IMG/VR virus record: IMGVR_UViG_3300010234_000004
Coordinates: 38,603 to 102,602 of that record
Origin: a virus
DNA: 64,000 bases
Reading direction: 5' to 3' (one strand)
Shown here: positions 1 to 64,000 of the stretch, one piece after another
Layout of the letters: each line of letters opens with the position of its first letter
Position numbering within the stretch: the first letter of the stretch is position 1
Made by a program: the position numbers and the translations under genes
The notes under the pieces: generated by a model
The model's database searches: none
What the model saw: only the letters and a program-made list of their open reading frames with translations
Told to the model about the DNA's origin: nothing

Positions 1-12
1 CTCGCTCCATAC

Positions 13-930
13 GTGTCGAGTTTCACGGCCATGGAAATCATACGCGAGGCGTCAACAACTCAAGAGGGTCTACCGTTTTTCCTATATTCGACGCCGTGGG
101 AAAAGGATAAGCTGTTTTTCGAAAGCCTTGACAACATGATAGCTTCCGGAACGATTGTCAGTCCGTATGCACCATTTCGATATTCGTTGTATTCAACGGG
201 TCTGGCCGACTCCCATTTGAATAGAAGATTCGGCGCTGATAACCATCTTGATCCACGGGATCGCGGTAGTAGTCAAAAGAGGCAGATAGCTAAACTGGAA
301 CATGCGGCATCCTTCATTGAGCGATACACGGTGACCAACACCCACAACACGTTGTCGATGATTCAGAAGGGTAGTATTGGGTCACGTCGTGAGTTTGTTA
401 ATATCAATGAGTTTGACTTCCGCGAACAGCATTTTAGTATCAAGGAAACACTTGATAGGCTGAAGCCGAAAATGCCGACAGGACAACAGAGAATGTCATA
501 TGACGAGGTGTCACATGGTGGTATGCACACGAAGGACAGTCGCAACATCACCAACATATTCGCATCACACACGTATACTGACTTCATGAACAACATCTAT
601 GATACTGGTCCTGAATTGGGTGGCTTTTTGCCATTACATTCCAGTAAGGATGCGCTCAGACATATGATGGAAACGACAGCAATTGATATTCAGGTTCCGG
701 GTTACCATTTCTGGCCGAAGGCGGGGGGTGATAAACACAGATCGATTGGACGATTGATCCCGCTTCGGTTCTTTAACAACGACACAGAATTTGAAGGACG
801 CACGGGCAATGCAAGCAATATTGATCCAGAACGCTCTGGTGAATATCTGATGTACGCTGCCAATCACATATTTTCAACTGAGAAATATTCTGTTGCTTTG
901 ACAGCGGTGAAATATTCAAACCTAAACTAG
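13..930 (+). CDS. Baseplate hub-region protein (gp27-like by position), probably 5'-truncated by window edge
   Basis: 305-aa ORF immediately upstream of the gp5 OB-fold gene; call is from synteny only. Confidence 0.45.
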   Translation: MSSFTAMEIIREASTTQEGLPFFLYSTPWEKDKLFFESLDNMIASGTIVSPYAPFRYSLYSTGLADSHLNRRFGADNHLDPRDRGSSQKRQIAKLEHAASFIERYTVTNTHNTLSMIQKGSIGSRREFVNINEFDFREQHFSIKETLDRLKPKMPTGQQRMSYDEVSHGGMHTKDSRNITNIFASHTYTDFMNNIYDTGPELGGFLPLHSSKDALRHMMETTAIDIQVPGYHFWPKAGGDKHRSIGRLIPLRFFNNDTEFEGRTGNASNIDPERSGEYLMYAANHIFSTEKYSVALTAVKYSNLN

Positions 931-938
931 GACTCACA

Positions 939-1814
939 ATGCTATTTGACAATGGCCATTACAGTAAATTTTACGGTGACCAAACCCGTTGGTGGTATGG
1001 AGTCGTGCAGGAAGTTGCATCTGATCCTTTGGAATTGGGTCGTGCGCGAGTACGCATAGTAGGCATCCACGGTCCAGATATCGAAGACAGTTCGTTGCCA
1101 TGGGCGTCGGTGGTACTACCCACGACAGGCGGCGGGGTGTCGGGCGTTGGAACTACTCCATGGCTACAGCCGACAGCACGCGTGTTCGGCATCTTTCTGG
1201 ACGGACGCAACAGTCAAAATCCGATAGTGATAGGAGCATTACCAGCAATCGAGGGCACTGCTAACAATGCTGCTGCTGGTTCGGCTGGTGTATATGGTGA
1301 CTACAATCAAACTAGGGGTATCACAACTAACACAAATTTCTCAGGCACTGACCCCGAAGCGCGAGCAGTCGTTGAGAGGGTGTTTAGACCGATTTCCGCT
1401 GATGAGTTTCGTGTATTAATTGCCTTGACCGCTGCTGAATCATCTGGTGATCAACTAGAACAAGCATGGGTAGCGGGGGTCATTATCAACAGGTCGAGGA
1501 AGCGAAATGCTACTATTCAACAAACGGCGAATGCACCAAGCCAGTTTCACGCAGTGACCGGTCCTGCTAGGGATACCGTGAACTACAGGAATGGACCATC
1601 TGAGTCCAGAGCGAAGTCAATCTATGGCTCAATCACAAATTACCTTGAACAGGTTCCACACGATGTTTACTACTTTGACTCGAACAATGTTGCTGCATAC
1701 GGACGCGTTGGTGGTGCGGCTAAATATAACAGTGTGGCGAGAGATCGTAGGCGTGCGGGTGGCAATTTAAAAGTTATCGGTAAATCGAGATTTTGGCCGG
1801 GTGTAAAATACTAG
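939..1814 (+). CDS. gp5: gp5 N-terminal OB-fold fused to SleB/Hydrolase_2-like cell-wall hydrolase
   Basis: WWYGVV..DPLELGRARVRIVGIH..LPWA..VFGIFLDG is the gp5 OB fold; AAES..EQAWVAGVIINR..SQF is a Hydrolase_2 pattern. Confidence 0.8.
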   Translation: MLFDNGHYSKFYGDQTRWWYGVVQEVASDPLELGRARVRIVGIHGPDIEDSSLPWASVVLPTTGGGVSGVGTTPWLQPTARVFGIFLDGRNSQNPIVIGALPAIEGTANNAAAGSAGVYGDYNQTRGITTNTNFSGTDPEARAVVERVFRPISADEFRVLIALTAAESSGDQLEQAWVAGVIINRSRKRNATIQQTANAPSQFHAVTGPARDTVNYRNGPSESRAKSIYGSITNYLEQVPHDVYYFDSNNVAAYGRVGGAAKYNSVARDRRRAGGNLKVIGKSRFWPGVKY

Positions 1815-1824
1815 GAGATATGAT

Positions 1825-3885
1825 ATGGCAGTTGACGTTTCAAGCATCAATAAAACATTAGGTTCGGCCTTTATGGGTGGCGACATTGGCGGGTTGACCG
1901 GCGGTGGTGGCGGTGGTGTGGCAGTTGAACCGTCATATGATCTAGCCGCACGCATGGGTTATCTGGGAGGTTCGTCGCCTGTTCAGAAAGACGACGATGA
2001 GTATTTCAAGGCAATGGCGTCATTGCGGGATTCTGATATGGGGTTCGCGTACCTTCCATCGTTAGTTCTTTTTGGTGATAAAATCCAAGAGGGTAAGACC
2101 ATATTCGATAACACGAAGGCGATTGAGCCTGTTAAAGAGCCGGTCGAAAAAATTGATGGTCACAAAGACGAGAAGAAAGATGCATCGCCATTCCACCAAC
2201 TGGAGGTGTTGATGGGGGGTAACGCAGCGGCGGTCAACTATGCACTTTCATTGCTGACTGGTGACAACCTTGATAAAAACTTGGAGATGCTCAAGAAGAA
2301 TCTGGTGGTTCCGCAATCGGTAATCGATAAAATCAGGGACTCTATTCAGCAGACTGATGAAAAACTACTGACCCCGTCTGGCCCCGGTGAGTATGAAAAG
2401 TTTAGGCAGGGCGAGAAGAGTGCAGGTCAAGGTGTGTTGGGTAAGCGAGAGGGGCAACCACCCCCAGGTGGCATTTCGAATATGGGCAAGATCGTTGCTG
2501 CTTTGGGTTCGATATCAGGCGGTGCATCTCAAATTCAGAGCATTATTGGTCAGGTCAAAAACAAGTTGGAATCCGCAGTGCCGACTCTGACGGGTAAATT
2601 GTTTGATGATCTGGCGCTTAACATTGATCCATTCGTGCAGAACATCCTTAATGGATTGATTGGTTCAGTCTTGGATGATTCAAAGGGTCGCTTGGAAATT
2701 CTAAAGGCCATCGCCAATGGGAATCTGGATAGGGCCGCGCAGTTGATTTTGGAGCTATCCGCCGTCGAGGGTATGACAATTGAGAAGATTACCGCCGCTT
2801 TGGAAGTCATTGAGACTGATGTTTCCAAATATGTGCAAACTGGAAAATATGAACCGGACGTGGAAACCGATTTGTCTAGAGAGGATAATAATGATTCTTA
2901 TGTCGAGACGGCTGAAGAGTTCGAAGCTGAGATTTCATCGTCACCGCGACCTATCAATGGGGTCGTGCTTCATACATCCAGTAAAGCCGATCCACGCAGT
3001 AATATCGATCCTACGCTGCTGGAAGAAACGCTGAAACAGTCATTTCATTACATCATGCAACCTAATGGTAGGATTTATAGGAGTTCGGGGCTTGGTAAAA
3101 TTATGGGTGGTCTGGCGGGAAATGCGGCTGGATTGATTCACATTCTAGTCGCGAAGGCTGATGACAATCCAAACAATTTTTTGAGCATCGATCAGGGCAA
3201 GAGTTATAGAGAAATGGTGAAGGTTTTTCACAGGTTGATTCCGGGTGTCCAGATTGCAAACTTCTCTGAGTTGAGTGATGCCAGCACAACCCCGATTGTT
3301 GGTATGAACCCAGGAGCAGTTCAATGTGGAATCACGGGCCTCAACAATCTAGGAACTGGTCCAGCGTCCAACTATCAACCGGGTATCAGAACAGGCGCAG
3401 AGCCGCCATCTAAGAACGCTCAAAGTTATGGTGGTCGAACCACCACAGGAAAGATGAAACACCAATTAGACCCGCGTTGTGGGGCCGTAAACGGCATTCT
3501 AACCTCGGTAGGAGATGCTTTGGGTATTCAGGTACGTGTTTCTTCCGGTTTTCGTGGTTCAGGCGGGTCTGGCAGGCACAACGGCAGGGCATCAGATTGT
3601 TATCTTGTGCGTGATGGGGTTATCATGTCAGCTATGCGTGCAGATCAGCGACCATATGTAATCAAATTCACCGACGAATTTCTTAAAGCTGGGGGTCGTG
3701 GTGTTGGGTGTGCGAACCATGCAACGGGCGGGAAAAAATACATGGGTGGTGACCACTATCACTACGACGTGGTTGGTAACCGTCGAGGTGGTGTGGATTT
3801 TTGGGGTGACCGACAGACTAAACATAATGGTGGTGCGCCAGTATGGTTATGGAACCTTGCACGTAGTCACGGATACAGGGGTTAA
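1825..3885 (+). CDS. Baseplate-associated protein with degenerate amidase-like domain and C-terminal M15-like Zn peptidase
   Basis: VVLHTS..FHYIMQPNGRIY (Amidase_2-like); VSSGFR..SGRHNGRASD..HYHYD (M15/LAS-type H, D and HxH ligands). Confidence 0.6.
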   Translation: MAVDVSSINKTLGSAFMGGDIGGLTGGGGGGVAVEPSYDLAARMGYLGGSSPVQKDDDEYFKAMASLRDSDMGFAYLPSLVLFGDKIQEGKTIFDNTKAIEPVKEPVEKIDGHKDEKKDASPFHQLEVLMGGNAAAVNYALSLLTGDNLDKNLEMLKKNLVVPQSVIDKIRDSIQQTDEKLLTPSGPGEYEKFRQGEKSAGQGVLGKREGQPPPGGISNMGKIVAALGSISGGASQIQSIIGQVKNKLESAVPTLTGKLFDDLALNIDPFVQNILNGLIGSVLDDSKGRLEILKAIANGNLDRAAQLILELSAVEGMTIEKITAALEVIETDVSKYVQTGKYEPDVETDLSREDNNDSYVETAEEFEAEISSSPRPINGVVLHTSSKADPRSNIDPTLLEETLKQSFHYIMQPNGRIYRSSGLGKIMGGLAGNAAGLIHILVAKADDNPNNFLSIDQGKSYREMVKVFHRLIPGVQIANFSELSDASTTPIVGMNPGAVQCGITGLNNLGTGPASNYQPGIRTGAEPPSKNAQSYGGRTTTGKMKHQLDPRCGAVNGILTSVGDALGIQVRVSSGFRGSGGSGRHNGRASDCYLVRDGVIMSAMRADQRPYVIKFTDEFLKAGGRGVGCANHATGGKKYMGGDHYHYDVVGNRRGGVDFWGDRQTKHNGGAPVWLWNLARSHGYRG

Positions 3886-3887
3886 TC

Positions 3888-5168
3888 ATGCCAGAGAATA
3901 GATCACCAAATGACCCGGGTAACCTGACCGACAAAAACGTTACTACTCCATCCCCGCGTCCACGGAAGGGCAACTTTGACGGCTCGACGAAGGAGTGGGA
4001 AACCTACAGTCGAAATTCGGCAGGCGGATTCCCGCGTGATCAATACAAAGATCAATCGGGGGTAAACGCTGGGGCGAGAGGTCAAGGCAATCGCCGTCTT
4101 AATACGGCTGGGGCATTGCCAGGGTCTTCAATTGGTTGTGGATCGGAGAACCGTTCTTCATACGCACAGGCACAGATCACTGAAACTCCAGGTGGTCATA
4201 TAGTAGAATATAACGACACGCTTGGGTCAGAAAGAATTCTAATTCGGCACGTGAGTGGTTCGGGTATTGAGTTTAGACCAGACGGATCGTGCGTCATTTC
4301 GTCAACTCGGTTGATTTTTGATACACAGGGTGATGTGAATCATCTCATGACGGGTAACATGAACTTCAAGGTTCCTGGTGTATTCAGTATGAAGTCCGGT
4401 GCCGATCTGAATATCGAGGCTGGCGGTAACATTGAATTGCTAACAGGCGGTTCTCTGGTCGAAAAGGTGGCGACCACCAAGCTAACTCATGTTGGCGGTA
4501 ACACCCGACATATAACATTGGGTGAATCCCAAACTGTCACAGTTGGTCCGAAAAGCGATACAAATTTGGGGGGTACTCAGTTATCCACGAAGGGCGACTT
4601 GACTATTCGTACAGAGGGTCGCGCAGGCATATACACAAGTGGCGCGATGGGGATCACAAGCCAGATCAACGCGTATTTGTCAGCACCTAAGATGGCGGTC
4701 AACGGTGATCAGCTAGAGATTGTCGGGAATAGGGGCACGATTGGTGGTCAGAACATCATCACATATTGCTTCAATGGTTACGCAGGCCACACATTCAAAT
4801 CAGGGGATACGGTATCGACCAGAACCCTACGCTCATCCGACACTGTTGTATCTCCGTATGCTGATATTACGGATATCAAGTCGACTCACATGAGCGCAAC
4901 CACGTTCAACGGTGATTTGGACGGCATAGCGAAAGAAGCATTGGTTGCACCAAATGGTGTTGTAACGGGTGGGACTTTTCAGAGTGTGAACGAGACCGCT
5001 CATGTTGCTGATAATACGGATGCGACATTCGAACCAAATGAGGAAATCATGGCCGCACGTATGAAGACTTTGGGTCATGGTGTGAAGTTCGTGAAGGTCG
5101 ACCCCGCAGGATATATCAAGGACAGCTTGAACAGAGCCAATCACAACGGCTTACTAGTAGCACCATAA
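3888..5168 (+). CDS. gp5 C-terminal beta-helix (puncturing needle) protein
   Basis: ETPGGHIVEYNDTLGSERILIRHVSGSGIEFRPDG followed by Gly-spaced beta repeats typical of the gp5 C-terminus. Confidence 0.75.
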   Translation: MPENRSPNDPGNLTDKNVTTPSPRPRKGNFDGSTKEWETYSRNSAGGFPRDQYKDQSGVNAGARGQGNRRLNTAGALPGSSIGCGSENRSSYAQAQITETPGGHIVEYNDTLGSERILIRHVSGSGIEFRPDGSCVISSTRLIFDTQGDVNHLMTGNMNFKVPGVFSMKSGADLNIEAGGNIELLTGGSLVEKVATTKLTHVGGNTRHITLGESQTVTVGPKSDTNLGGTQLSTKGDLTIRTEGRAGIYTSGAMGITSQINAYLSAPKMAVNGDQLEIVGNRGTIGGQNIITYCFNGYAGHTFKSGDTVSTRTLRSSDTVVSPYADITDIKSTHMSATTFNGDLDGIAKEALVAPNGVVTGGTFQSVNETAHVADNTDATFEPNEEIMAARMKTLGHGVKFVKVDPAGYIKDSLNRANHNGLLVAP

Positions 5169-5179
5169 AGGATTAGAAG

Positions 5180-6094
5180 ATGGTAGCACCTACAAAAAAT
5201 GATGGTAAGAAAACGACCGAAGATGTTCCATACGTACAAGGTGAGCAATTCCCCACATTAACGGCTAAACAGGCCGCGACGAAAATGTGGAATAGCAAGC
5301 TTAGAAGCAATGGTAAATTCCTCCAGACACAAATCATGGAGGGCAACCTTGGTGAGAACGCCGTAACAGGAAGTGCACCGTCTGTCAAGGCTATTGCTAC
5401 ACGGGGGGCGCGTACAGGATTCACGGCTTTGGGTACGGGGGGTAATCCATCAAAAACGTTTAAATCGAATCCCCAATTGCCGACATTCATTCCACACCCC
5501 GATTACTATCCGGACTATGACACGTCTGTGATGAGCCGATATGACAGGGGTGCAGATAACAACCTAACTCGGCGGATTGCCATGGGTGCATTTATGGGGG
5601 GCAATTCAGTCGGTTCTCTGAAGGATGTTGACCATACAGAGATTGCCCGAAACCTACACATGCAGGCACAGATTCTAGATGCTATTCGTATGCGTCCAGA
5701 ATTTAATGGTTATATGCTAGATGTGGATGAGGGGGTCTACAAGTATGAGAAATTGGAGGAGAAACAGGAAGGCGACATGGCCGATTTTCTTTCAAAAGGA
5801 CGGACGGTTGGATATAAAATGTACGATTACAACGGTAAGGAGTCTATCTACAAGCTTTGGGAGGTCGCTCAATACCTACAGGATTTTCCGTTCACAGAAA
5901 AAGTAATGATGGAATATAACACATGGAACGAGGGGGGTGCACAGACTCGCCTGTTTGTCGGAGTTCCGGACATGCGGGGTGATATTCACGGTGCAAAATT
6001 CAAACGTCAGACGGAAACTATCTTTAATGGCACTCCAATATCGGGTTCTTTGATGCTTTGTGATGTGATAAAAGTGGACGAGGGTCCATCTTAA
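5180..6094 (+). CDS. Hypothetical baseplate-region protein
   Basis: 304-aa ORF with RBS between the gp5-C and gp25 genes. Confidence 0.5.
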   Translation: MVAPTKNDGKKTTEDVPYVQGEQFPTLTAKQAATKMWNSKLRSNGKFLQTQIMEGNLGENAVTGSAPSVKAIATRGARTGFTALGTGGNPSKTFKSNPQLPTFIPHPDYYPDYDTSVMSRYDRGADNNLTRRIAMGAFMGGNSVGSLKDVDHTEIARNLHMQAQILDAIRMRPEFNGYMLDVDEGVYKYEKLEEKQEGDMADFLSKGRTVGYKMYDYNGKESIYKLWEVAQYLQDFPFTEKVMMEYNTWNEGGAQTRLFVGVPDMRGDIHGAKFKRQTETIFNGTPISGSLMLCDVIKVDEGPS

Positions 6095-6096
6095 TG

Positions 6097-6104
6097 TATA
6101 AGTA
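6097..6104 (+). promoter_or_regulatory. T4-type late promoter variant TATAAGTA
   Basis: Intergenic, 18 nt upstream of gp25 ATG. Confidence 0.65.
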
Positions 6105-6122
6105 GTATTAAGGAGACATCAC

Positions 6123-6572
6123 ATGGCCACTACACAAAGACGGTTCTCAATTGAGGACGGTGATCTGAATGTTAGAACGCTTTATAGTTCACGCGACACT
6201 AGTTATTCAGACCTTGACCTTTCGTTCGAGGAGAATAGTATTGGAGATGTGTATAAAAAGTTGGACGCGGCTGCTGTTAAACAGGCTGTCAAGAATATCG
6301 TTCTATGTAATTATGGGGAGAAACCTTTTCAACCTTATTTCGGAACTGATATTAGGAACATGCTCTTTGAGTTGTTCGATTTCGGCACGAGCGAGGACGT
6401 TAAACGACGCATTCAACTGGCTATCGACCTATACGAGCCGCGTGCACGTATAAGAGAAATATTCGTTTCGGCGGAAGATGAGGTGAATTCCCTATCCGTC
6501 GAGATCATTTTTGAAGTGATAAATACATCTGAGGTGGTCACTTTGGTTACATCAATTTCAAGGCTGAGATAA
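6123..6572 (+). CDS. gp25: Baseplate wedge subunit gp25
   Basis: YSDLDLSF..AVKQAVKNIVL..GEKPFQPYFG..YEPR. Confidence 0.92.
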   Translation: MATTQRRFSIEDGDLNVRTLYSSRDTSYSDLDLSFEENSIGDVYKKLDAAAVKQAVKNIVLCNYGEKPFQPYFGTDIRNMLFELFDFGTSEDVKRRIQLAIDLYEPRARIREIFVSAEDEVNSLSVEIIFEVINTSEVVTLVTSISRLR

Positions 6573-6574
6573 AA

Positions 6575-8416
6575 ATGGCAAAGACAAATATCAATCCGTC
6601 GGATTTAGATTTTGATGGGATCAAAACTAAGCTGAAAACCTATCTCCAGTCTAAGGATGAGTTTGCGGATTACGATTTCGAGGGTTCGGCCTTATCGAAT
6701 GTATTGGATGTGCTTGCGTACAATAGTCATATCAATGCATTGACGGCAAACATGGCGATCAACGAATCCTTTTTGGAGACGGCACAGCTTCGAGGTTCGA
6801 TTGTAACACATTCTCATTCGTTGGGATATTATCCTACGTCAATGACAGCGTCCAACGCCACCTTGAACATTGTGGCCGACCTGTCTGGATTTATTGGTGA
6901 TCGACCATCGACCATCACTCTTCCAGAAGGCTTCAGGTTTACTACAACAGTTGAGGATGTTGCCTACACTTTTCGGACACAAAGTTCATACACAGCAGTT
7001 GATGATGGCGGCGGTTCTTATGTGTTTGTTGATGAAAATGGTAGTAGTGAAATCAAAGTTTATGAGGGCACTTATAAAACTAAAACCTTTCTTGTGCCGT
7101 CATCGTCTGATCTGAGGCACTACATCATTAATGATGTGGCTATTGATACCGAAACGCTTACCGTGCGCGTGTATGAGAATACGTCTACTACTGATTACGC
7201 CACCTATAACAATATCGTTGATGCGGTTCGTATCACAGATGAATCGACATACTACATCATACAAGAGACACCAAATGGCAACTTTGAACTCCAGTTCACT
7301 GATGGTGGTAATGTGGGAAGATCACCGGACCCTGGCAATAAAGTTGAGGCCGTTTACATTGCGACCAATGGACCAGCTTCAAATGGTGCTAATACGTTTG
7401 TGGCGTCGGATTCGCTTACGGTTGAGGGGCAGGATTTTTCCGTTAGTGTTACTACTCAAGCCGCTGCTGGGGGTGGTAGTGAGAAGGAAGGTATATCTTC
7501 AATCAAATTCCATGCACCAATCGCATATGCCAGCCAACGAAGAATGGTGACTGCCCAAGACTATCATATCCAGATTACAAGTAATTATTCGTTTATCGAG
7601 GACGTTGTTTCTTGGGGTGGCGAGGATAATATTCCAATTGACTATGGTAAGATTTACATATCAATCAAGTACCCTGAAGAAACTAGCGAAGATACTAAAA
7701 CAGAAACGCAAGATAGCATCGTTCAGAATTTGATTGAACCGTTGGGGACCGTATCCATCTCGGCCAAATTCATTGAACCCATTTACACATACATTGGCGC
7801 TACTACGTCATTTGACTTCAACCCATCTCTGTCTGGTATCACGATCCAAGCCACTGGTGACAGAATTGCAGCCAAGGTCGCAGAGTATTTCGATAACAAT
7901 TTAGGTCAGTTCGAGGAGGAGTTTAGACGTTCTACACTCCTCGCAGAAATTGACGACATCAGTCCAGCGGTTCTATCTAGTAAAATCGACGTGAGTATGA
8001 ACCAGCGGTTGACGCCAATCCTAAATTTTGTCAAGACTTATGACATCATTTTCCCCGTGAAATTGGCGATTCCTGACGACGTTAATAGTGTTATCACTTC
8101 GACGGCGTTTCGCTACAAGGATAAGATTTGTACGATTCGTAACAAATTCCTGAGCCAGAACTTGGAAATCATTGATGGTAACTCTAATGTTGTTACAGAT
8201 TCGATTGGAACATATGATCCGTCTACAGGCGAAGTGAATATCGTGGACTTTTCCCCGCAATCGATTATCGGTGGCGCATCATTTATTAAAATTTCAGCAA
8301 TTCCTGCCAAGCAGTCAACTATCAAACCTTTGAGGAATTATCTGTTGGTGCTGGATGATGATTTGAACGTTTCGACTGGAACGGTCGATTTCCAGAAAAC
8401 GAGAGTGTCGATTTAA
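6575..8416 (+). CDS. gp6: Baseplate wedge subunit gp6
   Basis: LDFDGIK..FADYDFEGSALSNVLDVLAYNSH..NESFLETAQLR; QRRMVTAQDY; WGGEDN. Confidence 0.95.
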   Translation: MAKTNINPSDLDFDGIKTKLKTYLQSKDEFADYDFEGSALSNVLDVLAYNSHINALTANMAINESFLETAQLRGSIVTHSHSLGYYPTSMTASNATLNIVADLSGFIGDRPSTITLPEGFRFTTTVEDVAYTFRTQSSYTAVDDGGGSYVFVDENGSSEIKVYEGTYKTKTFLVPSSSDLRHYIINDVAIDTETLTVRVYENTSTTDYATYNNIVDAVRITDESTYYIIQETPNGNFELQFTDGGNVGRSPDPGNKVEAVYIATNGPASNGANTFVASDSLTVEGQDFSVSVTTQAAAGGGSEKEGISSIKFHAPIAYASQRRMVTAQDYHIQITSNYSFIEDVVSWGGEDNIPIDYGKIYISIKYPEETSEDTKTETQDSIVQNLIEPLGTVSISAKFIEPIYTYIGATTSFDFNPSLSGITIQATGDRIAAKVAEYFDNNLGQFEEEFRRSTLLAEIDDISPAVLSSKIDVSMNQRLTPILNFVKTYDIIFPVKLAIPDDVNSVITSTAFRYKDKICTIRNKFLSQNLEIIDGNSNVVTDSIGTYDPSTGEVNIVDFSPQSIIGGASFIKISAIPAKQSTIKPLRNYLLVLDDDLNVSTGTVDFQKTRVSI

Positions 8417-8417
8417 T

Positions 8418-9383
8418 ATGTCGATTCGTACCACCGTTGAGCATAATGCCAGAGAAGTATCATTGCGCTACCCCCGCGTGGCCAGTCTTCTTCCTGATTA
8501 TTTTCCGAAACACTATCCGAATCTGGTAAACTTCCTTGAATCATATTACGAGCAATCTGCCGCTAATGATACGTTAGATCATACCTTCAATCAAAAGCTG
8601 TTTGCGATTCGTGATCTAGACGAGATATCTTTGGACTACATTGATAGCCTATTCTATGAAATCGGAAACGGTGCATCATCTGACTATTTCCAAGACCCAC
8701 GGTTTGTGGGTAAATTGCTTCCGTTACTACTTCGATCAAAGGGTACGGAACTTGGTATACAACTCTTTTTCAGGACGTTTTTCGGATTCAGTCCGGAAAT
8801 ACAGTATCCAAAACTTGACATGCTTGAAGTGTTTTCTGGCGATTCTGATGAAACGAATAAGGCTAGAATTGGTGTTGACGATGGTAAGGTTCTACAAAAT
8901 TCGGCCAAATACCAAAAGCTTTCAGTGTTGATCAGATCGGAGGCATCGTTCCTCGACTGGGAAAATCTGTATAGAAAGTTCGTTCACTCGGCTGGTTATT
9001 TTCTATCCTCAGAAGTAGTAACGGAAGGGGTTGCAAATGCCAATCCGCTTGCTAGTGTTTATCTTAACGATTTGGACTCATCCGAATACGGTGTCTTGAC
9101 GTTCGGTGAATTGGTAGAGCCTGTTGGTGATCAATTATCACAGTCTGAAGTTTACATCATACTGGAGTCTGATAACACTGAATTCCATCTTTCAACAGTT
9201 GATACTCTCGATAAATATAGCACCGTGCCGATTTCGTATATGGATACCCATTATGATGGACCTTATGCGGCGGCTGATCTCAATAGTCCACGTGTCGATC
9301 AGGATTCTGATGGAACCACCAAGATTATTGAAACCAGTACGACGCTCGAATTGGTCGATGCATCGCTTGTTGATTCGGCATAA
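8418..9383 (+). CDS. gp7: Baseplate wedge initiator gp7-like (short form)
   Basis: LPDYF..YPNLVNFLESYYE; SKGT..LFFRTFFG; FVHSAG; follows gp6. Confidence 0.75.
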   Translation: MSIRTTVEHNAREVSLRYPRVASLLPDYFPKHYPNLVNFLESYYEQSAANDTLDHTFNQKLFAIRDLDEISLDYIDSLFYEIGNGASSDYFQDPRFVGKLLPLLLRSKGTELGIQLFFRTFFGFSPEIQYPKLDMLEVFSGDSDETNKARIGVDDGKVLQNSAKYQKLSVLIRSEASFLDWENLYRKFVHSAGYFLSSEVVTEGVANANPLASVYLNDLDSSEYGVLTFGELVEPVGDQLSQSEVYIILESDNTEFHLSTVDTLDKYSTVPISYMDTHYDGPYAAADLNSPRVDQDSDGTTKIIETSTTLELVDASLVDSA

Positions 9384-9407
9384 TTATGAAATCCACCCTC
9401 CCGAAGG

Positions 9408-9415
9408 TATAAATA
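9408..9415 (+). promoter_or_regulatory. T4-type late promoter TATAAATA
   Basis: Exact gp55-dependent consensus, intergenic. Confidence 0.8.
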
Positions 9416-9440
9416 GATATAAGAGATAACGAGGCATTAC

Positions 9441-10223
9441 ATGAGTAGACAAGATATTTTTACCGGCACAACGGCCAATGACGGGACGGGTGAACCGTTA
9501 CGTGCTGCCCTTCAGAAGGTTAACCTCAACTTTGTTGAGTTATACCAGAGGCTTGGGATCGATTCTGACAACTTGGCCGCTATCGCCTTTGGTGACAGCG
9601 GGGATATAGTGTTCGAAGGTGGTTCGTTCAACACCACTCTGGAATTCGTGCAACCAACCGCGACCAGAACTGTTACTATTTCAGATGCTTCTGGAACGCT
9701 TGTTCTGGACACTGCCACACAGACACTCACTAATAAAATTCTAAATCTCCCTGACATTCACGATTCCGATAATAATGAGGTTATGAAGTTTGCGGGTGCC
9801 GCTTCAGCAGTCAACGCCATGACGCTCACGAACGCCGTAACAGGAAGTGCGCCGTCTCTTGCAACTACGGGAACCGATGCGAACATCAACTTGGATTTGA
9901 ACGCTAAGGGGTCTGGTGCAGTTGTCGTGGAGAAGGCCTCATTCGGACGTATTCAAATCACGGCCAACGGCGCAGTAAGTGTCAACAAAACTCACATTCA
10001 ATGTTTTAAGGCTACCGCACTGGCATTGACTATGGGTGACGGCACGGTTAACAGCGAAGTTAAATATTTCACCAATTCTGGAGCGGGAACTGCTACTGTC
10101 ACACCCACCAACTTCGCACTTGGAACGAATTTCGCTATACCACAAAATCACGCATGTCAGGTTATGTGGGACTCAGACAACTGGTTTGTTGTCGGTGCCA
10201 GCTCTGGCGTAATAATTACATAA
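9441..10223 (+). CDS. Baseplate wedge/tail-fibre connector (gp9/gp10 N-terminal motif)
   Basis: RQDIFTGTTANDGTGEPLRAALQKVNLNFVELY. Confidence 0.75.
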   Translation: MSRQDIFTGTTANDGTGEPLRAALQKVNLNFVELYQRLGIDSDNLAAIAFGDSGDIVFEGGSFNTTLEFVQPTATRTVTISDASGTLVLDTATQTLTNKILNLPDIHDSDNNEVMKFAGAASAVNAMTLTNAVTGSAPSLATTGTDANINLDLNAKGSGAVVVEKASFGRIQITANGAVSVNKTHIQCFKATALALTMGDGTVNSEVKYFTNSGAGTATVTPTNFALGTNFAIPQNHACQVMWDSDNWFVVGASSGVIIT

Positions 10224-10232
10224 GGAAATAAC

Positions 10233-11549
10233 ATGACCGCTATCCTCACTGATAATCTGAAGCGTGAGTTACTAGACCGGCTTCTAGCCTCAACAGATTC
10301 TGATAAATATTATATCGGTATCGGTCGTTCAGAACCATGGAACGATTCAGATATCGCTACTACTCCTGTCAATTGCCTATCAGACGTGAGAGGGTTCAGG
10401 ACTTCTATGCAGGCCGTCAAAATTGCACAGGATGTTACATTTTGCGTACCAAGAACCAATTGGGCATCTGGTACGACTTATGCGGCATATGATGACACAG
10501 TGTCGGGTCATACAACTCCATCATTTTTCGTATTCACCGATGAGAACAACGTTTACGCGTGTATAGAGCGCGGTAGAACCGCGTTAGGCGCAACGAAGGC
10601 CTCAACCATCAAGCCGACAGGACAGGCCACCTCGGCCTTCCAGACATCCGATGGGTACACTTGGAAATTCTTGTACACCATCACGACGGCGGTATCAACT
10701 AAATTTCTTTCATCGAATTTTATACCGGTTGAGTGGGTTGATTCGGATGAGGCCGCTGCTAACGTTGGTTCGGCACTCCAAAGAGCTGTTCAGACCGCTG
10801 CTACAGTAGGAGAGATTCTTTCGATTCCCGTCACTGCTGGTGGTTCGGGATACACCTCTGCACCGACTGTTACTATCAAAGGGAACGGGATCGGTGCTAC
10901 GGCCACTGCTACGATTGCTTCTGGCGCAGTAGTAAAAATTGAGATGGCTACTAGAGGGTCTGCATACGGATTTGCTGATGTGGCTATCACAGGCGGCGGT
11001 GGTTCGGGTGCGACGGCACGTGTAGTAATTGGTAACGCTGGTGGTTTTGGTTCCAATCCAGTTGATGATTTGAAGGCAAAGGCTCTAATGTTCAATATCA
11101 AGCCTGACGGTTTTGAAAATGAAGATTTTATCGTGGGTCAGGACTTCAGACAGATTGGCATCATCCAAAATCCCGAAGACTATGCTGGGACCGCATATGT
11201 AGGATCAACTGGTAGTACACTCAAAAAGATTGTGCTTTCGTCTCCAGGCGAAGCTGGAACGTTCGCCCTTGATCAGACATTCACGGGCAATACCACTTCG
11301 AATCAGGCATTGGTGGACTATATCGACTCAGACACGATTTTTTATCATCAAAATACGACTACTGGGTTCGGTTCATTTGACAGTGATGCTACTATTACTG
11401 CGCCGGGCGCGTCGGGCACGATCTCTCAACATATAGATAGTGCAGATGTTGATTTTATGTCGGGTAAGGTTTTGGTTGTCGACAACCGAAGCGCCATTAC
11501 GCGAGATGCGAATCAGACTGAAGATATCAAAGTAATTATCCAGATTTAA
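10233..11549 (+). CDS. gp8: Baseplate wedge subunit gp8
   Basis: YYIGIGRSEPW; VPRTNW; DGYTWKFLY; FRQIGIIQNP; QTEDIKVIIQI. Confidence 0.88.
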   Translation: MTAILTDNLKRELLDRLLASTDSDKYYIGIGRSEPWNDSDIATTPVNCLSDVRGFRTSMQAVKIAQDVTFCVPRTNWASGTTYAAYDDTVSGHTTPSFFVFTDENNVYACIERGRTALGATKASTIKPTGQATSAFQTSDGYTWKFLYTITTAVSTKFLSSNFIPVEWVDSDEAAANVGSALQRAVQTAATVGEILSIPVTAGGSGYTSAPTVTIKGNGIGATATATIASGAVVKIEMATRGSAYGFADVAITGGGGSGATARVVIGNAGGFGSNPVDDLKAKALMFNIKPDGFENEDFIVGQDFRQIGIIQNPEDYAGTAYVGSTGSTLKKIVLSSPGEAGTFALDQTFTGNTTSNQALVDYIDSDTIFYHQNTTTGFGSFDSDATITAPGASGTISQHIDSADVDFMSGKVLVVDNRSAITRDANQTEDIKVIIQI

Positions 11550-11559
11550 GGCACTCAAG

Positions 11560-14500
11560 ATGACATCAAGCTACATACAAAATACATTCGAGAACGTCTA
11601 TAAGGATGATTATTCAGACAGCGCGGGTTTTCATCGAATCTTGTTTAATGCTGGCCGACCTGTTCAGGGTCGTGAACTTATTCAAGCACAGACAATCATC
11701 CAAAAAGAGATTAAGCGGTTTGGGGATAACATCTTCAAAGATGGGGGTGCTGTAAACCCCTCCCAAAACATTAAATGTAACACACGTCACCATTTCGTTA
11801 AGCTGTTGCCGTCAGATGATCCGACCACTGCAACACTTCTTACCACGTTCACTGGGGCAACATCTGGTGTGAGTGGTAAGCTGTTTGAATATAGAGAGAC
11901 TGAGCATGGTGATCCGCCAACGATCTTCGTACAATATACCGAAGGTGGTGGGGTTCTTGGAGTTAATAGTTTTACTGCTGGTGAAACAATCTCGAACGGC
12001 GCTGTCACATTTACAGTTCAGACAACCAATACTGAAGCTAATCCAGCGACTGGACGCTGTACCAAAATTTCAGTTGGTGATGGTGACTTCTACACACAAG
12101 GACATTTCACATATGGTGAAGCGCAGTCCCTGATTATCGACAAGTATTCACCATTCGGAACCGCCATTGTCGGTTTCAAGGTATCTGAATCTATCGTCTC
12201 TGCGACTGACGATATATCCCTCTATGATAACCAAGGCGATTTACCCAACCTGACCGCTCCGGGCGCTGATCGATATAAGATTAACTTAACACTGGTTAAC
12301 GATTCTGATGTTGCAGCCGAAGAAACATTCGTGTACATCGCCAACATTCAAAATGGTGAGGTGGTTCAGACCAACAATGGTCGTGATGACTATAACCGAA
12401 TTCTTGACCTTATGGCGGAACGCACGCATGAAGAATCTGGTAACTATGCGGTTCGACCTTTCTTTATTACTTTTGAAGCTGACAGTGCAGACACACACCT
12501 TCTGGTTAACACTCCTGCCAGCGTTGGGTATGTTGATGGATACCGCATTGAAACGCTGAATGAAAAGTTGCGGATTCCCAAACCTACATCCACAGAACTG
12601 GTAAACAACGACGGTGTTTCTGCCGAATATGGAAATTACCTGTTGGTCAACACCGTTGTCGGTCTTCCCGACCTGACCTCATATGAGAAGATCAATCTGG
12701 TCGATAGTGATGTTTATGCATCCGGTAATGTTATCGGAACCAGCCGCGTGCGGAGTATCGTGGACGAAGGTTCTGGGACATTCAAATTCTACATGTTCGA
12801 CACGAAAATGCATACTGGCAAAAACTTCCGTAGTGTGAAGGCTGTCGGTACTGGTGCCAGCAACAACGCTAAAATCACACTTGAAAGTAATGTCGCGGTT
12901 CTAAAAGATCGTAAAAATAGTAATCTACTTTTCTCCCTACCAAAAGAACGCCCGTCCTCCATTTCGGCGGCTGACTACACATATTCAGTTGTTCGACATG
13001 CATCTAAGACGGTTTCTACGAACACGATCACATTGACGAAGGGTACAGGCGAAAGCTTCACGTCAACCGATGAGTGGATTTTCACTGACCAAGGCGCAAG
13101 TGGTGTACAAATCACCGCAACAAACATTAACACAACGACAGGCTTGGTTACGTTCACGTCGGCCACTGGACCAGTTGACGCGGTTTACAATATTCAAAAA
13201 GGTGGGGTTGGTGCACCTACTCCCTACAAAACGAAAACGCTAAACGAATCCACAGTCACTGCATCCGTAACAACAGATTCCGATGGAACATATGTTGACT
13301 TAGGTAAGGTTGATATTTTCTCGGTGTCACGCGTGCGTGCAATCGACTCAGACGGTGCTGACCTTAGTTCGCGGTTCTATGTTGACAACGGACAAAGAGA
13401 CAACTATTACGATCATGGTCGCATGGTGGTTGCCCCTGGGACAGCTACTCCAGCGGGTAACGTATTTGTTCGATTTAAGCATTTCGATCATTCTGGTGTT
13501 GGTGACTTCTTCTGCATCAATTCCTATGATACGGTTTCTGATATTACATACGCAACGGTCCCAAGCCATCGCCAAACGAACGGTGAGACTGTTCCGCTGC
13601 GTGATGTTCTGGACTTCCGTCCTACTATTGACGACACTGGAACAGAATTTACAGGCACGGGTGGTCTGGTATCTGAACTCCCCCAAAATACTGATCTGGT
13701 GACCATTGATACCACGTATTACCTGCCACGTAAAGATCGGCTTCTTCTGAACCGCAGAGCCAAACTGTCATATGTTACTGGCGAGCCAGACTTTGATCCT
13801 AAGCCACCAAGCACAAATGACGCAATGCTCTTGTATGAAGTTGACATGCGACCCAACACGCTTAACGAACAAGATTTGGGTGTAGAATATATCGACAATC
13901 GCCGCTGGACAATGCGTGATATCAGCATTCTACACAAGAAAATTGAGGCGGTCGAAGAGACTGCGGTATTGAGCCTGTTGGATATTCAGGCGTCTACGCT
14001 TGAAGTTCTTGATAATGACGGCCTATCGCGTACTAAAGCCGGATTCCTGACTGACGATTTCAGAGACCATCGTGCAGCACGCGTGGATGATTTGGAATAT
14101 CGTGCAGCGATTGATCCTACGCAAGGCATCATGAGGCCAGCATTTCGTGAAAAGAATGTCGGACTGCTGTTTGATTCTGCTGACGGTGCAACGACTTCTA
14201 CGATTTTGAAATCCGATGCGGTTATGCTGGACTACACGGAAGAGTTGTTCATTAGTCAACCGCTTTGTTCAGGCACTGAAAACGTTAACCCGTATACAAT
14301 CATGTATTTTGAAGGCACATTGATTTTGTCACCGGCTTCCGACGAATCCCGTGACGTGGTAAACTTTAGCTTGCGCGGGGATCGCCGTAGTGAAATCGGT
14401 ATTGAAACGTTCCTCCAGCGTGTGCTTGGTCAGCAAGATACCAATTCGGTATTCGAAAACCTTACACGTAACCAGCGGTCGCAGTTTATTCGTAACAGAA

Positions 14501-16833
14501 TTTCAGTAGAAGAAGCGACCAATTTCACGTCTTCCGGCTCATTGGAAGAGGCTATCAACACGCTTCCCCCGCAACAGAACCAGATTTTGGCTCAGGTCTT
14601 CGATACAATTTCACCAACATGGCGTGAATACACGTGGGGTTGGGCTGGTATTGATAGAAGCGCCAATGGCTCGTCACAGGGTGTTGGACCCGGCGTCACA
14701 GACGGTTCAACGTTCGGACGTTTCGCCACTAGATTGTTTACCCCGCGTATTCGCGCACGTGAGATTCGTATGCGTGCGGTCGGGTTGCTTCCAAATGCAC
14801 GTCATTGGCCTTTCTTTGACGACATTGATGTTAGCAATTATTGTGTCCAGAACCAGCGTATCGGTGTTGGCGACTTCCCGTCCATTAACTGGGAGTTTTC
14901 AAGACGTGAGAGCAACTGGCAGTGGTCTGGCTTTAACGGTCGCCTTTTCCAGCGTGCACGTAGTAACAACTGGCACCCGTTTTGGGGAACCACAGCACCG
15001 ACAGATGAGCAAAAGTCTCTCATATCAAGTAGTAACGGAACTATCAATGCTTCGTTCTTCATGCCAAACAATGAGGAGCTTTGGTTCTGGTCTGGCGTAA
15101 AGGTTATGAAGTTGGTGGATGTTTCCGATGGCAACATCGACAACGCAGTATCTCATTGCAATGGCATCTACTCAGCCGAAGGATCAATTGATGTTCGGTG
15201 GAGAATCATTCCGCCGCCACCACCACCTCCTCCTCCACCACCACCTTCAGGCGGCGGTTCGGGTGTAGCATCTGGCAACCGCCCCGATCCAACAGGTTAC
15301 GGTGATCCTATTGCTCAGTCGTTTATGGTCGAAAACTCCGCTGGCGTGTTCATAACAAAAGTATCTGGATACTTCAAAGCTAAGGATGATACAATTCCCG
15401 TGGCCGCATTCCTTGTGCCAATGATGAATGGTTATCCCATGGGACTTTCGCCCTATGCGGGAGCGTATAAGGTTCTTGCACCATCTGAGGTTAATATCTC
15501 CGATGATGCGACTGCTGTCACGCATTTTGAATTTGATCGTCCGGTGTATCTCCCACCGGGAGAACATGCATTGATTTTCAAATCTAATTCATTTGATTAC
15601 AGGGTCTATATTTCTCGCGTTGGAGAGTTTGTCTTGGGTACGACCCTGAAGAAGATTACTAAACAGCCTACCTTTGGGTCTCTGTTCAAGTCGCAGAACT
15701 CATCTACATGGTCTGCGTCTCAGTGGGAAGACCTGAAAATGGATATCTATCGGGCCGAATTTGCGACGGACGGTGTTGCTATCTTCAAAAATGATGATTT
15801 TACATCTAAGCTTCTTGTACCAAATCCATTCCTATTCGATAGTGGGGATGCAACGGTTCGGGTTATCCATCCAAACCATAACTTGATGGTCAACGATGTG
15901 CAATATTTCCACGGTGTGGATAGTGCACAATCGTATCCTATGAGCGTCAATTCTATTGTGGGTAATCGCACGATTACGGCAGTTGATGGAACGGGTTATA
16001 CCTTTGAGGCTGATTCGGCTGCGACTAGCGATGCCAGAACCGGTGGTGAAGGTGTGTGGACTTGTGACAACCTCATGATGGACTTGGTAGTGCCTTCCAT
16101 TGACGTAGTTAACCAAATCGGTACTACTACTGCACTGAAAGGTAAATTTACATCAGGTAAGTCATTAGCTGGTCTCGAAACACCATATGGTCTGGAATCC
16201 ACATTCAGTCATAATCTTGTACCATATGAGGAATACCAGTTTAACGCTCCACGCATGGTGGTCGGTGAAGAACTGGAAGGTGAGGTCGGATATCCTACCA
16301 AATCGTCGTATGTTCAAGCCACATTACACACCGACAACACGTGGGTGTCTCCGGTGATTCACGCAGACAGATGTTCGTTGACTGGTATTCATAACCTGAT
16401 CGACAATCAAGATTCTGCTGCAACGGTTGGCTGGAATGTGCCGTTGAGTTACATCGATGAAACTGATCCATTCGGCGGCACACAGTTGGCCAAGTACGTC
16501 ACTAAGCCAGTCACCTTAGAGGAAGACGCAGTAGGCTTGAAGATCATCTACGCGGCCAACAGACCGTCTGTAGCGGGCATCAAGGTGTACTACAAGACGA
16601 TTGACGATGACGGTGATATCAACACTGAGCCATGGACGTTGATTGATCTGGAAGCTCCTATACGAAGCGACGAAGACCCTACGAAATTCAGGGAGCATCG
16701 TCACCTTGTTGGGGGGATTGCTGGATTGGATACACCATTCAATACGTTCCAAGTCAAAATTGTTATGACCTCAACCAACAGTTCTAAGGTTCCGGTATTC
16801 AGGGATTTCAGAGCAATTGCATTGACCATCTAA
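11560..16833 (+). CDS. Large virion structural protein, VrlC/DUF4815-like
   Basis: YKDDY..FHRILFNAGRPVQGRELIQAQ; APGADRYKI; RTHEESGNY; DPIAQSF; 1757 aa after gp8 as in cyanophage-type T4-likes. Confidence 0.8.
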   Translation: MTSSYIQNTFENVYKDDYSDSAGFHRILFNAGRPVQGRELIQAQTIIQKEIKRFGDNIFKDGGAVNPSQNIKCNTRHHFVKLLPSDDPTTATLLTTFTGATSGVSGKLFEYRETEHGDPPTIFVQYTEGGGVLGVNSFTAGETISNGAVTFTVQTTNTEANPATGRCTKISVGDGDFYTQGHFTYGEAQSLIIDKYSPFGTAIVGFKVSESIVSATDDISLYDNQGDLPNLTAPGADRYKINLTLVNDSDVAAEETFVYIANIQNGEVVQTNNGRDDYNRILDLMAERTHEESGNYAVRPFFITFEADSADTHLLVNTPASVGYVDGYRIETLNEKLRIPKPTSTELVNNDGVSAEYGNYLLVNTVVGLPDLTSYEKINLVDSDVYASGNVIGTSRVRSIVDEGSGTFKFYMFDTKMHTGKNFRSVKAVGTGASNNAKITLESNVAVLKDRKNSNLLFSLPKERPSSISAADYTYSVVRHASKTVSTNTITLTKGTGESFTSTDEWIFTDQGASGVQITATNINTTTGLVTFTSATGPVDAVYNIQKGGVGAPTPYKTKTLNESTVTASVTTDSDGTYVDLGKVDIFSVSRVRAIDSDGADLSSRFYVDNGQRDNYYDHGRMVVAPGTATPAGNVFVRFKHFDHSGVGDFFCINSYDTVSDITYATVPSHRQTNGETVPLRDVLDFRPTIDDTGTEFTGTGGLVSELPQNTDLVTIDTTYYLPRKDRLLLNRRAKLSYVTGEPDFDPKPPSTNDAMLLYEVDMRPNTLNEQDLGVEYIDNRRWTMRDISILHKKIEAVEETAVLSLLDIQASTLEVLDNDGLSRTKAGFLTDDFRDHRAARVDDLEYRAAIDPTQGIMRPAFREKNVGLLFDSADGATTSTILKSDAVMLDYTEELFISQPLCSGTENVNPYTIMYFEGTLILSPASDESRDVVNFSLRGDRRSEIGIETFLQRVLGQQDTNSVFENLTRNQRSQFIRNRISVEEATNFTSSGSLEEAINTLPPQQNQILAQVFDTISPTWREYTWGWAGIDRSANGSSQGVGPGVTDGSTFGRFATRLFTPRIRAREIRMRAVGLLPNARHWPFFDDIDVSNYCVQNQRIGVGDFPSINWEFSRRESNWQWSGFNGRLFQRARSNNWHPFWGTTAPTDEQKSLISSSNGTINASFFMPNNEELWFWSGVKVMKLVDVSDGNIDNAVSHCNGIYSAEGSIDVRWRIIPPPPPPPPPPPPSGGGSGVASGNRPDPTGYGDPIAQSFMVENSAGVFITKVSGYFKAKDDTIPVAAFLVPMMNGYPMGLSPYAGAYKVLAPSEVNISDDATAVTHFEFDRPVYLPPGEHALIFKSNSFDYRVYISRVGEFVLGTTLKKITKQPTFGSLFKSQNSSTWSASQWEDLKMDIYRAEFATDGVAIFKNDDFTSKLLVPNPFLFDSGDATVRVIHPNHNLMVNDVQYFHGVDSAQSYPMSVNSIVGNRTITAVDGTGYTFEADSAATSDARTGGEGVWTCDNLMMDLVVPSIDVVNQIGTTTALKGKFTSGKSLAGLETPYGLESTFSHNLVPYEEYQFNAPRMVVGEELEGEVGYPTKSSYVQATLHTDNTWVSPVIHADRCSLTGIHNLIDNQDSAATVGWNVPLSYIDETDPFGGTQLAKYVTKPVTLEEDAVGLKIIYAANRPSVAGIKVYYKTIDDDGDINTEPWTLIDLEAPIRSDEDPTKFREHRHLVGGIAGLDTPFNTFQVKIVMTSTNSSKVPVFRDFRAIALTI
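15211..15246 (+). repeat. Poly-proline (P12) coding tract
   Basis: Run of CCN codons in the VrlC-like gene. Confidence 0.9.
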
Positions 16834-17039
16834 TGGCCACTATGAAGATAAAAGAGCAGCCACATCTTGTAAAGGATGTGGCCTCTGGTGCAGTTATAAA
16901 TACTAACAAGGACGAAATCCTTTCGGCCAAAAAGCGTAAGGCTGCACGCATGGCGGAAAAGGAACGTATAAATAACTTAGAGCATGAAGTGGAAGAGATG
17001 CGTGAAATCATCAAAATGCTTATCAGGGAAACCAAATGA
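16833..17039 (+). CDS. Small conserved protein downstream of the VrlC-like gene
   Basis: LVKDVASGAVINTN plus coiled-coil tail; contains two TATAAATA boxes (16895, 16967). Confidence 0.65.
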   Translation: MATMKIKEQPHLVKDVASGAVINTNKDEILSAKKRKAARMAEKERINNLEHEVEEMREIIKMLIRETK

Positions 17040-17515
17040 CACAGATTACCAGTAATGATACATTCGCTGAGTGGATCACACAATATAACAGCCTAGATTC
17101 TGATTTTAGAACGGGCGGATTGACTCGTACATCGATTAGTGTCGCGGACACTGGTGGATTGGGCGGATTGTCTTATAACTCCGTGACCGGCATCATCACT
17201 TATACTGGAGCGTCAGATTCTGATGTGAGAAATCTATTCTCGGTCGGCTCTGGATTAACGTATGATAGTGCTACCGGACAGTTCGACGCGACGGTCGTGA
17301 ATAACGCGTCGGAAACTGTCTTGGGTATTGCATCATTCGATTCTGACGCTTTCACTGTCACCGCTGGTCATGTTTCATTGGACGCTTTGACAATCACTAC
17401 TTCTCAGATTGCGACCGATGCAGTAACTGCCGCTAAGCTCTCTAATTTGACAACACTGGTCGTGTATAATTCGGCTGGGTCTGCGGTGAAAACACTATAC
17501 GGAGCGGGAAGCTAA
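17036..17515 (+). CDS. Fibre/baseplate accessory structural protein
   Basis: NDTFAEW N-terminus, SYNSVTGIITY and AVTAAKL fibre repeats. Confidence 0.6.
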   Translation: MTQITSNDTFAEWITQYNSLDSDFRTGGLTRTSISVADTGGLGGLSYNSVTGIITYTGASDSDVRNLFSVGSGLTYDSATGQFDATVVNNASETVLGIASFDSDAFTVTAGHVSLDALTITTSQIATDAVTAAKLSNLTTLVVYNSAGSAVKTLYGAGS

Positions 17516-17521
17516 TATATT

Positions 17522-19102
17522 ATGACTGCAAGAACCCCCTTAAAACTGGACTCTGATAACTCGCTGATCGAAATGACGGCTGGGGAAATTGGTAGGATTG
17601 TCAGGCACTGTAAATACCTCTATGGCCTAAATCCATCAGTGGGTGTTAAGTGGATTGATTCTTCGGGTACGCTTGGAACCCTGACGGATACCCGCGTTAT
17701 TGCTGGTGTAATGTCCAATGATAACGCTTCCTTTCCCAATGAGACGACGACGGCTGAACCTGGGTCGACCTCTAATGATTATGCACGAATGAGTGATAGT
17801 GCTGTCTCAGCAACGGTGGCCACTCCAGATACAAATAATCTGGCGTTCCCATGTTACCAAATTGCGGGTAACATTTACGCTATGACGGATTCAGATTTGT
17901 ATGATACCTTTATCCACCCTGCTATAACAGAATTGGTGGACGGTACAGATCAACCCGGCACATTTAGAATTCACACGGCCAGTACTTTGGCCGGTCACAC
18001 AGTTATTGGCGGTTCGAAATCAGTTGTATCGGTTCCAACGTTCGTATCCAGCCAGACATCGTCAACCACATCAATGACCTATCCAAGCGGGATTCAGGCC
18101 AATGATATAATTGTATTTGCACAGTGTCAGGATACCGTTGGCACTTATGCCGTTCCGACGGATACGGTTACGGGAACCTATACACAATCTGAAGGTTATA
18201 ATTCAGATAACCCATCATTTCAAATATGCTATAAAGTGGCCAACGGTGATGAATCTGGTACTACTCTCTCATGGTCTGAGTCGTCTTCGGCAACAATATG
18301 TCAGGTTTGGAGAGGGTGTGATTACGCTGGCACTCCACTAGAAATCGGAACCAGAAAAGGTTCATCCGGATCAACATACAACTGGAATTATGTCACCACA
18401 ACGACAGATAATAACACCATCCTCCAATTCATGTTTCTGGATGATGATAACACGACTATCAGCTTTGGGGATGCAAGTTCAACCAATGTGATCACGCTGG
18501 GAAGAACCGCTGCATCTATTGGTAGTGCTGCAAATTTTCAGAGATATGCAGGCACACACCAACCGCCTAATTCCACTGGTACAGCCGACGCATACCAGAC
18601 ACAAGTAGTCGTTTTGCGTGGTGAGACTGTCACCGAAACCACGAATCCGGTATTTCTTGATTCGCGTGCCGATACTACAATGTACTCGGCGGGTGGTATT
18701 GGTGAACAGCTTGATCAGCCTGTGACGGTAACTGAATTTTACCTCATGCAGACGGATGCTGACTCCGACGAAACTTTTCCCTTGCCTGTTTATATCAGGA
18801 CTGATCTGGACTCGGCGGCTCAAAGCTGGGTTGGTATTCAGGAGTTCGATTCGGCCAGTATCAGCGACATTTTCAGTAACAGCATTCGCCATGTTGCAAC
18901 GTCCGTATCACCATCGATTATTTCATATAACATAGACGGTGCAGGGAATAATAGAGGATCAGGCATCACTGATACCATCTTAACAGGCGGCTCTGGCACC
19001 CGCGTCACCCGACAAGTCGACGACGATTATCGTGCCCAAGAACTTCCGGATGGAACGCCATCGACTGCAACCACATCATATCTACGTATCACGAAGGCAT
19101 AA
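17522..19102 (+). CDS. Virion structural protein, T/S/D-rich, with an inserted beta-rich domain
   Basis: 526 aa in the structural operon; YRAQELPDG C-terminal motif. Confidence 0.55.
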   Translation: MTARTPLKLDSDNSLIEMTAGEIGRIVRHCKYLYGLNPSVGVKWIDSSGTLGTLTDTRVIAGVMSNDNASFPNETTTAEPGSTSNDYARMSDSAVSATVATPDTNNLAFPCYQIAGNIYAMTDSDLYDTFIHPAITELVDGTDQPGTFRIHTASTLAGHTVIGGSKSVVSVPTFVSSQTSSTTSMTYPSGIQANDIIVFAQCQDTVGTYAVPTDTVTGTYTQSEGYNSDNPSFQICYKVANGDESGTTLSWSESSSATICQVWRGCDYAGTPLEIGTRKGSSGSTYNWNYVTTTTDNNTILQFMFLDDDNTTISFGDASSTNVITLGRTAASIGSAANFQRYAGTHQPPNSTGTADAYQTQVVVLRGETVTETTNPVFLDSRADTTMYSAGGIGEQLDQPVTVTEFYLMQTDADSDETFPLPVYIRTDLDSAAQSWVGIQEFDSASISDIFSNSIRHVATSVSPSIISYNIDGAGNNRGSGITDTILTGGSGTRVTRQVDDDYRAQELPDGTPSTATTSYLRITKA

Positions 19103-19105
19103 CAC

Positions 19106-19660
19106 ATGAAGAATTTAGATTTTGTAACGGCACGCTTCACCGACAACGATAGAAAAACCATCCTATCGACTTGGACCGATGGAACAAGGGTCGTTGAAAC
19201 TTATTGTGAGGCTGCTGACAGGGACGCGCAGTACAGAGACCTTATCGCCAACCATTGCACACTAGACCAGATTCATGAAAACACGTGGACGTGGATTGGC
19301 CGTAGTCGCGAAGAGATAGATGATTATATCATTTCAATCGGTAAGAAGCGGGGAATGATCACCTCAGTTGGTGACGGTCTGACTGGTGACGTTTGGCATC
19401 TAATCACCAAGGCCTTGTTCACCGAAGACGTGGATAAGGAACAATTGTTCCTATTGAAGCTGGAGCTTTTTGAACTCGATTTCATCAAGGCGTGTAAAGA
19501 TCGTGGCCTGAAATCCAAGTTGCGGAAAGCCAAAACGGTATTAGAATCTATCAGTCTGGCAACAGAAATTCGGAATACCAAGGAAGAGGAGCCTGCTCCG
19601 AAGAAGAAGGCACCCGCGAAGAAGCGGAAGCCTCGCGCATCAAATCGTGTCTCTGATTAA
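19106..19660 (+). CDS. Hypothetical protein
   Basis: 184-aa ORF; EQLFLLKLELFE; overlaps convergent GT gene by 110 nt. Confidence 0.55.
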   Translation: MKNLDFVTARFTDNDRKTILSTWTDGTRVVETYCEAADRDAQYRDLIANHCTLDQIHENTWTWIGRSREEIDDYIISIGKKRGMITSVGDGLTGDVWHLITKALFTEDVDKEQLFLLKLELFELDFIKACKDRGLKSKLRKAKTVLESISLATEIRNTKEEEPAPKKKAPAKKRKPRASNRVSD

Positions 19661-20162
19661 ATAGATAAACGTCAAATTCATCTGAAGGCTCTGTGACTGT
19701 TTGGAAAGTGCAGTAACGATCTACCCTGCCATATCGATTGTATCCTATATTTTCGAATAGGAACTGATCCATACCAAGGCGGTATTTGAACAGATAATAC
19801 TCAGGGTCTTCCATAAACTTTTCATAAATGTATGACTGATCCCCCTTCCAAGATATGATATCTGAGCAGATCGGGGTATGGAAGGCGTTTCTCCACCAAG
19901 CATAACAGGTCGTCAAATCGCTTCTCAAGAAGTGATTACAGTCCCCCTTGATGATCACGTCAAGGTCAAAATAGATGTTCTGGCCGTCCCTGTACTTGTC
20001 AAACATCAACAGCTTGTTGAACACGCCATCATATAAGTCCTCATCCATTACTACGAATTCGTCATAGTTCAGACCCGAATATGTGTCCACCATATGGCGA
20101 AGATTGTCCTCCCACCATTTATCGAATTTCGTACCTGTACGCACGCAAATCACCCGAAGCAT
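19551..20162 (-). CDS. GT-A fold glycosyltransferase
   Basis: VICVRTGTKF; NKLLMF; YFDLDVII (DxD); MDQFL. Confidence 0.75.
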   Translation of the reverse strand: MLRVICVRTGTKFDKWWEDNLRHMVDTYSGLNYDEFVVMDEDLYDGVFNKLLMFDKYRDGQNIYFDLDVIIKGDCNHFLRSDLTTCYAWWRNAFHTPICSDIISWKGDQSYIYEKFMEDPEYYLFKYRLGMDQFLFENIGYNRYGRVDRYCTFQTVTEPSDEFDVYLFNQRHDLMREASASSRVPSSSEQAPLPWYSEFLLPD

Positions 20163-20968
20163 TGATCAAATTCCTTATTTACCATATGTGCCAGATAGCA
20201 CGATTGTTTGTTCAGGGTTCCGCTCTCGACAATAAAATTCCATGCCATGCTCAACTCATTGTGCGGAACGTTATTACTTTCAATTAAAAACGTCATGAAA
20301 CATTCGTTATTCGGTGTGAAGTGTTTGGATATGCGTCCATCGAAGAGTGTATCATCGATAGCCTCATGAACCAGATCGGTCATGAATTGCATGTTCTCCT
20401 TGAATTTCAACTTCTTTACTACTTCACGACCAGCAGCGATAACCCCCGTGTTGAAGACGTAGTCATGTCCCACGACATCATGTTCAATCATCATCATGCT
20501 TTTTTTGGCGGCAATCTTACAATACACGTTCATGGGGTCGAAATCTATTGTGTCCATGTAATTTGGGACACGCCATTTGACATGCATATTATCTCGTTCA
20601 GCCGGTCGGCCATTTCCCCCCACGTTCCCATAGTATTTGTATAGAGGGAGCATATTCATTTCATTCAAATTCACCATATCGAATATGCATGGTGCATCAT
20701 TCATTGGAATCACGTCGAAGTCGAGATACAACAGTTCATCAAACTCATTGGCCAGTTCTTCAAGAAGGCATACCTTATCCATCTGAATGTCGGGGTATTG
20801 GCTCGATTCGGTAGAGAGCAACCGATACTCAGCACCCATATTTTTTGCATATTGCGCCTGACGTTCCTCGATTTGTGTAGCATACTTCTTCATCTGATCG
20901 ATCTTGAATGATGGTTGATGGCTTGGAGCCATGTCATCATTCCATATGCTGTAGACGATTCTTTTCAT
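20150..20968 (-). CDS. GT-A fold glycosyltransferase (GT8/GT34-like)
   Basis: LLYLDFDVIP; FNTGVI; WNFIV; HMVNKEF; paralogue of 20937-21833. Confidence 0.75.
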   Translation of the reverse strand: MKRIVYSIWNDDMAPSHQPSFKIDQMKKYATQIEERQAQYAKNMGAEYRLLSTESSQYPDIQMDKVCLLEELANEFDELLYLDFDVIPMNDAPCIFDMVNLNEMNMLPLYKYYGNVGGNGRPAERDNMHVKWRVPNYMDTIDFDPMNVYCKIAAKKSMMMIEHDVVGHDYVFNTGVIAAGREVVKKLKFKENMQFMTDLVHEAIDDTLFDGRISKHFTPNNECFMTFLIESNNVPHNELSMAWNFIVESGTLNKQSCYLAHMVNKEFDQCFG

Positions 20969-21833
20969 ACCATTTCCTAACGAATTCGAATTCCTTGGTT
21001 ATAGCGTGCACCAAGTGTGTGTTTGGTGGAATGGTCTTATGCCGATCCATGACATAATGCCAACGCCCATCCAATTGCTGCTCGATCACTTCATTCACCA
21101 CCGACTTGTAACCCCACAGGGTTTCGTTATCCCATCCGAATGAGTCAATCTGCCATTGCATAAACATATCATCTGGATTAGTGACCAGTTCGGACATGAA
21201 AGCCATATCTTCATCGAACGTGTCGAAATACGCTAGTGTATCGAGATGCTCCTTTGTTGCCCCTATGATCCCTGTATTGTAGACGGGTTGATCGGGTTCG
21301 AAGTGAGTGTCGGTCAGCATTGCATAAGTGTTCCAGTATTTGGCCTCTGGACTTCTGTTACTAGTTATACGGACTGCTCGCTTTTTCATGTGATAGGTTG
21401 ATCGTACAATGTCGCTTGCAGGCAGCTTCTGGATAGCAATGCCTTCATTCAGATTCCACGCCTCAAAGAAGTTTTCGGATGTGACCGGAATCACGTCCAA
21501 ATCCATGTATAAGACTTCATCAAACTCATGGGCCAATTCGTACAGCAAATGGATTTTATAGAAATTGATGATCAGATACGTTGTCAGGAACGGGTAACGC
21601 GTTTTCATATCATTATAATATGCGCCCCACACAACACCCCCCTGATATAATCGGTATTCGGCCTCGCACTCGCGTGCATACTCGCGTTGCATATCAGCCA
21701 GCCAATCCACCGAAGCCTTGAAGTTATCCTTGGCCTTGAAGTTTTTGTTAATACTTTCCCCTTGGAATGGCAGTTGATCATCCAACTGGGACTTGGGTAT
21801 GTCGATGTATATGGAGTAGATAACGCGTGTCAT
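20937..21833 (-). CDS. GT-A fold glycosyltransferase (GT8/GT34-like)
   Basis: VLYMDLDVIP; YNTGII; WDNET; HAITKEF; start placed at ATG 21833 after AAGGA. Confidence 0.75.
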   Translation of the reverse strand: MTRVIYSIYIDIPKSQLDDQLPFQGESINKNFKAKDNFKASVDWLADMQREYARECEAEYRLYQGGVVWGAYYNDMKTRYPFLTTYLIINFYKIHLLYELAHEFDEVLYMDLDVIPVTSENFFEAWNLNEGIAIQKLPASDIVRSTYHMKKRAVRITSNRSPEAKYWNTYAMLTDTHFEPDQPVYNTGIIGATKEHLDTLAYFDTFDEDMAFMSELVTNPDDMFMQWQIDSFGWDNETLWGYKSVVNEVIEQQLDGRWHYVMDRHKTIPPNTHLVHAITKEFEFVRKWYEKNRLQHME

Positions 21834-21859
21834 GAAGAATCCTTTCATGACTACTTAGC

Positions 21860-21883
21860 TTGACGCCTTCGAATGTATAAATA
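21860..21883 (+). promoter_or_regulatory. Late promoter TATAAATA with upstream TTGACG box
   Basis: TTGACG-N10-TATAAATAGTAGTA, intergenic. Confidence 0.75.
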
Positions 21884-21912
21884 GTAGTAAGGGTTCAAAT
21901 AAGGAGATTTCA

Positions 21913-22275
21913 GTGGCTGTATATGAAGATTTGAGCATTGATCAGGGATCGGATGTGGCCATTGAGTTGCACTTGACGTTGGACAATGGGTCGAAGAAAG
22001 ATTTAACCGGATTTAGCGCTGCCGCGAAGATGAAGAAGTCATACACGTCATCTGATTCTGACGCGGTGTCATTTAATGTGACATTCCCTAATCCAAGAAC
22101 CGACGGAGTATTGGTTCTTAGCCTTACAAACACAGAATCAGATGCTTTAAAACGCGGCAAGTATCTATATGACGTTGAAATTTCATATGTCGACTCCGAT
22201 GCAAACACGATTGTAGAACGGGTTCTTGAGGGTCGCGCAACAGTTAATCAGAGCATTACGAGGCTTCAGTCATGA
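21913..22275 (+). CDS. Ig-like fibre attachment/adaptor protein
   Basis: DLSIDQGSD..DLTGFSAAAKMKKSY..YLYDVEI..RVLEG, a common phage fibre-locus protein. Confidence 0.65.
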   Translation: MAVYEDLSIDQGSDVAIELHLTLDNGSKKDLTGFSAAAKMKKSYTSSDSDAVSFNVTFPNPRTDGVLVLSLTNTESDALKRGKYLYDVEISYVDSDANTIVERVLEGRATVNQSITRLQS

Positions 22276-22544
22276 CAAATGTGATTAATGTACGTACAAG
22301 AGCATCATCTAACGTCATGGTTGGACGTGATCCGTCCGCAACAGTGGTTAAAGAAATTCGCGTTGGGGTTCCTATCCGCCGCGTTAATACAACTTCGGGA
22401 AATAATTTGGAGGGTGCGGCCAACGTTAGACCTGTAGACCCCGTTCCAGATGGCGCTTTGTTAATTTTTGATGCGGCTGAGCAGGAATGGGTAGTAACTA
22501 AAAACGTAGAAACTGGTCAAGATATTAACGGAGGTAGTTACTAA
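22272..22544 (+). CDS. Small fibre-associated protein
   Basis: DGALLIFD..W; C-terminal INGGSY. Confidence 0.55.
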   Translation: MTNVINVRTRASSNVMVGRDPSATVVKEIRVGVPIRRVNTTSGNNLEGAANVRPVDPVPDGALLIFDAAEQEWVVTKNVETGQDINGGSY

Positions 22545-24094
22545 TGGCTGCAATTATTCGAATTAAAAGGTCGACTGGCACCTCTTCACCTGGGTCACTT
22601 AAATCGGGTGAATTGGCATATTCGGGCGGTGTTGGTGTCGATTCAAACGGCGGGTCTAGACTGTTTTATGGTCTTGGCGACGATGGTAATGGTAATGCCA
22701 CCAGTATTGTTCGTGTCGGCGGGGAATATTATGCCGACAAAATGGATCACATCCCAGGTACACTAACCGCTTCAGCAGCAATAATTGCTGACGTTAATAA
22801 GAAAATTGACCAATTACTCGTTGATAACATAGACATCAACGGGAATACAATCGCTACAACAAACACTAACGGCAATCTGGTTCTAGACCCCAATGGTTCT
22901 GGCTCAGTCGATGTCAACACTTCGTTGATCGTCAATGTCTCTGACCCAGCGTCTGCCCAAGACGCGGCCACTAAGAATTATGTCGACACGCAAGTCACCG
23001 CAAACAACAATCTTTCGATCACAGGTGATACTGGTTCTGATGTTGTCGATATTCTCGATTCTTCGTTAGATTTCGATGGTGGGACTGGCCTGACGGCGAC
23101 AGTCACAGATAATCGAGTTTCATATGCTCTGGATAATACGACAGTCTCGGCCAATACATACGGCTCAACGACAGCCATTCCGGTCATTACAGTCGATGCA
23201 CAGGGTCGCCTAACGACAGTCACAACAGCGTCTATCACGACGATTCTTTCTACGTCAGCAGAAAGTGGAACTGGTTCGATCTCACTCGCAGATTCCTCGT
23301 TGGATATTGCTGCTGGTGAGGGTATCGACACAGTCGCATCCGGAAACGTAATTACGATTTCTGGTGAAGATGCTACTACCGCAAACAAGGGTATCGCATC
23401 ATTTGCTACAGCGAACTTCACAGTCGCATCCGGTGCGGTCTCGGCCAAGACAATCACTCTTGGTTCTTCGACTCTATCTTTGGGTGGCACAGAAACTGAC
23501 GTCGCTGGATTGACATCGCTGGTTGTTGATCAGTTGACTCTCAACGGAAACGTTTTAAGTTCGACCGATGGAACAATCGCTCTTGATCCGAATAGTGCAG
23601 ACTCTGATGTCGGCACAGTCATTGTACGAGGTAATCTCCAAGTCGAAGGTGAACAGACGATTGTCAACAGTTCGACCGTGTCAGTAAATGACTTGAACAT
23701 CACTGTTGCTGATAGTGCGGCGAATGCCGCAGCGGCTGACGGAGCTGGCTTGACAGTCGGTGGATCGAGTTATTCTGGTACACAAGCTACATTACTATTC
23801 GACGGTGCTAGTGACAAATGGGGATTCAACAAAACACTGAATCTACCCGCTGGCCTTACTTCGCTAGAATTCGGCGGTGTTGATGCGACCGAAGTGATTG
23901 AAGATCACCTCGCGACTTTCTTCTTAGAGGGCGAAGGACTAAACATCACGTATGACGACGGAGCGCACACGATGACATTTGCTGCCGAAACGGCGACATA
24001 CACCAATTTGGGTGTTGCGAGTTTCGACTCTGATCAGTTCACTTTGTCCGCAGGATTCGTGACAGTAACCGAATTAGACGGTGGAGTCTACTAA
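22544..24094 (+). CDS. Tail fibre protein
   Basis: IIRIKRS..GELAYS N-terminus; DAATKNYVD; IPVITVDAQGRLT; C-terminal LDGGVY. Confidence 0.75.
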   Translation: MAAIIRIKRSTGTSSPGSLKSGELAYSGGVGVDSNGGSRLFYGLGDDGNGNATSIVRVGGEYYADKMDHIPGTLTASAAIIADVNKKIDQLLVDNIDINGNTIATTNTNGNLVLDPNGSGSVDVNTSLIVNVSDPASAQDAATKNYVDTQVTANNNLSITGDTGSDVVDILDSSLDFDGGTGLTATVTDNRVSYALDNTTVSANTYGSTTAIPVITVDAQGRLTTVTTASITTILSTSAESGTGSISLADSSLDIAAGEGIDTVASGNVITISGEDATTANKGIASFATANFTVASGAVSAKTITLGSSTLSLGGTETDVAGLTSLVVDQLTLNGNVLSSTDGTIALDPNSADSDVGTVIVRGNLQVEGEQTIVNSSTVSVNDLNITVADSAANAAAADGAGLTVGGSSYSGTQATLLFDGASDKWGFNKTLNLPAGLTSLEFGGVDATEVIEDHLATFFLEGEGLNITYDDGAHTMTFAAETATYTNLGVASFDSDQFTLSAGFVTVTELDGGVY

Positions 24095-24136
24095 ACAATA
24101 TATGGGATTTTTATCCCTTGAATAAGGACCATTTTT

Positions 24137-25441
24137 ATGGCTAAACCTGTAGTACCCCTGATACAAAAGCGTTCGTCTGTCCCAGCTAAGGTTCCCTTGG
24201 TGGGCGACCTTGTATATGGTCAGCTTGCGATTAACTACGCCGACGGCCTGATCTACTATAAAGACGCTTCCAACAACATCAAGAAGTTTCTCGATTCCGA
24301 TAATATCCTGTCATCAGTGGGTGGGGTGTATCCCAATGCTACGAGAGCGGGGGGGCGTGATTATCTCGATATTGACTCTGCGACTCAGGCGATCACTCTG
24401 AATGCAATCGACTTAGGAACCGATATAACTGGTAACCTTCCGGTCGCTAACTTGAATGGTGGTGCGAGTGCGTCTGCCAGCACATATTGGAGAGGCGATG
24501 GAACATGGGCTGCAATCGCGGGTGGGATTGATGATTCAGCAGTAACAACGGCAAAGCTCGATCACTTCGCAGTCACGACTCCAAAAATCGCACAAGGTGC
24601 GGTGACTACATTAAAACTTGCGGACAATTCTGTGACTCTTGGTAAGATCGCAGACTCAGCAGTATCAACGGTAAAGCTTGATCACTTCGCAGTCACGACT
24701 CCAAAAATCGCACAAGGTGCAGTGACTACATTAAAACTTACAGACAATTCTGTGACTCTCGCCAAGATCGCAGACTCAGATTTTAGTGAATCTCTAGTCA
24801 CGGACGGTTCTAATCCATACACGCTCGTAAAACGTAATGCTAATGGATATATCGGTTCGCGGTACGTTTACTCATTCTATAACAGTATGAACCACTCTGC
24901 CGCTCAACGCGATGCCGACACAGTGTTCTATTCATCTACAGACAACTTCGTCAGGAAAAATACTGAAACGGGTTTCATCAATAGTCTGAATGTCGGAGGT
25001 TCTCTCGATAGCGCAATTTCAAACAATGCTGCGGTTGTATCAAACACCGCTAAGGTTACAAATGCAACACATACGGGTGACGTGACGGGCGATTCTGCTC
25101 TTACTATTGCGGCAAATGCGGTCACGGCCACAAAACTCAATGTGGATTCTGACGGTACTGTTGGACACTATGTGAAATCTAACGGCGATGGATCGTTCAG
25201 TTGGGGTTCACCCGGAGGTGGTGGAGCATCTGTCACAGTAGATTCGAGTGCACCGACATTCGGCATTGGTTCTCTTTGGTGGCACACGGTTCTTGGTGCG
25301 CTGTTCGTCGGATTTCAAGATTCGGACGGGACGCAAGCTTTCGTTGAAGCATCGCCAGCACCGGCTCAGGAATTGGCGGTTAGAATGAACATATATAATT
25401 CGGCTGGTACGCTCGTTAAAACACTCGCAGGAGGCGCATGA
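24137..25441 (+). CDS. Tail fibre protein with 10-aa AVTTxKxA repeats
   Basis: [21 protein letters not shown]; repeated VTTAKL/VTTPKI units. Confidence 0.7.
24532..24779 (+). repeat. 120-nt tandem duplication within fibre gene
   Basis: Two near-identical 40-aa units DSAV(T/S)T(A/V)[22 protein letters not shown]. Confidence 0.85.
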
Positions 25442-25758
25442 TCATGGTCGCAATTAACTTCCCAGATAACCCAACACAGGGTGATATAAAGACGATAAAT
25501 AATCTGACATACGCATATGACTCAGAGTATACTCTATGGCGTGTGTCATCATATCCCAATGCCCCTCAAGGCGACGCGGGAACAATTACGATTGGAACAG
25601 TAACCACTCTCGATTCTGATCAGACAGCGACTGTAGTCAATGTTGGTGATAGTGCCGACGCAATTCTAAACTTTGGAATTCCACAAGGAGTCAAGGGTGA
25701 TGATGGTGGTGGAGTCACAACAGGTAAAGCAATCGCCATGGCGATTGTATTTGGATAA
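25438..25758 (+). CDS. Small fibre-associated protein
   Basis: [11 protein letters not shown]; LNFGIPQG; [13 protein letters not shown]. Confidence 0.6.
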
Positions 25759-25771
25759 AGGATAAAATAAA

Positions 25772-26137
25772 ATGGCAGCACCAAATATTGTCGGCGTAAC
25801 AACGATTCTGGGTAGCACGGATGCTTTAGCAGTACCAGATAGTGCGACAAATATCGTATTGAATGCGTCCGCATCTGGTAAAGTGATCAAGATTAATAGT
25901 CTTGTAATTTCTAACGTCGATTCGGCGGGAGGATCATCACAATCGATCACGGTCGATTATATCAAAGCTGGGACGGCATATTCAATCGCGAATTTGATAC
26001 CCATTCCAGTCACGGCGTCATTTGTCGCTGTATCGAAAGAGACTGGTCTATATCTCGAAGAAGCGGAATCACTTAGGTTAGTCGCGGGCGCGAATGGTGT
26101 TATCGAAGCCGTATGCAGCTATGAGGAAATCAGTTAG
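25772..26137 (+). CDS. Fibre-associated beta-sandwich protein
   Basis: MAAPNIV..KVIKINSL..LYLEE..CSYEEIS. Confidence 0.6.
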   Translation: MAAPNIVGVTTILGSTDALAVPDSATNIVLNASASGKVIKINSLVISNVDSAGGSSQSITVDYIKAGTAYSIANLIPIPVTASFVAVSKETGLYLEEAESLRLVAGANGVIEAVCSYEEIS

Positions 26138-26982
26138 TGAAAGATCTATATTATAACGGGGGTTTTATTGGTGTTGAACAAGATTCTGACAATTTGGTCG
26201 GAATCTTCAATCACGAGTCATTTCTATTAAAGCCACTCAAATTTCCGGCACCGTATAAGTATATACCTCCTTTGGATGCCTTCTCAACGGGTCTGGTGAA
26301 CGCATGGTCTATGGAACGTCAGCTCCTCTCATCGTATAGTGGCAGCTATTACAATGATTCTGCGAGTGATGTAGTTCTTTGGGAAAACCAAGTATCTGGA
26401 GCCGAAGACCTAACACAATTTGCTACAGACCCCCTGCCATCACTAGGTAGTAGTCCTGCGTCACTTGTTCTCGACAACACTGGAGATTATCTTGGCCAAG
26501 CCACGGGCGGTTGGGATTCTGATTTTTCTAGCACTTGTTATATCGTTATGAGTGTTAGGGCCAATAGCACAGCCACGAGCGGCGCGGTCATTGGTGAAGA
26601 GGAGGAATATTGCTTCTTGAGATATAGTAACACTAACGAAAATTTAGTGTGGACTTCTTGGGACGGTGCGGCGGAGGATACTGTCACCTCCCCTGCTAAC
26701 TCAATAGTCGATGACACATGGCATACGGTTGAAATTGATAGTCGCTCAGGAATCTTCGTTGGGATTCGAATAAGAATCGATGAAGGGACTACGACAAACA
26801 ACATCACGGCTGCGTGGCCACCATCCGGTTGGTCAACCGTCGCTGACGGTGTCATGCTTGGGACAACTAATTACAGAAATAGTGCAACAAACTTTGAGAT
26901 ACGTGAAATTGGTATGTGGAATGTTTATCCTAGTGCCGATGATCGAACAGCTATCAGAGCAGTATTTGCGGGGATTCTATAA
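26137..26982 (+). CDS. Putative receptor-binding protein, LamG/ConA-like domain
   Basis: NGGFIG adaptor; DDTWHTV..IDEG..IREIGMWN pattern. Confidence 0.55.
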   Translation: MKDLYYNGGFIGVEQDSDNLVGIFNHESFLLKPLKFPAPYKYIPPLDAFSTGLVNAWSMERQLLSSYSGSYYNDSASDVVLWENQVSGAEDLTQFATDPLPSLGSSPASLVLDNTGDYLGQATGGWDSDFSSTCYIVMSVRANSTATSGAVIGEEEEYCFLRYSNTNENLVWTSWDGAAEDTVTSPANSIVDDTWHTVEIDSRSGIFVGIRIRIDEGTTTNNITAAWPPSGWSTVADGVMLGTTNYRNSATNFEIREIGMWNVYPSADDRTAIRAVFAGIL

Positions 26983-27644
26983 TGGGCAAAGGTGGATTTT
27001 TAGGATACAAACCAAATTTCGTCGTCAACGACAATCCTGGCATATGGACTATTAAAGAACAATTAGAAGCTACACGTAAGGGACTATGGACTAGCGGCTT
27101 TGTTGCTCAACCGGCGGGACTATCATCTTCTTTCTTGACGGAAACTGGTGCGAATGCATCATGGAATTTACAGACTGTCGATTTGAGTGCTTATGCTGGG
27201 AATGACATTAAGTTGGTCTGGAAAGTAGTGATCGGAACTGCTGGGAATGTATACGAAAACGACTTACAGCTTGACACCATTGCTTTCGACGGCAATACAT
27301 ATAACTTCGATACGGATGATGACGGATTTGAGACGACTGTAGCTGGTGTTAGTAAAGCATATGAAGGCGCGACGTGGGTGGCTATCCAAGCGGACAATAC
27401 TGATGAATATTGGTGCAGGGATACCGGAGGAACAGTTTCATCCGGAACTGGGACTCTTACTGGTCAATCTGGAACTCATTATCTCTACACAGAAACGTCC
27501 TCTCCGGTCATTAATGGTGATGTATTTTGGTTAAGAAGTCCCACGATATCGGCTTCCCTTGGTGCAGGAAATTGTACATTCTATGAGGGTCGAGACGTCA
27601 CGGGTGCCACGACGACGTTGGATTTTTACGTGGATGTTCAATAG
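26982..27644 (+). CDS. Putative receptor-binding protein, MAM-like domain
   Basis: GGFLG..GIWTIKEQ adaptor; W..QTVDLSAY; DLQLDTI; YLYTETS..WLRSP. Confidence 0.55.
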   Translation: MGKGGFLGYKPNFVVNDNPGIWTIKEQLEATRKGLWTSGFVAQPAGLSSSFLTETGANASWNLQTVDLSAYAGNDIKLVWKVVIGTAGNVYENDLQLDTIAFDGNTYNFDTDDDGFETTVAGVSKAYEGATWVAIQADNTDEYWCRDTGGTVSSGTGTLTGQSGTHYLYTETSSPVINGDVFWLRSPTISASLGAGNCTFYEGRDVTGATTTLDFYVDVQ

Positions 27645-27645
27645 G

Positions 27646-27653
27646 TATAAATA
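27646..27653 (+). promoter_or_regulatory. T4-type late promoter TATAAATA
   Basis: Exact consensus upstream of gp13. Confidence 0.8.
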
Positions 27654-27677
27654 GAAAGAATAACAGAGGAAATTCGC

Positions 27678-28445
27678 ATGGCCGCAGTAACATCAAGAGA
27701 CGAATTAATAGATCACTGTTTTCGGCGGTTGGGTGCACCCGTGCTTGAAATTAACGTTGACGAAGAACAGGTTGAAGACCGCATAGACGATGCTTTGCAA
27801 ATGTACAACACATTTCATGCAGACTCGACCGTGAAGGTATATCTTCAGCACGCGTTGACTCAGGATGATATCGATAACGAATGGATACCCATTTCAGCTA
27901 ATGTGATGTGGGTTAACCGTCTATTTCCTATCGCGTCCAGTGCGTATGGCGGAATGTTTTCAGCCAAATACCAGATGCATCTGAATGACGTTTTCTCGTT
28001 GAGTGGGTTTTCCGGTGGTGGAGGTGGTACTGGTTGGCTGTCTGAATATAGCCAGACCATGCAATTCATGGCTACGCTGAGTATGACCATGAATAGCGAG
28101 CCACAAGTGAATTTTGTCCGTAAGCAAAATCGTCTGTATCTGCACGGGATCATGAGTCACGAAACTCTAGAGGTTGGTGATTATGTTATTGCTCAGACTG
28201 AGGTGCTGGTCGATTCAACACAATTCCCTGAAGTATGGGATGATATGTGGCTGAAGAAATATGCTACCGCTCTGATCAAAAAGCAGTGGGGTCAGAACAT
28301 GAGCAAATTTGAGGGTATGCAATTGCCAGGTGGAGTGATCCTAAACGGCCTGCAAATTCTCAATGACGCATTGGAAGAAATTACCACGCTCGAAGAGGAA
28401 TTACGTCTAACGTATGAACTCCCAATCGATTTTTTCGTCGGATAA
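27678..28445 (+). CDS. gp13: Neck protein gp13
   Basis: LGAPVLEINVDEEQVEDRIDDALQ; WLKKYATALIKKQWGQN; LPGGVILNG. Confidence 0.93.
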   Translation: MAAVTSRDELIDHCFRRLGAPVLEINVDEEQVEDRIDDALQMYNTFHADSTVKVYLQHALTQDDIDNEWIPISANVMWVNRLFPIASSAYGGMFSAKYQMHLNDVFSLSGFSGGGGGTGWLSEYSQTMQFMATLSMTMNSEPQVNFVRKQNRLYLHGIMSHETLEVGDYVIAQTEVLVDSTQFPEVWDDMWLKKYATALIKKQWGQNMSKFEGMQLPGGVILNGLQILNDALEEITTLEEELRLTYELPIDFFVG

Positions 28446-28449
28446 TCAA

Positions 28450-29196
28450 ATGATCAGATTCAAGACATTTATGAATGAAAGTGTTAATGTTAAGGGTGAA
28501 GAGCGCCATATTGTAAAAGTGGCTCTTAAATACAGGGACATCGAAGTTCACTTCATAAAAAATTTAAGTGGTAACCCTAACCTTCCTGGGTTCGATTATT
28601 CGACCATAGCATATGAGGTGGATCATGAGGGCAGAAGATCAGATGTGAACCATCATGGTTCATACAATAAGCTATATGACGATGAGAAGAAGTGGAGGAG
28701 TGCCCGCGATAGACTCAAGAAGAAACACGCCAAGCTGAACGAGAACTACACACCGCCAAAACTAAAGGTCGGGGATGAGGTCAAGGTCGGTAAATGGAAA
28801 AACCGTAAGGCCGTTATCAAGGGATTCACGAAGGATAAGCATAATCAGCCTGTTTTGAAAACCAATAAAGGGGATCAAAAGTTATTCAAACCACGGATTT
28901 CAAAATTGGAAGAGGGTTATAAGATCAAGTTGGAGAGAAATTCCAACATGTACGTATTGAATATCACCGACACTAAAAATGGCAATAGGACTGAAGTACG
29001 TGGTAAAAGCGGTTACGAAGGGGGTGGATATGATTCAAAGGATAAGCTTCATCAGTTGCTAGATAAGATCGGACGGTCGGCTAATGTATCAGAGTTGATT
29101 AATGGCTCTGTCGTTACGATAAACCCCAAACATCCAAATGCCGCCTCCGCGAAAACCGCTTTGGTGAAGGCGTTTAATGAATCGGAGGAAAAATGA
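28450..29196 (+). CDS. Putative internal head (poly)protein with capsid-targeting leader
   Basis: Starts MIRFKTFMNE; Lys-rich; internal LNE and LEE sites; KOW-like LKVGDEVKVG. Confidence 0.55.
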   Translation: MIRFKTFMNESVNVKGEERHIVKVALKYRDIEVHFIKNLSGNPNLPGFDYSTIAYEVDHEGRRSDVNHHGSYNKLYDDEKKWRSARDRLKKKHAKLNENYTPPKLKVGDEVKVGKWKNRKAVIKGFTKDKHNQPVLKTNKGDQKLFKPRISKLEEGYKIKLERNSNMYVLNITDTKNGNRTEVRGKSGYEGGGYDSKDKLHQLLDKIGRSANVSELINGSVVTINPKHPNAASAKTALVKAFNESEEK

Positions 29197-29741
29197 TCAG
29201 ATTCAAGGCATTCATCTCAGAAGACATTTCCACAAAGGCTCTGGATTACGCGACAAAGGCCCATAAGGGGCAGTTTCGTTCAGATGGCACAGAGTACATA
29301 AAACATCCAGAACGCGTTGCAGCATACGTTAAAGGCTTCAAAAAGAGCCATAATCTTGATGCTCTCCTAGCGGCGGCGTTTCTACACGATACGGTCGAAG
29401 ATACGGACACCACTCACGAAGATTTGGAGAAGATGTTTGGGGGTCTGGTCGCTGGATTAGTAAAGGAATTGACCAGCGATAAGGACGAAATCGAGAAGAT
29501 CGGGAAAAAGGAATATCTCAGCCGTAAGATGGAAACGATGAGTAGTTACGCATTAGTAGTAAAACTTGCGGATCGTCTGGACAATGTTCAGGATATCGCT
29601 ACCGCAAAGACTCCTGAGTGGCGCACTAAATATAAGAAAGAAACTTTGGGGATTTTGGCACGCCTTGAGAAGAACCGTAAGCTTTCCGGTAGTCATAAAA
29701 AAATCATCAAGGCCATCAAGGTCAAATTGGGAGAAGTATAA
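29193..29741 (+). CDS. HD-domain (p)ppGpp hydrolase family (Mesh1/SAH-like) with capsid-targeting leader
   Basis: AHKGQFR..YIKHP; AAFLHDTVEDT; VKELT; VKLADRLDN; leader MIRFKAFISE. Confidence 0.85.
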   Translation: MIRFKAFISEDISTKALDYATKAHKGQFRSDGTEYIKHPERVAAYVKGFKKSHNLDALLAAAFLHDTVEDTDTTHEDLEKMFGGLVAGLVKELTSDKDEIEKIGKKEYLSRKMETMSSYALVVKLADRLDNVQDIATAKTPEWRTKYKKETLGILARLEKNRKLSGSHKKIIKAIKVKLGEV

Positions 29742-30055
29742 TGAGATTCAAGACATTTATCAACGAAGCACCAAAATATCCGTTGTACCACAAAAATTTC
29801 ACGAATGCTGTGGATGCTGCGGTTGCTTATGCTGAAAAGGGGGGGTATACGGTCGATCCTGAAGACCTGTCCGATGCTCTCTCACAGGCCAAGGATTCCG
29901 GTGGTGGGGTTCTGACTCGTGCACGTCCAGCAAAAAACAAGACCACAGTGGTGGCGGTTCCCGTCTCGAAAAAGGGGAAGAAGTCCAAATCATACCTCCA
30001 AATACAGATCGCCAATCTGGACGACAAGCGGTACGAACTGAACACGTATGTGTAG
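29741..30055 (+). CDS. Putative internal head protein with capsid-targeting leader
   Basis: Starts MRFKTFINE; C-terminal LQIQI..YELNTY. Confidence 0.55.
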   Translation: MRFKTFINEAPKYPLYHKNFTNAVDAAVAYAEKGGYTVDPEDLSDALSQAKDSGGGVLTRARPAKNKTTVVAVPVSKKGKKSKSYLQIQIANLDDKRYELNTYV

Positions 30056-30067
30056 AAGGTAAGCCAA

Positions 30068-30952
30068 ATGGCGAGGAATCCATATTTCACACAAGGCTCG
30101 TTGAGCGAGCAGAACCTCCATGAGGATATCATGATTGAGGCTCTGAAAATTTATGGCCAAGACGTGTACTATCTACCGCGTGACACGGTAAATGAAAATC
30201 ACGTTCTCGGAGCAGATGTTCCGTCGCGCTTCAATTCCACATACAAGGTCGAAATGTATCTGGAGAACACGGAAGGCTTTGATGGCGAGGGCGACCTGTT
30301 CTCGAAGTTCGGTGTTGAGATTCGGGATCAGGCCACGTTCGTTGTCGCTCGAAAGCGTTGGAAGCATACGGTTGAGTATTACGATAACGAGATTACTACT
30401 ACTCGCCCCCTTGAAGGTGATCTGATCTACATTCCGTTATCCAATTCGATGTTCGAGATTACACAGGTTGAGCATGAACAGCCGTTTTACCAATTGTCTG
30501 ATTTGCCTACCTATAAGCTGCGTTGTGAGAAATTCGAGTACAACGATGAGCAGTTGAATACAGGTGTGGACGTTATTGATAGCATCGAAAAGACCGGTTT
30601 TGAACTGAAACTAACCATGGTCGATAGCGATGGTAAAGGTCAATTCCAGATCGGTGAATTGGTCAATCAGACACTGGGCACCGGAGTAGTAATGAATGGT
30701 GAAGTCACCGATTGGAACGATTCAGACAACATGCTTTCATTGGCACATATCGGGTCTGACGATGATAGTTATCACATGTTCACGGCTGGTGGGGTTATTA
30801 CTGGTGCGGAATCTGGAACCATACGGACGATCAGTTCGGTTAGTGACGAATTGGCACAGGTTGACGCGCAAAATAATGATTTTGAGAGTCAAGGAATTTC
30901 CTTCCTAGATTTCTCTGAAACGAATCCATTCGGTGATCCACCGTCCAGCTAA
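30068..30952 (+). CDS. gp14: Neck protein gp14
   Basis: NPYF..EALKIYGQDVYYLPR; FSKFGVEIRD; RPLEGDLIY; VEHEQPFYQL; DFSETNPFG. Confidence 0.93.
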   Translation: MARNPYFTQGSLSEQNLHEDIMIEALKIYGQDVYYLPRDTVNENHVLGADVPSRFNSTYKVEMYLENTEGFDGEGDLFSKFGVEIRDQATFVVARKRWKHTVEYYDNEITTTRPLEGDLIYIPLSNSMFEITQVEHEQPFYQLSDLPTYKLRCEKFEYNDEQLNTGVDVIDSIEKTGFELKLTMVDSDGKGQFQIGELVNQTLGTGVVMNGEVTDWNDSDNMLSLAHIGSDDDSYHMFTAGGVITGAESGTIRTISSVSDELAQVDAQNNDFESQGISFLDFSETNPFGDPPSS

Positions 30953-30963
30953 GGAGAGATATC

Positions 30964-31731
30964 ATGTTTGGCTCACATTTTTACCATCAGAGAATGACGA
31001 AAGCGGTGGCCAGCTTTGGCGCATTGTTCAACAATTTGTACGTGGTTCGTAAGGACGGCACGGGGAATGTCATGAGTACAGTTCGTGTCCCTCTGACATA
31101 TGCACCAAAGGAAAAATATCTGGAACGGATTCGGGAGCATACTGATCTGGATAATGACACCAAGACGGCAGTTAAACTCCCCCGCTTGTCATTTGAGATT
31201 ACCAGTTTTCAGTACGACCCGCAAAGAACGATCTCCAAGACCAATAAACGGTCAGCGAGTGGTTCGTCTGTTAATACTCGCGCACTTTTGTATGCCGGAA
31301 CGCCATACACGATCCAATTTCAATTGAGCCTTTTTGCTGACAAGCACGACGATGCGCTGCAAGTTGTCGAGCAAATCCTACCATATTTCCAGCCGCAATA
31401 CACCTTGACTATGAAGCCATTCGACGATTATCCTGAAATCCTAGAGGATGTTCCGGTCGCCATCGTGGGGTCATCCTTCTCAGACGATTTCGAGTCGGCT
31501 TTGGAGCAGCGTCGGACCATTATATATACATTAGACTTTGAAATGAAGCTTTACTTCTATGGACCGATTGGAGACAGTTCGATCATTCGTGAGGTCCAGA
31601 CTAATTATTTCCTGATAGGTAATGATAGCGATACTCCTGTCAGTAGAATGGTTACTACTCCAGACCCGATTGGCGTATCGGCAGATTCGGACTTCGGATT
31701 CACCGACACCAAAATAGATTTTATAGGATAA
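30964..31731 (+). CDS. gp15: Tail terminator/sheath stabiliser gp15
   Basis: MFGSHFYH..FGALFNN..VPLTYAPKEK..LPRLSFE..VEQILPYFQP. Confidence 0.93.
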   Translation: MFGSHFYHQRMTKAVASFGALFNNLYVVRKDGTGNVMSTVRVPLTYAPKEKYLERIREHTDLDNDTKTAVKLPRLSFEITSFQYDPQRTISKTNKRSASGSSVNTRALLYAGTPYTIQFQLSLFADKHDDALQVVEQILPYFQPQYTLTMKPFDDYPEILEDVPVAIVGSSFSDDFESALEQRRTIIYTLDFEMKLYFYGPIGDSSIIREVQTNYFLIGNDSDTPVSRMVTTPDPIGVSADSDFGFTDTKIDFIG

Positions 31732-31734
31732 CGA

Positions 31735-32094
31735 ATGATTGATTCTGATGATGATAAGGTTCTAAACGATTTCGACTACTCAAGAACTGTATATCGCGAC
31801 TTGATCGAAAAGGGTCGACAGGCTCTGGAAGACGCGATTCTAGTCGCTCAAGAAGAGGAACATCCTCGTGCCTTTGAGGTTGTGGGTGGAATGATCAAGA
31901 ACCTATCTGACGTGAACGATAAGCTACTCGATCTGCATAAAAAACACAGGGGTTTGGAGCCAAAGGAAGAGCAAAAGCAAATAGCTAACCAAACTCACAA
32001 CACGTTTATCGGATCGACTACAGAGCTTCAGCGTATGCTCCAGCAAATCGAAGACGATAAAATGGTTGATGTGACCCCCAATGAAACAGATTAA
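31735..32094 (+). CDS. gp16: Terminase small subunit
   Basis: DFDYSR..HPRAFEV..FIGSTTELQ. Confidence 0.9.
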   Translation: MIDSDDDKVLNDFDYSRTVYRDLIEKGRQALEDAILVAQEEEHPRAFEVVGGMIKNLSDVNDKLLDLHKKHRGLEPKEEQKQIANQTHNTFIGSTTELQRMLQQIEDDKMVDVTPNETD

Positions 32095-33670
32095 AGACAC
32101 TTATCTCGGGAATCACAACGTCAAGAAAGACGGCGTGGTCACCGAATGGTTACCGGGGCAGGTCACCGAATATCACAAATGTATGAATAGTGCTGAATAT
32201 TTCTGTGAGACCTATTGTAAGGTCATTCACATGGATAGTGGATTGGTCAACTTCAACCTATATCCTTATCAAAAGAAAATGTTCGAGCATTTCGATAACA
32301 ACCGTTTCTCCATCGTTCTAGCCTGTCGGCAGTCCGGTAAATCGATGGGGGCGGTCGGTTACCTGCTATGGTATGCGTTATTCCATTCAGAGAAAACAGT
32401 AGCGATTCTGGCTAACAAAGGAGCGACCGCACGTGAAATGATCGGTCGTATCACTCTGATGCTGGAGAATCTACCATTCTTCCTTCAGGCTGGCTGTAAG
32501 GCCTTGAACAAGGGCAGTCTCGAATTTAGTAACAATTCACGTATTTTGGCGGCTGCAACCAGTGGTTCATCCATTCGTGGCTTTGCGGTTCACCTGTTGT
32601 ATCTGGACGAATTTGCATTCGTTGAGAACGCTACAGAATTCTACACCTCCACCTATCCAGTTGTCACTTCTGGCACGACATCCAAAGTCATTATTACTTC
32701 CACGGCCAACGGGGTCGGTAACATGTTCCACAAGATTTGGTCCAATGCGATTTTGGGTAATAACGATTTTAAGCCGTTGCGTGTGGATTGGTGGGATGTC
32801 CCAGGTCGTGATGAGGCATGGAAAGAGCAGACGATTGCGAACACGTCGCAACTCCAGTTTGATCAGGAATACGGAAACAATTTCTTCGGAACGGGCAATA
32901 CGCTATTCGATCCTGAGTGTTTGATGAGGCTAACGTTCGAAGTCCCTAAGCATATCACCTCAGATGGCGTTAAGGTCTACAGAGAGCCTATTATAGACCA
33001 TTTCTACGTCATGGCGGTAGATGTATCCAAAGGACGCGGATTGGACTACACGACGTTTACAATCATCGATTTGAGTTCGGAGATTTGGCAACAAGTCGCG
33101 GTATTTCGAGACAATCGAATATCGCCTTATCTGCTACCTACACTGCTAGAAAAATTCGGAAAGAAATACAACGACGCATTGATCGTGGTCGAATCTAATG
33201 ATGTCGGTCAGGTGGTTTGTAATGGCCTGTATCATGACATTGAATATGAAAACGTGTTCATGGAATCGGTTATCAAGGCCGATTCAATCGGTATTAATAT
33301 GAATAGAAAAGTGAAGCGGTTGGGGTGCGCGGCCATTAAGGACGTGGTGGAAACTGGTAAACTGGAAATCCATGATGAGGCCACCATTGATGAAATGTCC
33401 ACGTTCGAGGCACGCGGTGTTTCATACGAGGCCACAGATGGAAATTATGACGATCTAGTAATGAATCTGGTTCTGTTCGGCTACCTATCCAACACCACTT
33501 TCTTCAGTGACAACTTGGATATCAATTTCAGGCAACATTTGCATGAACAGAATATGAAGGCAATTGAAGATGATGTACTCCCGTTCGGGATCATCGACGA
33601 TGGTCTATCGAACGACGTTCCCGAAGTAGGAGTGGTTGAAATGGATGATGATTGGCTGATCCGGATTTAA
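32081..33670 (+). CDS. gp17: Terminase large subunit
   Basis: Walker A RQSGKS; LYLDEFAFV; ITSTANG; VDVSKGRGLDY; DDLVM. Confidence 0.97.
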   Translation: MKQIKDTYLGNHNVKKDGVVTEWLPGQVTEYHKCMNSAEYFCETYCKVIHMDSGLVNFNLYPYQKKMFEHFDNNRFSIVLACRQSGKSMGAVGYLLWYALFHSEKTVAILANKGATAREMIGRITLMLENLPFFLQAGCKALNKGSLEFSNNSRILAAATSGSSIRGFAVHLLYLDEFAFVENATEFYTSTYPVVTSGTTSKVIITSTANGVGNMFHKIWSNAILGNNDFKPLRVDWWDVPGRDEAWKEQTIANTSQLQFDQEYGNNFFGTGNTLFDPECLMRLTFEVPKHITSDGVKVYREPIIDHFYVMAVDVSKGRGLDYTTFTIIDLSSEIWQQVAVFRDNRISPYLLPTLLEKFGKKYNDALIVVESNDVGQVVCNGLYHDIEYENVFMESVIKADSIGINMNRKVKRLGCAAIKDVVETGKLEIHDEATIDEMSTFEARGVSYEATDGNYDDLVMNLVLFGYLSNTTFFSDNLDINFRQHLHEQNMKAIEDDVLPFGIIDDGLSNDVPEVGVVEMDDDWLIRI

Positions 33671-34083
33671 GAAAATTCCGTATATCTCATGCGGCAACGA
33701 TATCCCTCTGCGTCGATGAATTCCCCACTGTCGAATTGATAAGCGGACGGATGTTCGAGTTCATATGATGCCAGCGTATACGCGGGTGTCCCGTCCACAC
33801 GTTTCTGCTTGTCTTTCACCATGACAATGAATTCATCAACAGTGATCGTATCCCCGTATTCATTTTCAATTGTTTTGCCGAAGGCATCACCAGTCCGCAA
33901 TGCTTCAAACCATTGATTGCCGGTTTGGATATAAACCTCTCCATTATGATCTTCTACTGCGTTGAAACTGAATTTCCATCCGGCAGAAGATTTACCAATA
34001 TGATCAACTTCACGATCAGGAGTGTGACCACAGCATTTACATTTTGATGGTTCAATACCATACCAATAATAATTCGTTCCCAT
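33667..34083 (-). CDS. Hypothetical phage protein (MGTNYY/HIGKSSAGW family)
   Basis: MGTNYY, CxxC, HIGKSSAGWKF, NEYG. Confidence 0.65.
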   Translation of the reverse strand: MGTNYYWYGIEPSKCKCCGHTPDREVDHIGKSSAGWKFSFNAVEDHNGEVYIQTGNQWFEALRTGDAFGKTIENEYGDTITVDEFIVMVKDKQKRVDGTPAYTLASYELEHPSAYQFDSGEFIDAEGYRCRMRYTEFS

Positions 34084-34084
34084 T

Positions 34085-34495
34085 TTATTCAATCCCTTCA
34101 TATAATTTCTGTTTGGCGAGGTAATCTCTCCAGATTCTTGCTAATTTTTCGGCGTTGTCTACAGACCTTTGGTTGAGTAGCACTTCTGCTTGGCGGTAAT
34201 CAATTTTTTCCGCCTCAAGAAATTTGAATACCGCGACGGTTCGCAGATATTTCTTATCTAAGCGACCCCAATAATATTCGTTATCGGTATCGCGGAAAGC
34301 GTTCTTGGTGTCCCGCCGATCCATCTCAGTTCCAAGACGAACAGCGTCTTCTAAGCTGTCACAGACCGTGTACAGTTTTGGCGTGTTGCTCCGACCAACC
34401 GTATATTGGGTGGTTCCGTACCGCCGCCTGATCGATATCCTGCGTCGATCAAGGCGATTTTTTTGCATCTCAGTGTCGATAAATGCAAATGTCAC
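34085..34495 (-). CDS. Hypothetical protein
   Basis: GTG start overlapping upstream stop, GGGAGG RBS. Confidence 0.5.
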   Translation of the reverse strand: MTFAFIDTEMQKNRLDRRRISIRRRYGTTQYTVGRSNTPKLYTVCDSLEDAVRLGTEMDRRDTKNAFRDTDNEYYWGRLDKKYLRTVAVFKFLEAEKIDYRQAEVLLNQRSVDNAEKLARIWRDYLAKQKLYEGIE

Positions 34496-34785
34496 TTCAC
34501 ATCCTCCCGATAGATTTTCTTGAAGACCGTACCTTCTTGGGTAGAAACCCAAGCTTTTGTCCATTGGACGTTTGGAGAAAGGAAGCGGCAACGCAGGTCC
34601 ATGACATGCTCACTGTCGGTCAGGTCATGGACCCATCCATCGAATTGGTATTCGGGGTGGTCTTTCCGAAGCTGTTCTAGAGTCTTTGAAAGGTATGTGG
34701 CACCGTGCCAGTTCTCCCACATCTTACACTCAACTGATACTGGATTTCCGGTTGGATCGGTCATGATTGCTGTTCTTACTGGCAT
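34492..34785 (-). CDS. Hypothetical early protein
   Basis: Directly downstream of a repeated early promoter/RBS cassette. Confidence 0.6.
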   Translation of the reverse strand: MPVRTAIMTDPTGNPVSVECKMWENWHGATYLSKTLEQLRKDHPEYQFDGWVHDLTDSEHVMDLRCRFLSPNVQWTKAWVSTQEGTVFKKIYREDVK

Positions 34786-34862
34786 GTTCTTCTCTCTCTG
34801 TTGGTTTCTGTCCTCTTTATGACATAAGAAATAGGGGTCGTCAACCCCCTTTCTGAATTATT
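34786..34862 (-). promoter_or_regulatory. Repeated early promoter stem-loop cassette (PeSL-like), copy 1
   Basis: GGGGGTTGACGACCCC hairpin, TTGACG-17-CATAAA, leader CAGAAACCAACAGAGAGAG. Confidence 0.75.
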
Positions 34863-35070
34863 ATGCGTATGGGTTAAAAATACAGTTGGCGGTTTGCCAT
34901 TGGGTTTTGTGTGTTTCGCAGTCCACATCCCAAACCTTGCCGTTATAGCTAATGTAATGGCCGTTCCATTCGCCAGATGGTACTTCTGACGCGCCCCGAT
35001 CACCGACAAAGGTGCGATAGATGGTGCTGGCTTCTGCGGCGGTGTTGGCTTTGATCTGTTTGACTTGCAT
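34861..35070 (-). CDS. Hypothetical early protein
   Basis: Follows promoter copy 2; ISYNGKVW motif. Confidence 0.55.
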   Translation of the reverse strand: MQVKQIKANTAAEASTIYRTFVGDRGASEVPSGEWNGHYISYNGKVWDVDCETHKTQWQTANCIFNPYA

Positions 35071-35077
35071 TTTATTA

Positions 35078-35137
35078 TGTCCCTATGTGTTGTTTCTGAC
35101 CCCTTTATGACACATCATAATCCCCACGTCAACCCCT
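35078..35137 (-). promoter_or_regulatory. Early promoter cassette, copy 2 (hairpin lost)
   Basis: TTGACG-17-CATAAA-GGGGTCAGAAAC. Confidence 0.65.
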
Positions 35138-35159
35138 GACGAGGCCATTTGTATAAATA
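35136..35159 (+). promoter_or_regulatory. Late promoter TATAAATA with upstream CTGACG box
   Basis: CTGACG-N10-TATAAATAGTAGTA upstream of gp18. Confidence 0.75.
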
Positions 35160-35210
35160 GTAGTATGAGAAGATTCTTATGATGATAACATATAATCTAG
35201 GAGACTACAT

Positions 35211-37034
35211 ATGGCTAAATTAGGTGCACCAATACCTGCCAATTCGCCTGCTGTAAATTTTCGTGAGATTGATCTTACTGGCCGCGTCGGTGACGTACCA
35301 AGTTCAGTATCAGCAATCGCGGGAAATTTTGCTTGGGGTCCAGTCGGAGTTCCGACTTTGGTAGCTGACGAAACCACCCTTGTACGACGGTTCGGACAAC
35401 CGAATTCCGTTAATACAATTGATTTTCACTCCGCCGCTATGTTCCATAAATATTCGGATACTCTGAATGTTATTCGCGAACTGGACGGCGATTCCGCTGG
35501 CACTACGCCAGCACGTAACGCGTATGCAATCACTTCACCATCTGCGGCCCTGTTGGTCAAGAACAATGCTGAGTTTGACCTGCAAGTGGCTACTTTGGAT
35601 AACTTCGCTGGTGACAGTGCTGGTGATCCTTTATTTGTTCGTGGTCACAGCGTGATTGCTGCTTATCCCGGCGCTTTGGCTAACGGCCTTGAAGTTAGTA
35701 TTTGCCCTGGAGATTCCGATGGAACGGTATTTGCTGCTTGGGAATTTGCTGATCAGTTTGACGCTGCTCCTGGCACTTCCTCTTATGCTTCTAACCGTGA
35801 TGGTTCATGGGATGAGATTCATGTAGTAGTGGTTGACCGTGACGGTAAAGTATCCGGCACGAAAAACACTATCCTTGAGCGTTATCCATACGTCTCAGCA
35901 GCTTTCGACGGTAAGACCGCCGATGGTGCTACATCGTATGTCAAGAACGTTATTAATAACCAATCATCGTACATCAAGTTCGTAAGCTTTGGCTCTAGCC
36001 TCGCATTCGATTCTGATGCGTGGGGATTATCTTCAACGCTTGGCACCTCTACTACTCCGGGTACTCCGAAAACGTTTACTGACGGCTTGGCTGTTAAAAC
36101 GTGGACGTTGGCTGCTGGTGTAGATGGAACAACGTTGCAGGCCGCTGATTATATCCGCGCTTTTGCTACAGTTGACGATATCGAAACCACTGACGTTGAT
36201 ATTCTCATTGCACCCGGCATGACCTCGCGTGCAGATCAGGATTTGGTATGTGAATATATGCTTTCTATCGCTAAAGATATTCGTAAAGACTGTGTTGTTG
36301 TGACATCACCAAACCGTAGTGCAATCGTAAACCAGATTCCGGCCAACATCGTTGACCGTTGTGTTGAATTCGCTAATGGAATGAGCAATTCTTCATATCT
36401 GATTATCGATGCTCAGTACGTTAAAGTCTACGACAAGTATCGCGATGAATACATCTTTATCCCCGCTGCCTCTTCTGTTGCTGGCCTCATGGCTGCATCC
36501 GAAAAGCTGTTCGGCGCATGGTATTCACCCGCCGGTCGTCGTCGTGGTGTTTTGCGTGGTATCGATGATATCGCTTGGAACCCGCGTTTATCACAACGTG
36601 ACACTCTATACAAAGCTGGTATGAACCCGATCATTCAACAGACTGGTCAGGACGTTCAACTTTTCGGTGATAAGACTAAACTCCAGCGTCCAAGTGCATT
36701 CGACCGAATTAACGTTCGTCGTCTGTTCCTGAAGCTTGAGAAGGACATCATCAGATACGCGCATAACATCCTCTTTGAATTCAACGATGAGTTTACTCGC
36801 GCAGAATTTGTTGGGGTTGTTGACCCATATCTCCGTGATGTTCTGGCACGTCGTGGCATCTATGACTACACAATTGTCTGTGATGAAACAAACAACACCC
36901 CAGAGGTGATCGACAACAACCAGTTTGTAGCAAGCATCTTCGTGAAGCCTGCCCGCTCGATCAACTTCATCACGCTTAACTTCGTTGCAGTCCGTACCGG
37001 TGCTTCTTTCGAAGAAGTCGTTGGCTTGGTATAA
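35211..37034 (+). CDS. gp18: Tail sheath protein
   Basis: SPAVNFREIDLT; FAWGPV; WYSPAG; LFGDKT; FDRINVRRLF; FEFNDEFTR; KPARSINFITLNF. Confidence 0.97.
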   Translation: MAKLGAPIPANSPAVNFREIDLTGRVGDVPSSVSAIAGNFAWGPVGVPTLVADETTLVRRFGQPNSVNTIDFHSAAMFHKYSDTLNVIRELDGDSAGTTPARNAYAITSPSAALLVKNNAEFDLQVATLDNFAGDSAGDPLFVRGHSVIAAYPGALANGLEVSICPGDSDGTVFAAWEFADQFDAAPGTSSYASNRDGSWDEIHVVVVDRDGKVSGTKNTILERYPYVSAAFDGKTADGATSYVKNVINNQSSYIKFVSFGSSLAFDSDAWGLSSTLGTSTTPGTPKTFTDGLAVKTWTLAAGVDGTTLQAADYIRAFATVDDIETTDVDILIAPGMTSRADQDLVCEYMLSIAKDIRKDCVVVTSPNRSAIVNQIPANIVDRCVEFANGMSNSSYLIIDAQYVKVYDKYRDEYIFIPAASSVAGLMAASEKLFGAWYSPAGRRRGVLRGIDDIAWNPRLSQRDTLYKAGMNPIIQQTGQDVQLFGDKTKLQRPSAFDRINVRRLFLKLEKDIIRYAHNILFEFNDEFTRAEFVGVVDPYLRDVLARRGIYDYTIVCDETNNTPEVIDNNQFVASIFVKPARSINFITLNFVAVRTGASFEEVVGLV

Positions 37035-37046
37035 GGAGAGAATGAA

Positions 37047-37583
37047 ATGGCTGTACTAAACGTAAATGAGTTCAAAGCTAAATTTCGTGGCGGTACACGG
37101 GCTAACCTTTTTAAGGTTACGCTCCGTACGCCCGATGGCTTGGAATCAATCGAAGAACTGTCAAGCTTCTTGGTGAAAACCGCTGAGCTTCCTGGTTCTA
37201 CAATCGAACCCATCGTTATCCCGTTCAGGGGTCGCGAGCTTAAAGTCTCAGGTGACAAAACGTTTGAGCCTTGGACTGTTACCATCCTCAACGATCCAGA
37301 ATTCAAAATCCGTAAGGGTCTTGAAATTTGGATGAGTGGAATGAATAACCACGAAGATAACCAAGGGGTAGAGGATGGATATTTTGTCGATCTCGAAATC
37401 TCTCAGTTGGATCGTGAAGGTAACGACCTCAGAACGTATTTTCTGAAAGATGCTTGGCCTAGTGAACTGGCACCAATTGCTGTTAGTTTTGATACTGCCA
37501 ACACTCACGAGGAGTATACGGTCACGTTCCAATACCAGTATTGGACTACTGGGGATTTGATTGAAGATGGAAAAGGCTTCTAA
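37047..37583 (+). CDS. gp19: Tail tube protein
   Basis: GGTRANLFKV; PFRGRELKVSGDKTFEPWTVTILND; QLDREG. Confidence 0.95.
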   Translation: MAVLNVNEFKAKFRGGTRANLFKVTLRTPDGLESIEELSSFLVKTAELPGSTIEPIVIPFRGRELKVSGDKTFEPWTVTILNDPEFKIRKGLEIWMSGMNNHEDNQGVEDGYFVDLEISQLDREGNDLRTYFLKDAWPSELAPIAVSFDTANTHEEYTVTFQYQYWTTGDLIEDGKGF

Positions 37584-37590
37584 TCAGCTA

Positions 37591-37627
37591 TATAAGTAGA
37601 TGGGAGGGGGAGCAATCCCCCTTCCAA
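37591..37627 (+). promoter_or_regulatory. Late promoter TATAAGTA followed by GCAA-tetraloop hairpin
   Basis: TATAAGTA at 37591; GGGAGGGGGA-GCAA-TCCCCCTTCC. Confidence 0.65.
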
Positions 37628-37654
37628 TTCATATAAACCAAGGATTATGAAGAT

Positions 37655-39341
37655 ATGGCTGAACAGGATACAAGCGTTTTTAGATTTCTAGGTTATGAGC
37701 TTAAAAAGGCCAAGCCGAAGAAAGACGCAGAAATCACACCGTCCGTCGTTCCGCCGAATGACGAAGATGGTGCTGGATTCGTATCGACTGGTGCTGGCTA
37801 TTTCGGTCAACATTTGGATATTGACGGCGACAGAGCTAAAGATAGTTTCGCTCAGATTTTCAAATATCGGGGGGTTGCAATGCATCCCGAAGTTGATGCG
37901 GCAATCGAAGAAATTTGTAATGAGGCAATTATCTACGGTGAAGATCGTATGCCTGTCTCTTTGGTCACTACACATGTCGAGGGGTTGTCCGACTCGATTA
38001 AAACAAAATTGTCAGACGAATTTGATACCATTGTAAATATGCTCAACTTCTCTGAAGACGGACATGATATTTTTAAACGTTGGTATATTGATGGTCGGTT
38101 GGTTCATCATGTACTGATCGACGCAAAAAGCCCTAAAAGCGGAATTCAGGAAGTGCGCTTCATTGACAGCACCAAAATCCGTAAGGTGCGTGAAGTCAAA
38201 TATAAGATGGACGAAGGAAGTGGAGTAAAGGTTGTTGACCGCGTTGAAGAGTATTACATCTTTCAGGAACGGGTAGCTGGTCAACAGGTTGGCATGACAA
38301 TTGGCGGCGGGACCGCTGCTACAGGCGTGAAGCTTTCTAACGATTCGATCAACTACGTTTCGTCGGGCCTGCTGGATGAAGGTCGTAAAAAAGTGATATC
38401 GCACTTGCAGAAGGCTCTGAAGCCTGCAAACCAATTGCGGATGATGGAAGACTCTTTGGTGATCTACCGCCTTGCGCGTGCACCTGAACGTCGCATCTTC
38501 TATATCGATACCGGTAACTTACCGAAGAATCGTGCTGAAGAATACATGAAAAATATTCAGGCCAAATACAGAAACAAGCTGGTCTACGACCCGACAACTG
38601 GACAAATAGGTGACGACAAGAAGCACATGTCCATGTTGGAGGATTACTGGTTGCCACGTCGTGAGGGTGGCCGTGGAACCGAAATAGACACGCTCTCAGG
38701 CGGAGAAAACCTTGGACAGATAGACGACGTCATTTACTTCCAGAAACGCCTGTATAAGTCCCTAAACGTCCCCCTGAGCCGTTTAGAGCAGGACACGACC
38801 TTTTCGCTTGGTCGTGCTGCTGAGGTGACTAAGGACGAGATCAAATTCCAGAAATTCATTGATAAGATCAGACGGAAATTCAGTAAGCTGTTTATCGGCC
38901 TCTTGAAGAAGCAGGTTCTTCTGAAAGGATTGATGACTGAGGAAGAATGGAAAGAACACCATAGCAATCTCACAGTCGATTTCCTTCGCGACAACCACTA
39001 CACTGAACTCAAAGATAACGAGATCATTCGCGAACGTGTTCAGACCTTGGACATGGTAGTTCAGTATGAAAACCAGTATTTCACTAAAAACTGGATCATG
39101 AAGAACGTCATGAACTACACTGATGAGGAAATCAAGGAACTTGAAAAGGCAGAAAAAGCTGCTGAAGCCGCTGGTGAGTTTGATGATGAGGATGAGGATA
39201 ATGGTCCTAAATTCACACCAAGTAGAGCGCCACCACCACAGCCTAAGCCACAGCCTAAGCCGGAACCTAAGTCGGAACCTAAGCCGGAACCTAAGTCGGA
39301 ACCATCTACAGACGATAAGAAGCTGAAGAAAGCTGAGAAAG

Positions 39342-39361
<20 letters not shown>
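37655..39361 (+). CDS. gp20: Portal protein
   Basis: WYIDGR; NQLRMMEDSLVIYRLARAPERRIFYIDTGNLPK; EDYWLPRREGGRGTEI; Pro/Lys/Glu-rich repetitive tail. Confidence 0.97.
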
Positions 39362-40250
<889 letters not shown>

Positions 40251-40259
40251 GGAGAAATT

Positions 40260-40850
40260 ATGAGTGTAATTAAAGACGGCACAGGAAACGGTAAATTCGC
40301 GAAGGTTGATTCTCAGAATCGTATTCACACCAAATCGGTTACTATTTCAGAGCAGACCTCAAGGTCTCTTGAGGGTGGTGGATATAACATCAACACGGGA
40401 CTTATTTCGCTTACGAGTGGAAATGAGTCTGCTGTAATGTATATGAAATATACTGGAGTCACTGACTTTCATGTTTCGGCCATCGCGGTTGGAGTAGGGA
40501 AATTGGGTGGTACGATTTCTGACCCTGCATTGATCAAGATGTATCGTAATCCGACAACGGGTACGATTGTCGATAATGCAGTGACAGCGGGACTCTTGAA
40601 TGAGAACAGAAATTTTGGTAGTGCAGCAGCTCTAAGTGCCACAATATATAAAGGTGTTGAGGGCGATACGTTCACTGATGGTGACGAAATCGCGATGTTT
40701 TACCAGAATGGAAATGGACGTCTATTCGCATCAATCGACTTTATCTTGACACCGCAGACCACTATCGGTCTGTCTATTACACCAAATGCTACATCTGGTG
40801 GCGACATATATGCAGCGTTTATTGGACATGAAGAATTGGCTGATCAATAA
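40260..40850 (+). CDS. Putative structural protein (DGxGNG..VD..NR family)
   Basis: N-terminus IKDGTGNGKFAKVDSQNR shared with 41044. Confidence 0.55.
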   Translation: MSVIKDGTGNGKFAKVDSQNRIHTKSVTISEQTSRSLEGGGYNINTGLISLTSGNESAVMYMKYTGVTDFHVSAIAVGVGKLGGTISDPALIKMYRNPTTGTIVDNAVTAGLLNENRNFGSAAALSATIYKGVEGDTFTDGDEIAMFYQNGNGRLFASIDFILTPQTTIGLSITPNATSGGDIYAAFIGHEELADQ

Positions 40851-41047
40851 TGGCATTGAAAAACGCTTTCGCTGAAATTGCGACAGAAAATACATTAGAA
40901 GAAATTCGTCTTGAAGCGATCAACGAACACAGAATGTTGCTGCAAGACATTTTAAAGGAATTGAAAATTCTAAATCTTCATATGTCAGTCATGAGAGACG
41001 AAGAATTGACGGACGAAGATTTGGATCAGGGAGAAATTGAACAATGA
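40850..41047 (+). CDS. Small coiled-coil protein
   Basis: LLQDILKELKILNLH; coupled to neighbours. Confidence 0.55.
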   Translation: MALKNAFAEIATENTLEEIRLEAINEHRMLLQDILKELKILNLHMSVMRDEELTDEDLDQGEIEQ

Positions 41048-41652
41048 AAGTAGAATCAGGCATAGGTAACGGCAAATGGGCCGCAGTCGATAAACACAAC
41101 CGACTAGAAACTCAGAGCGAATCAGCATCGATCGAACACACTATTTCAAAGAGAGATGCTGAAGCATATAGTGCACTGTTCGATGCAAGTCTAACCGACT
41201 CAGACGGATCAGGTAAAGTTGTATGTGCTGTTCTGAAGAATACTTCTACGACTAAAGACCTCGTGCTTTCACATATGACTTTTCAGGTTATAAGCCCTGC
41301 GGGTGGGACATCACTCCCAGACACAGGAAACTTCTTTTGCATCCTGAAGGGTAGAGAGTTTTCATCAGGTGGTACAGCAGTCACACCAGTTAATCTTCAT
41401 CTTGGAGCGGGAAATGTCGCGGCGGTTGATGCGTATGACAATAATCCTACCATGTCAGGAAGTGCGGTCGAAGTCGATAGAATCTATCCAAAAGAAGATG
41501 GTCAATTGGTCGACGTGTCAGCATTTCGTAATGGATCACTCATAATGAACCCAGGACAGACTATTGAACTTGCGATGCTGAACGATCACACTTCTGGTAC
41601 AGTGGTCGTGACAACACAATTTTTCCTCGAAGATATAGACCTTGAGAACTAA
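41044..41652 (+). CDS. Putative structural protein (paralogue of 40260)
   Basis: VESGIGNGKWAAVDKHNR. Confidence 0.55.
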   Translation: MKVESGIGNGKWAAVDKHNRLETQSESASIEHTISKRDAEAYSALFDASLTDSDGSGKVVCAVLKNTSTTKDLVLSHMTFQVISPAGGTSLPDTGNFFCILKGREFSSGGTAVTPVNLHLGAGNVAAVDAYDNNPTMSGSAVEVDRIYPKEDGQLVDVSAFRNGSLIMNPGQTIELAMLNDHTSGTVVVTTQFFLEDIDLEN

Positions 41653-42794
41653 TGTTAAAGATTGAAGTAGGCGACGGTAACGGAGGAGACACCGCACAAG
41701 TCAGAAAAAGACTTGAGGAGGGCCACCAGCACAAATATCCCGCTGGCCTAATGACCTACACTGAACCGTATCGTCAAGAAAGAAATAGACCGATAATTGC
41801 GCTTAATCCCGATGGTTCATCCGCGATGAATGTCAATGGCGCATCAACTGGTGGTACACCGGACAATGTTCATAATGGCATAGATAACACATATTGGACT
41901 GGGACTAATCTTTCCGGAACAGGATTTGTGTTCAATTCCACCGATCAAGCATTTGCGGGAAGCAGTTCTATCAGTGGAGCCGGTTCTGTCAATAGCGACG
42001 AAGCATTACTTACACGATCTTCTCCTCTCACGATTTTAAGTTATACTGCACTGACCGGACAAATTTATGTCGATTCTTGGCCCGGTGCTGGAACAAAAGA
42101 AGTACGACTCAGAATTAGACTGGGAGGTGTGAATATTGGTACGACAATCGATATTAGCCCATACATTGATACCGGCAATCAGAACGCATGGCAAGCATTC
42201 GTCATTCCTTTGACTGATTTCGGTCTGGTTGGAACTACAATGGATGAAATCGTAATTACGACAATTGATATTGGCGGAGGGCAAGCACCGAATTACTATT
42301 TCGATAATCTCGTCTTATCTTCAGCCGCTGGCGGGTCGCCCGTATCGTACAGAGTTACACCCAGAGAAGGCGAAATTATTCTGGTGAAGGGCTTTGTATA
42401 TAATCTCGTATTCCCTTGGAGTGCCGTTGCCACGGTCACGGGAGCTACAGAAAACTTCACTGCTAACCAGTTCCTTTCATATAATCGTTTCGCGCATTTA
42501 TCTGAACTGCCTGTGGGCGTCGGTGTGAGGCGTGTGCAAGGTGGCGGGACAGGATTTTCGAACGTCGTAAGAAATAATTTCGATTTACTAAAAGCCACTA
42601 ATCATCGAATCGATACATTTTTCGCGGACGACACGAACGTTATGATGAAGATTACTACTAGTTTCGAAGGACCGGTCGAACTTGATCAGCACACTGGTGA
42701 CTATTACGAATTCACAGTCAATGACGATCTTTCTAGCCTTATCCATTTCGAAATTAGAGGTCGAGCGGTGACTATTAATGAGGCTCTCGACTAA
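41652..42794 (+). CDS. Putative structural protein with carbohydrate-binding-like domain
   Basis: WQAFVIPLTDF..YYFDNL pattern resembles galactose-binding-like folds. Confidence 0.45.
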   Translation: MLKIEVGDGNGGDTAQVRKRLEEGHQHKYPAGLMTYTEPYRQERNRPIIALNPDGSSAMNVNGASTGGTPDNVHNGIDNTYWTGTNLSGTGFVFNSTDQAFAGSSSISGAGSVNSDEALLTRSSPLTILSYTALTGQIYVDSWPGAGTKEVRLRIRLGGVNIGTTIDISPYIDTGNQNAWQAFVIPLTDFGLVGTTMDEIVITTIDIGGGQAPNYYFDNLVLSSAAGGSPVSYRVTPREGEIILVKGFVYNLVFPWSAVATVTGATENFTANQFLSYNRFAHLSELPVGVGVRRVQGGGTGFSNVVRNNFDLLKATNHRIDTFFADDTNVMMKITTSFEGPVELDQHTGDYYEFTVNDDLSSLIHFEIRGRAVTINEALD

Positions 42795-42816
42795 CTTGAA
42801 ACTCTATTTGAAGGGT

Positions 42817-42840
42817 TTGACGAACGCAAAAGTATAAATA
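42817..42840 (+). promoter_or_regulatory. Late promoter TATAAATA with upstream TTGACG box
   Basis: TTGACG-N10-TATAAATAGTAGTA upstream of the head operon. Confidence 0.75.
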
Positions 42841-42872
42841 GTAGTATAAGGTTTATTAAAAGGATTGAATGA

Positions 42873-43082
42873 ATGAGTGATATTGAAGACATGGTCAGCA
42901 AACTGGCAGACGGTGACAATGTAGGGGCTAAAGTTAGCTTCAATAATGCAATGTCAAGTAAGGTTACTGATGCTCTGGAGCAAGAGACTGCTGCAATTGC
43001 CGCTCGACTGTACGCGGGAGCCGAAGCCTCACAGGAGCCTGAAGATGTGGATGCCGTTGAGGATGATGATGAAGACGTTTAA
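42873..43082 (+). CDS. gp67: Prohead core protein gp67-like
   Basis: Small acidic protein, F..AMS.KV.DAL pattern, position before gp21. Confidence 0.7.
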   Translation: MSDIEDMVSKLADGDNVGAKVSFNNAMSSKVTDALEQETAAIAARLYAGAEASQEPEDVDAVEDDDEDV

Positions 43083-43278
43083 AGAAATCCGTGAGTCTAC
43101 GAAAAGTAGTAACGAAACGGTTTATGATGTGAAGATCGCACGTCATCGTATCACGGTGAAGCAGATCAAGAACAAATTCACTGTGTTTATCGATGGCGAT
43201 AAACTGGACGAATTCAATGACCAGAAATCGGCTGTGTCCGCTGGCAAAGAGTTCGTCAAGCAGTATAACAAAGGATAA
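43069..43278 (+). CDS. Prohead core/internal protein gp68-like
   Basis: MKTFKEIRE leader; between gp67 and gp21. Confidence 0.6.
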   Translation: MKTFKEIRESTKSSNETVYDVKIARHRITVKQIKNKFTVFIDGDKLDEFNDQKSAVSAGKEFVKQYNKG

Positions 43279-43282
43279 AGCT

Positions 43283-43936
43283 ATGAAGTTGATGTGCGAA
43301 TATCTAGAGGGCGGCATTAATATGCTGACTGAGGCTAATGAAAAGGGCGAAAAATCCTATTTCATTGAAGGTGTATTCGCGCAGGCTGATAAGCAAAACC
43401 GTAATGGACGACGTTATCCCCAACCAGTGATGGAAGGTGCGATTAAGAAGTACATTACGGAACAAGTTTCTAAGGGTCGAGCCGTAGGTGAGTTGAATCA
43501 CCCATCTGGTCCGACCATTAACTTAGACAAGGTTTCGCATAAGATCACGTCTCTCAGATTTGAGGGAAATGATGTTATCGGAAAGGCACAAATTTTGGAT
43601 ACTCCTATGGGTAAGATTGTGAAAAATCTTATGGATGGGGGAGTGCAATTGGGTGTGTCAACTAGAGGTATGGGTAGTCTAGAGCAGAAAAATGGTGTGA
43701 TGGAAGTGAAAAATGATTTTCATTTAGCGACCATCGACATTGTTCAAGACCCATCAGCACCTGACGCTTTTGTGAATGGAATCATGGAAGGTGTTGAATG
43801 GGAATGGAACAACGGAATCATCCAAGCTAGAGACGTTGAGGCCGCAAAACAGGAGATAGTTGAAAGTGTTCGGGAATTTATTCCAGAGCATCAGATCAAG
43901 GAATTTAAGGATTTCTTGAATGGTCTGAAACGCTAA
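43283..43936 (+). CDS. gp21: Prohead protease
   Basis: YFIEGVF..NRNGRRYP; GELNHP; LGVSTRGMGSL; DPSAPDA. Confidence 0.95.
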   Translation: MKLMCEYLEGGINMLTEANEKGEKSYFIEGVFAQADKQNRNGRRYPQPVMEGAIKKYITEQVSKGRAVGELNHPSGPTINLDKVSHKITSLRFEGNDVIGKAQILDTPMGKIVKNLMDGGVQLGVSTRGMGSLEQKNGVMEVKNDFHLATIDIVQDPSAPDAFVNGIMEGVEWEWNNGIIQARDVEAAKQEIVESVREFIPEHQIKEFKDFLNGLKR

Positions 43937-44011
43937 AACCTGTGGCTATAACTGAGACAGAAATGTTAGTATTTCCTCTCGTATAATCACTAGATTAAAG
44001 GAGTTACCAAT

Positions 44012-44911
44012 ATGGAAGATCATATTGAGACTGACGCCAACGAGAACGAAGTTCTGGAAATGGCAACTAAACACGACGAACAGAACGCTGAAAAGCATTC
44101 TGAAAACGCGACCGATGAGGCCGCTAAAAAAGTAAAGAAATCTGCTTCTAAGCGCAAAGGTGACAAAGGTTCGCAAGACCCTATGGCAGCAAGCGTGAAG
44201 GAAGACCTCGCAGCTTTGGTTGACGGGGAAGCCACACTTTCAGAAGACTTCAAAGAAAAGACTGCTGTCCTTTTCGAAGCTGCTGTTCAGGCCAAAATCT
44301 CTGAAGAGATTGAGCGTCTGGAAGAAAGCTACGAAGAGCGCCTTGCAGAGGAAGTCGAAGAAACTCACGCCAAAATGGTTGACAGTGTGGACAGCTTTCT
44401 TAACCACGTGGTCGAAAGTTGGATGGACGACAATAAAGTCGGCATCGAACAGGGTATCCGTACTGAAATCGCTGAGAACTTCATCGTAGGCCTTAAAGGT
44501 CTGTTCGATGAGTCTTACGTGGATGTTCCGGAATCTAAATTCGATCTCGTTGATGAACTTGCAGAGAAAGTTGAAGAGTTGGAAGCATCTCTCAACGAAG
44601 AAATGGAAGGCGCAATGCGTCTTGCGGAAGCCAACGAAGAATTGGTCCGTGAAATGGTTTTGCTCGAATGCAGTGAAGGTCTTGTTGATACGCAAGCCGA
44701 AAAACTGGCCATTCTGGCTGAAACTGTTGATTTCGAATCTGCTGAAACTTTCCGCGACAAGGTGGAAATCATCAAAGAGTCTCATTTCTCAGTAGCAACC
44801 CACGATGCTGTAAGCATTCAGGAAGGTGTTGACGAAGACTTGGACGAAGAAGTCATCGTTGAAGAAACCGACCCGCGTATGGCCTCTATTCTTAAAGCAC
44901 TCAGAGGCTAA
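44012..44911 (+). CDS. gp22: Prohead scaffold protein
   Basis: LSEDFKEKTAVLFEAAV; very acidic coiled coil; precedes MCP. Confidence 0.93.
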   Translation: MEDHIETDANENEVLEMATKHDEQNAEKHSENATDEAAKKVKKSASKRKGDKGSQDPMAASVKEDLAALVDGEATLSEDFKEKTAVLFEAAVQAKISEEIERLEESYEERLAEEVEETHAKMVDSVDSFLNHVVESWMDDNKVGIEQGIRTEIAENFIVGLKGLFDESYVDVPESKFDLVDELAEKVEELEASLNEEMEGAMRLAEANEELVREMVLLECSEGLVDTQAEKLAILAETVDFESAETFRDKVEIIKESHFSVATHDAVSIQEGVDEDLDEEVIVEETDPRMASILKALRG

Positions 44912-44942
44912 TCCCTCTCTCCAAAATAAGGAAAATGACGAC

Positions 44943-46313
44943 ATGACTAAAGCAACATACAGTGAATTGAAAGCCAAATGGTCTTCAGTTCTTAACGAAG
45001 AAGCCGCTGGTGAAATCCGCGACGACTATCGTAAAAGCGTAACCGCACGTCTTCTGGAAAACCAAGAAGAAGTTTCCATGCTTGAGCAGGAAGCTGTCAA
45101 CTACTTGGCAGAAGATGGCCAGAACAACACCACCGCTGTGACCGGCGCTGGTACTGCTAACTGGAACCCAGTTCTTATGGCTCTGGTTCGCCGTGCAATG
45201 CCTAACATGATGGCTTATGACCTTGCGTCTGTTCAGCCTATGACTGGTCCTACAGGCCTCGTGTTCTGCATGAAGTCGAAGTACAAAACCACTAAAGCTG
45301 GCGTTTCCGCTGGTGATGAAGCACTGTTTAACGAGCCAGCAATCGGTTATGCCGCTGACTCTTCTACTACTGCTAATGGTGGAACTTCAGGTCTTGCTGG
45401 TCTTACTGATGACTCCTCAACTGGTCTCCGCACCGTTGACTCGTCTATCGATGACTCCCGTACTGGCCCGACTCTTCCAGATCGCTATTCCACTGTTGAA
45501 ATGGAAGGCCTTGGCGCTACTGGTAACGAAGCATTTGCTGAAATGGGCTTCACCATCGACAAAGCAACTGTTACTGCTGAAGGCCTCGCGCTGAAAGCTG
45601 ATTACACCATCGAAATGGCACAGGACTTGAAAGCTATCCACGGTCTCGAAGCAGAGCGTGAACTGGCCAACATCCTGACTTCAGAAATCTTGGGTGAGAT
45701 TAACCGTACCGTTGTACGTACAATCAACTCTCAGGCTAAAACTGGTTGCCTTCAGGCCAACACTGCAATCAACGGTATCTTCGACTTGTCGACCGATGCT
45801 GATGGTCGTTGGTCGGTTGAAAAGATCAAAGGCTTGATCCTTCAGATCGAACGTGAGTGTAACGTTATCGCCAAAGAAACCCGTCGTGGTAAAGGCAACA
45901 TCGCTGTTGTATCCTCCGACGTTGCTTCTGCTTTGGCTGCTTCTGGCATGTTGGACTACGCTCCTGCAATGTCAACTCAGTTGAACGTTGATGACACTGG
46001 TAACACCTTCGCTGGCGTGCTGAACAAGAAGATCAAAATTTATGTTGATCCTTATGCAGACGTTGACTACATCACTGTAGGCTATAAAGGCACATCCGCA
46101 TACGACGCTGGTGTATTCTACTGCCCATACGTTCCATTGACCATGGTTCGTGCTGTTGGTGAGAACGACTTCCAGCCACGTATCGGCTTCAAAACCCGTT
46201 ACGGTATGGTATCCAACCCATTCGTTGGCGCTACGCCAGCTAACGGTCTGGCTGCTGCTAAGACTAACCAGTACTACAGAATCTTCCGCGTTGATAACCT
46301 GCTGGCTTCCTAA
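44943..46313 (+). CDS. gp23: Major capsid protein
   Basis: LLENQE; LVRRAMP; VQPMTGPTGL; AQDLKAIHG; FYCPYVPL; FQPRIGFKTRYG. Confidence 0.98.
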   Translation: MTKATYSELKAKWSSVLNEEAAGEIRDDYRKSVTARLLENQEEVSMLEQEAVNYLAEDGQNNTTAVTGAGTANWNPVLMALVRRAMPNMMAYDLASVQPMTGPTGLVFCMKSKYKTTKAGVSAGDEALFNEPAIGYAADSSTTANGGTSGLAGLTDDSSTGLRTVDSSIDDSRTGPTLPDRYSTVEMEGLGATGNEAFAEMGFTIDKATVTAEGLALKADYTIEMAQDLKAIHGLEAERELANILTSEILGEINRTVVRTINSQAKTGCLQANTAINGIFDLSTDADGRWSVEKIKGLILQIERECNVIAKETRRGKGNIAVVSSDVASALAASGMLDYAPAMSTQLNVDDTGNTFAGVLNKKIKIYVDPYADVDYITVGYKGTSAYDAGVFYCPYVPLTMVRAVGENDFQPRIGFKTRYGMVSNPFVGATPANGLAAAKTNQYYRIFRVDNLLAS

Positions 46314-46340
46314 GCTAACAGACCAACGCCGAAACGGATT

Positions 46341-46363
46341 GGGGGGCTTCGGCCCCCCTCTTT
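46341..46363 (+). terminator. Intrinsic terminator with UUCG loop
   Basis: GGGGGGC-TTCG-GCCCCCC-TCTTT after gp23. Confidence 0.8.
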
Positions 46364-46386
46364 ACAACACCAAAAAGGAGAAATCT

Positions 46387-46485
46387 ATGTGGACTTGGAT
46401 TAAAGAAAATTGGGCAACCGCAACGTTCTGGGAAAGAATGTTTGTGTGGGGCGCACTGATTGCACTTTTTGTAATCGTGTTTTAA
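46387..46485 (+). CDS. 32-aa membrane peptide
   Basis: AAGGAG RBS; MWTWIKENW..FVWGALIALFVIVF. Confidence 0.55.
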   Translation: MWTWIKENWATATFWERMFVWGALIALFVIVF

Positions 46486-46494
46486 TCAAAGATC

Positions 46495-46517
46495 GGGGGC
46501 TTCGGCCCCCTTTTTTT
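46495..46517 (+). terminator. Intrinsic terminator with UUCG loop
   Basis: GGGGGC-TTCG-GCCCCC-TTTTTTT. Confidence 0.88.
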
Positions 46518-46519
46518 GT

Positions 46520-47542
46520 CTAGAAATAACTGTTGAACCGACCATCTCGCTTGAGGTCTAGAGTTGAACAGTGTAACCCTCCATCCCAAAACGATGAATG
46601 CCGTCGGGGTACGACGACCGGTTCAATATCATTACTTTTCAAGATTTTGAATATCGCTTCATCGTATGCTGGAACCACCATTGTACGTTCATCTATCATA
46701 AACGTGTTCACGTTGAAAGATGATTCAGCCGTGTATCCGACAAAGCTACCTAACCACTGTTCGACATATTCGGTAAATTCGTCGTTATCCTCTTCACCCG
46801 GCACCCACCATTTTCCCTCATTCTTCTTTTTAAGCCGACTGAAGGCCTTTATACTTTCTATGGTGTTTGGTGCCACTGGATAGCGTTTCCAGCGTGGAAA
46901 CAGCTTGTCGTAGTCAATAGAGGGTATTTGAGGCCTATCACACGTGAGTACGACCCCTTCCTTGAGAATAGCAAAGCACCCATCATTATGCTTGCCCACT
47001 TCATATGTGACGATATCATATTCACCCCAAGCCAGCTTAATGAAATTTTCCATATCCTCGCTGATATGCTTCACGTCTAGGAGTATTCGATTCCCGACCA
47101 CTGCAACGAACGGAGCGTCGAATTGGTCATCGCTATAATCCATTAATGTGAAGTCGATTTCGGAATAGTCGTTTAGCCGTTCATGTATCGACGGATGATC
47201 GAATAACGTGGTCACCACCATATCATTTCCGATCACAACCTGACCATCACGTGGCATGTTTGGTGGTCTGTAACGCATAGCTACACGACCGTCAGAGTCG
47301 GTGCTATCCATGATCGTTTCAACTGGACACAACTCAGGCCTGATAACCTCAACGGAAGCCGATTCCAGTACCCGTTTAAGAGCCTGAAAGTCTTCCTCTG
47401 TTTCAGCGGATATTTTTTGTAGAGCGTCACGTATTCTGGAGTTCTTGATCGGTTCATAATATTCGGGGCGATGTGACCTTCCGATCATCATCACCCTCAA
47501 TTTCGACCAAGGATCGAATACGTTATAACTGTTAGCGATAAT
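46520..47542 (-). CDS. Amidinotransferase (glycine/inosamine-phosphate amidinotransferase-like pentein); start uncertain
   Basis: NMPRD; HNDG; FNVN; WDGGLHCSTLDLKR with catalytic Asp/His/Cys. Confidence 0.8.
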   Translation of the reverse strand: MIANSYNVFDPWSKLRVMMIGRSHRPEYYEPIKNSRIRDALQKISAETEEDFQALKRVLESASVEVIRPELCPVETIMDSTDSDGRVAMRYRPPNMPRDGQVVIGNDMVVTTLFDHPSIHERLNDYSEIDFTLMDYSDDQFDAPFVAVVGNRILLDVKHISEDMENFIKLAWGEYDIVTYEVGKHNDGCFAILKEGVVLTCDRPQIPSIDYDKLFPRWKRYPVAPNTIESIKAFSRLKKKNEGKWWVPGEEDNDEFTEYVEQWLGSFVGYTAESSFNVNTFMIDERTMVVPAYDEAIFKILKSNDIEPVVVPRRHSSFWDGGLHCSTLDLKRDGRFNSYF

Positions 47543-47876
47543 GACGGTTCCTTTGCATTCTACGCATTTCGCGAAGATAAACAGTCCGACAGAAACGAAC
47601 ACGACCTGAGTATGTGCGATATGTGTTGTTGCGACGTTCGTATGAGTAATAACGATTCCTACACCAACGGATATGCTTGCGCTCCAAGCGACGGTACTCC
47701 CGCCGATAATTCCGGCTGTTATATCGATAATCTCTTCGGCCAAATTCCAAATTCAATTCAGGTGTGAGTCTTAGCGTGAAATCCGCTGCATCTGCGGGGG
47801 TTGGCTTCAGAGTGAAAATGAAACCGACAACGATTGCAAATCCAATGAGCGCCAACGTGAGTTTAAGTCTTGACAT
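47532..47876 (-). CDS. BA14K-family secreted lectin-like protein
   Basis: Signal peptide plus HIRWCRNRYYSY..NTYRTYSGRVRFC. Confidence 0.75.
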   Translation of the reverse strand: MSRLKLTLALIGFAIVVGFIFTLKPTPADAADFTLRLTPELNLEFGRRDYRYNSRNYRREYRRLERKHIRWCRNRYYSYERRNNTYRTYSGRVRFCRTVYLREMRRMQRNRHYR

Positions 47877-47878
47877 GG

Positions 47879-48130
47879 TTATACCTCTCTTGATTCTTTG
47901 AACGACATTTCGTCCTTTAGTGTTAAGTCTGCGTCAGTTTCGATCCACGCACGCGCACCACAATTCAACTGATCGCCGTTATAGACCAACTTGGATGGTC
48001 CGTTTATTACTACTTCTCGCGCATATCGAGTTTTCTTTGAACCAAATTTGATGGTGTATACCGGACGATCCATCCCATCCTTTGCGTTCATAGAAATATT
48101 CTGCCTATTCACATGGATGATCTTCTTCAT
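47879..48130 (-). CDS. Conserved phage hypothetical protein
   Basis: IIHVNRQ..EVVINGPS..CGARAWIET. Confidence 0.7.
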   Translation of the reverse strand: MKKIIHVNRQNISMNAKDGMDRPVYTIKFGSKKTRYAREVVINGPSKLVYNGDQLNCGARAWIETDADLTLKDEMSFKESREV

Positions 48131-48667
48131 CTACTTAGCCTCCAGACGATAGTCAGGATACTTTTTCATCAGTTTCTGAATGTGCCTATTATCGACTGTA
48201 TATTGATCGCCAACCGATATGACCTTATTGTTATGACCATCCAGAAAACGCTTACTATACTCAAGCCCGCGTTCTGGAGTCCACCACGCTTCTGTGACGC
48301 CAGCGGAGAAATTTCTATGCAGGCCAAAGGTAGGTTTAACCATTCGTATGAGGTGAATCTGCATCCCGTCATATTCATATTCAGTTATGTTTTTAATATC
48401 CTGCATATGCTCGTACTGAGACGATTTTTTAATTGACTTGGTGTCGACCTTTTGTAGAAGGCCACGATGATCATTTCGTCTAATCTGTTTATCAGTTACA
48501 GGATTGGTCCACGTGTGCGGTACATAGTAGTAAAAATCCAGATCATTAGCTGGCCGTTCCAGAAACCAATCGGCTGGAGCGCCTCCAGCAAGAATGCAAT
48601 GTGGATCAATACCCCTAAAAATATCATAAACACGCTCAGCGATATCCATTTGTTGGGTGATGTTCAT
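48131..48667 (-). CDS. Pol-beta-like nucleotidyltransferase (CCA/poly(A) polymerase head-like)
   Basis: ILAGGAPADWFLERPANDLDFY; ATGA-coupled start. Confidence 0.65.
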   Translation of the reverse strand: MNITQQMDIAERVYDIFRGIDPHCILAGGAPADWFLERPANDLDFYYYVPHTWTNPVTDKQIRRNDHRGLLQKVDTKSIKKSSQYEHMQDIKNITEYEYDGMQIHLIRMVKPTFGLHRNFSAGVTEAWWTPERGLEYSKRFLDGHNNKVISVGDQYTVDNRHIQKLMKKYPDYRLEAK

Positions 48668-49353
48668 GTTGTCGTACTCCTCAGATTCCGTTGGATGGTG
48701 GTATAGAATGTTTTGGTGACCCCCAGTTTTGGGATTAGTTGCCGACACATAATAGCATCGTTAGGCCACATTCCATACTTTTTTACTGCTTTGATCAGAG
48801 AACGGGCACCCTCCGGCTTGATGATGTAAGCAGAATTGCCTGCCAAACCCATTGGGATATTGATATTATCATCGACCAATGGAACAAGGTTGAACTCATT
48901 CGGACAGGCTTTCACCATATCATAATACTTTTTAGATAGGCGAGTGGCACCCCTTGGATCATTCACCCCGATAATGTTCAGAGCGGTTTCTTCAATATCC
49001 AAGGCGTCAATGTCTTTGATGAAAACAGCATCATGCTCCAGAATCATAATCGGACGGTCAAGTTTGACGCAATGCTTCCAGAGAATGTAATGGCTCATCG
49101 AACACGCCATTCTAGCATTCCTATCGCGTGTAGGATATGGAATCTTCAACATGCCAGACACCAAATCGATCTCACTACGTTCCCAAGGCCAGTTCCATTC
49201 GACACCAGCCTGCTTCATCTCCCAAGCGACTGATGATGGTGTAACCGCATCAAATCGAAATACTGACCCGTTAGCCGACTTGTTCAACACCTCGAATGCG
49301 CGTTCAGACACGTCATGGAATGGTATAACAATGGCATATTTCTTGATGTTCAT
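48664..49353 (-). CDS. GT25-family glycosyltransferase
   Basis: FDAVTP; ACSMSHYILW; ILEHDA; AYIIKPEGA. Confidence 0.8.
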   Translation of the reverse strand: MNIKKYAIVIPFHDVSERAFEVLNKSANGSVFRFDAVTPSSVAWEMKQAGVEWNWPWERSEIDLVSGMLKIPYPTRDRNARMACSMSHYILWKHCVKLDRPIMILEHDAVFIKDIDALDIEETALNIIGVNDPRGATRLSKKYYDMVKACPNEFNLVPLVDDNINIPMGLAGNSAYIIKPEGARSLIKAVKKYGMWPNDAIMCRQLIPKLGVTKTFYTTIQRNLRSTTT

Positions 49354-49559
49354 TTAATCTTCTCCGCTATCCAATCGGTAAGTTCCTGACTGGATTCCTT
49401 ATTCAAAAATATATACATGCTGTCTTTTCGGCCCGTCGTATCGAGAAGCTCAATCTGCACTTCATCTTCATCATAAGTCACATCAATAGCAGTGAACCCT
49501 TGATATATAACTATTTTTTCCGAATCGTTAACTGTCGTATGACATTTTTTATAAGACAT
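49350..49559 (-). CDS. Hypothetical protein
   Basis: 69-aa ORF with AAAGG RBS downstream of a sigma70 promoter. Confidence 0.55.
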   Translation of the reverse strand: MSYKKCHTTVNDSEKIVIYQGFTAIDVTYDEDEVQIELLDTTGRKDSMYIFLNKESSQELTDWIAEKIK

Positions 49560-49583
49560 GTTTTACCTTTCATAAGTACAGTT

Positions 49584-49612
49584 ATTATATCACATACGTG
49601 GAGGAGTTTCAA
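49584..49612 (-). promoter_or_regulatory. Sigma70-type promoter with extended -10
   Basis: TTGAAA-17-TATAAT with TGTG. Confidence 0.6.
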
Positions 49613-49615
49613 GTC

Positions 49616-50329
49616 GTGATTTCAGTTTTTTGTGTTAATTGGGGCACCAAATACCCCCCGTATTATGTTCACAAATTGCAACAGGCAGTGGAGAGACACC
49701 TATCCTACCCACACATATTCTACGTGATCACCGATAATCCCGAAGCATATGACAACTCCATTCCAGTAACTGATGACCTGCCTATCTGGTGGAATAAGTT
49801 ACTACTCTTCAGACAGACCGGCGATTGCATCTATTTTGACTTGGACGTAATCATTCATAACTCAATCGATTGGTTGATTGAAGATATGACCGACAAGATG
49901 CGACTGATTGATACATCTTGGAAGAACAAGGAACAGGTCATTTCGACGCCAGAGATGCCGTCTAAGGGCATTACCACAATCAACAGCAGTGTCATGTCAT
50001 GGACAGACGAAACGGCTCTCTTAGACGCCTTCCTGTCCGATCCTGAAGCCATAATGTTCAAATACGAGGGCGATGATAACTTCTACATGCACAACGCCGA
50101 CTACCAAACACATCGACACGGCGAAATTTACTCATACAAACGCGGTGCCAGTCAAGACGATTGGGAACATTGGAAGTACCGGAAAGACTATTCGATAGCC
50201 ACTTTTTCCGGCCTTCCAGATATTCACGACTGTTTAACTCATCAAATCGTTAAAGACAATTGGGGTGAACCCCCACCCACACACCATGGAAGCGTTACCA
50301 AACCCGTCAACGATGACATTACCGACTGA
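49616..50329 (+). CDS. GT-A fold glycosyltransferase
   Basis: FCVNWGTKY; WWNKLLLF; YFDLDVII; INSSVMSW; GGAGGAG RBS; late-like CATAAGTA at 49571. Confidence 0.8.
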   Translation: MISVFCVNWGTKYPPYYVHKLQQAVERHLSYPHIFYVITDNPEAYDNSIPVTDDLPIWWNKLLLFRQTGDCIYFDLDVIIHNSIDWLIEDMTDKMRLIDTSWKNKEQVISTPEMPSKGITTINSSVMSWTDETALLDAFLSDPEAIMFKYEGDDNFYMHNADYQTHRHGEIYSYKRGASQDDWEHWKYRKDYSIATFSGLPDIHDCLTHQIVKDNWGEPPPTHHGSVTKPVNDDITD

Positions 50330-50596
50330 CAAAGATGTCATATCAACACCTTCGATGCGAGTGATGCGCTCTTCGGGTCCGATATTTCCGAATTCGAAAA
50401 CTTCATCGAGATCAGAGGCTTCGATCTCACATACCTTAACGAAATACTCTTGAGCGAAATCGTAATTCGCTTGAGCGTTCTCGCAGGTAGTAAGCATCAG
50501 CTTACCCATAGCGGATGATGCATGGGGGTTCTCCCCAGAGTTGATGTCACTGTAGATCGTTTCGGTAAGGTGGAATTGATAAACTGAATATTTCAT
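50234..50596 (-). CDS. Hypothetical early protein (YodL-like)
   Basis: YSVYQ..DLDEVFE..SLSVGNVIV; follows early cassette. Confidence 0.55.
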   Translation of the reverse strand: MKYSVYQFHLTETIYSDINSGENPHASSAMGKLMLTTCENAQANYDFAQEYFVKVCEIEASDLDEVFEFGNIGPEERITRIEGVDMTSLSVGNVIVDGFGNASMVCGWGFTPIVFNDLMS

Positions 50597-50676
50597 TTCA
50601 AATCTCTCTCTGTTGGTTTCTGACACCTTGATAGCATAAGAAATAGGGGTCGTCAATCCCCCCTCTGAATTATTTT
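50597..50676 (-). promoter_or_regulatory. Early promoter stem-loop cassette, copy 3
   Basis: TTGACG-17-TATCAA-GGTGTCAGAAACCAACAGAGAGAG. Confidence 0.75.
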
Positions 50677-50682
50677 TGGCAC

Positions 50683-50859
50683 TTAACTTCTGACCTGAAT
50701 CCTGACCTGATTACTGACCTGAACCCAGACCTGACCCCAGACCTGACCACAGACCTGATCCTCGACCTGATTATAGACATGTCTCCTGACCTGATCCTCG
50801 ACCTGACCCCTGACCTGACCCCAGACCTGATCCTCGACATGATTCCTAACTGATTTCAT
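50683..50859 (-). CDS. xxQV-repeat mini-protein H (58 aa)
   Basis: MKSVRNHVEDQVWGQV..QVRS*. Confidence 0.6.
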   Translation of the reverse strand: MKSVRNHVEDQVWGQVRGQVEDQVRRHVYNQVEDQVCGQVWGQVWVQVSNQVRIQVRS

Positions 50860-51055
50860 TATGCACCTGACTCCTGACCTGATTCCAGACCTGACTCCTG
50901 ACCTGATCACTGACCTGAACCCAGACCTGACCCCAGACCTGACCACAGACCTGATCCTCGACCTGATTATAGACATGTCTCCTGACCTGATCCTCGACCT
51001 GACCCCTGACCTGACCCCAGACCTGATCCTCGACATGATTCCTAACTGATTTCAT
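50846..51055 (-). CDS. xxQV-repeat mini-protein G (69 aa)
   Basis: MKSVRNHVEDQV..QVHNEIS*. Confidence 0.6.
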   Translation of the reverse strand: MKSVRNHVEDQVWGQVRGQVEDQVRRHVYNQVEDQVCGQVWGQVWVQVSDQVRSQVWNQVRSQVHNEIS

Positions 51056-51206
51056 TATGCACCTGACTCCTGACCTGATTACTGACCTGAACCCAGACCT
51101 GATCCCAGACCTGACCACAGACCTGATCCTCGACCTGATTATAGACCTGACCCCAGACCTGATTATTAACCCGATCCCAGACCTGTTTCTTAACGGATTT
51201 CATCAT
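51042..51206 (-). CDS. xxQV-repeat mini-protein F (54 aa)
   Basis: Hand-translated: MMKSVKKQVWDRVNNQVWGQV..QVHNEIS*. Confidence 0.6.
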   Translation of the reverse strand: MMKSVKKQVWDRVNNQVWGQVYNQVEDQVCGQVWDQVWVQVSNQVRSQVHNEIS

Positions 51207-51234
51207 GCACCCAATTCCTAACTGATTTCATCAT
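51190..51234 (-). CDS. Collapsed xxQV unit E (14 aa, head and tail only)
   Basis: MMKSVRNWVHDEIR*. Confidence 0.45.
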   Translation of the reverse strand: MMKSVRNWVHDEIR

Positions 51235-51415
51235 ACACCTGATCCCAGACCTGATTCCAGACCTGACTCCTGACCTGATCACTGACCTGAACCCCGACCT
51301 GACCCCCGACCTGAATACTGACCTGACCCCAGACGTGATCCTCGACGTGATCCTCGACCTGATACCAGACCTGACCCTCGACCTGATCCCAGACCTGTTT
51401 ATTAACACTATTCAC
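51218..51415 (-). CDS. xxQV-repeat mini-protein D (65 aa)
   Basis: GTG start after GAGGAG; MNSVNKQVWDQV..QVYDEIS*. Confidence 0.6.
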   Translation of the reverse strand: MNSVNKQVWDQVEGQVWYQVEDHVEDHVWGQVSIQVGGQVGVQVSDQVRSQVWNQVWDQVYDEIS

Positions 51416-51635
51416 TGATTTTCTCCTCGACCTGATTCCCGACCTGTTTATTGACCTGAAGCCAGACCTGATCCTCGACCTGATCCCAGACCTGATCCCC
51501 GACCTGAACCCAGACCTGAACCCAGACCTGATCCTCGACATGATTCCCGACCTGTTTATTGACCTGATCCTCGACCTGATCCTCGACCTGATTCCCGACC
51601 TGATCCCTGACCTGAATCCTAACTGACTTCATCAT
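51408..51635 (-). CDS. xxQV-repeat mini-protein C (75 aa)
   Basis: MMKSVRIQV..NQVEEKISE*. Confidence 0.6.
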   Translation of the reverse strand: MMKSVRIQVRDQVGNQVEDQVEDQVNKQVGNHVEDQVWVQVWVQVGDQVWDQVEDQVWLQVNKQVGNQVEEKISE

Positions 51636-51807
51636 ACACCTGATTCCTGACCTGTTTATTGACCTGATCCTCGACCTGATCCTCGACCTGATTCCTGACC
51701 TGAAGCCAGACCTGATTCCTGACCTGACCCCCGACCTGATTCCTGACCTGACCCCAGACGTGATCCTCGACCTGATTATAGACCTGAATCCTAACTGTCT
51801 TCATCAT
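51619..51807 (-). CDS. xxQV-repeat mini-protein B (62 aa)
   Basis: MMKTVRIQV..QVYDEVS*. Confidence 0.6.
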   Translation of the reverse strand: MMKTVRIQVYNQVEDHVWGQVRNQVGGQVRNQVWLQVRNQVEDQVEDQVNKQVRNQVYDEVS

Positions 51808-51988
51808 ACACCTGAATCTGGACCTGACGCCAGACCTGAACCCAGACCTGAACCCAGACCTGATTCCAGACCTGATCCTCGACCTGATCCTCGACCTGAT
51901 CCTCGACCTGATCCTCGACCTGACCCCAGACCTGATCCCAGACCTGATCCGCGACCTGATTATAGACCTGTCTCCTAACACTATTCAC
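51791..51988 (-). CDS. xxQV-repeat mini-protein A (65 aa)
   Basis: GTG start after GAGGAG; MNSVRRQV..QVYDEDS*. Confidence 0.6.
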   Translation of the reverse strand: MNSVRRQVYNQVADQVWDQVWGQVEDQVEDQVEDQVEDQVWNQVWVQVWVQVWRQVQIQVYDEDS

Positions 51989-53183
51989 TGATTTTCTCCT
52001 CGACCTGATTTCTTCCATTAGGGTCAACCCGCAAACCATACTCAGTCTTTTCATAATCATCATTAATCACAAGTCTTCGATTGAAACGTCTGTAATCCAC
52101 ATTATGGTGCCACCGTCCAAACTTTTTTACTACTTCTACACAGTCGGGATGCTGTTCCTGCAATGATTTAGCAAAACCCAACCTATCATCACCACCAAGG
52201 TATACCGAATCTGTGTTACCACCCCTGACCCTTTGAGTGGTTACCTTACCAGCCAAAAAACCATTCATTAGAATAGTGTTATATCCGGCCTTTAGAATCC
52301 GTAGAGATAGGTCAGTATCCTCATTAAAACGGCCTCGCCACATTTGTCCATTATCATCGCGAACACCTTCCAAATTCTTGTACATTAGCGTGCACGAATA
52401 TATTCGAGTGTTCAGATAATATGGAGGCACGTGATCGGTCTTCTTAGCAAATGAGTGATAGTTCAGGCCAGCCTGTCCGACGTTTGTGAAACGTGCGCTG
52501 TAGTCTTCCACCACCCTAAACATCGTGTCGGTTCTGGACACATATTTGGTGTTGTCATTCATGATATAGAATTCTTCGATGTTATCATCCATCAACCAAT
52601 AACGATCATGATCAGCTAACTCATCATTAACAAAATTTCTCACCGGAATGCTGCACCCGCTGTTTACATCAAAGTCACCAGTGACCACCCGATCACCCCA
52701 CCTCTCTTGATATAAGGCCATCTCAGAGGGTTCTACGACAATCTGATAGTCTGCACCCAACCTATCAAGACTGGCCGCTGTGATGCAGTTAGGACGCCCT
52801 TTTGATATGATATAGATCGGGCATCTGGGTTTGAGATTGCTATCAGAAACCCATGCAAAATCCCCCAATGTTCTGTCGAGTTGTGGATACCATACACTTT
52901 TGGTCTTATCCGTAATCGGTTGATCTAAAAGCTCAGATAACTTTTTATTACTAAAATCAGTGTCCACTTTGAACAGAGCAAAGGATTCGACCTTTCTCGA
53001 CACGAATGGTGGCATATCCGCATAGAACGGATCATCCAGATTATAATCCTTCTTAGGGTGCACCTTTCCATACTTCGGTCTGGCCCATGTATCAAACAGG
53101 GCATCAGTATTACCAAACCTCTCAGATATGTAATCAGTTGCTGACTGGTCGCCTGTTCTAATATTGAGAGTCCTCAATCCCAT
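51981..53183 (-). CDS. TET-associated/GREB1-like (T2/T6 beta-alpha-glucosyltransferase-like) glycosyltransferase with N-terminal extension
   Basis: PIYIISKGR; IVVEPSE; WLMDDNI; RIYSC; WRGRFNEDTDLSLR; GGNT; HHNVDY. Confidence 0.7.
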   Translation of the reverse strand: MGLRTLNIRTGDQSATDYISERFGNTDALFDTWARPKYGKVHPKKDYNLDDPFYADMPPFVSRKVESFALFKVDTDFSNKKLSELLDQPITDKTKSVWYPQLDRTLGDFAWVSDSNLKPRCPIYIISKGRPNCITAASLDRLGADYQIVVEPSEMALYQERWGDRVVTGDFDVNSGCSIPVRNFVNDELADHDRYWLMDDNIEEFYIMNDNTKYVSRTDTMFRVVEDYSARFTNVGQAGLNYHSFAKKTDHVPPYYLNTRIYSCTLMYKNLEGVRDDNGQMWRGRFNEDTDLSLRILKAGYNTILMNGFLAGKVTTQRVRGGNTDSVYLGGDDRLGFAKSLQEQHPDCVEVVKKFGRWHHNVDYRRFNRRLVINDDYEKTEYGLRVDPNGRNQVEEKISE

Positions 53184-53380
53184 TGCTTATAATCACCATT
53201 GTCTTCGTTTTCATAGAATCCCGCTGCATAGGCTTCGTACTCTTCCATATCCTCAAGGATTTCGATGCGTTCAGATGAACCAGTGGCACCCAAGTAGTAA
53301 TGAGGCGTGAAAGGTCGACGATAATAGGAATCCGCTGACCCTCTATCAAATGGTCCACCATGTCGCTTATCGTAAGACAT
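53174..53380 (-). CDS. Conserved phage hypothetical protein
   Basis: RHGGPFDRGSADSYYRR..PHYY..YAAGF..KQWD. Confidence 0.7.
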   Translation of the reverse strand: MSYDKRHGGPFDRGSADSYYRRPFTPHYYLGATGSSERIEILEDMEEYEAYAAGFYENEDNGDYKQWD

Positions 53381-53389
53381 TTTATTCCT

Positions 53390-53473
53390 TTACGTTAGAG
53401 CAAGGGAGGCAATAGCGAATCCCATAATGAATGTAGCGAATACTAATCCGCCAAGAATGTTTTTGAACGTCAT
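53390..53473 (-). CDS. 27-aa hydrophobic peptide
   Basis: Hand-translated MTFKNILGGLVFATFIMGFAIASLALT*, AAGGA RBS. Confidence 0.45.
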   Translation of the reverse strand: MTFKNILGGLVFATFIMGFAIASLALT

Positions 53474-53589
53474 TTCTTTTCCTTCGCCGTTTCAATGATA
53501 TCCCTAGCCAGATATCTTTCATGTGGACTACTGTCCGACCATAATGCATCCATTATAGCCTTTGCTTCAGCCTCTGTCAATATTATCAT
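53470..53589 (-). CDS. 39-aa hypothetical protein
   Basis: Hand-translated MIILTEAEAKAIMDALW..; ATGA-coupled to next gene. Confidence 0.45.
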   Translation of the reverse strand: MIILTEAEAKAIMDALWSDSSPHERYLARDIIETAKEKK

Positions 53590-53597
53590 TATTTTTC

Positions 53598-53825
53598 CTA
53601 TCCAGTGATGTATTTAGAGTTGACACCCGCTTGGCGACGGAAACCGTTCCAAGCCTTGTTGGCGCGAAAGAAAGCGATGTTGATTGCTTTCTTGGCGTCT
53701 TCACCGCTTAGGTCGCAATCCCATGCGGCGTCATTTGCAGCTTCCTGCTCATCACCGCAAAAGTCGCGGCAGTTGATGATACGCTGTTTGATGGTGTCAA
53801 TTTTAATTTCTGAGATAAATGCCAT
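53598..53825 (-). CDS. Hypothetical early protein
   Basis: GAGGA RBS; CRDFCGD; follows early cassette. Confidence 0.6.
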   Translation of the reverse strand: MAFISEIKIDTIKQRIINCRDFCGDEQEAANDAAWDCDLSGEDAKKAINIAFFRANKAWNGFRRQAGVNSKYITG

Positions 53826-53910
53826 TTCCGCTATTCCTCTGTGCATGTCGGTTTCTGACCCCTTTATGTCATAGAAAAAGGGGGCTGTAAACCCCCTTAA
53901 TGCATTTTTT
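53826..53910 (-). promoter_or_regulatory. Early promoter stem-loop cassette, copy 4
   Basis: GGGGGTTTACAGCCCCC hairpin; TTTACA-17-CATAAA-GGGGTCAGAAAC. Confidence 0.7.
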
Positions 53911-53928
53911 TGAAGAAATTTGAATAAA

Positions 53929-54342
53929 TTAGCCCTTCACGTCCAGCATCAGCACCTGTGGAGTTTTCTTCAATTGGAAGGCCACGTCCAAACGAGTGTT
54001 ACCAGCGAGAACTCGCATCTGACCGTTTGGATAGCGCAGAACCAATGGCATGGTCATACTTTTGTTACTACCGATGCGGTCATACAGGTTGTCCAGAGTC
54101 TTCTCGTTACGAAATTCGGGATACGAGCGATACGATTTGATCAGGCTCAAGAGGGACTCTTTACTACCCGTGCGAGAGCGATAAGCGATCTTACGATCAA
54201 CGGATGAGGAAAGCTTTACTACTTCACCCTCTTTAGCCATCTTGATGAACTCAGCTTCGCTATCAACAAAGCGGTGTCCCTTGAGTACCACTTCAACGTG
54301 ATATTCTTGCTTCAAGTCTTTGGTGGTTGGTTTGATCCACAT
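53929..54342 (-). CDS. ParB/Srx-like fold protein
   Basis: MPLVL..VLAGNTRL motif. Confidence 0.5.
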   Translation of the reverse strand: MWIKPTTKDLKQEYHVEVVLKGHRFVDSEAEFIKMAKEGEVVKLSSSVDRKIAYRSRTGSKESLLSLIKSYRSYPEFRNEKTLDNLYDRIGSNKSMTMPLVLRYPNGQMRVLAGNTRLDVAFQLKKTPQVLMLDVKG

Positions 54343-54380
54343 TTTAGCGATCCTTTGAAATTGGTGATTGTCTCAACTAC

Positions 54381-54581
54381 TTATAACCCTTCATACTCAT
54401 CAGCAAAGGTATCGAACATCCGCTGATATACCACACCAGGAAAGAAACTGCCGACCTCGCGGTAAACGTCAGCGTCAACGTAATCCCAGTTAACCGTATT
54501 ATCCTCGTTACGGTTTTCAGTGTTGCCGACTGCCTCATTAAAGGCAACAGCAAATGCTGGGTGAACTTCAAAATATGTCAT
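54381..54581 (-). CDS. Hypothetical protein
   Basis: AAGGA RBS; ENRNED..VNWDYVDADVY. Confidence 0.65.
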   Translation of the reverse strand: MTYFEVHPAFAVAFNEAVGNTENRNEDNTVNWDYVDADVYREVGSFFPGVVYQRMFDTFADEYEGL

Positions 54582-54602
54582 AATATACTTTATCCTTTTG
54601 AG

Positions 54603-54872
54603 TTAAGCTACTTCTCTATCCCAGCAGTAGCATCCATCTTCACCGACAATCAATTTAGCGTCGAGAGTGTCTTGATTATTTTTAGCCCAAGCATTGAACT
54701 GCTTGGCGATTTCCAGACCGGACTTTCTTTCGGAAACGTCGATTGAGCGGAAGGAGCCATTCTCTGAAATTACACTGTAGGCCTCACCTTGGTACTCTTC
54801 AACTGTGTAGTATTTATTTGCTTCTGTTGTGATGAAGTATCTGTGATCGCTTTTCTTTTCGATGGTGAACAT
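54603..54872 (-). CDS. Hypothetical early protein
   Basis: Follows early cassette copy 5. Confidence 0.6.
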   Translation of the reverse strand: MFTIEKKSDHRYFITTEANKYYTVEEYQGEAYSVISENGSFRSIDVSERKSGLEIAKQFNAWAKNNQDTLDAKLIVGEDGCYCWDREVA

Positions 54873-54950
54873 GTCGTTTTCTCTCTATCTTGTTTCTGAC
54901 CTCTTTATGACATAAGAAATAGGGGTCGTCAACCCCCCTTTTGAATTATT
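54873..54950 (-). promoter_or_regulatory. Early promoter stem-loop cassette, copy 5
   Basis: GGGGGGTTGACGACCCC; TTGACG-17-CATAAA. Confidence 0.75.
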
Positions 54951-54981
54951 TTTTGTGTTCATCCCACCACATATATGTCAT
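54946..54981 (-). pseudogene. Chimeric mini-ORF MTYMWWDEHKK (recombination scar)
   Basis: RBS+MTY matches gene 54381-54581; TYMWWDEHKK* matches end of gene 55222-55587. Confidence 0.8.
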
Positions 54982-54998
54982 AATATAATCCTTTTGAG

Positions 54999-55148
54999 TT
55001 ATACAGATTCAGTGCGAACAGTCATACCTTTGGCCTGCATTTCAGCAACCTTTGCATCGATCTGTTCTTGATTGTCCGTTACTAGGACTTCCACCCACTC
55101 TTTACGAGTGAGGTGAGCGAATGAAGATTTGAAGTACACTGAAGTCAT
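54999..55148 (-). CDS. Hypothetical early protein (49 aa)
   Basis: MTSVYFKSSF.. after cassette copy 6. Confidence 0.6.
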   Translation of the reverse strand: MTSVYFKSSFAHLTRKEWVEVLVTDNQEQIDAKVAEMQAKGMTVRTESV

Positions 55149-55228
55149 GATGTTCTCTCTCTGTTTGTTTCTGACACCTTGATAGCATAGAAAAAGGGGG
55201 GTCGTCAACCCCCCTTCTGAATTATTTT
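55149..55228 (-). promoter_or_regulatory. Early promoter stem-loop cassette, copy 6
   Basis: GGGGGTTGACGACCCCC; TTGACG-17-TATCAA-GGTGTCAGAAAC. Confidence 0.75.
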
Positions 55229-55587
55229 TTATGTTCATCCCACCACATATATGTCTGATCTCCATATAGATCGGTCTGAACATTATACATCACTCTCCAC
55301 ATATTATTATACGCAGCATGACGGAAATCTTCATCAACGGAATCCTTGAAGTTATCATAATCAATATCATTAATTCGTGTAGATATAAGATCAGCCACCA
55401 CTGCCTTCGGGACAAACACCCTAAACCGATAGTCACTATCATCTGTCTCGATAATTGGAGCTTCAAAATTGGTCGTGTCGAATACGTTATGGAGATCATC
55501 ACGTACTCGCGCACGTACAACCGCCCCATCAGGATTATTCCGATCCTGTACTACACTCAAAAATGAGTCATTCATTGTAATCCACAT
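55222..55587 (-). CDS. Conserved phage hypothetical protein
   Basis: MWI..FLSVV..VRAR..DYRFR..IDYDNFK. Confidence 0.7.
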   Translation of the reverse strand: MWITMNDSFLSVVQDRNNPDGAVVRARVRDDLHNVFDTTNFEAPIIETDDSDYRFRVFVPKAVVADLISTRINDIDYDNFKDSVDEDFRHAAYNNMWRVMYNVQTDLYGDQTYMWWDEHKK

Positions 55588-55614
55588 TTGTTATTCCTTT
55601 CATAAAATTTAATC

Positions 55615-55643
55615 ATTATACCACAATCGAGACCAAAAATCAA
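55615..55643 (-). promoter_or_regulatory. Sigma70-type promoter with extended -10
   Basis: TTGATT-17-TATAAT with TGTG. Confidence 0.6.
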
Positions 55644-56335
55644 GGCCTAATATTGTAATACTGCCATTTAGCGTTATGGAAGTCTTCGAAATAATCGCCA
55701 CCAGTGCGTTCTTTATATCTGGCGGCGTATAGGTCATATTTATCAGGATGGTGCTTCATACACCAATCTGGTGGCTGTAAGACCACATCATCCTTGACCT
55801 GATCCCAAACGAAATACTGCTCACCATGGCCCATAACGCTTACCGTTCCATTTTCATAATATTTCATCCGGTGGTGCGCGACATCCTCCATATAAGTGTC
55901 ATATACGTGTTTCCAGTTGTGGCTCTTGAATTTGTAGAAGTTGCCCGAAATCAGGCAATCGTTATCTCGCCACCACCGATCTGTCGAAACGAATTCATCA
56001 TCCTTCACTTCCCACTCAATAACGTCCCACGGTTCAATCCACTCCATATCAATATCGAGAATGATGGTTTCATCACCCTTCTTCACACCACGGATATATT
56101 TCGGATCGAAGAAGAAAATCTTTGACCAATGCTCGTGATGTGCAATGTCTTCTGGGGGAAATTGATATGTGTTAGCGTATTCTGGTGCTGTATTCGGCGT
56201 GTCAGTTAGAATATGGAATTTAGTGTTTTCTGAATTATCACGTATCGCATCACAAGTTGAATGCACAAGCTCATTTGCGTCCATACCCTGAACCGTGTAG
56301 CCATATTTGACCATACAGACATGGGTCGCCTTCAT
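55640..56335 (-). CDS. GT-A fold glycosyltransferase
   Basis: HVCMVKYG; FHILTD; WSKIFFF; ILDIDM; GEQYFV. Confidence 0.7.
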   Translation of the reverse strand: MKATHVCMVKYGYTVQGMDANELVHSTCDAIRDNSENTKFHILTDTPNTAPEYANTYQFPPEDIAHHEHWSKIFFFDPKYIRGVKKGDETIILDIDMEWIEPWDVIEWEVKDDEFVSTDRWWRDNDCLISGNFYKFKSHNWKHVYDTYMEDVAHHRMKYYENGTVSVMGHGEQYFVWDQVKDDVVLQPPDWCMKHHPDKYDLYAARYKERTGGDYFEDFHNAKWQYYNIRP

Positions 56336-56571
56336 GAATCCATTATACCCTTCAAATGCTGTTCAAACGCCTCAATCTTGGCCACCCGATCCGGCCACAA
56401 AATGTACTCCTTTTCAGGATTGGCCTTCAGGTTTGTCAATAGAAGGGATATGGCGTCAAACATCTCAACGCTTTTCTTGTCTGCCTGCTCAACCGTGGCG
56501 ACAGACTCTTTGTAAACGTCCAACTCATCATGATTGACCGTAGTGAATCCGAAATCAAATATCTCTGTCAT
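56332..56571 (-). CDS. Conserved T4-like phage hypothetical protein
   Basis: FDFGFT..NLKANPEKEYILWPDR. Confidence 0.7.
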   Translation of the reverse strand: MTEIFDFGFTTVNHDELDVYKESVATVEQADKKSVEMFDAISLLLTNLKANPEKEYILWPDRVAKIEAFEQHLKGIMDS

Positions 56572-57014
56572 AACACATCTCTATGCTTGTTAATGTAAAC
56601 CCAATTGATGAAGTCCATATATGCATCTTGGGCCATAACTTCGGCATCATTCCATTCTGTGAATTCGAAATTATATTTCGTTGGGGAGACGAACATTTTA
56701 TTCGTATCGTCAAACCGACCTTCCTCAATGCAATTCATCCAGATCACGTAATCTGCACCAAACTCTTTACGCGTTTCCTCCGTTGGACACACAAAGTCCA
56801 CCAAGGCTGTTTTACCAGCCATAACGATACCATCGGACAAATAGCGCATACGAGCAGCCTGCCGAATACGACCCTCAGTTGAAAAATCCCAGTCGTCGTA
56901 TTTTTTCCTGACCTCATCAGCGTTCACTCGAACCGAAGATATATGCTTTTCTAACCCATCAGCAAGCGTGGTTTTTCCCGACCCCGGCAACCCACATACC
57001 AAAATCTTCATCAT
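56568..57014 (-). CDS. cysC: Adenylylsulfate (APS) kinase-like
   Basis: GLPGSGKTTLA; NADEVR..DWDFSTEGRIRQ; DFVCP. Confidence 0.75.
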   Translation of the reverse strand: MMKILVCGLPGSGKTTLADGLEKHISSVRVNADEVRKKYDDWDFSTEGRIRQAARMRYLSDGIVMAGKTALVDFVCPTEETRKEFGADYVIWMNCIEEGRFDDTNKMFVSPTKYNFEFTEWNDAEVMAQDAYMDFINWVYINKHRDVL

Positions 57015-57625
57015 GTCACCTTTTTACTCTTATTTCTGATTACCATTTCAACGTTGTCTGGGAGTTCAATCTTCGGCACATCCTTATAGTAGTAAATTTT
57101 AAATTTCCGATCCTTGAATTCTTTGAACAGCAATGCCCAAACAGGCCTCCAGTTATCAGCCAATCGGCGACTATTCTCAACTGAGCGGTCACTGTTTAGA
57201 TAAAAATCTGTTACGCTCTGGAGATCAATGCTGAACATGGAGTCGAATCCATACATATGAATCACGTCGGCATTCTTCTTGGTCAGTAGATAATAAGCGC
57301 CCATGTGACCACAATTAAATGTTGTATAGTCTGGACAGTAATCAGGCATGTCCGTGAACATCTCACGAATCTGACCCGAATATTTCATGTAGAACGCAGG
57401 ATAGGTTTCAGTCCATATTTTCGGGCGGGCACCAATAATCCACTCACCCGGGACCGTCACCGATCCATCGGCTATTGCGTTCATCATCTTAAAATCGACC
57501 ATGAATGTCGCCTTAGCATTCGGTACTGCAAACGGGGGTAAATTGCACGTGTACACCTCCCCAGCCTCATCCGGATCATATAGACCAGCAGATTTACCAT
57601 TGCCTAATAGATGAAATTCATTCAT
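57011..57625 (-). CDS. Sialyltransferase/Maf-like (GT29/GT42-type fold) protein
   Basis: LLGNGKS; CN; NCGHMGA; IHMYGFDS. Confidence 0.5.
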   Translation of the reverse strand: MNEFHLLGNGKSAGLYDPDEAGEVYTCNLPPFAVPNAKATFMVDFKMMNAIADGSVTVPGEWIIGARPKIWTETYPAFYMKYSGQIREMFTDMPDYCPDYTTFNCGHMGAYYLLTKKNADVIHMYGFDSMFSIDLQSVTDFYLNSDRSVENSRRLADNWRPVWALLFKEFKDRKFKIYYYKDVPKIELPDNVEMVIRNKSKKVT

Positions 57626-57630
57626 TTTAT

Positions 57631-58299
57631 TTATTCCCTTATACCATTCTCAATGGTACTTAGCTGCCTTGTAATTTCATCATTTCCCCTCTGACCAGTC
57701 CAATGCATGACCCGAACACGCTTCGGACACGTGTTATCCTGAATTTGGAGTCGTAGAACGTTATATTCATTTGGTAGAGTAGTAATAAAAACCATCTTGG
57801 CCAATGGACTCATCATTGAATGAAGCACTTCTTGATCCCCCACAAGATTGGTTTCCCGACACCGATCTCTCCAATCCAACAGAACATCAGGAACGCCATT
57901 CTTGTTGGTGTAGGCGATGACTCCAGAGTTGTACCATTCACCCGATTCCGGTCGTCTGGTTGTCCATGGCTGATCAATCGCCATGGACAACTTATGGTCT
58001 TCAACCTTATCGAAAATGTCGCTGATATCGTCTCTGATCTCACAATCAGTATCCAGCCAGCATATATTTTCAGCGAATGCAGACGCTTGAACCAAAGCGG
58101 CGGTCTTTTTGAACCACCCCTTCATGGATTCTGCACCTCTAAGGCTCTTTCGCATGTTTGCAAATTGAGATGACCTCTCCATACCGAAGTCATATATGAT
58201 TAGCTCTTCGTTTGGCATGTGCCTTTGGAAGTTCTTGACGAACCAAGGTAATTGCCATTCAGTATTAGAATCACAACCTGTTATGAATAGTCTACTCAT
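57631..58299 (-). CDS. GT8-like glycosyltransferase
   Basis: WLDTDCE; YNSGVI; GDQEVL; LPNEYNVLR; MHWTG. Confidence 0.8.
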   Translation of the reverse strand: MSRLFITGCDSNTEWQLPWFVKNFQRHMPNEELIIYDFGMERSSQFANMRKSLRGAESMKGWFKKTAALVQASAFAENICWLDTDCEIRDDISDIFDKVEDHKLSMAIDQPWTTRRPESGEWYNSGVIAYTNKNGVPDVLLDWRDRCRETNLVGDQEVLHSMMSPLAKMVFITTLPNEYNVLRLQIQDNTCPKRVRVMHWTGQRGNDEITRQLSTIENGIRE

Positions 58300-58491
58300 T
58301 CATTCACTCCTGACCTGAACCCAGACCTGAACCCAGACCTGATTCCAGACCTGATCCTCGACCTGATCCTCGACCTGACCCCTGACCTGACCACAGACCT
58401 GATCCTCGACCTGACCCCAGACATGGTCCTCGACCTGAAAACAGACCTGATCCCAGACCTGACCACAGACCTGATTCCTAACCGATTTCAT
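58300..58491 (-). CDS. xxQV-repeat mini-protein I (63 aa), locus 2
   Basis: MKSVRNQVCGQVWDQVCFQV..QVRSE*. Confidence 0.6.
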   Translation of the reverse strand: MKSVRNQVCGQVWDQVCFQVEDHVWGQVEDQVCGQVRGQVEDQVEDQVWNQVWVQVWVQVRSE

Positions 58492-59449
58492 CAGTGATAC
58501 GTTTTCGGGCCAACTCGATGGCCGCATCCTGTGGATCATCCTCATGAGTGACCAACCTGACAATTTCGCGAAGACTGTCAAAATCTCCCGTTGTCATTTC
58601 TTTGTTCAAAGCAACTGCCATGACTCCACCAGCATTCGCCACAAAATCGGGAACGTAGTAGAATTTCTCAGACGCCCATTCCTGAACCTGTTTAGAAGAA
58701 AACTGATTGTTAGCCGCTCCACAGATAAATTCAACTGTCAAATCAGCGAAGTTATCCTCATTGATCGCCCCACCTAAAGCGCAAGGCGCGAAAACATCAG
58801 CCGCAATGTTATAGATATCCTTCTCAGAAACCATATTCACACCATCCATTTCTTTTACTACTGGATCGTATGCGTTAATGGTCACACCGTCAGCCAATAG
58901 TAATTTAGTAAGCTTAGAGCCGACTTTACCAAGACCTTGAATGTTGACAATGGTCTCATTTAGTGGAACGTCACTATTATAACGTCCAAGCAGTTCCATC
59001 ATGCACGCGTATACGCCCATGGCCGTAGGACCAGAACTATCGATGTCGATCCCGCCAACCCACTTAGTGGATTTCTGGATCATGCGAAGATCGTGTTCAT
59101 CAGTGCCGACATCGCCTGCAATGATATATGTGCCACTCAAAGTATTAATGAAATTGCCCAGCCGCTCGAACGCCAGATCGCGGTTCTTGATTTTTGACGC
59201 ATCGACAGCAGTTTTACCGCCACCATGATTAATACCGCACGCCGAATTCTTATGGGTCATGCCTTCAGCCAACCGTAGAACGTCGTTAAACTGTGCGGCC
59301 TCGTCTTCATAAACCATACACCGACAACCGCCCAAGGCTGGACCCAGTTTGGTATTGTGTATCGCGACTAATGCGAATAGTCCCGATTCCTCATCCTCAA
59401 CCCGAAATATCGCCTCGAACCCAGGATGACTGATATAAGCACTTTTCAT
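58478..59449 (-). CDS. Glu/Leu/Phe/Val dehydrogenase (leucine dehydrogenase-like)
   Basis: IHNTKLGPALGGCR; LAEGMTHK; GGGK; QGLGKVG; FAPCALG; GAANNQ; PDFVANAGG. Confidence 0.9.
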   Translation of the reverse strand: MKSAYISHPGFEAIFRVEDEESGLFALVAIHNTKLGPALGGCRCMVYEDEAAQFNDVLRLAEGMTHKNSACGINHGGGKTAVDASKIKNRDLAFERLGNFINTLSGTYIIAGDVGTDEHDLRMIQKSTKWVGGIDIDSSGPTAMGVYACMMELLGRYNSDVPLNETIVNIQGLGKVGSKLTKLLLADGVTINAYDPVVKEMDGVNMVSEKDIYNIAADVFAPCALGGAINEDNFADLTVEFICGAANNQFSSKQVQEWASEKFYYVPDFVANAGGVMAVALNKEMTTGDFDSLREIVRLVTHEDDPQDAAIELARKRITDEIG

Positions 59450-59461
59450 TTTTAGACACTC

Positions 59462-59683
59462 CTATTTATTATAAACCACAATCTCACATGAATCCCAATC
59501 CCCGAAGAGATCGTCAGGCTCAAAATAATCCGAACACGTATAGCGAGTGATCTTACCAGAGATCGAGTTGAAATTTTTATCATTCGAACCATGATCATGA
59601 TTATTAAGGTGCAATAGAAAGGATACGCATACGAGCAGCAAGCTCACAAGAATCATGGTATTAGTAGTGGTCATTTTTATCAT
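59462..59683 (-). CDS. Small membrane-anchored hypothetical protein
   Basis: N-terminal hydrophobic helix. Confidence 0.5.
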   Translation of the reverse strand: MIKMTTTNTMILVSLLLVCVSFLLHLNNHDHGSNDKNFNSISGKITRYTCSDYFEPDDLFGDWDSCEIVVYNK

Positions 59684-60662
59684 CTCTACACCAAGCATCG
59701 ACTTGCTTTATTAATTTCATAAACTCATCTTTATATTTATCTCCAATTATACCACACTTTGCACGCCATTGCAACACAATCTCTTCAAGTTTTTCCTTTG
59801 GTACATTTTTGAGCGATAGGTGTTTAGGGTATATCACCGTATTGAATGCCAGATAGATATAACGATCCTCACAGAACTCCACGAAATCTTCCATTTCTTC
59901 ATAGTTATTGACCATCGGACAAACCTGTATAACCAATTCGCGGTGATGCTGATGACAAATGTCAACAAACTCATCAACATTGGCCATAAGCTTTTTGAAA
60001 TTTCCGTTTACTCTGATCTGTTCATATCGCTCAGGAATCAGGCTATCGATGCTGATATTCAAGTGAATGTTACACGTAACCATGAACTTCCTTACAACCC
60101 TGTTGAGTACCGATCCGTTGGTCGCTATTACTACTTTCAGCGTCGGGTTGATTTCGGCCACTGCATCTAAAATCTTATGGACGATCTTCTGAAGGAACGG
60201 CTCGCCTCCATTTATTCGTAACTCGCTTAGATGTGGAATGAACTCACGCATCTGCACAACGAAAGAATCGTCATACATCATTTTTTGAGGCGGTAGCTTA
60301 TCTCTATTCTTCCGGATGCCAGAACTCAACTGACCCCAGCACATCACACACTCAAGATTACATTGATTGCTCAACTCCAATTCAATGACTGATGGATAAT
60401 CATTCATCGGATATCCCGAATACGCGTCCGACAGTGTTGGGATTTTGTGGAGCATGTCTTTACTACATTCTCCACACCGACCCATGCTGTAGTCATTTTC
60501 AATCAGGGTACTTCGATAATTATCGAAGAAGTCACCATTCCAAATATCCATCAGTGAATTATCACCCGACCAGACAGGTGATTCCTCCATGGATTTCCAA
60601 CATGGTGATACACGTCCAAGAACGTCGATATACATATTTATGAATGGCGCTCTACATGTCAT
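59661..60662 (-). CDS. Radical SAM protein with N-terminal SPASM/twitch-like domain
   Basis: CRAPF..GRVSPC..CGEC; CNLECVMC; GGEPF; TNG. Confidence 0.85.
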   Translation of the reverse strand: MTCRAPFINMYIDVLGRVSPCWKSMEESPVWSGDNSLMDIWNGDFFDNYRSTLIENDYSMGRCGECSKDMLHKIPTLSDAYSGYPMNDYPSVIELELSNQCNLECVMCWGQLSSGIRKNRDKLPPQKMMYDDSFVVQMREFIPHLSELRINGGEPFLQKIVHKILDAVAEINPTLKVVIATNGSVLNRVVRKFMVTCNIHLNISIDSLIPERYEQIRVNGNFKKLMANVDEFVDICHQHHRELVIQVCPMVNNYEEMEDFVEFCEDRYIYLAFNTVIYPKHLSLKNVPKEKLEEIVLQWRAKCGIIGDKYKDEFMKLIKQVDAWCRDDKNDHY

Positions 60663-61312
60663 CTAATGGTGTACCCATGGCCATATGAGTGCTTGGCTAT
60701 ACACCCCCGATCCTTCTGAATCGTGGTGAAATGGTCCCGTGCTTCCACAGGCCATGGGTACAACTCCTTTAGGTCAGAGAAGCGGTCTAAGTGGAAGAAT
60801 AGGTCAGTTGGTGCAGCCTCATTATGAGCCTTATTAAGAGCCTCAGTGGCCCCTTTGGGCGTCATGTAATACGCGTGCGCTCCTGGGAAATATCTCTTCG
60901 ATACCAATGGCCCAACACCTAAAACAGACGGCTGGTTGAATTTACCATATGAGGGTTTACCCAAAGAGATGATATCTCCTGAGAATGTTTCGGGATGAAA
61001 TCCAGCAACAAAATACGCATCATGCTCCAGTATCAAGGCAGGCTCTCCCATCGTATTGATATGAGTCCACACGGAACGGTGGCTCAAAAATGCCGCCATA
61101 CATCTATCACGTCTGGAGTAGACGTCACCATCAACATCAAAAGCCCTTGTAACTAGGCCAAGATTATCAAAAAGCTTGGCGGGGTCATCAGATGGTGTAA
61201 TTGCCGACCATTTTTCCACGTCGACCCCATATCGCATACCCGACCTGATACATCTATTAGCGGCCTGAACCGACTCTTCCATCGAATCTATTGTAATCAC
61301 ATAAGCTTTCAT
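60659..61312 (-). CDS. GT25-family glycosyltransferase
   Basis: KAYVITI; AAFLSH; LILEHDA; GAHAY. Confidence 0.8.
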   Translation of the reverse strand: MKAYVITIDSMEESVQAANRCIRSGMRYGVDVEKWSAITPSDDPAKLFDNLGLVTRAFDVDGDVYSRRDRCMAAFLSHRSVWTHINTMGEPALILEHDAYFVAGFHPETFSGDIISLGKPSYGKFNQPSVLGVGPLVSKRYFPGAHAYYMTPKGATEALNKAHNEAAPTDLFFHLDRFSDLKELYPWPVEARDHFTTIQKDRGCIAKHSYGHGYTIR

Positions 61313-61875
61313 CGACTATCGCTCCCTAAAATATCCGCCATGGTGTTATGCCATTTCACACCAGGATGTTCGTTGTCTGTACCGTAATCACCCATTAGGT
61401 GGTGATTTACTGATTCGTTACTACTCTCCACAAGATCGATCCCATTAGCATCACAAAATGAATGAAGCATCAACTGATTCTTTTGACGTAAATATTCACG
61501 CCAGTTGTCATTATCCAACGCCTCAAATGCTTTATGATGAGGCATGATGATAATGTCTCTGTCTCTATATAGGTGTTTCCAACCGTGGAATTCACCGTCC
61601 TCATCCAACCATTCATATCGAATCGGGAATGACCAGACTACCATTATAACACGCGGGTAGAAGTTTTCACAGTATGTAATGGCGTTCCTGAGAATCTTTT
61701 CGTTACTTGCTCCCCGCTCACCACAATTTAGAACCCCCAACTTTGATGAGAACGTCTGATCCGCCTGAACCCCCACGCCCCACGTGAATGAATCCCCAAA
61801 TGCAGCAGGGGAACCATTGATTGGTTCCCCCACACGTCGATCCCAATCGACAAAATCTTCGAAATATCTAGTCAT
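61309..61875 (-). CDS. SGNH/GDSL hydrolase-fold protein
   Basis: FGDSFTWG; NCGERGASN; DNEHPG. Confidence 0.7.
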   Translation of the reverse strand: MTRYFEDFVDWDRRVGEPINGSPAAFGDSFTWGVGVQADQTFSSKLGVLNCGERGASNEKILRNAITYCENFYPRVIMVVWSFPIRYEWLDEDGEFHGWKHLYRDRDIIIMPHHKAFEALDNDNWREYLRQKNQLMLHSFCDANGIDLVESSNESVNHHLMGDYGTDNEHPGVKWHNTMADILGSDSR

Positions 61876-62005
61876 CCAAAACGGCGTTCAAAAGGTTACG
61901 AAGTTCTTCAAGTTTCTCCCTTTGAATGAAAATGAAGGACATATCATCATCAACGATTTTCCCATCCACCACAGGCATTATAACATATCCATTATCATTT
62001 ACCAT
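61868..62005 (-). CDS. 45-aa hypothetical protein
   Basis: AAGGAG RBS; hand-translated MVNDNGYVIMPVVDG..VLDD*. Confidence 0.5.
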   Translation of the reverse strand: MVNDNGYVIMPVVDGKIVDDDMSFIFIQREKLEELRNLLNAVLDD

Positions 62006-62025
62006 TCCAATCTCTCCTTGTTATA

Positions 62026-62335
62026 AGTGACGGAATTCTGTTTCGAGGTTTCCGTCGGACCCAGAGGATTATGCAGCCAGAGCTACAGGTGCCTCATATG
62101 CGATGTTATCGTTTGCATTTACGAGTTTTGATCTGTACGTCGATCAAGCGATAATCTCCACGTTTCTCTCATACACTGTCGATCCTATTTCGCCCCCATC
62201 AAAACTACACCAATCTACCACCCTGTAGACTTCAGCCCTATTACGTATTCAGGTAGAACCCATGCATTGGCTGGTGTAGTTATGGTGGAGGCGCGGAGTA
62301 CTGCCCTCCGGTCCAGATGTATAATCGTTGGCTTC
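62026..62335 (-). ncRNA. ssrA: Circularly permuted (two-piece) tmRNA, alphaproteobacterial type
   Basis: Acceptor piece ..CGGAG-GGCAGTA-CTCCG-CGCCTCCACCA (ends 62283); 85-nt intervening hairpin; coding piece GGGGGCGAAATAGGATCGAC (starts 62197); G3.U pair; tag ANDNIAYEAPVALAA* at 62069-62116; outer ends approximate. Confidence 0.93.
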
Positions 62336-62449
62336 ATCGATTATGAAAAGCGCCCCTGTGTTGCAGGGAAGAGAATTCCAAGGCGTTATCTCACTCTTAT
62401 AAGGTTCATGCATGAAACCTTTGTCCGTCGACTACGCTTATCATAATTG

Positions 62450-62556
62450 ACGGACTCTCAGAAATCTCCACGTTTGACCCAAAGCTTTTACTACGACCAT
62501 GGATACTTTGGCAACCGCTTCAGCGACTTTCGCCCGTCAGCTATCTGAGAGTCCGT
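62450..62556 (-). ncRNA. Unidentified structured RNA
   Basis: Perfect 13-bp closing stem ACGGACTCTCAGA/TCTGAGAGTCCGT enclosing several hairpins; no ORF; strand inferred from context. Confidence 0.5.
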
Positions 62557-62810
62557 TGAGAATATTCGAATAGACTTTTTTTAGTGTCTAAACAGGCTTC
62601 TCACCCCTTAGTATCGGCCACCCGTAGGCCCGACCGAATTAGTGTGAGTGGAGTGATCAAACTCCTGAAGCAGGCCGCTCACTCGACCTTTTTGGACTCT
62701 ATGGTGGTCTTCTATAACACCTCCGACATTAACCGCGTCAGTACGACCACATTTTAGAGAAATAGTGGTAACTGTTCTCCCTGATGATCAATCAGGCGAT
62801 ACGAATTATT

Positions 62811-62897
62811 CGCGCCCCGAAGGAATTGAACCTTCCAACCTCTCCAAAGGCGAGATCGATGTTGGAGCATCGAGTCTCTTTAAGCACCATGAGGGCC
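62811..62897 (-). ncRNA. tRNA-like RNA with non-canonical arms
   Basis: T-arm GAAGG-TTCAATT-CCTTC; partial acceptor GCCCT/GGGGC; begins just downstream of a promoter. Confidence 0.5.
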
Positions 62898-62900
62898 GTT

Positions 62901-62940
62901 AATATGCATATCTTAGACTACTTATACATCGCTGTCAAGC
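62901..62940 (-). promoter_or_regulatory. Composite sigma70/late promoter, copy 1
   Basis: TTGACA-17-TAAGAT with TATAAGTA in the spacer; identical to 63154-63193. Confidence 0.75.
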
Positions 62941-62944
62941 CCTC

Positions 62945-63136
62945 TTAGTCGTGACCTTCTTCGACCTGACAAGTCAAGCTCACGACCTGTTCGCTTAGTT
63001 TCCTCTGTGTAACAAACACATTCATGAGTGTTACACACTCTTTCAAAGAGGCCACTTCCAGCGTCCGCTCTTGGAACACTTTATGGTGGTTACCTTGAGA
63101 GGCGATGACAGTGATGAGTAAAAATACCTTGATCAT
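62945..63136 (-). CDS. Small secreted/membrane hypothetical protein
   Basis: AGGAG RBS; hydrophobic N-terminus; two Cys. Confidence 0.6.
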   Translation of the reverse strand: MIKVFLLITVIASQGNHHKVFQERTLEVASLKECVTLMNVFVTQRKLSEQVVSLTCQVEEGHD

Positions 63137-63153
63137 TATCTAGTCTCCTATTG

Positions 63154-63193
63154 AATATGCATATCTTAGACTACTTATACATCGCTGTCAAGC
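63154..63193 (-). promoter_or_regulatory. Composite sigma70/late promoter, copy 2
   Basis: 40-nt exact direct repeat of 62901-62940. Confidence 0.75.
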
Positions 63194-63369
63194 TCTATAT
63201 CATCTATAATTGTTGCTTTTACCAGATTCTTAGCGGTTCGATTCACATTTATCGCTACCAAACTACACATCAGTATACTCAAATCTTTCATCTCAGAGTG
63301 GTAATTTACGGCTCTTAAACGGTAATGAGCATCATACATCCCAACCGCCCGTTTAACTGACTTCATCAT
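63175..63369 (-). CDS. Hypothetical protein with xxQV-family head (MMKSVK)
   Basis: Start lies in the conserved junction; body is not repetitive. Confidence 0.5.
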   Translation of the reverse strand: MMKSVKRAVGMYDAHYRLRAVNYHSEMKDLSILMCSLVAINVNRTAKNLVKATIIDDIELDSDV

Positions 63370-63541
63370 ACACCTGACCCCAGACCTGATCCCCGACCTG
63401 ATTCCTGACCTGACCCCAGACCCGATTCCTGACCTGATCCCCGACCTGACTCCTGACCTGATCCCTGGCCTGATTACAGACCTGTTTAGAGACCTGATTC
63501 CTGACCTGATCCCTGACCTGTTTCTTAACTGATTCCATCAT
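63353..63541 (-). CDS. xxQV-repeat mini-protein J (62 aa)
   Basis: MMESVKKQVRDQV..QVYDEVS*. Confidence 0.6.
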   Translation of the reverse strand: MMESVKKQVRDQVRNQVSKQVCNQARDQVRSQVGDQVRNRVWGQVRNQVGDQVWGQVYDEVS

Positions 63542-63689
63542 ACACCTGACCCCTGACTTCATCATACACCTGATCCTCGACCTGATTATAGACCTGATCC
63601 CAGACCTGATTACTGACCTGATCCCTGACCTGATTACAGACCTGATTACAGACCTGATTACAGACCTGTTTATAAACTGACTTCATCAT
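63525..63689 (-). CDS. xxQV-repeat mini-protein K (54 aa)
   Basis: Hand-translated MMKSVYKQVCNQVCNQV..QVYDGIS*. Confidence 0.6.
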   Translation of the reverse strand: MMKSVYKQVCNQVCNQVCNQVRDQVSNQVWDQVYNQVEDQVYDEVRGQVYDGIS

Positions 63690-63873
63690 ACACCTGACCC
63701 GCGACCTGACTACTGACCTGACCCGCGACCTGAATACTGACCTGACCCGCGACCTGACCCCAGACCTGACTACTGACCTGATTACTGACCTGATCCTCGA
63801 CCCGAATCCAGACCTGATCCTCGACCTGATTATTGATATGATTATAGACCTGATTATTGACGGATTTCATCAT
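63670..63873 (-). CDS. xxQV-repeat mini-protein L (67 aa)
   Basis: MMKSVNNQVYNH..QVYDEVSL*. Confidence 0.6.
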   Translation of the reverse strand: MMKSVNNQVYNHINNQVEDQVWIRVEDQVSNQVSSQVWGQVAGQVSIQVAGQVSSQVAGQVYDEVSL

Positions 63874-64000
63874 ACACCTGACTCCTGAGATTATAGACCT
63901 GATCCCAGACCTGATCCCCGACCTGATTCCTGACCTGATCCCATGCCTGATCCTCGACCTGACCCCAGACATGGTCCTCGACCTGAAAACAGACCTGATC
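63854..64000 (-). CDS. xxQV-repeat mini-protein M (partial, start outside window)
   Basis: ..DQVCFQVEDHVWGQV..QVYDEIRQ*. Confidence 0.55.
   Translation of the reverse strand, partial: DQVCFQVEDHVWGQVEDQAWDQVRNQVGDQVWDQVYNLRSQVYDEIRQ

Follow-up and report, generated by a model that had tools for sequence, protein, structure and literature searches.

What is the role of the tripeptide D-S-[D/A] in the tail proteins of this T4-like phage, a marine and uncultured virus? The window analysed here (64,000 nucleotides of the IMG/VR record IMGVR_UViG_3300010234_000004) encodes structural proteins in which Asp-Ser followed by Asp or Ala recurs, and a sequence-only reading had proposed that the phage coats its particle with glycans at these sites.

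Firstly, the recurrence itself was quantified. Across 13 proteins of the baseplate and fibres (window positions 8418-26982), 53 of the 65 Asp-Ser dipeptides are followed by Asp or Ala, versus 10 of 100 in the remainder of the 102.6-kb genome (Fisher p = 2.5e-21), and composition would predict 16% in this block (binomial p = 9e-31). The enrichment claimed earlier held when composition shuffles were run per protein, with DSD seen 31 times for 2.8 expected (z = 17) and DSA 22 times for 3.1 expected (z = 11). These were the top recurring tripeptides, only PPP coming near (z = 16). On the outer baseplate, fibre and neck proteins the density of DS[DA] is about ten times that expected by chance. No published description of the motif was found.

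The motif is strict at all three positions. Neither Glu nor Asn substitutes for Asp (ES[DA] 3 observed, 3.9 expected; NS[DA] 7 observed, 5.4 expected), and Thr does not substitute for Ser, as DT[DA] is depleted eight-fold (1 observed, 8.2 expected). Hydrophobic residues or Thr at the third position are similarly avoided, with DS[I/L/V/T/F/M] observed twice for about 16.6 expected. Flanking positions carry no preference (at most 0.45 bit each). Within the motif all six Ser codons occur (TCT, TCC, TCA, TCG, AGT and AGC), thus selection acts at the protein level and not on a DNA word. Repeats contribute little: 57 of 62 sites lie outside them and 5 of 62 have look-alike flanks.

The carrier proteins listed here are encoded on the plus strand, and the per-protein counts of the sequence-only reading were reproduced exactly for the 15 proteins it listed. 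The series begins with a gp7-like baseplate wedge protein (8418..9383, 321 aa, 3 DS[DA]), a gp9/gp10-like baseplate-fibre connector (9441..10223, 260 aa, 3 DSD and 1 DSG) and the gp8 baseplate wedge (10233..11549, 438 aa, 6 DS[DA]). It continues with a VrlC-like giant structural protein (11560..16833, 1757 aa), in which, as had been noticed, every one of the 11 DS dipeptides has A, D or G next (10 DS[DA] and 1 DSG), and with two structural proteins at 17036..17515 (159 aa, 4 DS[DA]) and 17522..19102 (526 aa, 6 DS[DA]). In the fibre region, the carriers are a fibre-assembly-like protein (21913..22275, 120 aa, 2 DSD), a fibre protein (22544..24094, 516 aa, 3 DS[DA]), a tail fibre protein (24137..25441, 434 aa, 9 DS[DA], of which 3 in a repeated unit) and three small proteins spanning 25438..26982 (106, 121 and 281 aa, starting at 25438, 25772 and 26137, with 2, 2 and 3 DS[DA]). 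Further downstream, gp14 (head closure) and gp15 (sheath stabiliser) carry 2 DSD each (30068..31731), and the tail sheath (35211..37034) carries 4 DS[DA] in indel-rich variable regions, at positions that vary among relatives.

Counting gave zero DS[DA] in portal, TerL, tube, gp6, gp13, protease and scaffold, just as had been reported, and the major capsid protein, gp5, gp25, gp48, gp53 and non-structural proteins lack it as well. In the portal, the residues next to DS are F, I, T, I and L. A glycan coat over the whole particle, as first proposed, is contradicted by the motif-free capsid, portal and tube. The same split between carriers and non-carriers was seen in four motif-positive relatives (G005, G006, G009 and G002) and, for the proteins present in its record, in G007. 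In the case of gp8, the one protein modelled, all six sites fall in predicted loops, in coil or turn at strand ends; all six are also kept in the closest relative.

Comparison among relatives gave more insight on how the sites evolve. At 57% protein identity, 71% of sites are retained versus 22% of background 3-mers, and at 42-47% identity 23-37% are retained versus 11-12% of background, where the partner relatives own 4-25 sites themselves (16-25 in G005, G006 and G009). Conservation is thus about three times background, yet positions turn over: sites are displaced by 2-4 residues between relatives, D and A swap at the third position, and motif-negative relatives hold unrelated residues at the homologous positions. 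In its conservation, turnover and D/A interchange the motif behaves as do short linear motifs that a trans-acting factor recognises. Of 24 independent positive loci, 20 had DSD or DSA in their top four tripeptides by enrichment, with 13 in first place. No comparable tripeptide was found in 15 loci whose flanking sequence scored negative, although two of these (L022 and L040) were later positive elsewhere in the record. Altogether, the evidence supports a motif that is real, strict, limited to outward-facing tail proteins and lineage-specific.

We then looked for the enzymes that could read such a motif. About nine glycosyltransferase-like genes had been counted, three of them in the fibre region, which is roughly right: the window count is eight, the fibre-region trio lies on the minus strand, and two further transferase-like genes occur upstream of the window in the same genome. 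One of the counted genes encodes a TET-associated glycosyltransferase, more likely an enzyme of DNA modification. The suggestion that the enrichment would track the glycosyltransferase set across relatives failed for the GT8-like trio and held for a separate cassette of four minus-strand genes, where it is confounded by phylogeny. This cassette comprises a GT25 glycosyltransferase (48664..49353), a miniature GT42 (Cst-I/II sialyltransferase)-like or Maf-like transferase (57011..57625, 204 aa), a weakly Nucleotid_trans-like GT-A enzyme directly upstream of it (57631..58299, 222 aa) and a GT25-like glycosyltransferase (60659..61312, 217 aa). These family assignments are weak, with Pfam scores that do not exceed the cut-off in three of the four enzymes; no Pfam model reaches threshold for the 204-aa family, and its profile matches Campylobacter Cst-I and Cst-II with E = 2.9e-5 to 5e-4.

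Scored on gp8 and VrlC orthologs, 11 of 12 cassette-bearing records are motif-positive (score 0.39-0.94) and all four cassette-free complete isolates are negative (8/67 pooled). When records were chosen solely by the GT42/Maf-like gene, 7 of 8 were motif-positive. In G005, G006, G009 and G024 the genes of the cassette lie side by side. Three records depart from the simple pattern: G057 has the full cassette and lacks the motif in gp8/VrlC (1/15); C48C1, the one phage record with a GT42/Maf-like gene that was found in GenBank, has this gene alone and part of the motif pattern, with DSD in two fibre proteins only; and G007 is motif-positive, the cassette not being found in its 53%-complete record. 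As for expression, none of the GT genes is preceded by a TATAAATA late promoter; they are minus-strand genes, and sigma70-like promoters occur in their region. Overall, the evidence supports that the lineage has its own soluble glycosyltransferases, and cassette and motif co-occur across these genomes, an association confounded by shared ancestry.

The reading we prefer, tentatively and at close to an even chance, is that the serine is modified by a soluble phage transferase, most likely with a short O-linked glycan from the cassette. D-S-[D/A] would serve as a short acceptor tag (sequon), carried by exposed loops at the periphery of the tail that faces the host, i.e. the outer baseplate, the VrlC-like protein and the fibres, with neck and sheath more weakly tagged. 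A transferase made in the infected cell would modify the serine hydroxyl, and the two GT25-like enzymes, the GT-A enzyme and the miniature GT42/Maf-like CMP-sugar transferase would probably build the glycan from host sugar nucleotides. We infer the serine modification, the glycan nature, the starting enzyme and the purpose alike; possible purposes would be protease shielding, solubility or tuning of tail adhesion to cell surfaces. Precedents are the O-GlcNAcylation of a minimal DSD peptide by SdgB (PMC8561734) and the virion glycosylation by phage GTs known in mycobacteriophages, as cited in PMC12582341. Since the motif evolves as if an enzyme read it and accompanies a conserved four-gene transferase set, it is a credible, though unproven, signal for attaching a sugar coat made by the phage to its tail.

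The strict motif could instead be a loop element, structural or ion-binding, that this lineage favours to keep its particles stable in sea water, e.g. an Asx/ST turn where a strand ends or a site for Ca2+/Mg2+, with the serine unmodified and the cassette serving e.g. host lipopolysaccharide remodelling. The strand-end and turn positions of the gp8 sites fit such an element, as do the several occurrences of DSDG and one ancestral gp15 DSD that is kept even in motif-poor C48C1. In the same phage, a 1568-aa protein carries DS[D/E/A/K] in a regular repeat that reads like a helix start (N-cap), so DS can be purely structural. Moreover, the cassette (GT25 and GT42) resembles lipo-oligosaccharide outer-core enzymes and could remodel the host envelope, the published function of pelagimyophage GT islands, which the literature reads as host O-chain modification (PMC7029224). 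However, a turn or metal site should accept Thr, Asn and Glu, contrary to the depletion of DT[DA] and the unenriched ES[DA] and NS[DA], and Ala as sole third-position alternative to Asp misfits metal binding. Sites also hop between neighbouring positions and non-homologous loops, only 5 of 62 lie in repeats, and the negative relatives show unrelated residues in their place. Overall, we consider this explanation unlikely.

Quite unlikely, in our view, is a recognition site with a non-glycan purpose, such as phosphorylation, another acyl or phospho-ester modification, or decoration or chaperone binding, the modifier being an unrecognised phage or host enzyme. A strict Ser in acidic context would suit an acidophilic Ser kinase or phosphotransferase equally, the GT genes have no late promoters, and many genes specific to motif-positive genomes lack an assigned function, e.g. 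L140:6645-7781 (378 aa) and L139:14923-15654 (243 aa). Against this, neither a kinase nor a different transferase family turned up among genes common to positive genomes; those assignable were glycosyltransferase-like or PhoH, several others having no family match, and for minimal DSD the precedent is glycosylation.

It is very doubtful that the fibre-embedded trio (19551-21848) writes the tag. The trio consists of GT8-A (20937..21848), its paralog GT8-B (20150..20968), with a retaining GT-A fold and DxD motif, and a 203-aa GT-A-like protein (19551..20162). Its position inside the fibre module is conserved, GT8-B is found mostly in positive loci, and the GT8-B model has as top PDB match PBCV-1 A64R, a builder of capsid glycan (E = 5e-6, TM 0.5-0.6, 11% identity). 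Nevertheless, GT8-A occurs in at least 373 IMG/VR contigs and is common in motif-negative pelagiphage-like ones, GT8-B is present in motif-negative G010 and was not found in five motif-positive partial records (G055, G058, G060, G063 and G065), and the 203-aa protein occurs in positive and negative relatives alike. Positive and negative loci could not be told apart by any family encoded within 10 kb on the GT strand. As a side observation, the Atlas match came from a 221-aa candidate paralog of the 203-aa protein. Lastly, a chance or compositional artefact, favoured only by the richness of fibre proteins in D, S and A, was rejected as practically nil given the shuffle and Fisher results, the replication in dozens of independent contigs and the lack of the pattern in homologs that are just as rich in these residues.

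The proposed tagging by a phage transferase can be compared with several known systems. In the cytoplasm, Maf proteins attach O-linked glycans to Ser/Thr of flagellin. Similarity of the 204-aa family to these flagellin glycosyltransferases (PF01973) is sub-threshold. With Campylobacter Cst-I/Cst-II (GT42; PDB 2P2V, 1RO7) it shares the N-terminal GNGPS nucleotide-binding motif and SG...GxD (E = 2.9e-5), but the cassette protein, at about 200 aa, is much shorter, the alignment does not cover the C-terminal half with the catalytic region of Cst-II, and no genes for CMP-sugar (CMP-nonulosonate) synthesis were found in these phages. PBCV-1 A64R (PDB 2P6W, 2P72, 2P73) is likewise a virus-encoded cytoplasmic GT-A enzyme for a virion protein glycan; however, its match to GT8-B is weak, it comes from a eukaryotic virus with N-linked glycans, and GT8-B does not track the motif.

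The trio itself is a small member of the GT8-rich fibre-module island type of marine T4-like phages, the host recognition cluster of pelagimyophages and cyanomyophages (Zaragoza-Solas et al. 2020, PMC7029224). That study assigned the GTs to host O-chain modification and mentions no structural-protein motif; here, the motif is tracked by the separate cassette and not by the GTs of the island. The sequon of Bacteroidota, D-(S/T)-(A/I/L/V/M/T, also S/C/G/F) (PMC8550257), had been offered as parallel and proved a poor match. Both would be three-residue O-sequons that open with Asp and bear the glycan on residue two, and DSA fits both, but the Bacteroidota system accepts Thr and hydrophobic third residues with Asp not reported, whereas here these are excluded and Asp is commonest. 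It also acts in the periplasm on exported proteins only, whereas these virion proteins are assembled in the cytoplasm.

In mycobacteriophages, capsid and tail-tube subunits reportedly carry the modification on Ser/Thr-rich C-terminal tails and follow no strict sequon, whereas here capsid and tube are motif-free and a strict tripeptide marks T4-like baseplate and fibre proteins. The likeness is that phage GTs decorate the phage's own structural proteins in the infected cell (Freeman et al. 2023, as cited in PMC12582341), as would be the case here. In the SdgB/SdgA system of staphylococcal Ser-Asp repeat adhesins (PMC3794999, PMC8561734), the substrates are long tandem SD repeats and SdgB is a GT-B enzyme (GT4), whereas here the sites occur singly and are dispersed over unrelated loops, Ala equals Asp as third residue and a PF00534 search for such an enzyme was empty. 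Nevertheless, there too a soluble GT modifies the Ser of Asp-Ser-Asp, a second enzyme extends the product, and the target, as here, is a surface-exposed adhesive protein.

The window comes from an uncultured T4-like marine myophage and covers bases 38603-102602 of its IMG/VR-type record of 102.6 kb, which has a CheckV completeness of 63%. The tail sheath (35211, placed by tblastn) is at most 42% identical to those of isolates such as Pelagibacter phage Mosig, Methylophilales phage Melnitz and cyanomyophages, and on the basis of gp8 the closest GenBank record is the Kyanoviridae record Phage C48C1, at 37%. PHROG and Pfam scans labelled gp6 (6575), a gp7-like protein (8418), a gp9/10-like protein (9441), the baseplate wedge gp8 (10233), a giant VrlC-like protein (11560), the fibre proteins (17036 to 26982), gp13 (27678), gp14 (30068), gp15 (30964), the prohead protease (43193), the scaffold (44012) and the major capsid protein (44826). 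TerL (32081), the tube (37047) and the portal (37655) were labelled through homology to annotated genes of C48C1. The interval between portal and prohead protease holds a block of at least four genes (39342-42794), encoding a 302-aa collagen-like/tail-fibre-like protein (PHROG E = 2e-50) and then proteins of 196, 202 and 380 aa without family match. Because none of these genes had a tblastn match in ten related T4-like records or record fragments, the block looks like an insertion into the head module. Between gp13 and gp14, the late structural operon also contains an HD-domain protein (29193-29741; PF13328 HD_4, E = 5e-19), separately remarked on in the sequence-only reading as a possible alarmone hydrolase.

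In the rebuilt gene set, the counts of the tripeptide Asp-Ser-(Asp/Ala), in the following DS[DA], agreed exactly with those given earlier for each protein. In the 13 plus-strand proteins of 8418-26982 (5129 aa), Asp-Ser is followed by Asp or Ala in 53 of 65 cases, against a composition expectation of 16% (binomial p = 9e-31); the other 137 ORFs of the genome show this for 10 of 100 Asp-Ser (Fisher p = 2.5e-21). The suspected enrichment also persisted against composition-shuffled controls. With per-protein shuffles, DSD was found 31 times against 2.8 expected (z = 17) and DSA 22 times against 3.1 (z = 11), which makes them the highest-ranked recurring tripeptides, with DSD the most enriched and Asp the commonest third residue after Asp-Ser. 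DS[DA] as a whole was observed 62 times against 7.4 expected. Neither ES[DA] (3 against 3.9) nor NS[DA] (7 against 5.4) was enriched, DT[DA] was depleted (1 against 8.2), and so was Asp-Ser followed by any residue other than Asp or Ala (12 against about 31), with I, L, V, M, T or F following only twice (about 16.6 expected). The motif is strict at each of its three positions, and the positions flanking it carry almost zero information. The tagged sites are single tripeptides, not long tandem Ser-Asp repeats. We found no published description of this motif in the literature.

The proteins carrying the tag are the gp7-, gp9/10-, gp8- and VrlC-like proteins, all fibre-region proteins, gp14, gp15 and the sheath. 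Within the window, gp6, gp13, TerL, tube, portal, protease, scaffold and capsid lack it, as do gp5, gp25, gp48 and gp53, which lie at the window start or just upstream. The tube has no DS dipeptide at all, and those of the major capsid protein are followed by S, S, S and R. The same split between tagged and untagged proteins recurs in orthologs from five related records, and it delimits the tagged set as the host-facing periphery of the tail. The earlier idea of a glycan-coated particle therefore has to be narrowed: the tail periphery is tagged, but the whole particle is not, since capsid, portal and tube are without the motif. Regarding the expected location in exposed loops, the AlphaFold2 model of gp8 (pLDDT 81.5) places six of six tagged serines in coil or turn, mostly at strand ends; because about half of gp8 is coil, this is modest support for exposure. 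The sheath sites are located in indel-rich variable regions and vary among relatives.

The closest relative (G001, 57% identity) shows an equal pattern, and in its aligned orthologs 71% of the window's sites remain DS[DA], compared to 22% exact conservation for background 3-mers. In relatives at 42-47% identity, 23-37% of the sites are kept against 11-12% for the background, and these relatives have 4-25 sites of their own that are absent from the window (16-25 in the related records G005, G006 and G009, only 4 in G002). Sites shift by 2-4 residues inside a loop, e.g. at VrlC alignment columns 281/285 and 693/695, and at position 3 Asp and Ala replace each other, an otherwise rare substitution. 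Such a combination of conservation, turnover and maintained density would be expected for a short linear motif read by a trans-acting factor, not for a fold-specific structural element.

The tripeptide test was extended to 80 IMG/VR loci selected only for encoding a homolog of GT8-A, a glycosyltransferase of the fibre region. DSD or DSA came among the top four tripeptides by enrichment in 20 of the 24 positive loci and ranked first in 13, as illustrated by 45 DSA against 2.8 expected in L023 and 36 against 3.5 in L036. In 15 loci scored as negative no comparable tripeptide was found; two of them, L022 and L040, are positive overall, the motif being located in other proteins of the record. In some clades the third position is relaxed to D/A/S/G. 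The isolates are motif-negative (Mosig 4/41, HTVC008M 8/46, P-HM1 4/48, S-RIM8 7/41), and C48C1 is negative in gp8 and VrlC (0/10), although two of its fibre proteins have runs of DSD. The set of tagged proteins varies between relatives, as in G007, the record of L022, the VrlC-like protein has no tag and a 4427-aa fibre-like protein (L108:704-13987) has about 106 Asp-Ser. Nearly all of these are followed by A, D, G or S, and the protein includes 15 DSD-containing repeats in succession.

The main competing explanation, a structural or ion-binding turn favoured by the lineage, appears unlikely to us. A point in its favour comes from C48C1, where a 1568-aa connector/fibre protein (L012:15242-19948) consists of about 88-residue repeats that read as helical, with DS[D/E/A/K] at fixed, helix N-cap-like positions. 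In this regular repeat the Asp-Ser would be purely structural and could pass for the tag. However, a structural turn leaves unexplained the exclusion of Thr, the alternation of Asp and Ala and the hopping of sites. The motif is neither a DNA word, as six of six serine codons are used, nor a repeat artefact, as look-alike flanks occur in only 5 of the 62 instances and the other 57 flanks are unique.

Returning to a motif read in trans, transferase-like genes number eight in the window and two upstream. Three are embedded in the fibre region on the minus strand: a small GT-A-like gene (19551-20162), GT8-B (20150-20968) and GT8-A (20937-21848), the latter two being paralogous GT8-like enzymes with DxD motifs. 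GT8-A and GT8-B (20150-21848) sit between fibre operons after the VrlC-like gene, a position conserved across about 80 loci. The model of GT8-B (pLDDT 90) predicts a retaining GT-A fold, with the PBCV-1 A64R capsid-glycan enzyme as top PDB match, followed by GT6 and GT8 enzymes; a PDB sequence profile search with the GT8 alignment (A1) gave no useful match. As partners of the tag, this trio (19551-21848) did not hold up: it does not track the motif, and GT8-A, found in at least 373 viral contigs, is common in motif-negative ones. GT8-B was also rejected as the tracking enzyme, being not found in five positive records (G055, G058, G060, G063 and G065, all incomplete) and present in the fully negative 36-kb contig G010. 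None of the gene families within 10 kb of GT8-A on the glycosyltransferase strand separates positive from negative loci, and two discriminating families nearby are clade markers, since they are themselves motif-bearing structural proteins. In two relaxed-motif relatives (L014 and L015, from G002 and G003) the GT8-A homolog has one in-frame TGA, which could mark a pseudogene, a sequencing error or recoding of the codon.

A different set emerged from whole-record comparison. GT25 (48664-49353), a GT25-like gene (60659-61312), a weakly Nucleotid_trans-like GT-A gene (57631-58299) and another GT8 upstream (GT8-C, L140:990-1766) are common to the motif-positive records, i.e. the present one, G005 (complete), G006 and G009; C48C1 (complete) and the related record G008 (58% complete) yielded none of them. 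Among GenBank phage isolates, GT8-C and GT8-B have no counterpart except a 25% match in Mosig. In G005, G006 and G009 the set is accompanied by a gene for a 204-aa GT42/Maf-like protein (57011-57625), which falls outside the positive-only set because it is also present in C48C1 (39% identity). GT25, GT25-like, GT-A and GT42-like genes, in the following the cassette, are contiguous in these three records and in G024, and split in the window. Within the minus-strand enzyme island of the cassette, a radical SAM/SPASM enzyme (59661-60662, minus strand) has the GT25-like gene on one side and a Glu/Leu/Phe/Val-dehydrogenase-like gene (58478-59449) on the other; a second one is encoded at L139:2990-4081.

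In gp8 and VrlC orthologs, the DS[DA]/DS ratio is 0.39-0.94 in 11 of 12 cassette-bearing records, compared to 8/67 pooled in four complete cassette-free isolates. Co-occurrence of motif and glycosyltransferases is thus found for the cassette and not for the fibre-embedded trio. Long records picked solely by the 204-aa gene and having the gp8 module were motif-positive in 7 of 8 cases; the exception, G057, has the cassette and no motif. C48C1 has only the GT42-like gene and a motif restricted to the fibre, and in G007 the motif is present and the cassette was not found in the partial record. As all records are mutual relatives, the association is not phylogenetically independent. The GT42/Maf-like gene was found in only one of 40 fragmentary GT8-selected records, which are too short for absence to inform.

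At least 523 contigs of IMG/VR encode a member of the 204-aa family. Its profile, built from 40 relatives drawn from 1.8 billion representatives (alignment A5), matches Campylobacter Cst-I (2P2V, E = 2.9e-5) and Cst-II (1RO7, 1RO8 and 2DRJ at 2-5e-4); it was the only profile to reach these enzymes, as a 5-sequence alignment (A4) led to no useful PDB match. The match spans about 135 N-terminal residues including the GNGPS and SG...GxD motifs (GNGKS in the window protein itself); no alignment to Cst was obtained for the 70 residues at the C-terminus, and the 40 relatives have no Pfam family at E <= 0.01. PF01973 (Maf, MptE-like) had no match in the present record at E <= 1, was sub-threshold in the G006 ortholog (12.4 bits, cut-off 34.6), reached two of five orthologs at E >= 0.05 and occurs in only 13% of the members of the Atlas neighbour cluster. 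The protein is best described as a predicted miniature GT42/sialyltransferase-like (Maf-related) CMP-sugar transferase.

Two other enzymes deserve mention. A TET-associated glycosyltransferase (51981-53183, minus strand; PF20691, E = 9e-31) points to hypermodified DNA bases that are glycosylated, and hence one or more of the window's glycosyltransferases are probably not protein-modifying. Upstream of the window (L139:12243-14897, minus strand), an 884-aa protein carries a C-terminal ADP-ribosyltransferase exoenzyme domain (PF03496, E = 3e-17); it was dropped as tag writer, having no homolog in other positive genomes or related records.

How could the tag be written? We give nearly even chances to a scheme in which a putative phage-encoded soluble transferase modifies the DS[DA] serine inside the infected cell. 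This modification would consist of a short O-glycan that the cassette assembles from sugar nucleotides of the host, and the exclusion of Thr, Glu and Asn together with Asp or Ala at position 3 would reflect the acceptor pocket of the initiating enzyme. Speculatively, the donor would be a host CMP-sugar, since neither CMP-nonulosonate synthetase or synthesis genes nor NeuB were found in these phages. This lack of donor synthesis genes also speaks against glycosylation, as does the lack of late promoters at the glycosyltransferase genes. Seven exact late-promoter-like octamers TATAAATA (9408, 16895, 16967, 21876, 27646, 35152 and 42833; 1.9 expected by chance) are all on the plus strand, five just upstream of late structural genes and those at 16895 and 16967 about 65-140 bases before the gene at 17036; none is on the minus strand or before any glycosyltransferase gene. 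Furthermore, GT25 together with GT42 is reminiscent of the outer-core enzymes of lipo-oligosaccharide, and the target could be the host envelope instead.

Altogether, we propose only tentatively that a large uncultured marine T4-like clade runs its own cytoplasmic, sequon-directed serine O-glycosylation, with a tag on exposed loops of the host-contacting tail periphery written by the four-gene cassette from host sugar nucleotides. If true, a minimal O-sequon would be known for a virus for the first time, and a three-residue code would make glycosites predictable from sequence and metagenomes across hundreds of ocean phage genomes. Abundant ocean myophages would then cover the host-contacting part of their particles with sugar. 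The system would also offer a small, soluble set of tools for O-glycosylation with a minimal tag. Even without glycosylation, selection maintains a strict tripeptide at dozens of sites per virion in dozens of related phage contigs or more, an unexplained evolutionary constraint on phage tails.

T4-like phages assemble their tail proteins in the cytoplasm. The general O-glycosylation of Bacteroidota, in contrast, requires export of the substrate to the periplasm, and its sequon differs from the tag in accepted residues as well as in compartment: position 2 is Ser or Thr, whereas Thr is excluded here, and position 3 is A/I/L/V/M/T, extended to S/C/G/F, with Asp not in the published motif (PMC8550257). 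The 204-aa family shares significant N-terminal similarity, including GNGPS, with the GT42 enzymes Cst-I/II, and compared to Maf flagellin glycosyltransferases it stays below the curated cut-off of PF01973. Virion glycosylation by phage glycosyltransferases is known in mycobacteriophages (cited in PMC12582341); those phages likewise encode their own enzymes, but their substrates are reportedly subunits of capsid and tail tube, which are without DS[DA] here. A direct precedent for a minimal acceptor is SdgB, which O-GlcNAcylates the tripeptide DSD (PMC8561734), here the most enriched one. Unlike the long tandem Ser-Asp repeats that SdgB and SdgA modify, the present sites are single scattered tripeptides, and unlike SdgB (GT-B fold, GT4), no GT-B enzyme was found here, as a PF00534 search of the whole 102.6-kb record (63% complete) gave no match at E <= 1. 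Lastly, GT8-type glycosyltransferases in a hypervariable tail-fibre region after a VrlC-like gene recall the host recognition cluster of pelagimyophages and cyanomyophages; in pelagimyophages this GT8 island type was assigned to host O-chain modification (PMC7029224). If DS[DA] is a glycosylation sequon, a second possible role would open up for the glycosyltransferase islands that marine T4-like phages carry, which have until now been ascribed to remodelling of the host envelope.

Follow-up and report, generated by a model that had tools for sequence, protein, structure and literature searches.

A gene at positions 29193 to 29741 of the window, the 64,000-nucleotide stretch of an uncultured marine T4-like phage that we analyzed, encodes, judging from its sequence, an intact small alarmone hydrolase (SAH) of the Mesh1/SpoT type, preceded by a leader that resembles the head-loading tag of phage T4. 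Given this combination of an intact alarmone-destroying enzyme with a T4 head-loading tag, the protein is probably delivered ready-made with the phage DNA. Alarmone hydrolases of phages and the tag of T4 have each been described before, and our literature search found no published work that combines the two. Whether phages override the stringent response, and by what means, has long been asked in marine phage biology. The idea based on cyanophage MazG has been weakened, since this enzyme prefers dGTP and dCTP over (p)ppGpp (work cited in PMC12846349). If delivered premade, an alarmone hydrolase would be at work ahead of the first phage gene expression, and it would count most where ocean hosts are permanently starved and against defenses that use alarmones or pyrophosphorylate tRNA. 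The short leader would furthermore offer a sequence-only readout of the likely injected proteome in uncultured T4-like phages. The stretch or close relatives of it were found in marine metagenome runs from four studies. The isolate phages contained no near-identical DNA.

The gene product has the hallmarks of a Mesh1/SpoT-type hydrolase

The ORF check revealed that positions 29193 to 29741 (+ strand) correspond exactly to a single ATG-started open reading frame of 182 amino acids. HD families were its sole domain matches in Pfam, with no synthetase domain within the 182 residues. The HD_4 family (PF13328) was recognized at residues 16 to 162 with an E value of 4.8e-19 and a score of 69.1 bits (cut-off, 27.2), covering profile positions 1 to 152 of 156, and the NCBIfam match to TIGR00691 was confined to the hydrolase part of that profile (positions 1 to 144 of 687). 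The closest solved relatives by sequence were Mesh1 of Drosophila (E 4.6e-20) and human Mesh1 (E 7.6e-20), followed by the hydrolase domains of long Rel/SpoT enzymes.

Residues R29, H38-P39, H65-D66, E69-D70, D127, and N131 aligned with R24, H35, H61-D62, E65-D66, D122, and N126 of MESH1, in a register that was fixed by the D66K mutant chain 5vxa. In a 55-sequence alignment R29, H38, H65-D66, E69-D70, D127, and N131 were invariant, and P39 was conserved in at least 90%. By analogy with Mesh1 and Rel, we take these positions to be the metal-binding H...HD...D residues, the catalytic ED pair, the Arg, and the Asn of KLADRLxN. The AlphaFold model (pLDDT 92.8) has the all-helical SAH fold, with Foldseek TM scores of 0.81/0.83 against MESH1 (5vxa) and 0.79/0.82 against the Pseudomonas SAH 6yvc. 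The intact HD motifs of Mesh1/SpoT type that an earlier note had read from the DNA were thus confirmed by a complete HD_4 domain in which the metal-binding and catalytic residues are invariant. The predicted mature enzyme comprises residues 11 to 182 (positions 29223 to 29741, including the stop codon); its assignment is based on profile, alignment, and model.

The substrate preference among (p)ppGpp, (p)ppApp, pyrophosphorylated tRNA, and NADPH cannot be read from the sequence. The title of entry 5vxa indicates that human MESH1 also accepts NADPH, and the MESH1 structures that are the nearest solved relatives include complexes with NADPH and with PAPS, so that the phage protein might resemble metazoan MESH1 in being a metabolic phosphatase, with NADPH or other 3'-phosphorylated nucleotides as substrates and no part in alarmone metabolism or defense. 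We consider this very unlikely: according to the title of entry 3nr1, Mesh1 and Rel enzymes hydrolyze (p)ppGpp by means of identical residues, in NCBIfam it is the hydrolase part of RelA/SpoT proteins that is matched, and in relatives the hydrolase domain is fused to nucleotide and RNA-end enzymes. Metazoan Mesh1 (HDDC3) and the Pseudomonas aeruginosa SAH share fold and catalytic residues with the phage protein (TM scores of 0.79 to 0.83, 26 to 31% identity). However, both are cellular proteins without an N-terminal leader, and their alignments begin only at residue 15 of the query.

The hydrolase gene lies in a predicted late structural operon

The hydrolase gene is flanked by two genes for basic proteins without known family, namely, ORF-A (28450 to 29196, +; 248 amino acids, pI 9.8) and ORF-C (29741 to 30055, +; 104 amino acids, pI 9.5). 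All three lie between the genes for a gp13-type neck protein (head-tail adaptor Ad2; 27678 to 28445, +; phrog_211, E 3.2e-37) and a gp14-type neck protein (30068 to 30952, +; Pfam T4_neck-protein, E 2.5e-37; phrog_460, E 1.3e-83). The stop codon of ORF-A overlaps the hydrolase start in ATGA, and the hydrolase stop overlaps the ORF-C start in TAATG. Neither ORF-A nor ORF-C matched a family in Pfam, PHROGs, or NCBIfam, and the protein atlas yielded nothing for them beyond clusters of hypothetical viral proteins and a stretch resembling KOW that scored below the threshold.

A motif scan placed a T4-type late-promoter motif, TATAAATA, at positions 27646 to 27653 (+), 25 nucleotides before the gp13 gene. 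The window contains seven copies of this motif, all on the + strand and each shortly upstream of a + strand ORF start; shuffled sequences had a mean of 1.9 copies, and 0 of 100 shuffles reached seven. The copies at 27646, 35152, and 42833 precede the genes for gp13, the tail sheath protein, and a gp67-like protein, respectively. No terminator-like site was detected on the + strand between the promoter motif at 27646 to 27653 and position 34536. The late operon proposed earlier is supported by the location of the hydrolase gene between gp13 and gp14, downstream of TATAAATA and with no terminator-like site in between. A single RNA-library contig bridges the junction of ORF-A and the hydrolase gene, with DNA carry-over being possible; such contigs are blind to transcript starts and strand, and gaps in them are uninformative.

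This location would also fit a late protein of the ordinary cytoplasmic kind that stays out of the head and, during late gene expression, keeps alarmones low or undoes the action of toxSAS enzymes in the producing cell, its leader being a recombination or translation-start cassette for swapping genes into the late operon. The co-orientation and coupling of the gene with late structural genes favor such a protein, as does the fact that CapRel responds to freshly synthesized major capsid protein and is thus triggered late in infection (PMC9712102). Since the gene is predicted to be late, newly made enzyme would be present in the cytoplasm alongside this published trigger, and an effect in the producing cell is therefore inseparable from one exerted after injection. 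We nevertheless regard a purely cytoplasmic role as unlikely, mainly on account of the leader.

The leader agrees with the T4 capsid targeting sequence at its key positions

The hydrolase begins with MIRFKAFISE (29193 to 29222, +), a putative capsid-targeting-like propeptide that ends in I-S-E, as defined by the ORF and the comparison with T4. In the T4 record, IPII and IPIII begin with MKTYQEFIAE and IPI with MKTFKEF...ITE. According to a review of the work of Mullaney and Black (PMC9026906), residues 4 and 7 of the T4 tag are the main determinants of targeting, and residues 8 and 10 those of processing. As T4-type cargo we considered proteins with an N-terminal propeptide of 10 to 19 residues that resembles the T4 sequence at these mapped positions. 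All four agree between MIRFKAFISE and MKTYQEFIAE, with F/Y at 4, F at 7, I at 8, and E at 10, so that the leader described in the earlier note as capsid-targeting-like proved to be a very good match. In the AlphaFold model of the hydrolase, residues 1 to 10 have a mean pLDDT of 49, and secondary structure is absent before residue 12.

Related leaders occur on both flanking proteins, MIRFKTFMNE on ORF-A (28450 to 28479) and MRFKTFINE on ORF-C (29741 to 29767). The two 10-residue leaders, those of the hydrolase and ORF-A, have F4, F7, I8 or M8, and E10 in common, and the equivalent residues are retained in the leader of ORF-C, which has only 9 residues, codon 2 being absent. When the entire 102.6-kb contig was scanned in six frames with a permissive leader pattern, four matches were returned, three of which were the starts of ORF-A, the hydrolase, and ORF-C, the fourth lying inside a PhoH-like gene. 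At the DNA level the three leaders are 80 to 93% identical (24/30, 25/27, and 22/27 bases), while pairwise comparison of the protein bodies by blastp gave no meaningful match. That three proteins with unrelated bodies carry a common leader is, from these comparisons, far beyond chance. The pI of the three proteins ranges from 9.3 to 9.8, as compared with 8.9 to 9.5 for T4 IPI to IPIII. Residues 96 to 98 of ORF-A form an internal L-N-E directly before the KOW-like module.

In strain variants, 270 nucleotides are deleted directly behind the leader of ORF-A, and another cassette with a leader is inserted between the hydrolase gene and ORF-C. Together with the 80 to 93% DNA identity of the leaders, these events count in favor of the unpackaged late protein considered above. 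In contrast, a cassette leaves unexplained why the four key residues of the T4 tag have been retained, and the leader is modeled as disordered and outside the fold.

A variable leader with a conserved end precedes the domain in relatives

Searches with the hydrolase revealed a large family, comprising 529 clusters at 90% identity (E value of 1e-5 or better) in one search and 158 clusters at 50% identity (E value of 1e-30 or better) in another. For the analysis of the leader we used a set of 121 close homologues, consisting of the query and the best 120 of the 529 hits. In most of these the leader was 8 to 25 residues long, and it was variable in sequence too; in 112 of the 121, however, it ended in [ILMVF]-x-E 4 or 5 residues (mostly 4) before helix 1. 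A simple cassette does not account for a leader that varies in length and sequence and yet keeps this end in front of the fold. Among the library representatives with at least 59% identity, the domain was internal to long proteins in 34 of 40, and the motif was located 3 to 6 residues upstream of the domain in 36 of 40, as compared with only 18 of 104 representatives below 59% identity. In the polyproteins that hold the domain internally (255 to 1,005 amino acids), the motif precedes the domain and a second [VL]-x-E linker follows behind it. This bracketing is likewise left unexplained by a recombination cassette. On related contigs, the neighbors of the hydrolase have genome-specific versions of the leader in common, which also counts in favor of packaging.

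Other features of the relatives weigh against packaging as head cargo. The residue after the predicted cut is Asp in 91 of the 112 homologues with the motif, as it is in the phage protein, and Ala in T4 IPI to IPIII. Many of the leader-bearing neighbors in relatives are enzymes of considerable size, among them DUF6267, a cytidylyltransferase-like protein, and NT5C. Packaging of all of them would be a strong claim. The sharing of leaders could also persist through recombination between cassettes, given that strain variants delete or insert modules right behind the leader. No close copy of the hydrolase was present in the isolate phage collection, where the best match had 46% identity; at the protein level, 13 records with 40 to 46% identity were retrieved, all from large or jumbo phages. 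The copy from Vibrio phage Va1, the sole one examined, has no leader.

Head genes of the contig and the proposed route into the host

The genes that T4-type packaging would involve are present on the contig. Within the window they code for a gp67-like prohead core protein (42873 to 43082, +; phrog_1064, E 3.6e-07), a gp21-type prohead (head maturation) protease with an expected cut after [I/L]-x-E (43193 to 43936, +; phrog_207, E 1.8e-80), a gp22-type acidic scaffold protein (44012 to 44911, +; phrog_237, E 1.4e-70), and a gp23-type major capsid protein (44826 to 46313, +; phrog_138, E 3.5e-143), the true start of which is probably an ATG at about 44943. The first 272 residues of the scaffold protein have a pI of 4.3 and contain 21 [ILV]-x-E sites. 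The contig also carries a portal gene and an ADP-ribosyltransferase with an F-R-S-F-I start related to the leader. The label Alt-like for the latter protein is based on its Pfam and PHROG families; a direct kinship to T4 Alt was not upheld by blastp, which returned only a 30-residue match (E 0.027).

We propose that the product is a Mn-dependent 3'-pyrophosphohydrolase with the RelA/SpoT-homologue hydrolase fold, synthesized late in a precursor form that begins with a T4-type capsid targeting sequence of 10 residues. By means of this leader the precursor would enter the scaffold core while the prohead assembles, and the two flanking leader-bearing proteins, and probably the Alt-like ADP-ribosyltransferase as well, would be co-packaged. 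Cleavage by the gp21-type protease after I-S-E10 would leave a basic mature enzyme of 19 kDa in the DNA-filled head, which would enter the next host with the DNA. There it would act on (p)ppGpp and (p)ppApp, and possibly also on tRNA CCA ends pyrophosphorylated by toxSAS enzymes, by removing the 3'-pyrophosphate, thereby lowering starvation signaling and blunting alarmone- or toxSAS-based defense before phage genes are expressed. To the proposal as a whole, namely, that an active SAH is packaged by its leader, processed by the protease, injected with the DNA, and acts on alarmones, we assign slightly better than even chances.

Relationship to known phage systems

Internal proteins of phage T4, along with Alt, are packaged by means of such leaders and then injected (PMC3012670, PMC5694885). 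In T4, the targeting sequence is cut off by the prohead protease gp21. The system described here resembles these T4 proteins in its N-terminal leader of about 10 residues, in which positions 4 and 7 are aromatic, position 8 is Ile, and position 10 is Glu, in the use of a common leader by unrelated basic late proteins encoded at a polymorphic cassette locus, and in the presence of gp21-, gp22-, and gp67-type genes. It differs from IPI to IPIII in that the mature part is a conserved enzyme instead of a small inhibitor, that the predicted cut is followed by Asp and not Ala, and that its packaging is a prediction; the locus, between gp13 and gp14, is not that of the T4 ip genes. The hydrolase has no similarity to T4 IPI to IPIII (blastp E values of 3.7 or worse).

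Phage-encoded single-domain RSH hydrolases have been described previously, namely, PbcSpo of PVP-SE1 and PaSpo of SSU5, both Salmonella phages (Jimmy et al. 2020, PMC7229694), and the jumbo-phage "HD-alarmone PDease" (Iyer et al. 2021, PMC7824862). For these proteins, too, a counter-defense role against alarmone or toxSAS systems was proposed (PMC7229694, PMC7824862). In contrast to the protein studied here, they appear in the consulted passages of the two reports as ordinary gene products, with no mention of a leader or virion association; the comparison is one of descriptions. Phage SAHs neutralized all five toxSAS toxins tested (PMC7229694), and MESH1 and an SAH restored tRNA pyrophosphorylated by FaRel2 (bioRxiv 10.1101/2021.04.30.441581).

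Alarmone chemistry is also tied to a head-targeting module in the MuF-Apk2/Aph1 pair of temperate phages (PMC11699363). According to that report, the synthetase is the cargo there and the hydrolase the immunity protein, and targeting is achieved by the MuF domain, as opposed to the short predicted cleavable leader found here; Aph1 is only distantly related to our hydrolase (E 1.9e-07). By analogy, the hydrolase might be an immunity protein resembling a type IV antitoxin that guards the infected cell against an alarmone synthetase toxin of the phage itself. SAHs do serve as toxSAS antitoxins (PMC7229694), and MuF-fused (p)ppApp synthetases have an adjacent hydrolase (PMC11699363). However, the RelA_SpoT synthetase domain (PF04607) was absent from all six frames of the 102.6-kb contig, which is an estimated 63% complete, so that a partner gene could have been missed. 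The hydrolase gene is surrounded by gp13 and gp14 and by two genes for proteins without a known family, with no adjacent toxSAS gene, and there was no synthetase among the scanned neighbors in related loci (18 ORFs, 5 of 11 loci). On the part of the genome and the loci covered, an immunity function appears highly improbable.

A broader and rather doubtful possibility is that the injected enzymes of marine T4-like phages form a modular kit, released by the protease and addressed by a single short leader, and that the hydrolase module within it would mainly repair tRNA 3' ends, undoing CapRel-type CCA pyrophosphate from the first second of infection. In relatives, cytidylyltransferase-like, ligase-like, 5'-nucleotidase, and ADP-ribosyltransferase modules are found fused to the hydrolase or beside it.

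A small alarmone hydrolase encoded by a T4-type phage

The hydrolase gene (window 29193-29741, + strand) has an ATG start and encodes 182 amino acids (aa); its coordinates coincide with exactly one open reading frame (ORF). The source is a single linear virus contig of 102,602 bases with an estimated completeness of ~63%; the window makes up its right-hand 64 kb. Judged by its genes, the phage is a T4-type myovirus. Those recognised on the contig include gp13, gp14, gp15, small and large terminase, sheath, tube, and portal, as well as head-assembly genes for a gp67-like core protein, a gp21-type protease, a gp22-type scaffold, and a gp23-type capsid protein. Identity of the capsid protein to isolate counterparts does not exceed 58%; Phage C48C1 has the closest one, and those of Methylophilales phage Melnitz and cyanophages share 52-53% identity. 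No similar DNA was found in isolate phages, and marine metagenome runs of four studies contain the window stretch or its close relatives.

The protein scored well above the threshold of Pfam HD_4 and matched the hydrolase part of the NCBIfam RelA/SpoT models. Among solved structures, the top sequence matches were Drosophila and human Mesh1 (E ~1e-19), followed by Rel and SpoT hydrolase domains and then by the Pseudomonas small alarmone hydrolase (PaSAH), all of which matched much better than the (p)ppApp hydrolase Aph1. Residues R29, H38, H65-D66, E69-D70, D127, and N131 align with MESH1 R24, H35, H61-D62, E65-D66, D122, and N126 and showed no variation across 55 aligned homologues; the mean column identity of the protein body in this alignment was 68%. 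The AlphaFold model generated from this alignment was confident (pLDDT 92.8, pTM 0.88) and superposed on human MESH1 (TM 0.81/0.83) and PaSAH (TM 0.79/0.82). The intact Mesh1/SpoT-type motifs claimed in the earlier note are thus borne out by the HD_4 match, the retained catalytic residues, and the superposition on MESH1. Given the family matches, invariant residues, and model superposition, we regard the protein as an intact small alarmone hydrolase (SAH), established as far as sequence permits; the substrate is not readable from it.

The leader resembles the T4 capsid targeting tag

The hydrolase begins with the leader MIRFKAFISE. The upstream ORF-A (28450-29196) begins with MIRFKTFMNE, read from an ATG 5 nt past the gp13 stop, and the downstream ORF-C (29741-30055) with MRFKTFINE. 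In the three pairwise comparisons, the leaders share 24/30, 25/27, and 22/27 bases, but no similarity was detectable among the bodies of the three proteins. A loose leader pattern had four matches in the six frames of the whole contig, namely, the three gene starts and one site inside a PhoH-like gene.

The capsid targeting tag of T4 is textbook knowledge; in the T4 record, the internal proteins IPII and IPIII begin with MKTYQEFIAE and IPI with MKTFKEFTSTTTPVSTITE. According to a review of the T4 work (PMC9026906), residues 1-10 of IPIII are sufficient for incorporation into the head, with residues 4 and 7 being the main determinants of targeting and residues 8 and 10 those of processing. At these positions, the hydrolase and ORF-A leaders carry Phe 4, Phe 7, Ile or Met 8, and Glu 10, and the capsid-targeting-like leader that the earlier note had placed ahead of the hydrolase domain was thereby confirmed. 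Codon 2 is missing from the ORF-C leader, which has the matching residues one position earlier. All three proteins are basic (pI 9.3-9.8, compared with 8.9-9.5 for T4 IPI-III). In the hydrolase model, residues 1-10 are devoid of secondary structure (mean pLDDT 49), and the fold starts at residue 12.

A cut-site-like motif precedes the hydrolase domain in relatives

A word-indexed homologue search retrieved 529 clusters at an E of <=1e-5, the best 120 of which were 64-97% identical to the hydrolase and nearly all 180-190 aa long. In the query and these best 120 of 529, the stretch before helix 1 is mostly 8 to 25 residues long and, besides an aromatic pair, little conserved. It is closed by [ILMVF]-x-E in 112 of the 121 sequences, at a distance to the conserved AL-x-YA of exactly 4 residues in 106 and 5 residues in 6 of them; Asp directly follows the motif Glu in 91 of these 112. 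The motif was absent in 9 of 121 sequences, 2 of which are truncated.

An exhaustive search of 1.84 billion library representatives identified 158 proteins at an E of <=1e-30; 150 were analyzed, and 144 were scored after removal of six with truncated N-termini. Most of the 40 representatives at >=59% identity are long proteins (median, 612 aa); the domain is internal in 34 of the 40, and the motif is located 3-6 residues upstream in 36 (exactly 4 in 30). Among the 104 more distant representatives, many of which begin just 4-10 residues ahead of helix 1, the motif was present in 18 (exactly 4 in 5). In the polyproteins, a short linker behind the hydrolase domain likewise closes in [VL]-x-E, e.g., of the ...QGVAE type. 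Taken over close homologues, library representatives, and polyproteins, this pattern indicates that leader and motif lie outside the SAH fold. They mark a boundary that persists both where only a 10-residue tag stands ahead of it and where other modules totalling several hundred residues do. Such a pattern should be expected of a cargo module released by a protease and is the strongest evidence for the putative processing.

The C-terminus of the hydrolase family is a nearly invariant L-x-E-[VIL] (window 29727-29738, residues 179-182). In the polyprotein relatives P0124-P0161, it precedes a short linker of the DNPQ(Q)GVAE type, which has a further [VL]-x-E at its end; cut-site-like motifs thus bracket the hydrolase module on both sides. 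Partners fused to the hydrolase, scanned in 32 polyproteins of the 40 close representatives, were cytidylyltransferase-like (6), NT5C (2), and GNAT (2) domains and others found singly; a polyvalent-protein ADP-ribosyltransferase, scoring under the family cut-off, was present in 2 of the 32.

Genomic context and strain variation

The three leader-bearing ORFs are located between gp13 and gp14, which are adjacent in T4, and neighbouring stops and starts overlap (ATGA, TAATG). Seven copies of the T4 late-promoter motif TATAAATA are present in the window. Each is on the + strand, a short distance ahead of the start of a + strand ORF, with three of these ORFs being identified structural genes; shuffled sequences contained 1.9 copies on average, and none of 100 reached seven. 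The late-operon location proposed previously agrees with the copy 25 nt ahead of gp13, after which the first + strand terminator-like site was found only at 34536. A 579-nt RNA-library contig (95% identical) spans the ORF-A/hydrolase junction, with DNA carry-over being possible.

We compared eleven viral contigs with hydrolase orthologues at 56-93% identity. One repeats the order gp13, ORF-A, hydrolase, ORF-C, gp14. On another, gp15, gp13, and gp14 come first, then a CCA-adding-type enzyme and a leader-bearing ORF, and finally the hydrolase with an NT5C-type nucleotidase behind it. On other related contigs, the hydrolase is found among leader-bearing DUF6267, cytidylyltransferase-like, DUF5824, and HAD-type proteins. 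Leaders are alike within one contig but different between contigs, as illustrated by one related contig with MKSFNQFREE... three times and a second one with M(M)LSF..FI.E. Strain variants on contigs from metagenome runs X1, X3, and X8 differ at window 28470-28741 and 29738-29748. A 270-nt deletion starts immediately after the ORF-A leader, giving MIRFKTF-L-E...; an extra cassette of ~540 nt, itself leader-bearing, separates the hydrolase gene from ORF-C; and an ATC insertion restores the missing Ile codon of the ORF-C leader, giving MIRFKTF. The leader thus doubles as a swapping joint, as described for the T-even internal-protein loci.

Possible roles of the hydrolase

The hydrolase might be a late cytoplasmic enzyme with a leader that serves merely as a cassette joint. 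This main rival explanation is attractive because CapRel is triggered by newly made capsid protein (PMC9712102), but it leaves the T4-like residue pattern of the leader and the conserved cut-site geometry unexplained, and we consider it rather unlikely. We lean towards the hydrolase being head cargo: the leader would target the precursor to the head, the prohead protease would trim it after E10, and the trimmed enzyme would be injected along with the phage DNA and act on 3'-pyrophosphorylated nucleotides in the new host. A counter-defence role appears plausible because two stand-alone phage SAHs neutralised each of the five toxSAS toxins against which they were tested (PMC7229694), and MESH1 and an SAH restored aminoacylation of FaRel2-pyrophosphorylated tRNA (bioRxiv 10.1101/2021.04.30.441581). 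The data do not support a role in immunity against a phage-borne alarmone synthetase, as the contig (~63% complete) was found to encode no synthetase domain; a purely metabolic, MESH1-like role seems unlikely.

Phage-encoded SAHs are already known and tested (PMC7229694) and annotated in jumbo phages and a Pakpunavirus (PMC7824862, PMC12846349). Searches of the main texts of openly accessible articles returned none joining an alarmone hydrolase with a capsid targeting tag. Capsid targeting combined with ppGpp returned none, with alarmone MuF toxins only, and with cyanophage a T4 review only; for alarmone hydrolase and virion, titles or text portions held nothing on a packaged hydrolase. The combination appears to be new, whereas phage SAHs and the T4 tag are each known separately.

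A second candidate effector and other genes on the contig

An 884-aa protein (contig 12246-14897, L014, - strand) carries an ADP-ribosyltransferase domain at its C-terminus (Pfam ADPrib_exo_Tox, 2.7e-17). It begins with METMDFRSFIDDHSLTE, which resembles the three leaders in its related F-x-x-F-I core and also contains an L-T-E. The T4 ADP-ribosyltransferase Alt is packaged, injected, and cleaved at ITE-6 and LTE-619 (PMC5694885), and the 884-aa protein is a candidate Alt-like packaged effector.

A TET-associated glycosyltransferase (51984-53183, - strand; Pfam TAGT, 8.8e-31) is surrounded by several other glycosyltransferases, which suggests that the phage DNA bases may be sugar-modified. Long arrays of a 12-bp tandem repeat, GACCTGATCC(T/C)A, are located beside this gene and at both contig ends (window 50692-51970, 58312-58475, and 63372-64000; contig ~170-1300). 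The largest comprises ~104 copies over 1.3 kb, and the arrays produce apparent ORFs reading SGIRSGIRS....

A collagen-like repeat protein (39342-40250, + strand) is encoded directly 3' of the portal gene, and four ORFs without any family lie between it and the core/protease genes. A ClpP-type protease (1.8e-33) and a full-length SbmA/BacA-like inner-membrane transporter (2.3e-115) are encoded side by side (contig 19350-20944, L015:350-1944, - strand). A Glu/Leu/Phe/Val-type dehydrogenase, radical SAM/SPASM proteins, a carbamoyltransferase, and a DUF6065 protein (window 58481-60662, - strand, and L014:2269-5427) form a metabolic or modification set that is unusual for a T4-like phage.

Follow-up and report, generated by a model that had tools for sequence, protein, structure and literature searches.

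Why would a phage carry chains of minute, overlapping genes written almost entirely in a single four-residue repeat, and what could such genes encode? The question is raised by array A1 of a marine, T4-like phage, found in a 64,000-nt window (the whole stretch of DNA that was analyzed) from a 102.6-kb contig that is 63% complete. A1 consists of ~105 phased 12-nt units, nnnnnTCAGGTC, each read as x-x-Q-V on the minus strand. Tandem Repeats Finder detected 104.5 copies of period 12 at 50692–51970, and the pattern GACCTGAnnnnnGACCTGA, allowing at most one mismatch, was matched 125 times within the window versus 0.05 expected. The units are distributed over eight ORFs of 14–75 aa, separated by two types of start/stop overlap cassette. 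The initial annotation had described eight consecutive QV mini-genes with heads, tails, and tail-into-head frame overlaps, and this description was confirmed by the ORF coordinates and by Tandem Repeats Finder. The operon contains the following features, in the direction of reading:

53552–53580, minus strand: sigma-70 promoter, TTGACA-17-TATAAT (12/12 consensus), heading the operon through TAGT into A1
51981–53183, minus strand: gene for a TET-associated glycosyltransferase (TAGT, PF20691)
50683–52010, minus strand: array A1, eight overlapping mini-genes
51791–51988, minus strand: mini-gene 1, 65 aa from GTG, head MNSV
51619–51807, minus strand: mini-gene 2, 62 aa, head MMKTV, tail YDEVS
51408–51635, minus strand: mini-gene 3, 75 aa, tail EEKISE, modeled as one continuous helix
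51218–51415, minus strand: mini-gene 4, 65 aa from GTG, head MNSV, tail YDEIS
51190–51234, minus strand: mini-gene 5, 14 aa, a head-plus-tail remnant without repeats, with a variant tail ending HDEIR
51042–51206, minus strand: mini-gene 6, 54 aa
50846–51055, minus strand: mini-gene 7, 69 aa, sharing a 172-nt exact tandem duplication with mini-gene 8
50683–50859, minus strand: mini-gene 8, 58 aa, the last in A1, without a tail motif
50645–50662, minus strand: terminator-like GC hairpin with a T-rich tail, ~20 nt past the last mini-gene stop

The heads read MMKSV, MMKTV, or MKSV when begun from ATG, and MNSV when begun from a GTG behind a GAGGAG Shine-Dalgarno sequence. Each tail overlaps the following head in a different frame, and the final gene of every array has no tail. 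The earlier claim that almost all of the ORFs possess one of two tails, V(Y/H)(D/N)E(I/V/D)S or EEKISE, stands for six of the eight ORFs of A1, but not for the 14-aa ORF with its variant ending or for the last gene. Type 1 cassettes have AGGTG 4 nt ahead of the second ATG and a gene overlap of 14–17 nt; in type 2, GAGGAG precedes the GTG by 7 nt and the overlap is 8 nt. With overlapping starts and Shine-Dalgarno sequences inside the upstream gene, the arrangement is that of a translationally coupled operon, and the mini-genes look both translated and translationally coupled. The “tail” is a by-product of the following gene’s ribosome-binding site and start codon. At the head of the array, mini-gene 1 begins across the stop codon of TAGT, 7 nt downstream of a Shine-Dalgarno sequence, GAGGAG, and the final ~10 codons of TAGT, comprising one QV unit and EEKISE, are a duplicate of the mini-gene 3 tail. 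Close relatives of the TAGT protein were not found in the related-locus search. Exact-junction scans of IMG/VR and JGI metagenomes did not find the complete cassettes …YDEIS/MMKSV and …EEKISE/MNSV elsewhere, and a relaxed junction pattern gave two chance matches only, both without arrays. Since RNA libraries can contain DNA, transcription was not deduced from the metatranscriptome contigs that reach the edges of A1 and two of its inner pieces, and stretches of A1 that such contigs miss are equally uninformative.

A1 is one of four arrays on the contig, with no fewer than 20 mini-genes among them, and at each end the contig breaks off within an array. The remaining arrays and the genes near them are as follows:

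58300–58491, minus strand: array A2, a single 63-aa mini-gene
58478–59449, minus strand: Glu/Leu/Phe/Val-dehydrogenase-family gene, best named match ScyB-like and below the cut-off
59661–60662: radical SAM gene, best match an N-terminal twitch-domain family, just below the cut-off
63175–63369, minus strand: 64-aa non-repeat ORF with an MMKSVK head, as in the mini-genes, coupled to the last A3 mini-gene
63353–64000, minus strand: array A3, three complete mini-genes (63670–63873, 63525–63689, and 63353–63538) and one truncated by the contig end (63854–64000)
contig bases 1–1303, opposite strand: fourth array, seven genes, outside the window

For the window, the claim that three loci have at least 13 members between them is correct: 8, 1, and 4–5 were counted at 50683–52010, 58300–58491, and 63353–64000, respectively. 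The A2 mini-gene starts within the last bases of the dehydrogenase-like gene upstream, whose C-terminus (…DEIG) is written by a mini-gene junction cassette, and the stop of the mini-gene abuts the next ATG. Several glycosyltransferase genes also lie among the arrays. On both contig arms, the orientation of the arrays follows that of the surrounding genes, with the strand flipping along with them. The contig carries 55-nt exact repeats at both ends and, because of these and the 172-nt duplication in A1, the exact assembled gene count and order are uncertain.

The repeat design alone leaves four of the six frames open and, for that reason, an absence of stops is by itself weak evidence of coding. 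In a column shuffle of the 225 variable dicodons, 17.5±3.1 occurrences of TAG, TGA, or TAA were expected and none was present; TAG is avoided in the QV frame despite T, A, and G being common at the respective three positions. The earlier observation that this frame lacks internal stops is upheld by the shuffle, but one member outside the window has acquired a CAG>TAG stop six codons early. Moreover, wherever MKSV head codons vary, within this genome or across four other lineages, the changes are silent when read in the head frame and alter the amino acid in the tail frame that overlaps it. Q-V is written across lineages with CAG or CAA and with GTC, GTG, GTT, or GTA, and the choice is uniform within any one array. 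Variation is limited to the first five bases of each unit, and seven of the 12 positions are almost invariant, third codon positions included; this near-perfect identity of the constant 7 nt could reflect recent expansion instead of selection. On sequence grounds, the QV frame encodes protein. Other open frames, the “MHLTPDL…” ORFs of the plus strand and “RSGIRS…” on the minus strand, were rejected as candidates, being open only through the repeat design and not continuing into the flanks of relatives.

A profile search for relatives had been suggested by the initial annotation. A mini-protein profile from the window matched 3,078 cluster representatives, with the top matches mostly of 280–600 aa, and all six of the 280–600-aa matches sampled contain DUF6745. 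The TCAGGTC heptamer occurs at no fewer than 117 IMG/VR loci. Of the 33 IMG/VR arrays that have 600 nt or more of flank, 29 extend only the QV frame into conserved N- and C-terminal domains, over ~240–600 nt upstream and 615–940 nt downstream, and each of the four extended proteins scanned matches both DUF6745 (PF20530) and phrog_31813. The in-frame 12-nt x-x-Q-V units that form the central tract of these proteins are present in the mini-genes, and the vocabulary and core are held in common. By this sequence comparison, the mini-genes are copies of the DUF6745 central tract that have become detached. The literature search found no paper that names DUF6745, and its homologues in cultured phages are annotated as hypothetical. 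Neither the origin of the tails in the next gene’s start signals nor the identity of the DUF6745 tract had been recognized by the initial annotation.

The ~200-aa C-terminal DUF6745 domain is absent from the mini-proteins by Pfam, and Pfam and PHROG gave only sub-threshold, composition-driven matches to them (DUF4816, YpjP, phrog_5189). A six-frame search of the whole 102.6-kb contig for DUF6745 found no match by Pfam, by the PHROG model, or by our own HMM from 49 relatives; the ~90-aa N-terminal domain (KLTxEQ…GLST) reached a best E-value of 0.45 with our own N-domain HMM, and no partner family was detected. A repeat-less core of ~290 aa is similarly missing from the assembled 63% of the genome, both ends of which lie inside arrays. 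Elsewhere, such cores accompany mini-genes: in locus L101, a 290-aa repeat-less DUF6745 gene lies ~400 nt upstream of them, and three of five fragmentary records with MKSV-type arrays (G001, G003, and G005) contain DUF6745 genes of 289–295 aa, one of them array-flanked and one immediately upstream of an array. The remaining two array records have no DUF6745 gene and are 6% and 11% complete.

The mini-proteins are predicted to be single long helices. AlphaFold2 modeled the 75-aa mini-protein as one helix over residues 2–74 (pLDDT 84), and in the model of a full-length DUF6745 relative the tract is a helical hairpin of low confidence (pLDDT 45–60) between confident N and C domains. Foldseek matched this full-length model to no PDB entry at E ≤ 0.001, and the best VIA-align hits (Z 5.8) were generic coiled-coil hairpins that gave no functional lead. 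A two-copy complex prediction for the 75-aa mini-protein scored 0.00 with controls absent, so it is uninformative on self-association. An earlier proposal of a coiled coil or a cross-beta polymer survives in its helical half, whereas the all-helical models speak against cross-beta. They also count against a RHIM-type amyloid, which had been put forward as a decoy against host signaling: IQVG/VQVG tetrads number three in 1,101 residues, near the 1.9 expected from random unit adjacency, and this reading is not supported.

How the arrays diversify is suggested by the blocks that they share. Exact blocks of 40–172 nt are common to arrays, within and between all four; array length varies between paralogues; and in other marine strains the arrays are rearranged, with a 24-nt insertion of two units also seen. 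The first proposal, that slippage and recombination diversify the arrays, fits both the exact blocks and the strain differences. The flanks recur at ~96–98% identity, along with pieces of the array, in contigs from three independent marine studies, and none of the public contigs is colinear through A1. By tail sheath, Pelagibacter phage Mosig, at 44% identity, and Phage C48C1, at 37.5%, come closest among cultured relatives; these two members of the Kyanoviridae have neither a QV array nor DUF6745. BLAST-type searches of GenBank phages with the array or a mini-protein gave nothing useful, probably owing to the low-complexity filter, and a word-indexed protein search returned seven short relatives only, none informatively named. 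Clusters of 58–83-aa viral proteins resembling the mini-protein, with 63–148 members, were seen in the ESM Atlas as a lead only.

Taken as a whole, we favor, at a probability of roughly 55%, a reading in which the mini-genes encode free-standing, all-helical paralogues of the DUF6745 tract that serve as shuffled, exchangeable modules of a DUF6745-type host-interaction or counter-defense system. The array would encode a family of small (54–79 aa) x-x-Q-V proteins paralogous to the hypervariable DUF6745 tract, apparently transcribed from host-type (sigma-70) early promoters and presumably read in sequence through the two overlap cassettes, each supplying the stop of one gene, AGGTG or GAGGAG as the Shine-Dalgarno sequence, and the next start. 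Units would be gained, lost, and swapped within and between the four arrays, while selection would hold the QV frame open and preserve Q, V, and the residues of MKSV. On the analogy of Tweety gp54, the helices may be the variable modules of such a system, and its repeat-less core gene, hypothetical for the present phage, would probably lie in the unassembled third of the genome. More tentatively, and in our view improbably, some 20 or more interchangeable helical inserts, arising and reshuffled through repeat recombination, could dock without covalent linkage onto one DUF6745-type core, or pair among themselves, to give many variants of one host-interaction or counter-defense complex per infection.

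It is also conceivable that the mini-proteins act alone, as self-associating or target-binding amphipathic helices (e.g., decoys or sponges for a QV-recognizing host factor) with many paralogues broadening their specificity. This possible but rather unlikely account is favored by the lack of a core gene in the contig and in the two very incomplete array records, and by the ESM Atlas lead, but arrays do adjoin repeat-less DUF6745 genes when enough sequence is available, and the contig is incomplete, with both of its ends in arrays. The near-identical tandem copies, including the 172-nt exact duplication, together with the 14-aa remnant, the premature-stop member, and the grafting of cassette sequence onto the ends of TAGT, the dehydrogenase-like gene, and non-repeat ORFs, would suit a runaway coding minisatellite, in which pieces of the DUF6745 tract and a self-propagating start/stop cassette spread by unequal recombination in early operons with little or no function. 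We consider this distinctly unlikely; stops are avoided in the QV frame, head variation is synonymous only, and the detached arrangement recurs in several distinct lineages with different cassettes.

A role at the level of DNA or RNA, with phased TCAGGTC/GACCTGA heptamers binding a protein, or AGGT titrating ribosomes, and the ORFs incidental, draws on the nearly invariant seven positions of the unit and on the breadth of the heptamer in IMG/VR. The heptamer is not the conserved entity, since other lineages encode Q-V with CAA and GTG, GTT, or GTA in both full-length DUF6745 genes and mini-genes; moreover, stops are avoided only in the QV frame, the period is strictly a multiple of three, and arrays flip with genes. 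The protein-binding or decoy array first offered as an alternative is not supported, and the wider idea is very unlikely. Highly improbable, too, is that the mini-proteins are RiPP precursors modified by the neighboring radical SAM enzyme, dehydrogenase, or glycosyltransferases: these genes do lie among the arrays, but the radical SAM gene is closest to a twitch-domain family rather than to a peptide maturase, there is no leader beyond five residues, and the arrays of L092 and L101 adjoin DUF6745 genes with no radical SAM gene seen among the neighbors, which were read rather than family-scanned. Finally, the exact repeats at the contig ends, the exact duplication, and the lack of a colinear public contig could hint at a short-read metagenome assembly artefact, but with closely matching flanks and array pieces in three independent studies, and the same architecture across many unrelated IMG/VR assemblies, this is scarcely credible.

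DUF6745 proteins with QV tracts form a very large and entirely unstudied family, comprising thousands of phage proteins. If the library of helical inserts were real, it would generate diversity at the protein level, in a way unlike both diversity-generating retroelements and single-gene repeat tuning, and a tract split into separate, fast-shuffling genes would provide variants in parallel, not one at a time. The detached helices would also be a handle for finding the targets of the tract, since small soluble helices are easily made. Arrays of this kind break short-read assemblies and their genes fall under the usual ORF-length cut-offs, and it is conceivable that such genes, and the genome ends adjoining them, are systematically overlooked in marine viromes.

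Among known systems, DUF6745 proteins (PF20530; phrog_31813) share with the mini-genes the x-x-Q-V tetrad, the 12-nt unit, often the TCAGGTC core, variation in the first two residues only, and a tract predicted to be helical; they differ in that the tract is internal, whereas here it forms separate genes of 54–79 aa, chained and with their own starts and stops. The mini-genes of L101, L092/G001, and L114/G003 likewise form chains, begin with an MKSV-type head, and overlap through start/stop cassettes, but a core of 289–295 aa (in one case also a 117-aa neighbor) adjoins them, unlike in the present contig, to which the cassettes …YDEIS/MMKSV and …EEKISE/MNSV are particular. In Bordetella phage BMP-1, variable region 2 of bbp36 is a tandem short-repeat tract of variable copy number in a non-essential gene (PMC2884959); known here from its description alone, it differs in its 24-bp unit and in lying inside one gene. 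Mycobacteriophage Tweety gp54 contains in-frame 12-nt tandem repeats, each encoding four residues of which two are fixed and two vary; third codon positions are invariant, first and second positions vary, and repeat number differs between related phages (PMC2884959, PMC9262239). It resembles the arrays, as do Che8 gp57 and PMC gp51, in its 12-nt in-frame units, codon-position pattern, and variable repeat number, and differs in its A-A-x-x unit, its single gene, and its own N and C domains. Alignment with DUF6745 gave an hhalign probability of 0.1%, and gp54 is without a Pfam match; it is an analogue, not a homologue, and the functional link is one by analogy. Its repeat number tunes counter-defense against Phrann gp29/gp30 (PMC9262239), and tetrapeptide-repeat tracts thereby belong to the small number of phage features whose “tunable” action against bacterial defense has been demonstrated. 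Where Tweety gp54 offers a single tunable tract, the phage described here would show many tract variants simultaneously.

The source phage is a T4-like marine myovirus, represented by a linear IMG/VR contig of 102,602 bp with an estimated completeness of 63%. Its closest cultured relatives, members of the Kyanoviridae, share only 36-44% identity with it in the tail sheath (gene at 35211-37034), and the public runs that contain it are marine metagenomes. The tandem array claimed for 50683-52010 in the initial annotation is genuine, with a period of 12 nt and 104.5 copies at 50692-51970; a two-unit pattern with one mismatch allowed matches 125 times in the window vs 0.05 expected. The plus strand of the array reads GACCTGAnnnnn, and the minus strand, which is that of all neighbouring genes, reads nnnnnTCAGGTC, or x-x-Gln-Val. 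The contig carries at least 20 such short x-x-Q-V ORFs (mini-genes, 14-79 aa) over four arrays:

50683-52010, minus strand: eight ORFs
58300-58491: one ORF
63353-64000: three complete ORFs and one truncated by the contig end
contig bases 1-1303, strand opposite to the others: seven ORFs

Among 225 in-register units, CAG GTC occupies positions 7-12 in ~88% and T occupies position 6 in 207, leaving positions 1-5 as the variable part, with a small vocabulary (ED, WG, RN, WD, RS, WV, YN, SN and others). Mini-genes are linked by two types of junction cassette, and both bear out the earlier observation that one mini-gene's tail encodes the next one's head in another frame. In type 1, one frame reads …Q-V-(Y/H)-(D/N)-E-(I/V)-S-stop and the next M-M-K-S-V, with an AGGTG Shine-Dalgarno sequence 4 nt ahead of the second ATG. 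In type 2 the sequence is …Q-V-E-E-K-I-S-E-stop, where the paired Glu codons (GAGGAG) lie 7 nt ahead of a GTG start that opens M-N-S-V. Every cassette moves the reading frame by a single base, such that consecutive mini-genes cycle through all three. The final mini-gene of every array lacks the tail, and natural head-codon variants (AAA/AAG, TCA/TCG/TCC/TCT, GTT/GTC/GTA), all silent in the head frame, alter the overlapping tail residue (S, G, R; I, V). Thus, the tail is a side product of the downstream ribosome-binding site and start, and no peptide motif by itself. The cassette has also been grafted onto ordinary genes:

51981-53183: TET-associated glycosyltransferase gene (TAGT, PF20691), its 3' end a 30-nt duplicate of that of mini-gene 3 (51408-51635) and encoding one QV unit followed by EEKISE
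58478-59449: dehydrogenase-family gene ending …DEIG, its end overlapped by an MKSV start
63175-63369, minus strand: non-repeat small ORF starting with an MMKSVK head
contig 358-588, plus strand: non-repeat small ORF starting with an MMKSVK head

The last two could represent gene capture or ancestral-like forms; the ORF at contig 358-588 retains a period-4 hydrophobic pattern and has a normal tail.

The construction of the repeat itself leaves four of six frames open, so openness alone is little proof of coding. Four independent arguments nevertheless speak for the QV frame. The first comes from the variable dicodons, where stops number 0 against 17.5±3.1 expected when nucleotides are shuffled within columns (minimum 8 in 2,000 shuffles), and where TAG is avoided though TAT, TGG, GAG and AAG all occur. 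Secondly, the MKSV head shows no variation other than synonymous changes. The earlier statement that the QV frame has no internal stops holds for the variable dicodons of these 225 units and fails at one place in the contig-start array, a CAG>TAG change at contig bases 351-353 (plus strand), the sole in-frame stop among ~230 units and six codons short of the usual mini-gene stop. Thirdly, an exact-pattern scan of IMG/VR for the phased heptamer returned at least 117 loci. Of the 33 arrays flanked on each side by 600 nt or more, 29 show the QV frame, alone among the frames with any consistency, carrying on upstream (~240-600 nt) into a conserved N-terminal domain and downstream (615-940 nt) into a C-terminal one. 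All four scanned proteins of this kind matched DUF6745 (Pfam PF20530) and phrog_31813. Plus-strand mirror ORFs at 50779-51978 (MHLTPDL… to …MIPN) look gene-like, with starts and stops at each junction, and were rejected as a by-product of the repeat design because the equivalent frame stops short of the flanks in relatives.

The profile search for relatives proposed at the outset points to the same family. A profile of 15 mini-proteins from the source phage matched 3,078 cluster representatives, 490 of them at E ≤ 1e-10. Most of the best are 280-600 aa long and contain the match internally, and six of six sampled in that size range have a C-terminal DUF6745 domain. Stand-alone mini-gene chains with their own cassettes are present in other uncultured phages, where repeat-less DUF6745 genes of 289-295 aa (cores) adjoin them: one record (L101) has the core ~400 nt 5' of its mini-genes, one has the order mini-genes, core, 117-aa gene, further mini-genes, and another has the core immediately 5' of an array reaching the contig end. 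We put at roughly 85% the probability that the mini-genes are genuinely coding and descend from the DUF6745 tract.

Searches across the 102.6 kb contig with Pfam, PHROG and purpose-built HMMs detected neither a DUF6745 domain nor an N-domain or partner family. Both contig ends are 55-nt exact copies of array sequence (contig bases 1-55, from near 51183; 63946-64000, from near 58452), which is consistent with breakage by a k=55 de Bruijn assembler. The arrays thus appear to bound the missing 37% of the genome on both sides and to run on into it, and a core gene may be located there.

A predicted sigma-70 promoter (53552-53580, minus strand; 12/12 consensus, TTGACA, 17 nt, TATAAT) precedes small ORFs, the TAGT gene and the array in one operon, suggesting host-polymerase (early) transcription of this block, and a GC hairpin with a T-rich tail lies ~20 nt past the array's final stop. 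Arrays are intermixed with an island of sugar or modification genes (46500-62000, minus strand), which includes:

48664-49353 and 60659-61312: two GT25-like glycosyltransferases
49598-50329, plus strand: phrog_1962 glycosyltransferase
51981-53183: TAGT
56568-57014: APS-kinase-like P-loop kinase
57631-58299: nucleotide-diphospho-sugar transferase-like gene (weak)
58478-59449: ScyB-like amino-acid dehydrogenase
59661-60662: N-terminal twitch-domain radical SAM gene

Other repeats are also present. Collagen-like G-x-y repeats (27/36/54/63-nt periods; 39480-39894, plus strand, ORF 39342-40250) occur in a gene of the structural region, with PKPE-type 12-nt repeats just 5' (39236-39303), and a gene that putatively encodes a fibre or structural protein (ORF 24137-25441) contains two copies (92% identical) of a 120-nt tandem repeat (24536-24779, plus strand).

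A role for the arrays at the DNA level had been suggested as an alternative to coding, and a DNA- or RNA-level role is one of the rival readings. The fourth argument for the QV frame bears on it: a second scan, for CAA GTN at a 12-nt period, yielded at least 118 loci, including mini-gene-sized ORFs and full-length DUF6745 genes with tracts uniformly CAA GTG, CAA GTT or CAA GTC. The Q-V residues are therefore kept across lineages while the codons differ and are homogenised inside each array, the signature of protein-level selection plus concerted evolution, and one that argues against a nucleic-acid role for the heptamer. An assembly artefact is a further rival reading. Mini-genes 7 (50846-51055) and 8 (50683-50859) share a 172-nt exact tandem duplication, and exact blocks of 42-67 nt, indicating recent duplication and exchange, are common to arrays kilobases apart and on opposite strands. 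Contigs from three independent marine studies, with flanking genes at ~96-98% identity, show that the array exists in nature. None is colinear through it, with alternative joins and one 24-nt (two-unit) insertion; the array varies between strains or else resists assembly, and these short-read contigs leave its true structure unfixed.

The AlphaFold2 model of a 75-aa mini-protein (paralogue alignment) is a single unbroken helix over residues 2-74 (mean pLDDT 84), with valine at every fourth residue forming a hydrophobic stripe that winds round it. In a full-length DUF6745 relative, the N and C domains are confident (pLDDT ~90) and the tract is a low-confidence antiparallel helical hairpin (pLDDT 45-60). 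Of the two folds envisaged initially, the models favour the helical one over cross-beta, and with no sign of beta structure and RHIM-like tetrads at chance frequency, the amyloid-decoy idea is not supported. Precursors of RiPPs would fit a nearby radical SAM gene, but that gene is of the N-terminal twitch type, no recognised peptide maturase. The reading we favour, by analogy and at rather less than even odds, is that the mini-proteins would be exchangeable, fast-diversifying helical modules of a host-interaction system; stand-alone helical binders and a tolerated runaway coding minisatellite are its rivals.

A literature search returned no paper naming DUF6745, and where cultured phages have homologues (the Microcystis phage Ma-LMM01 group, a Mycobacterium prophage), these carry the annotation hypothetical. 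Among studied proteins, only gp54 of mycobacteriophage Tweety is built in a similar way; no homology to DUF6745 was found for it, so the comparison is one of design only. Tweety gp54 has 40-48 A-A-x-x repeats with third codon positions invariant, as in QV units (PMC2884959), and it is tuned, through repeat gain or loss, to neutralise the defence formed by Phrann gp29/gp30 (PMC9262239).
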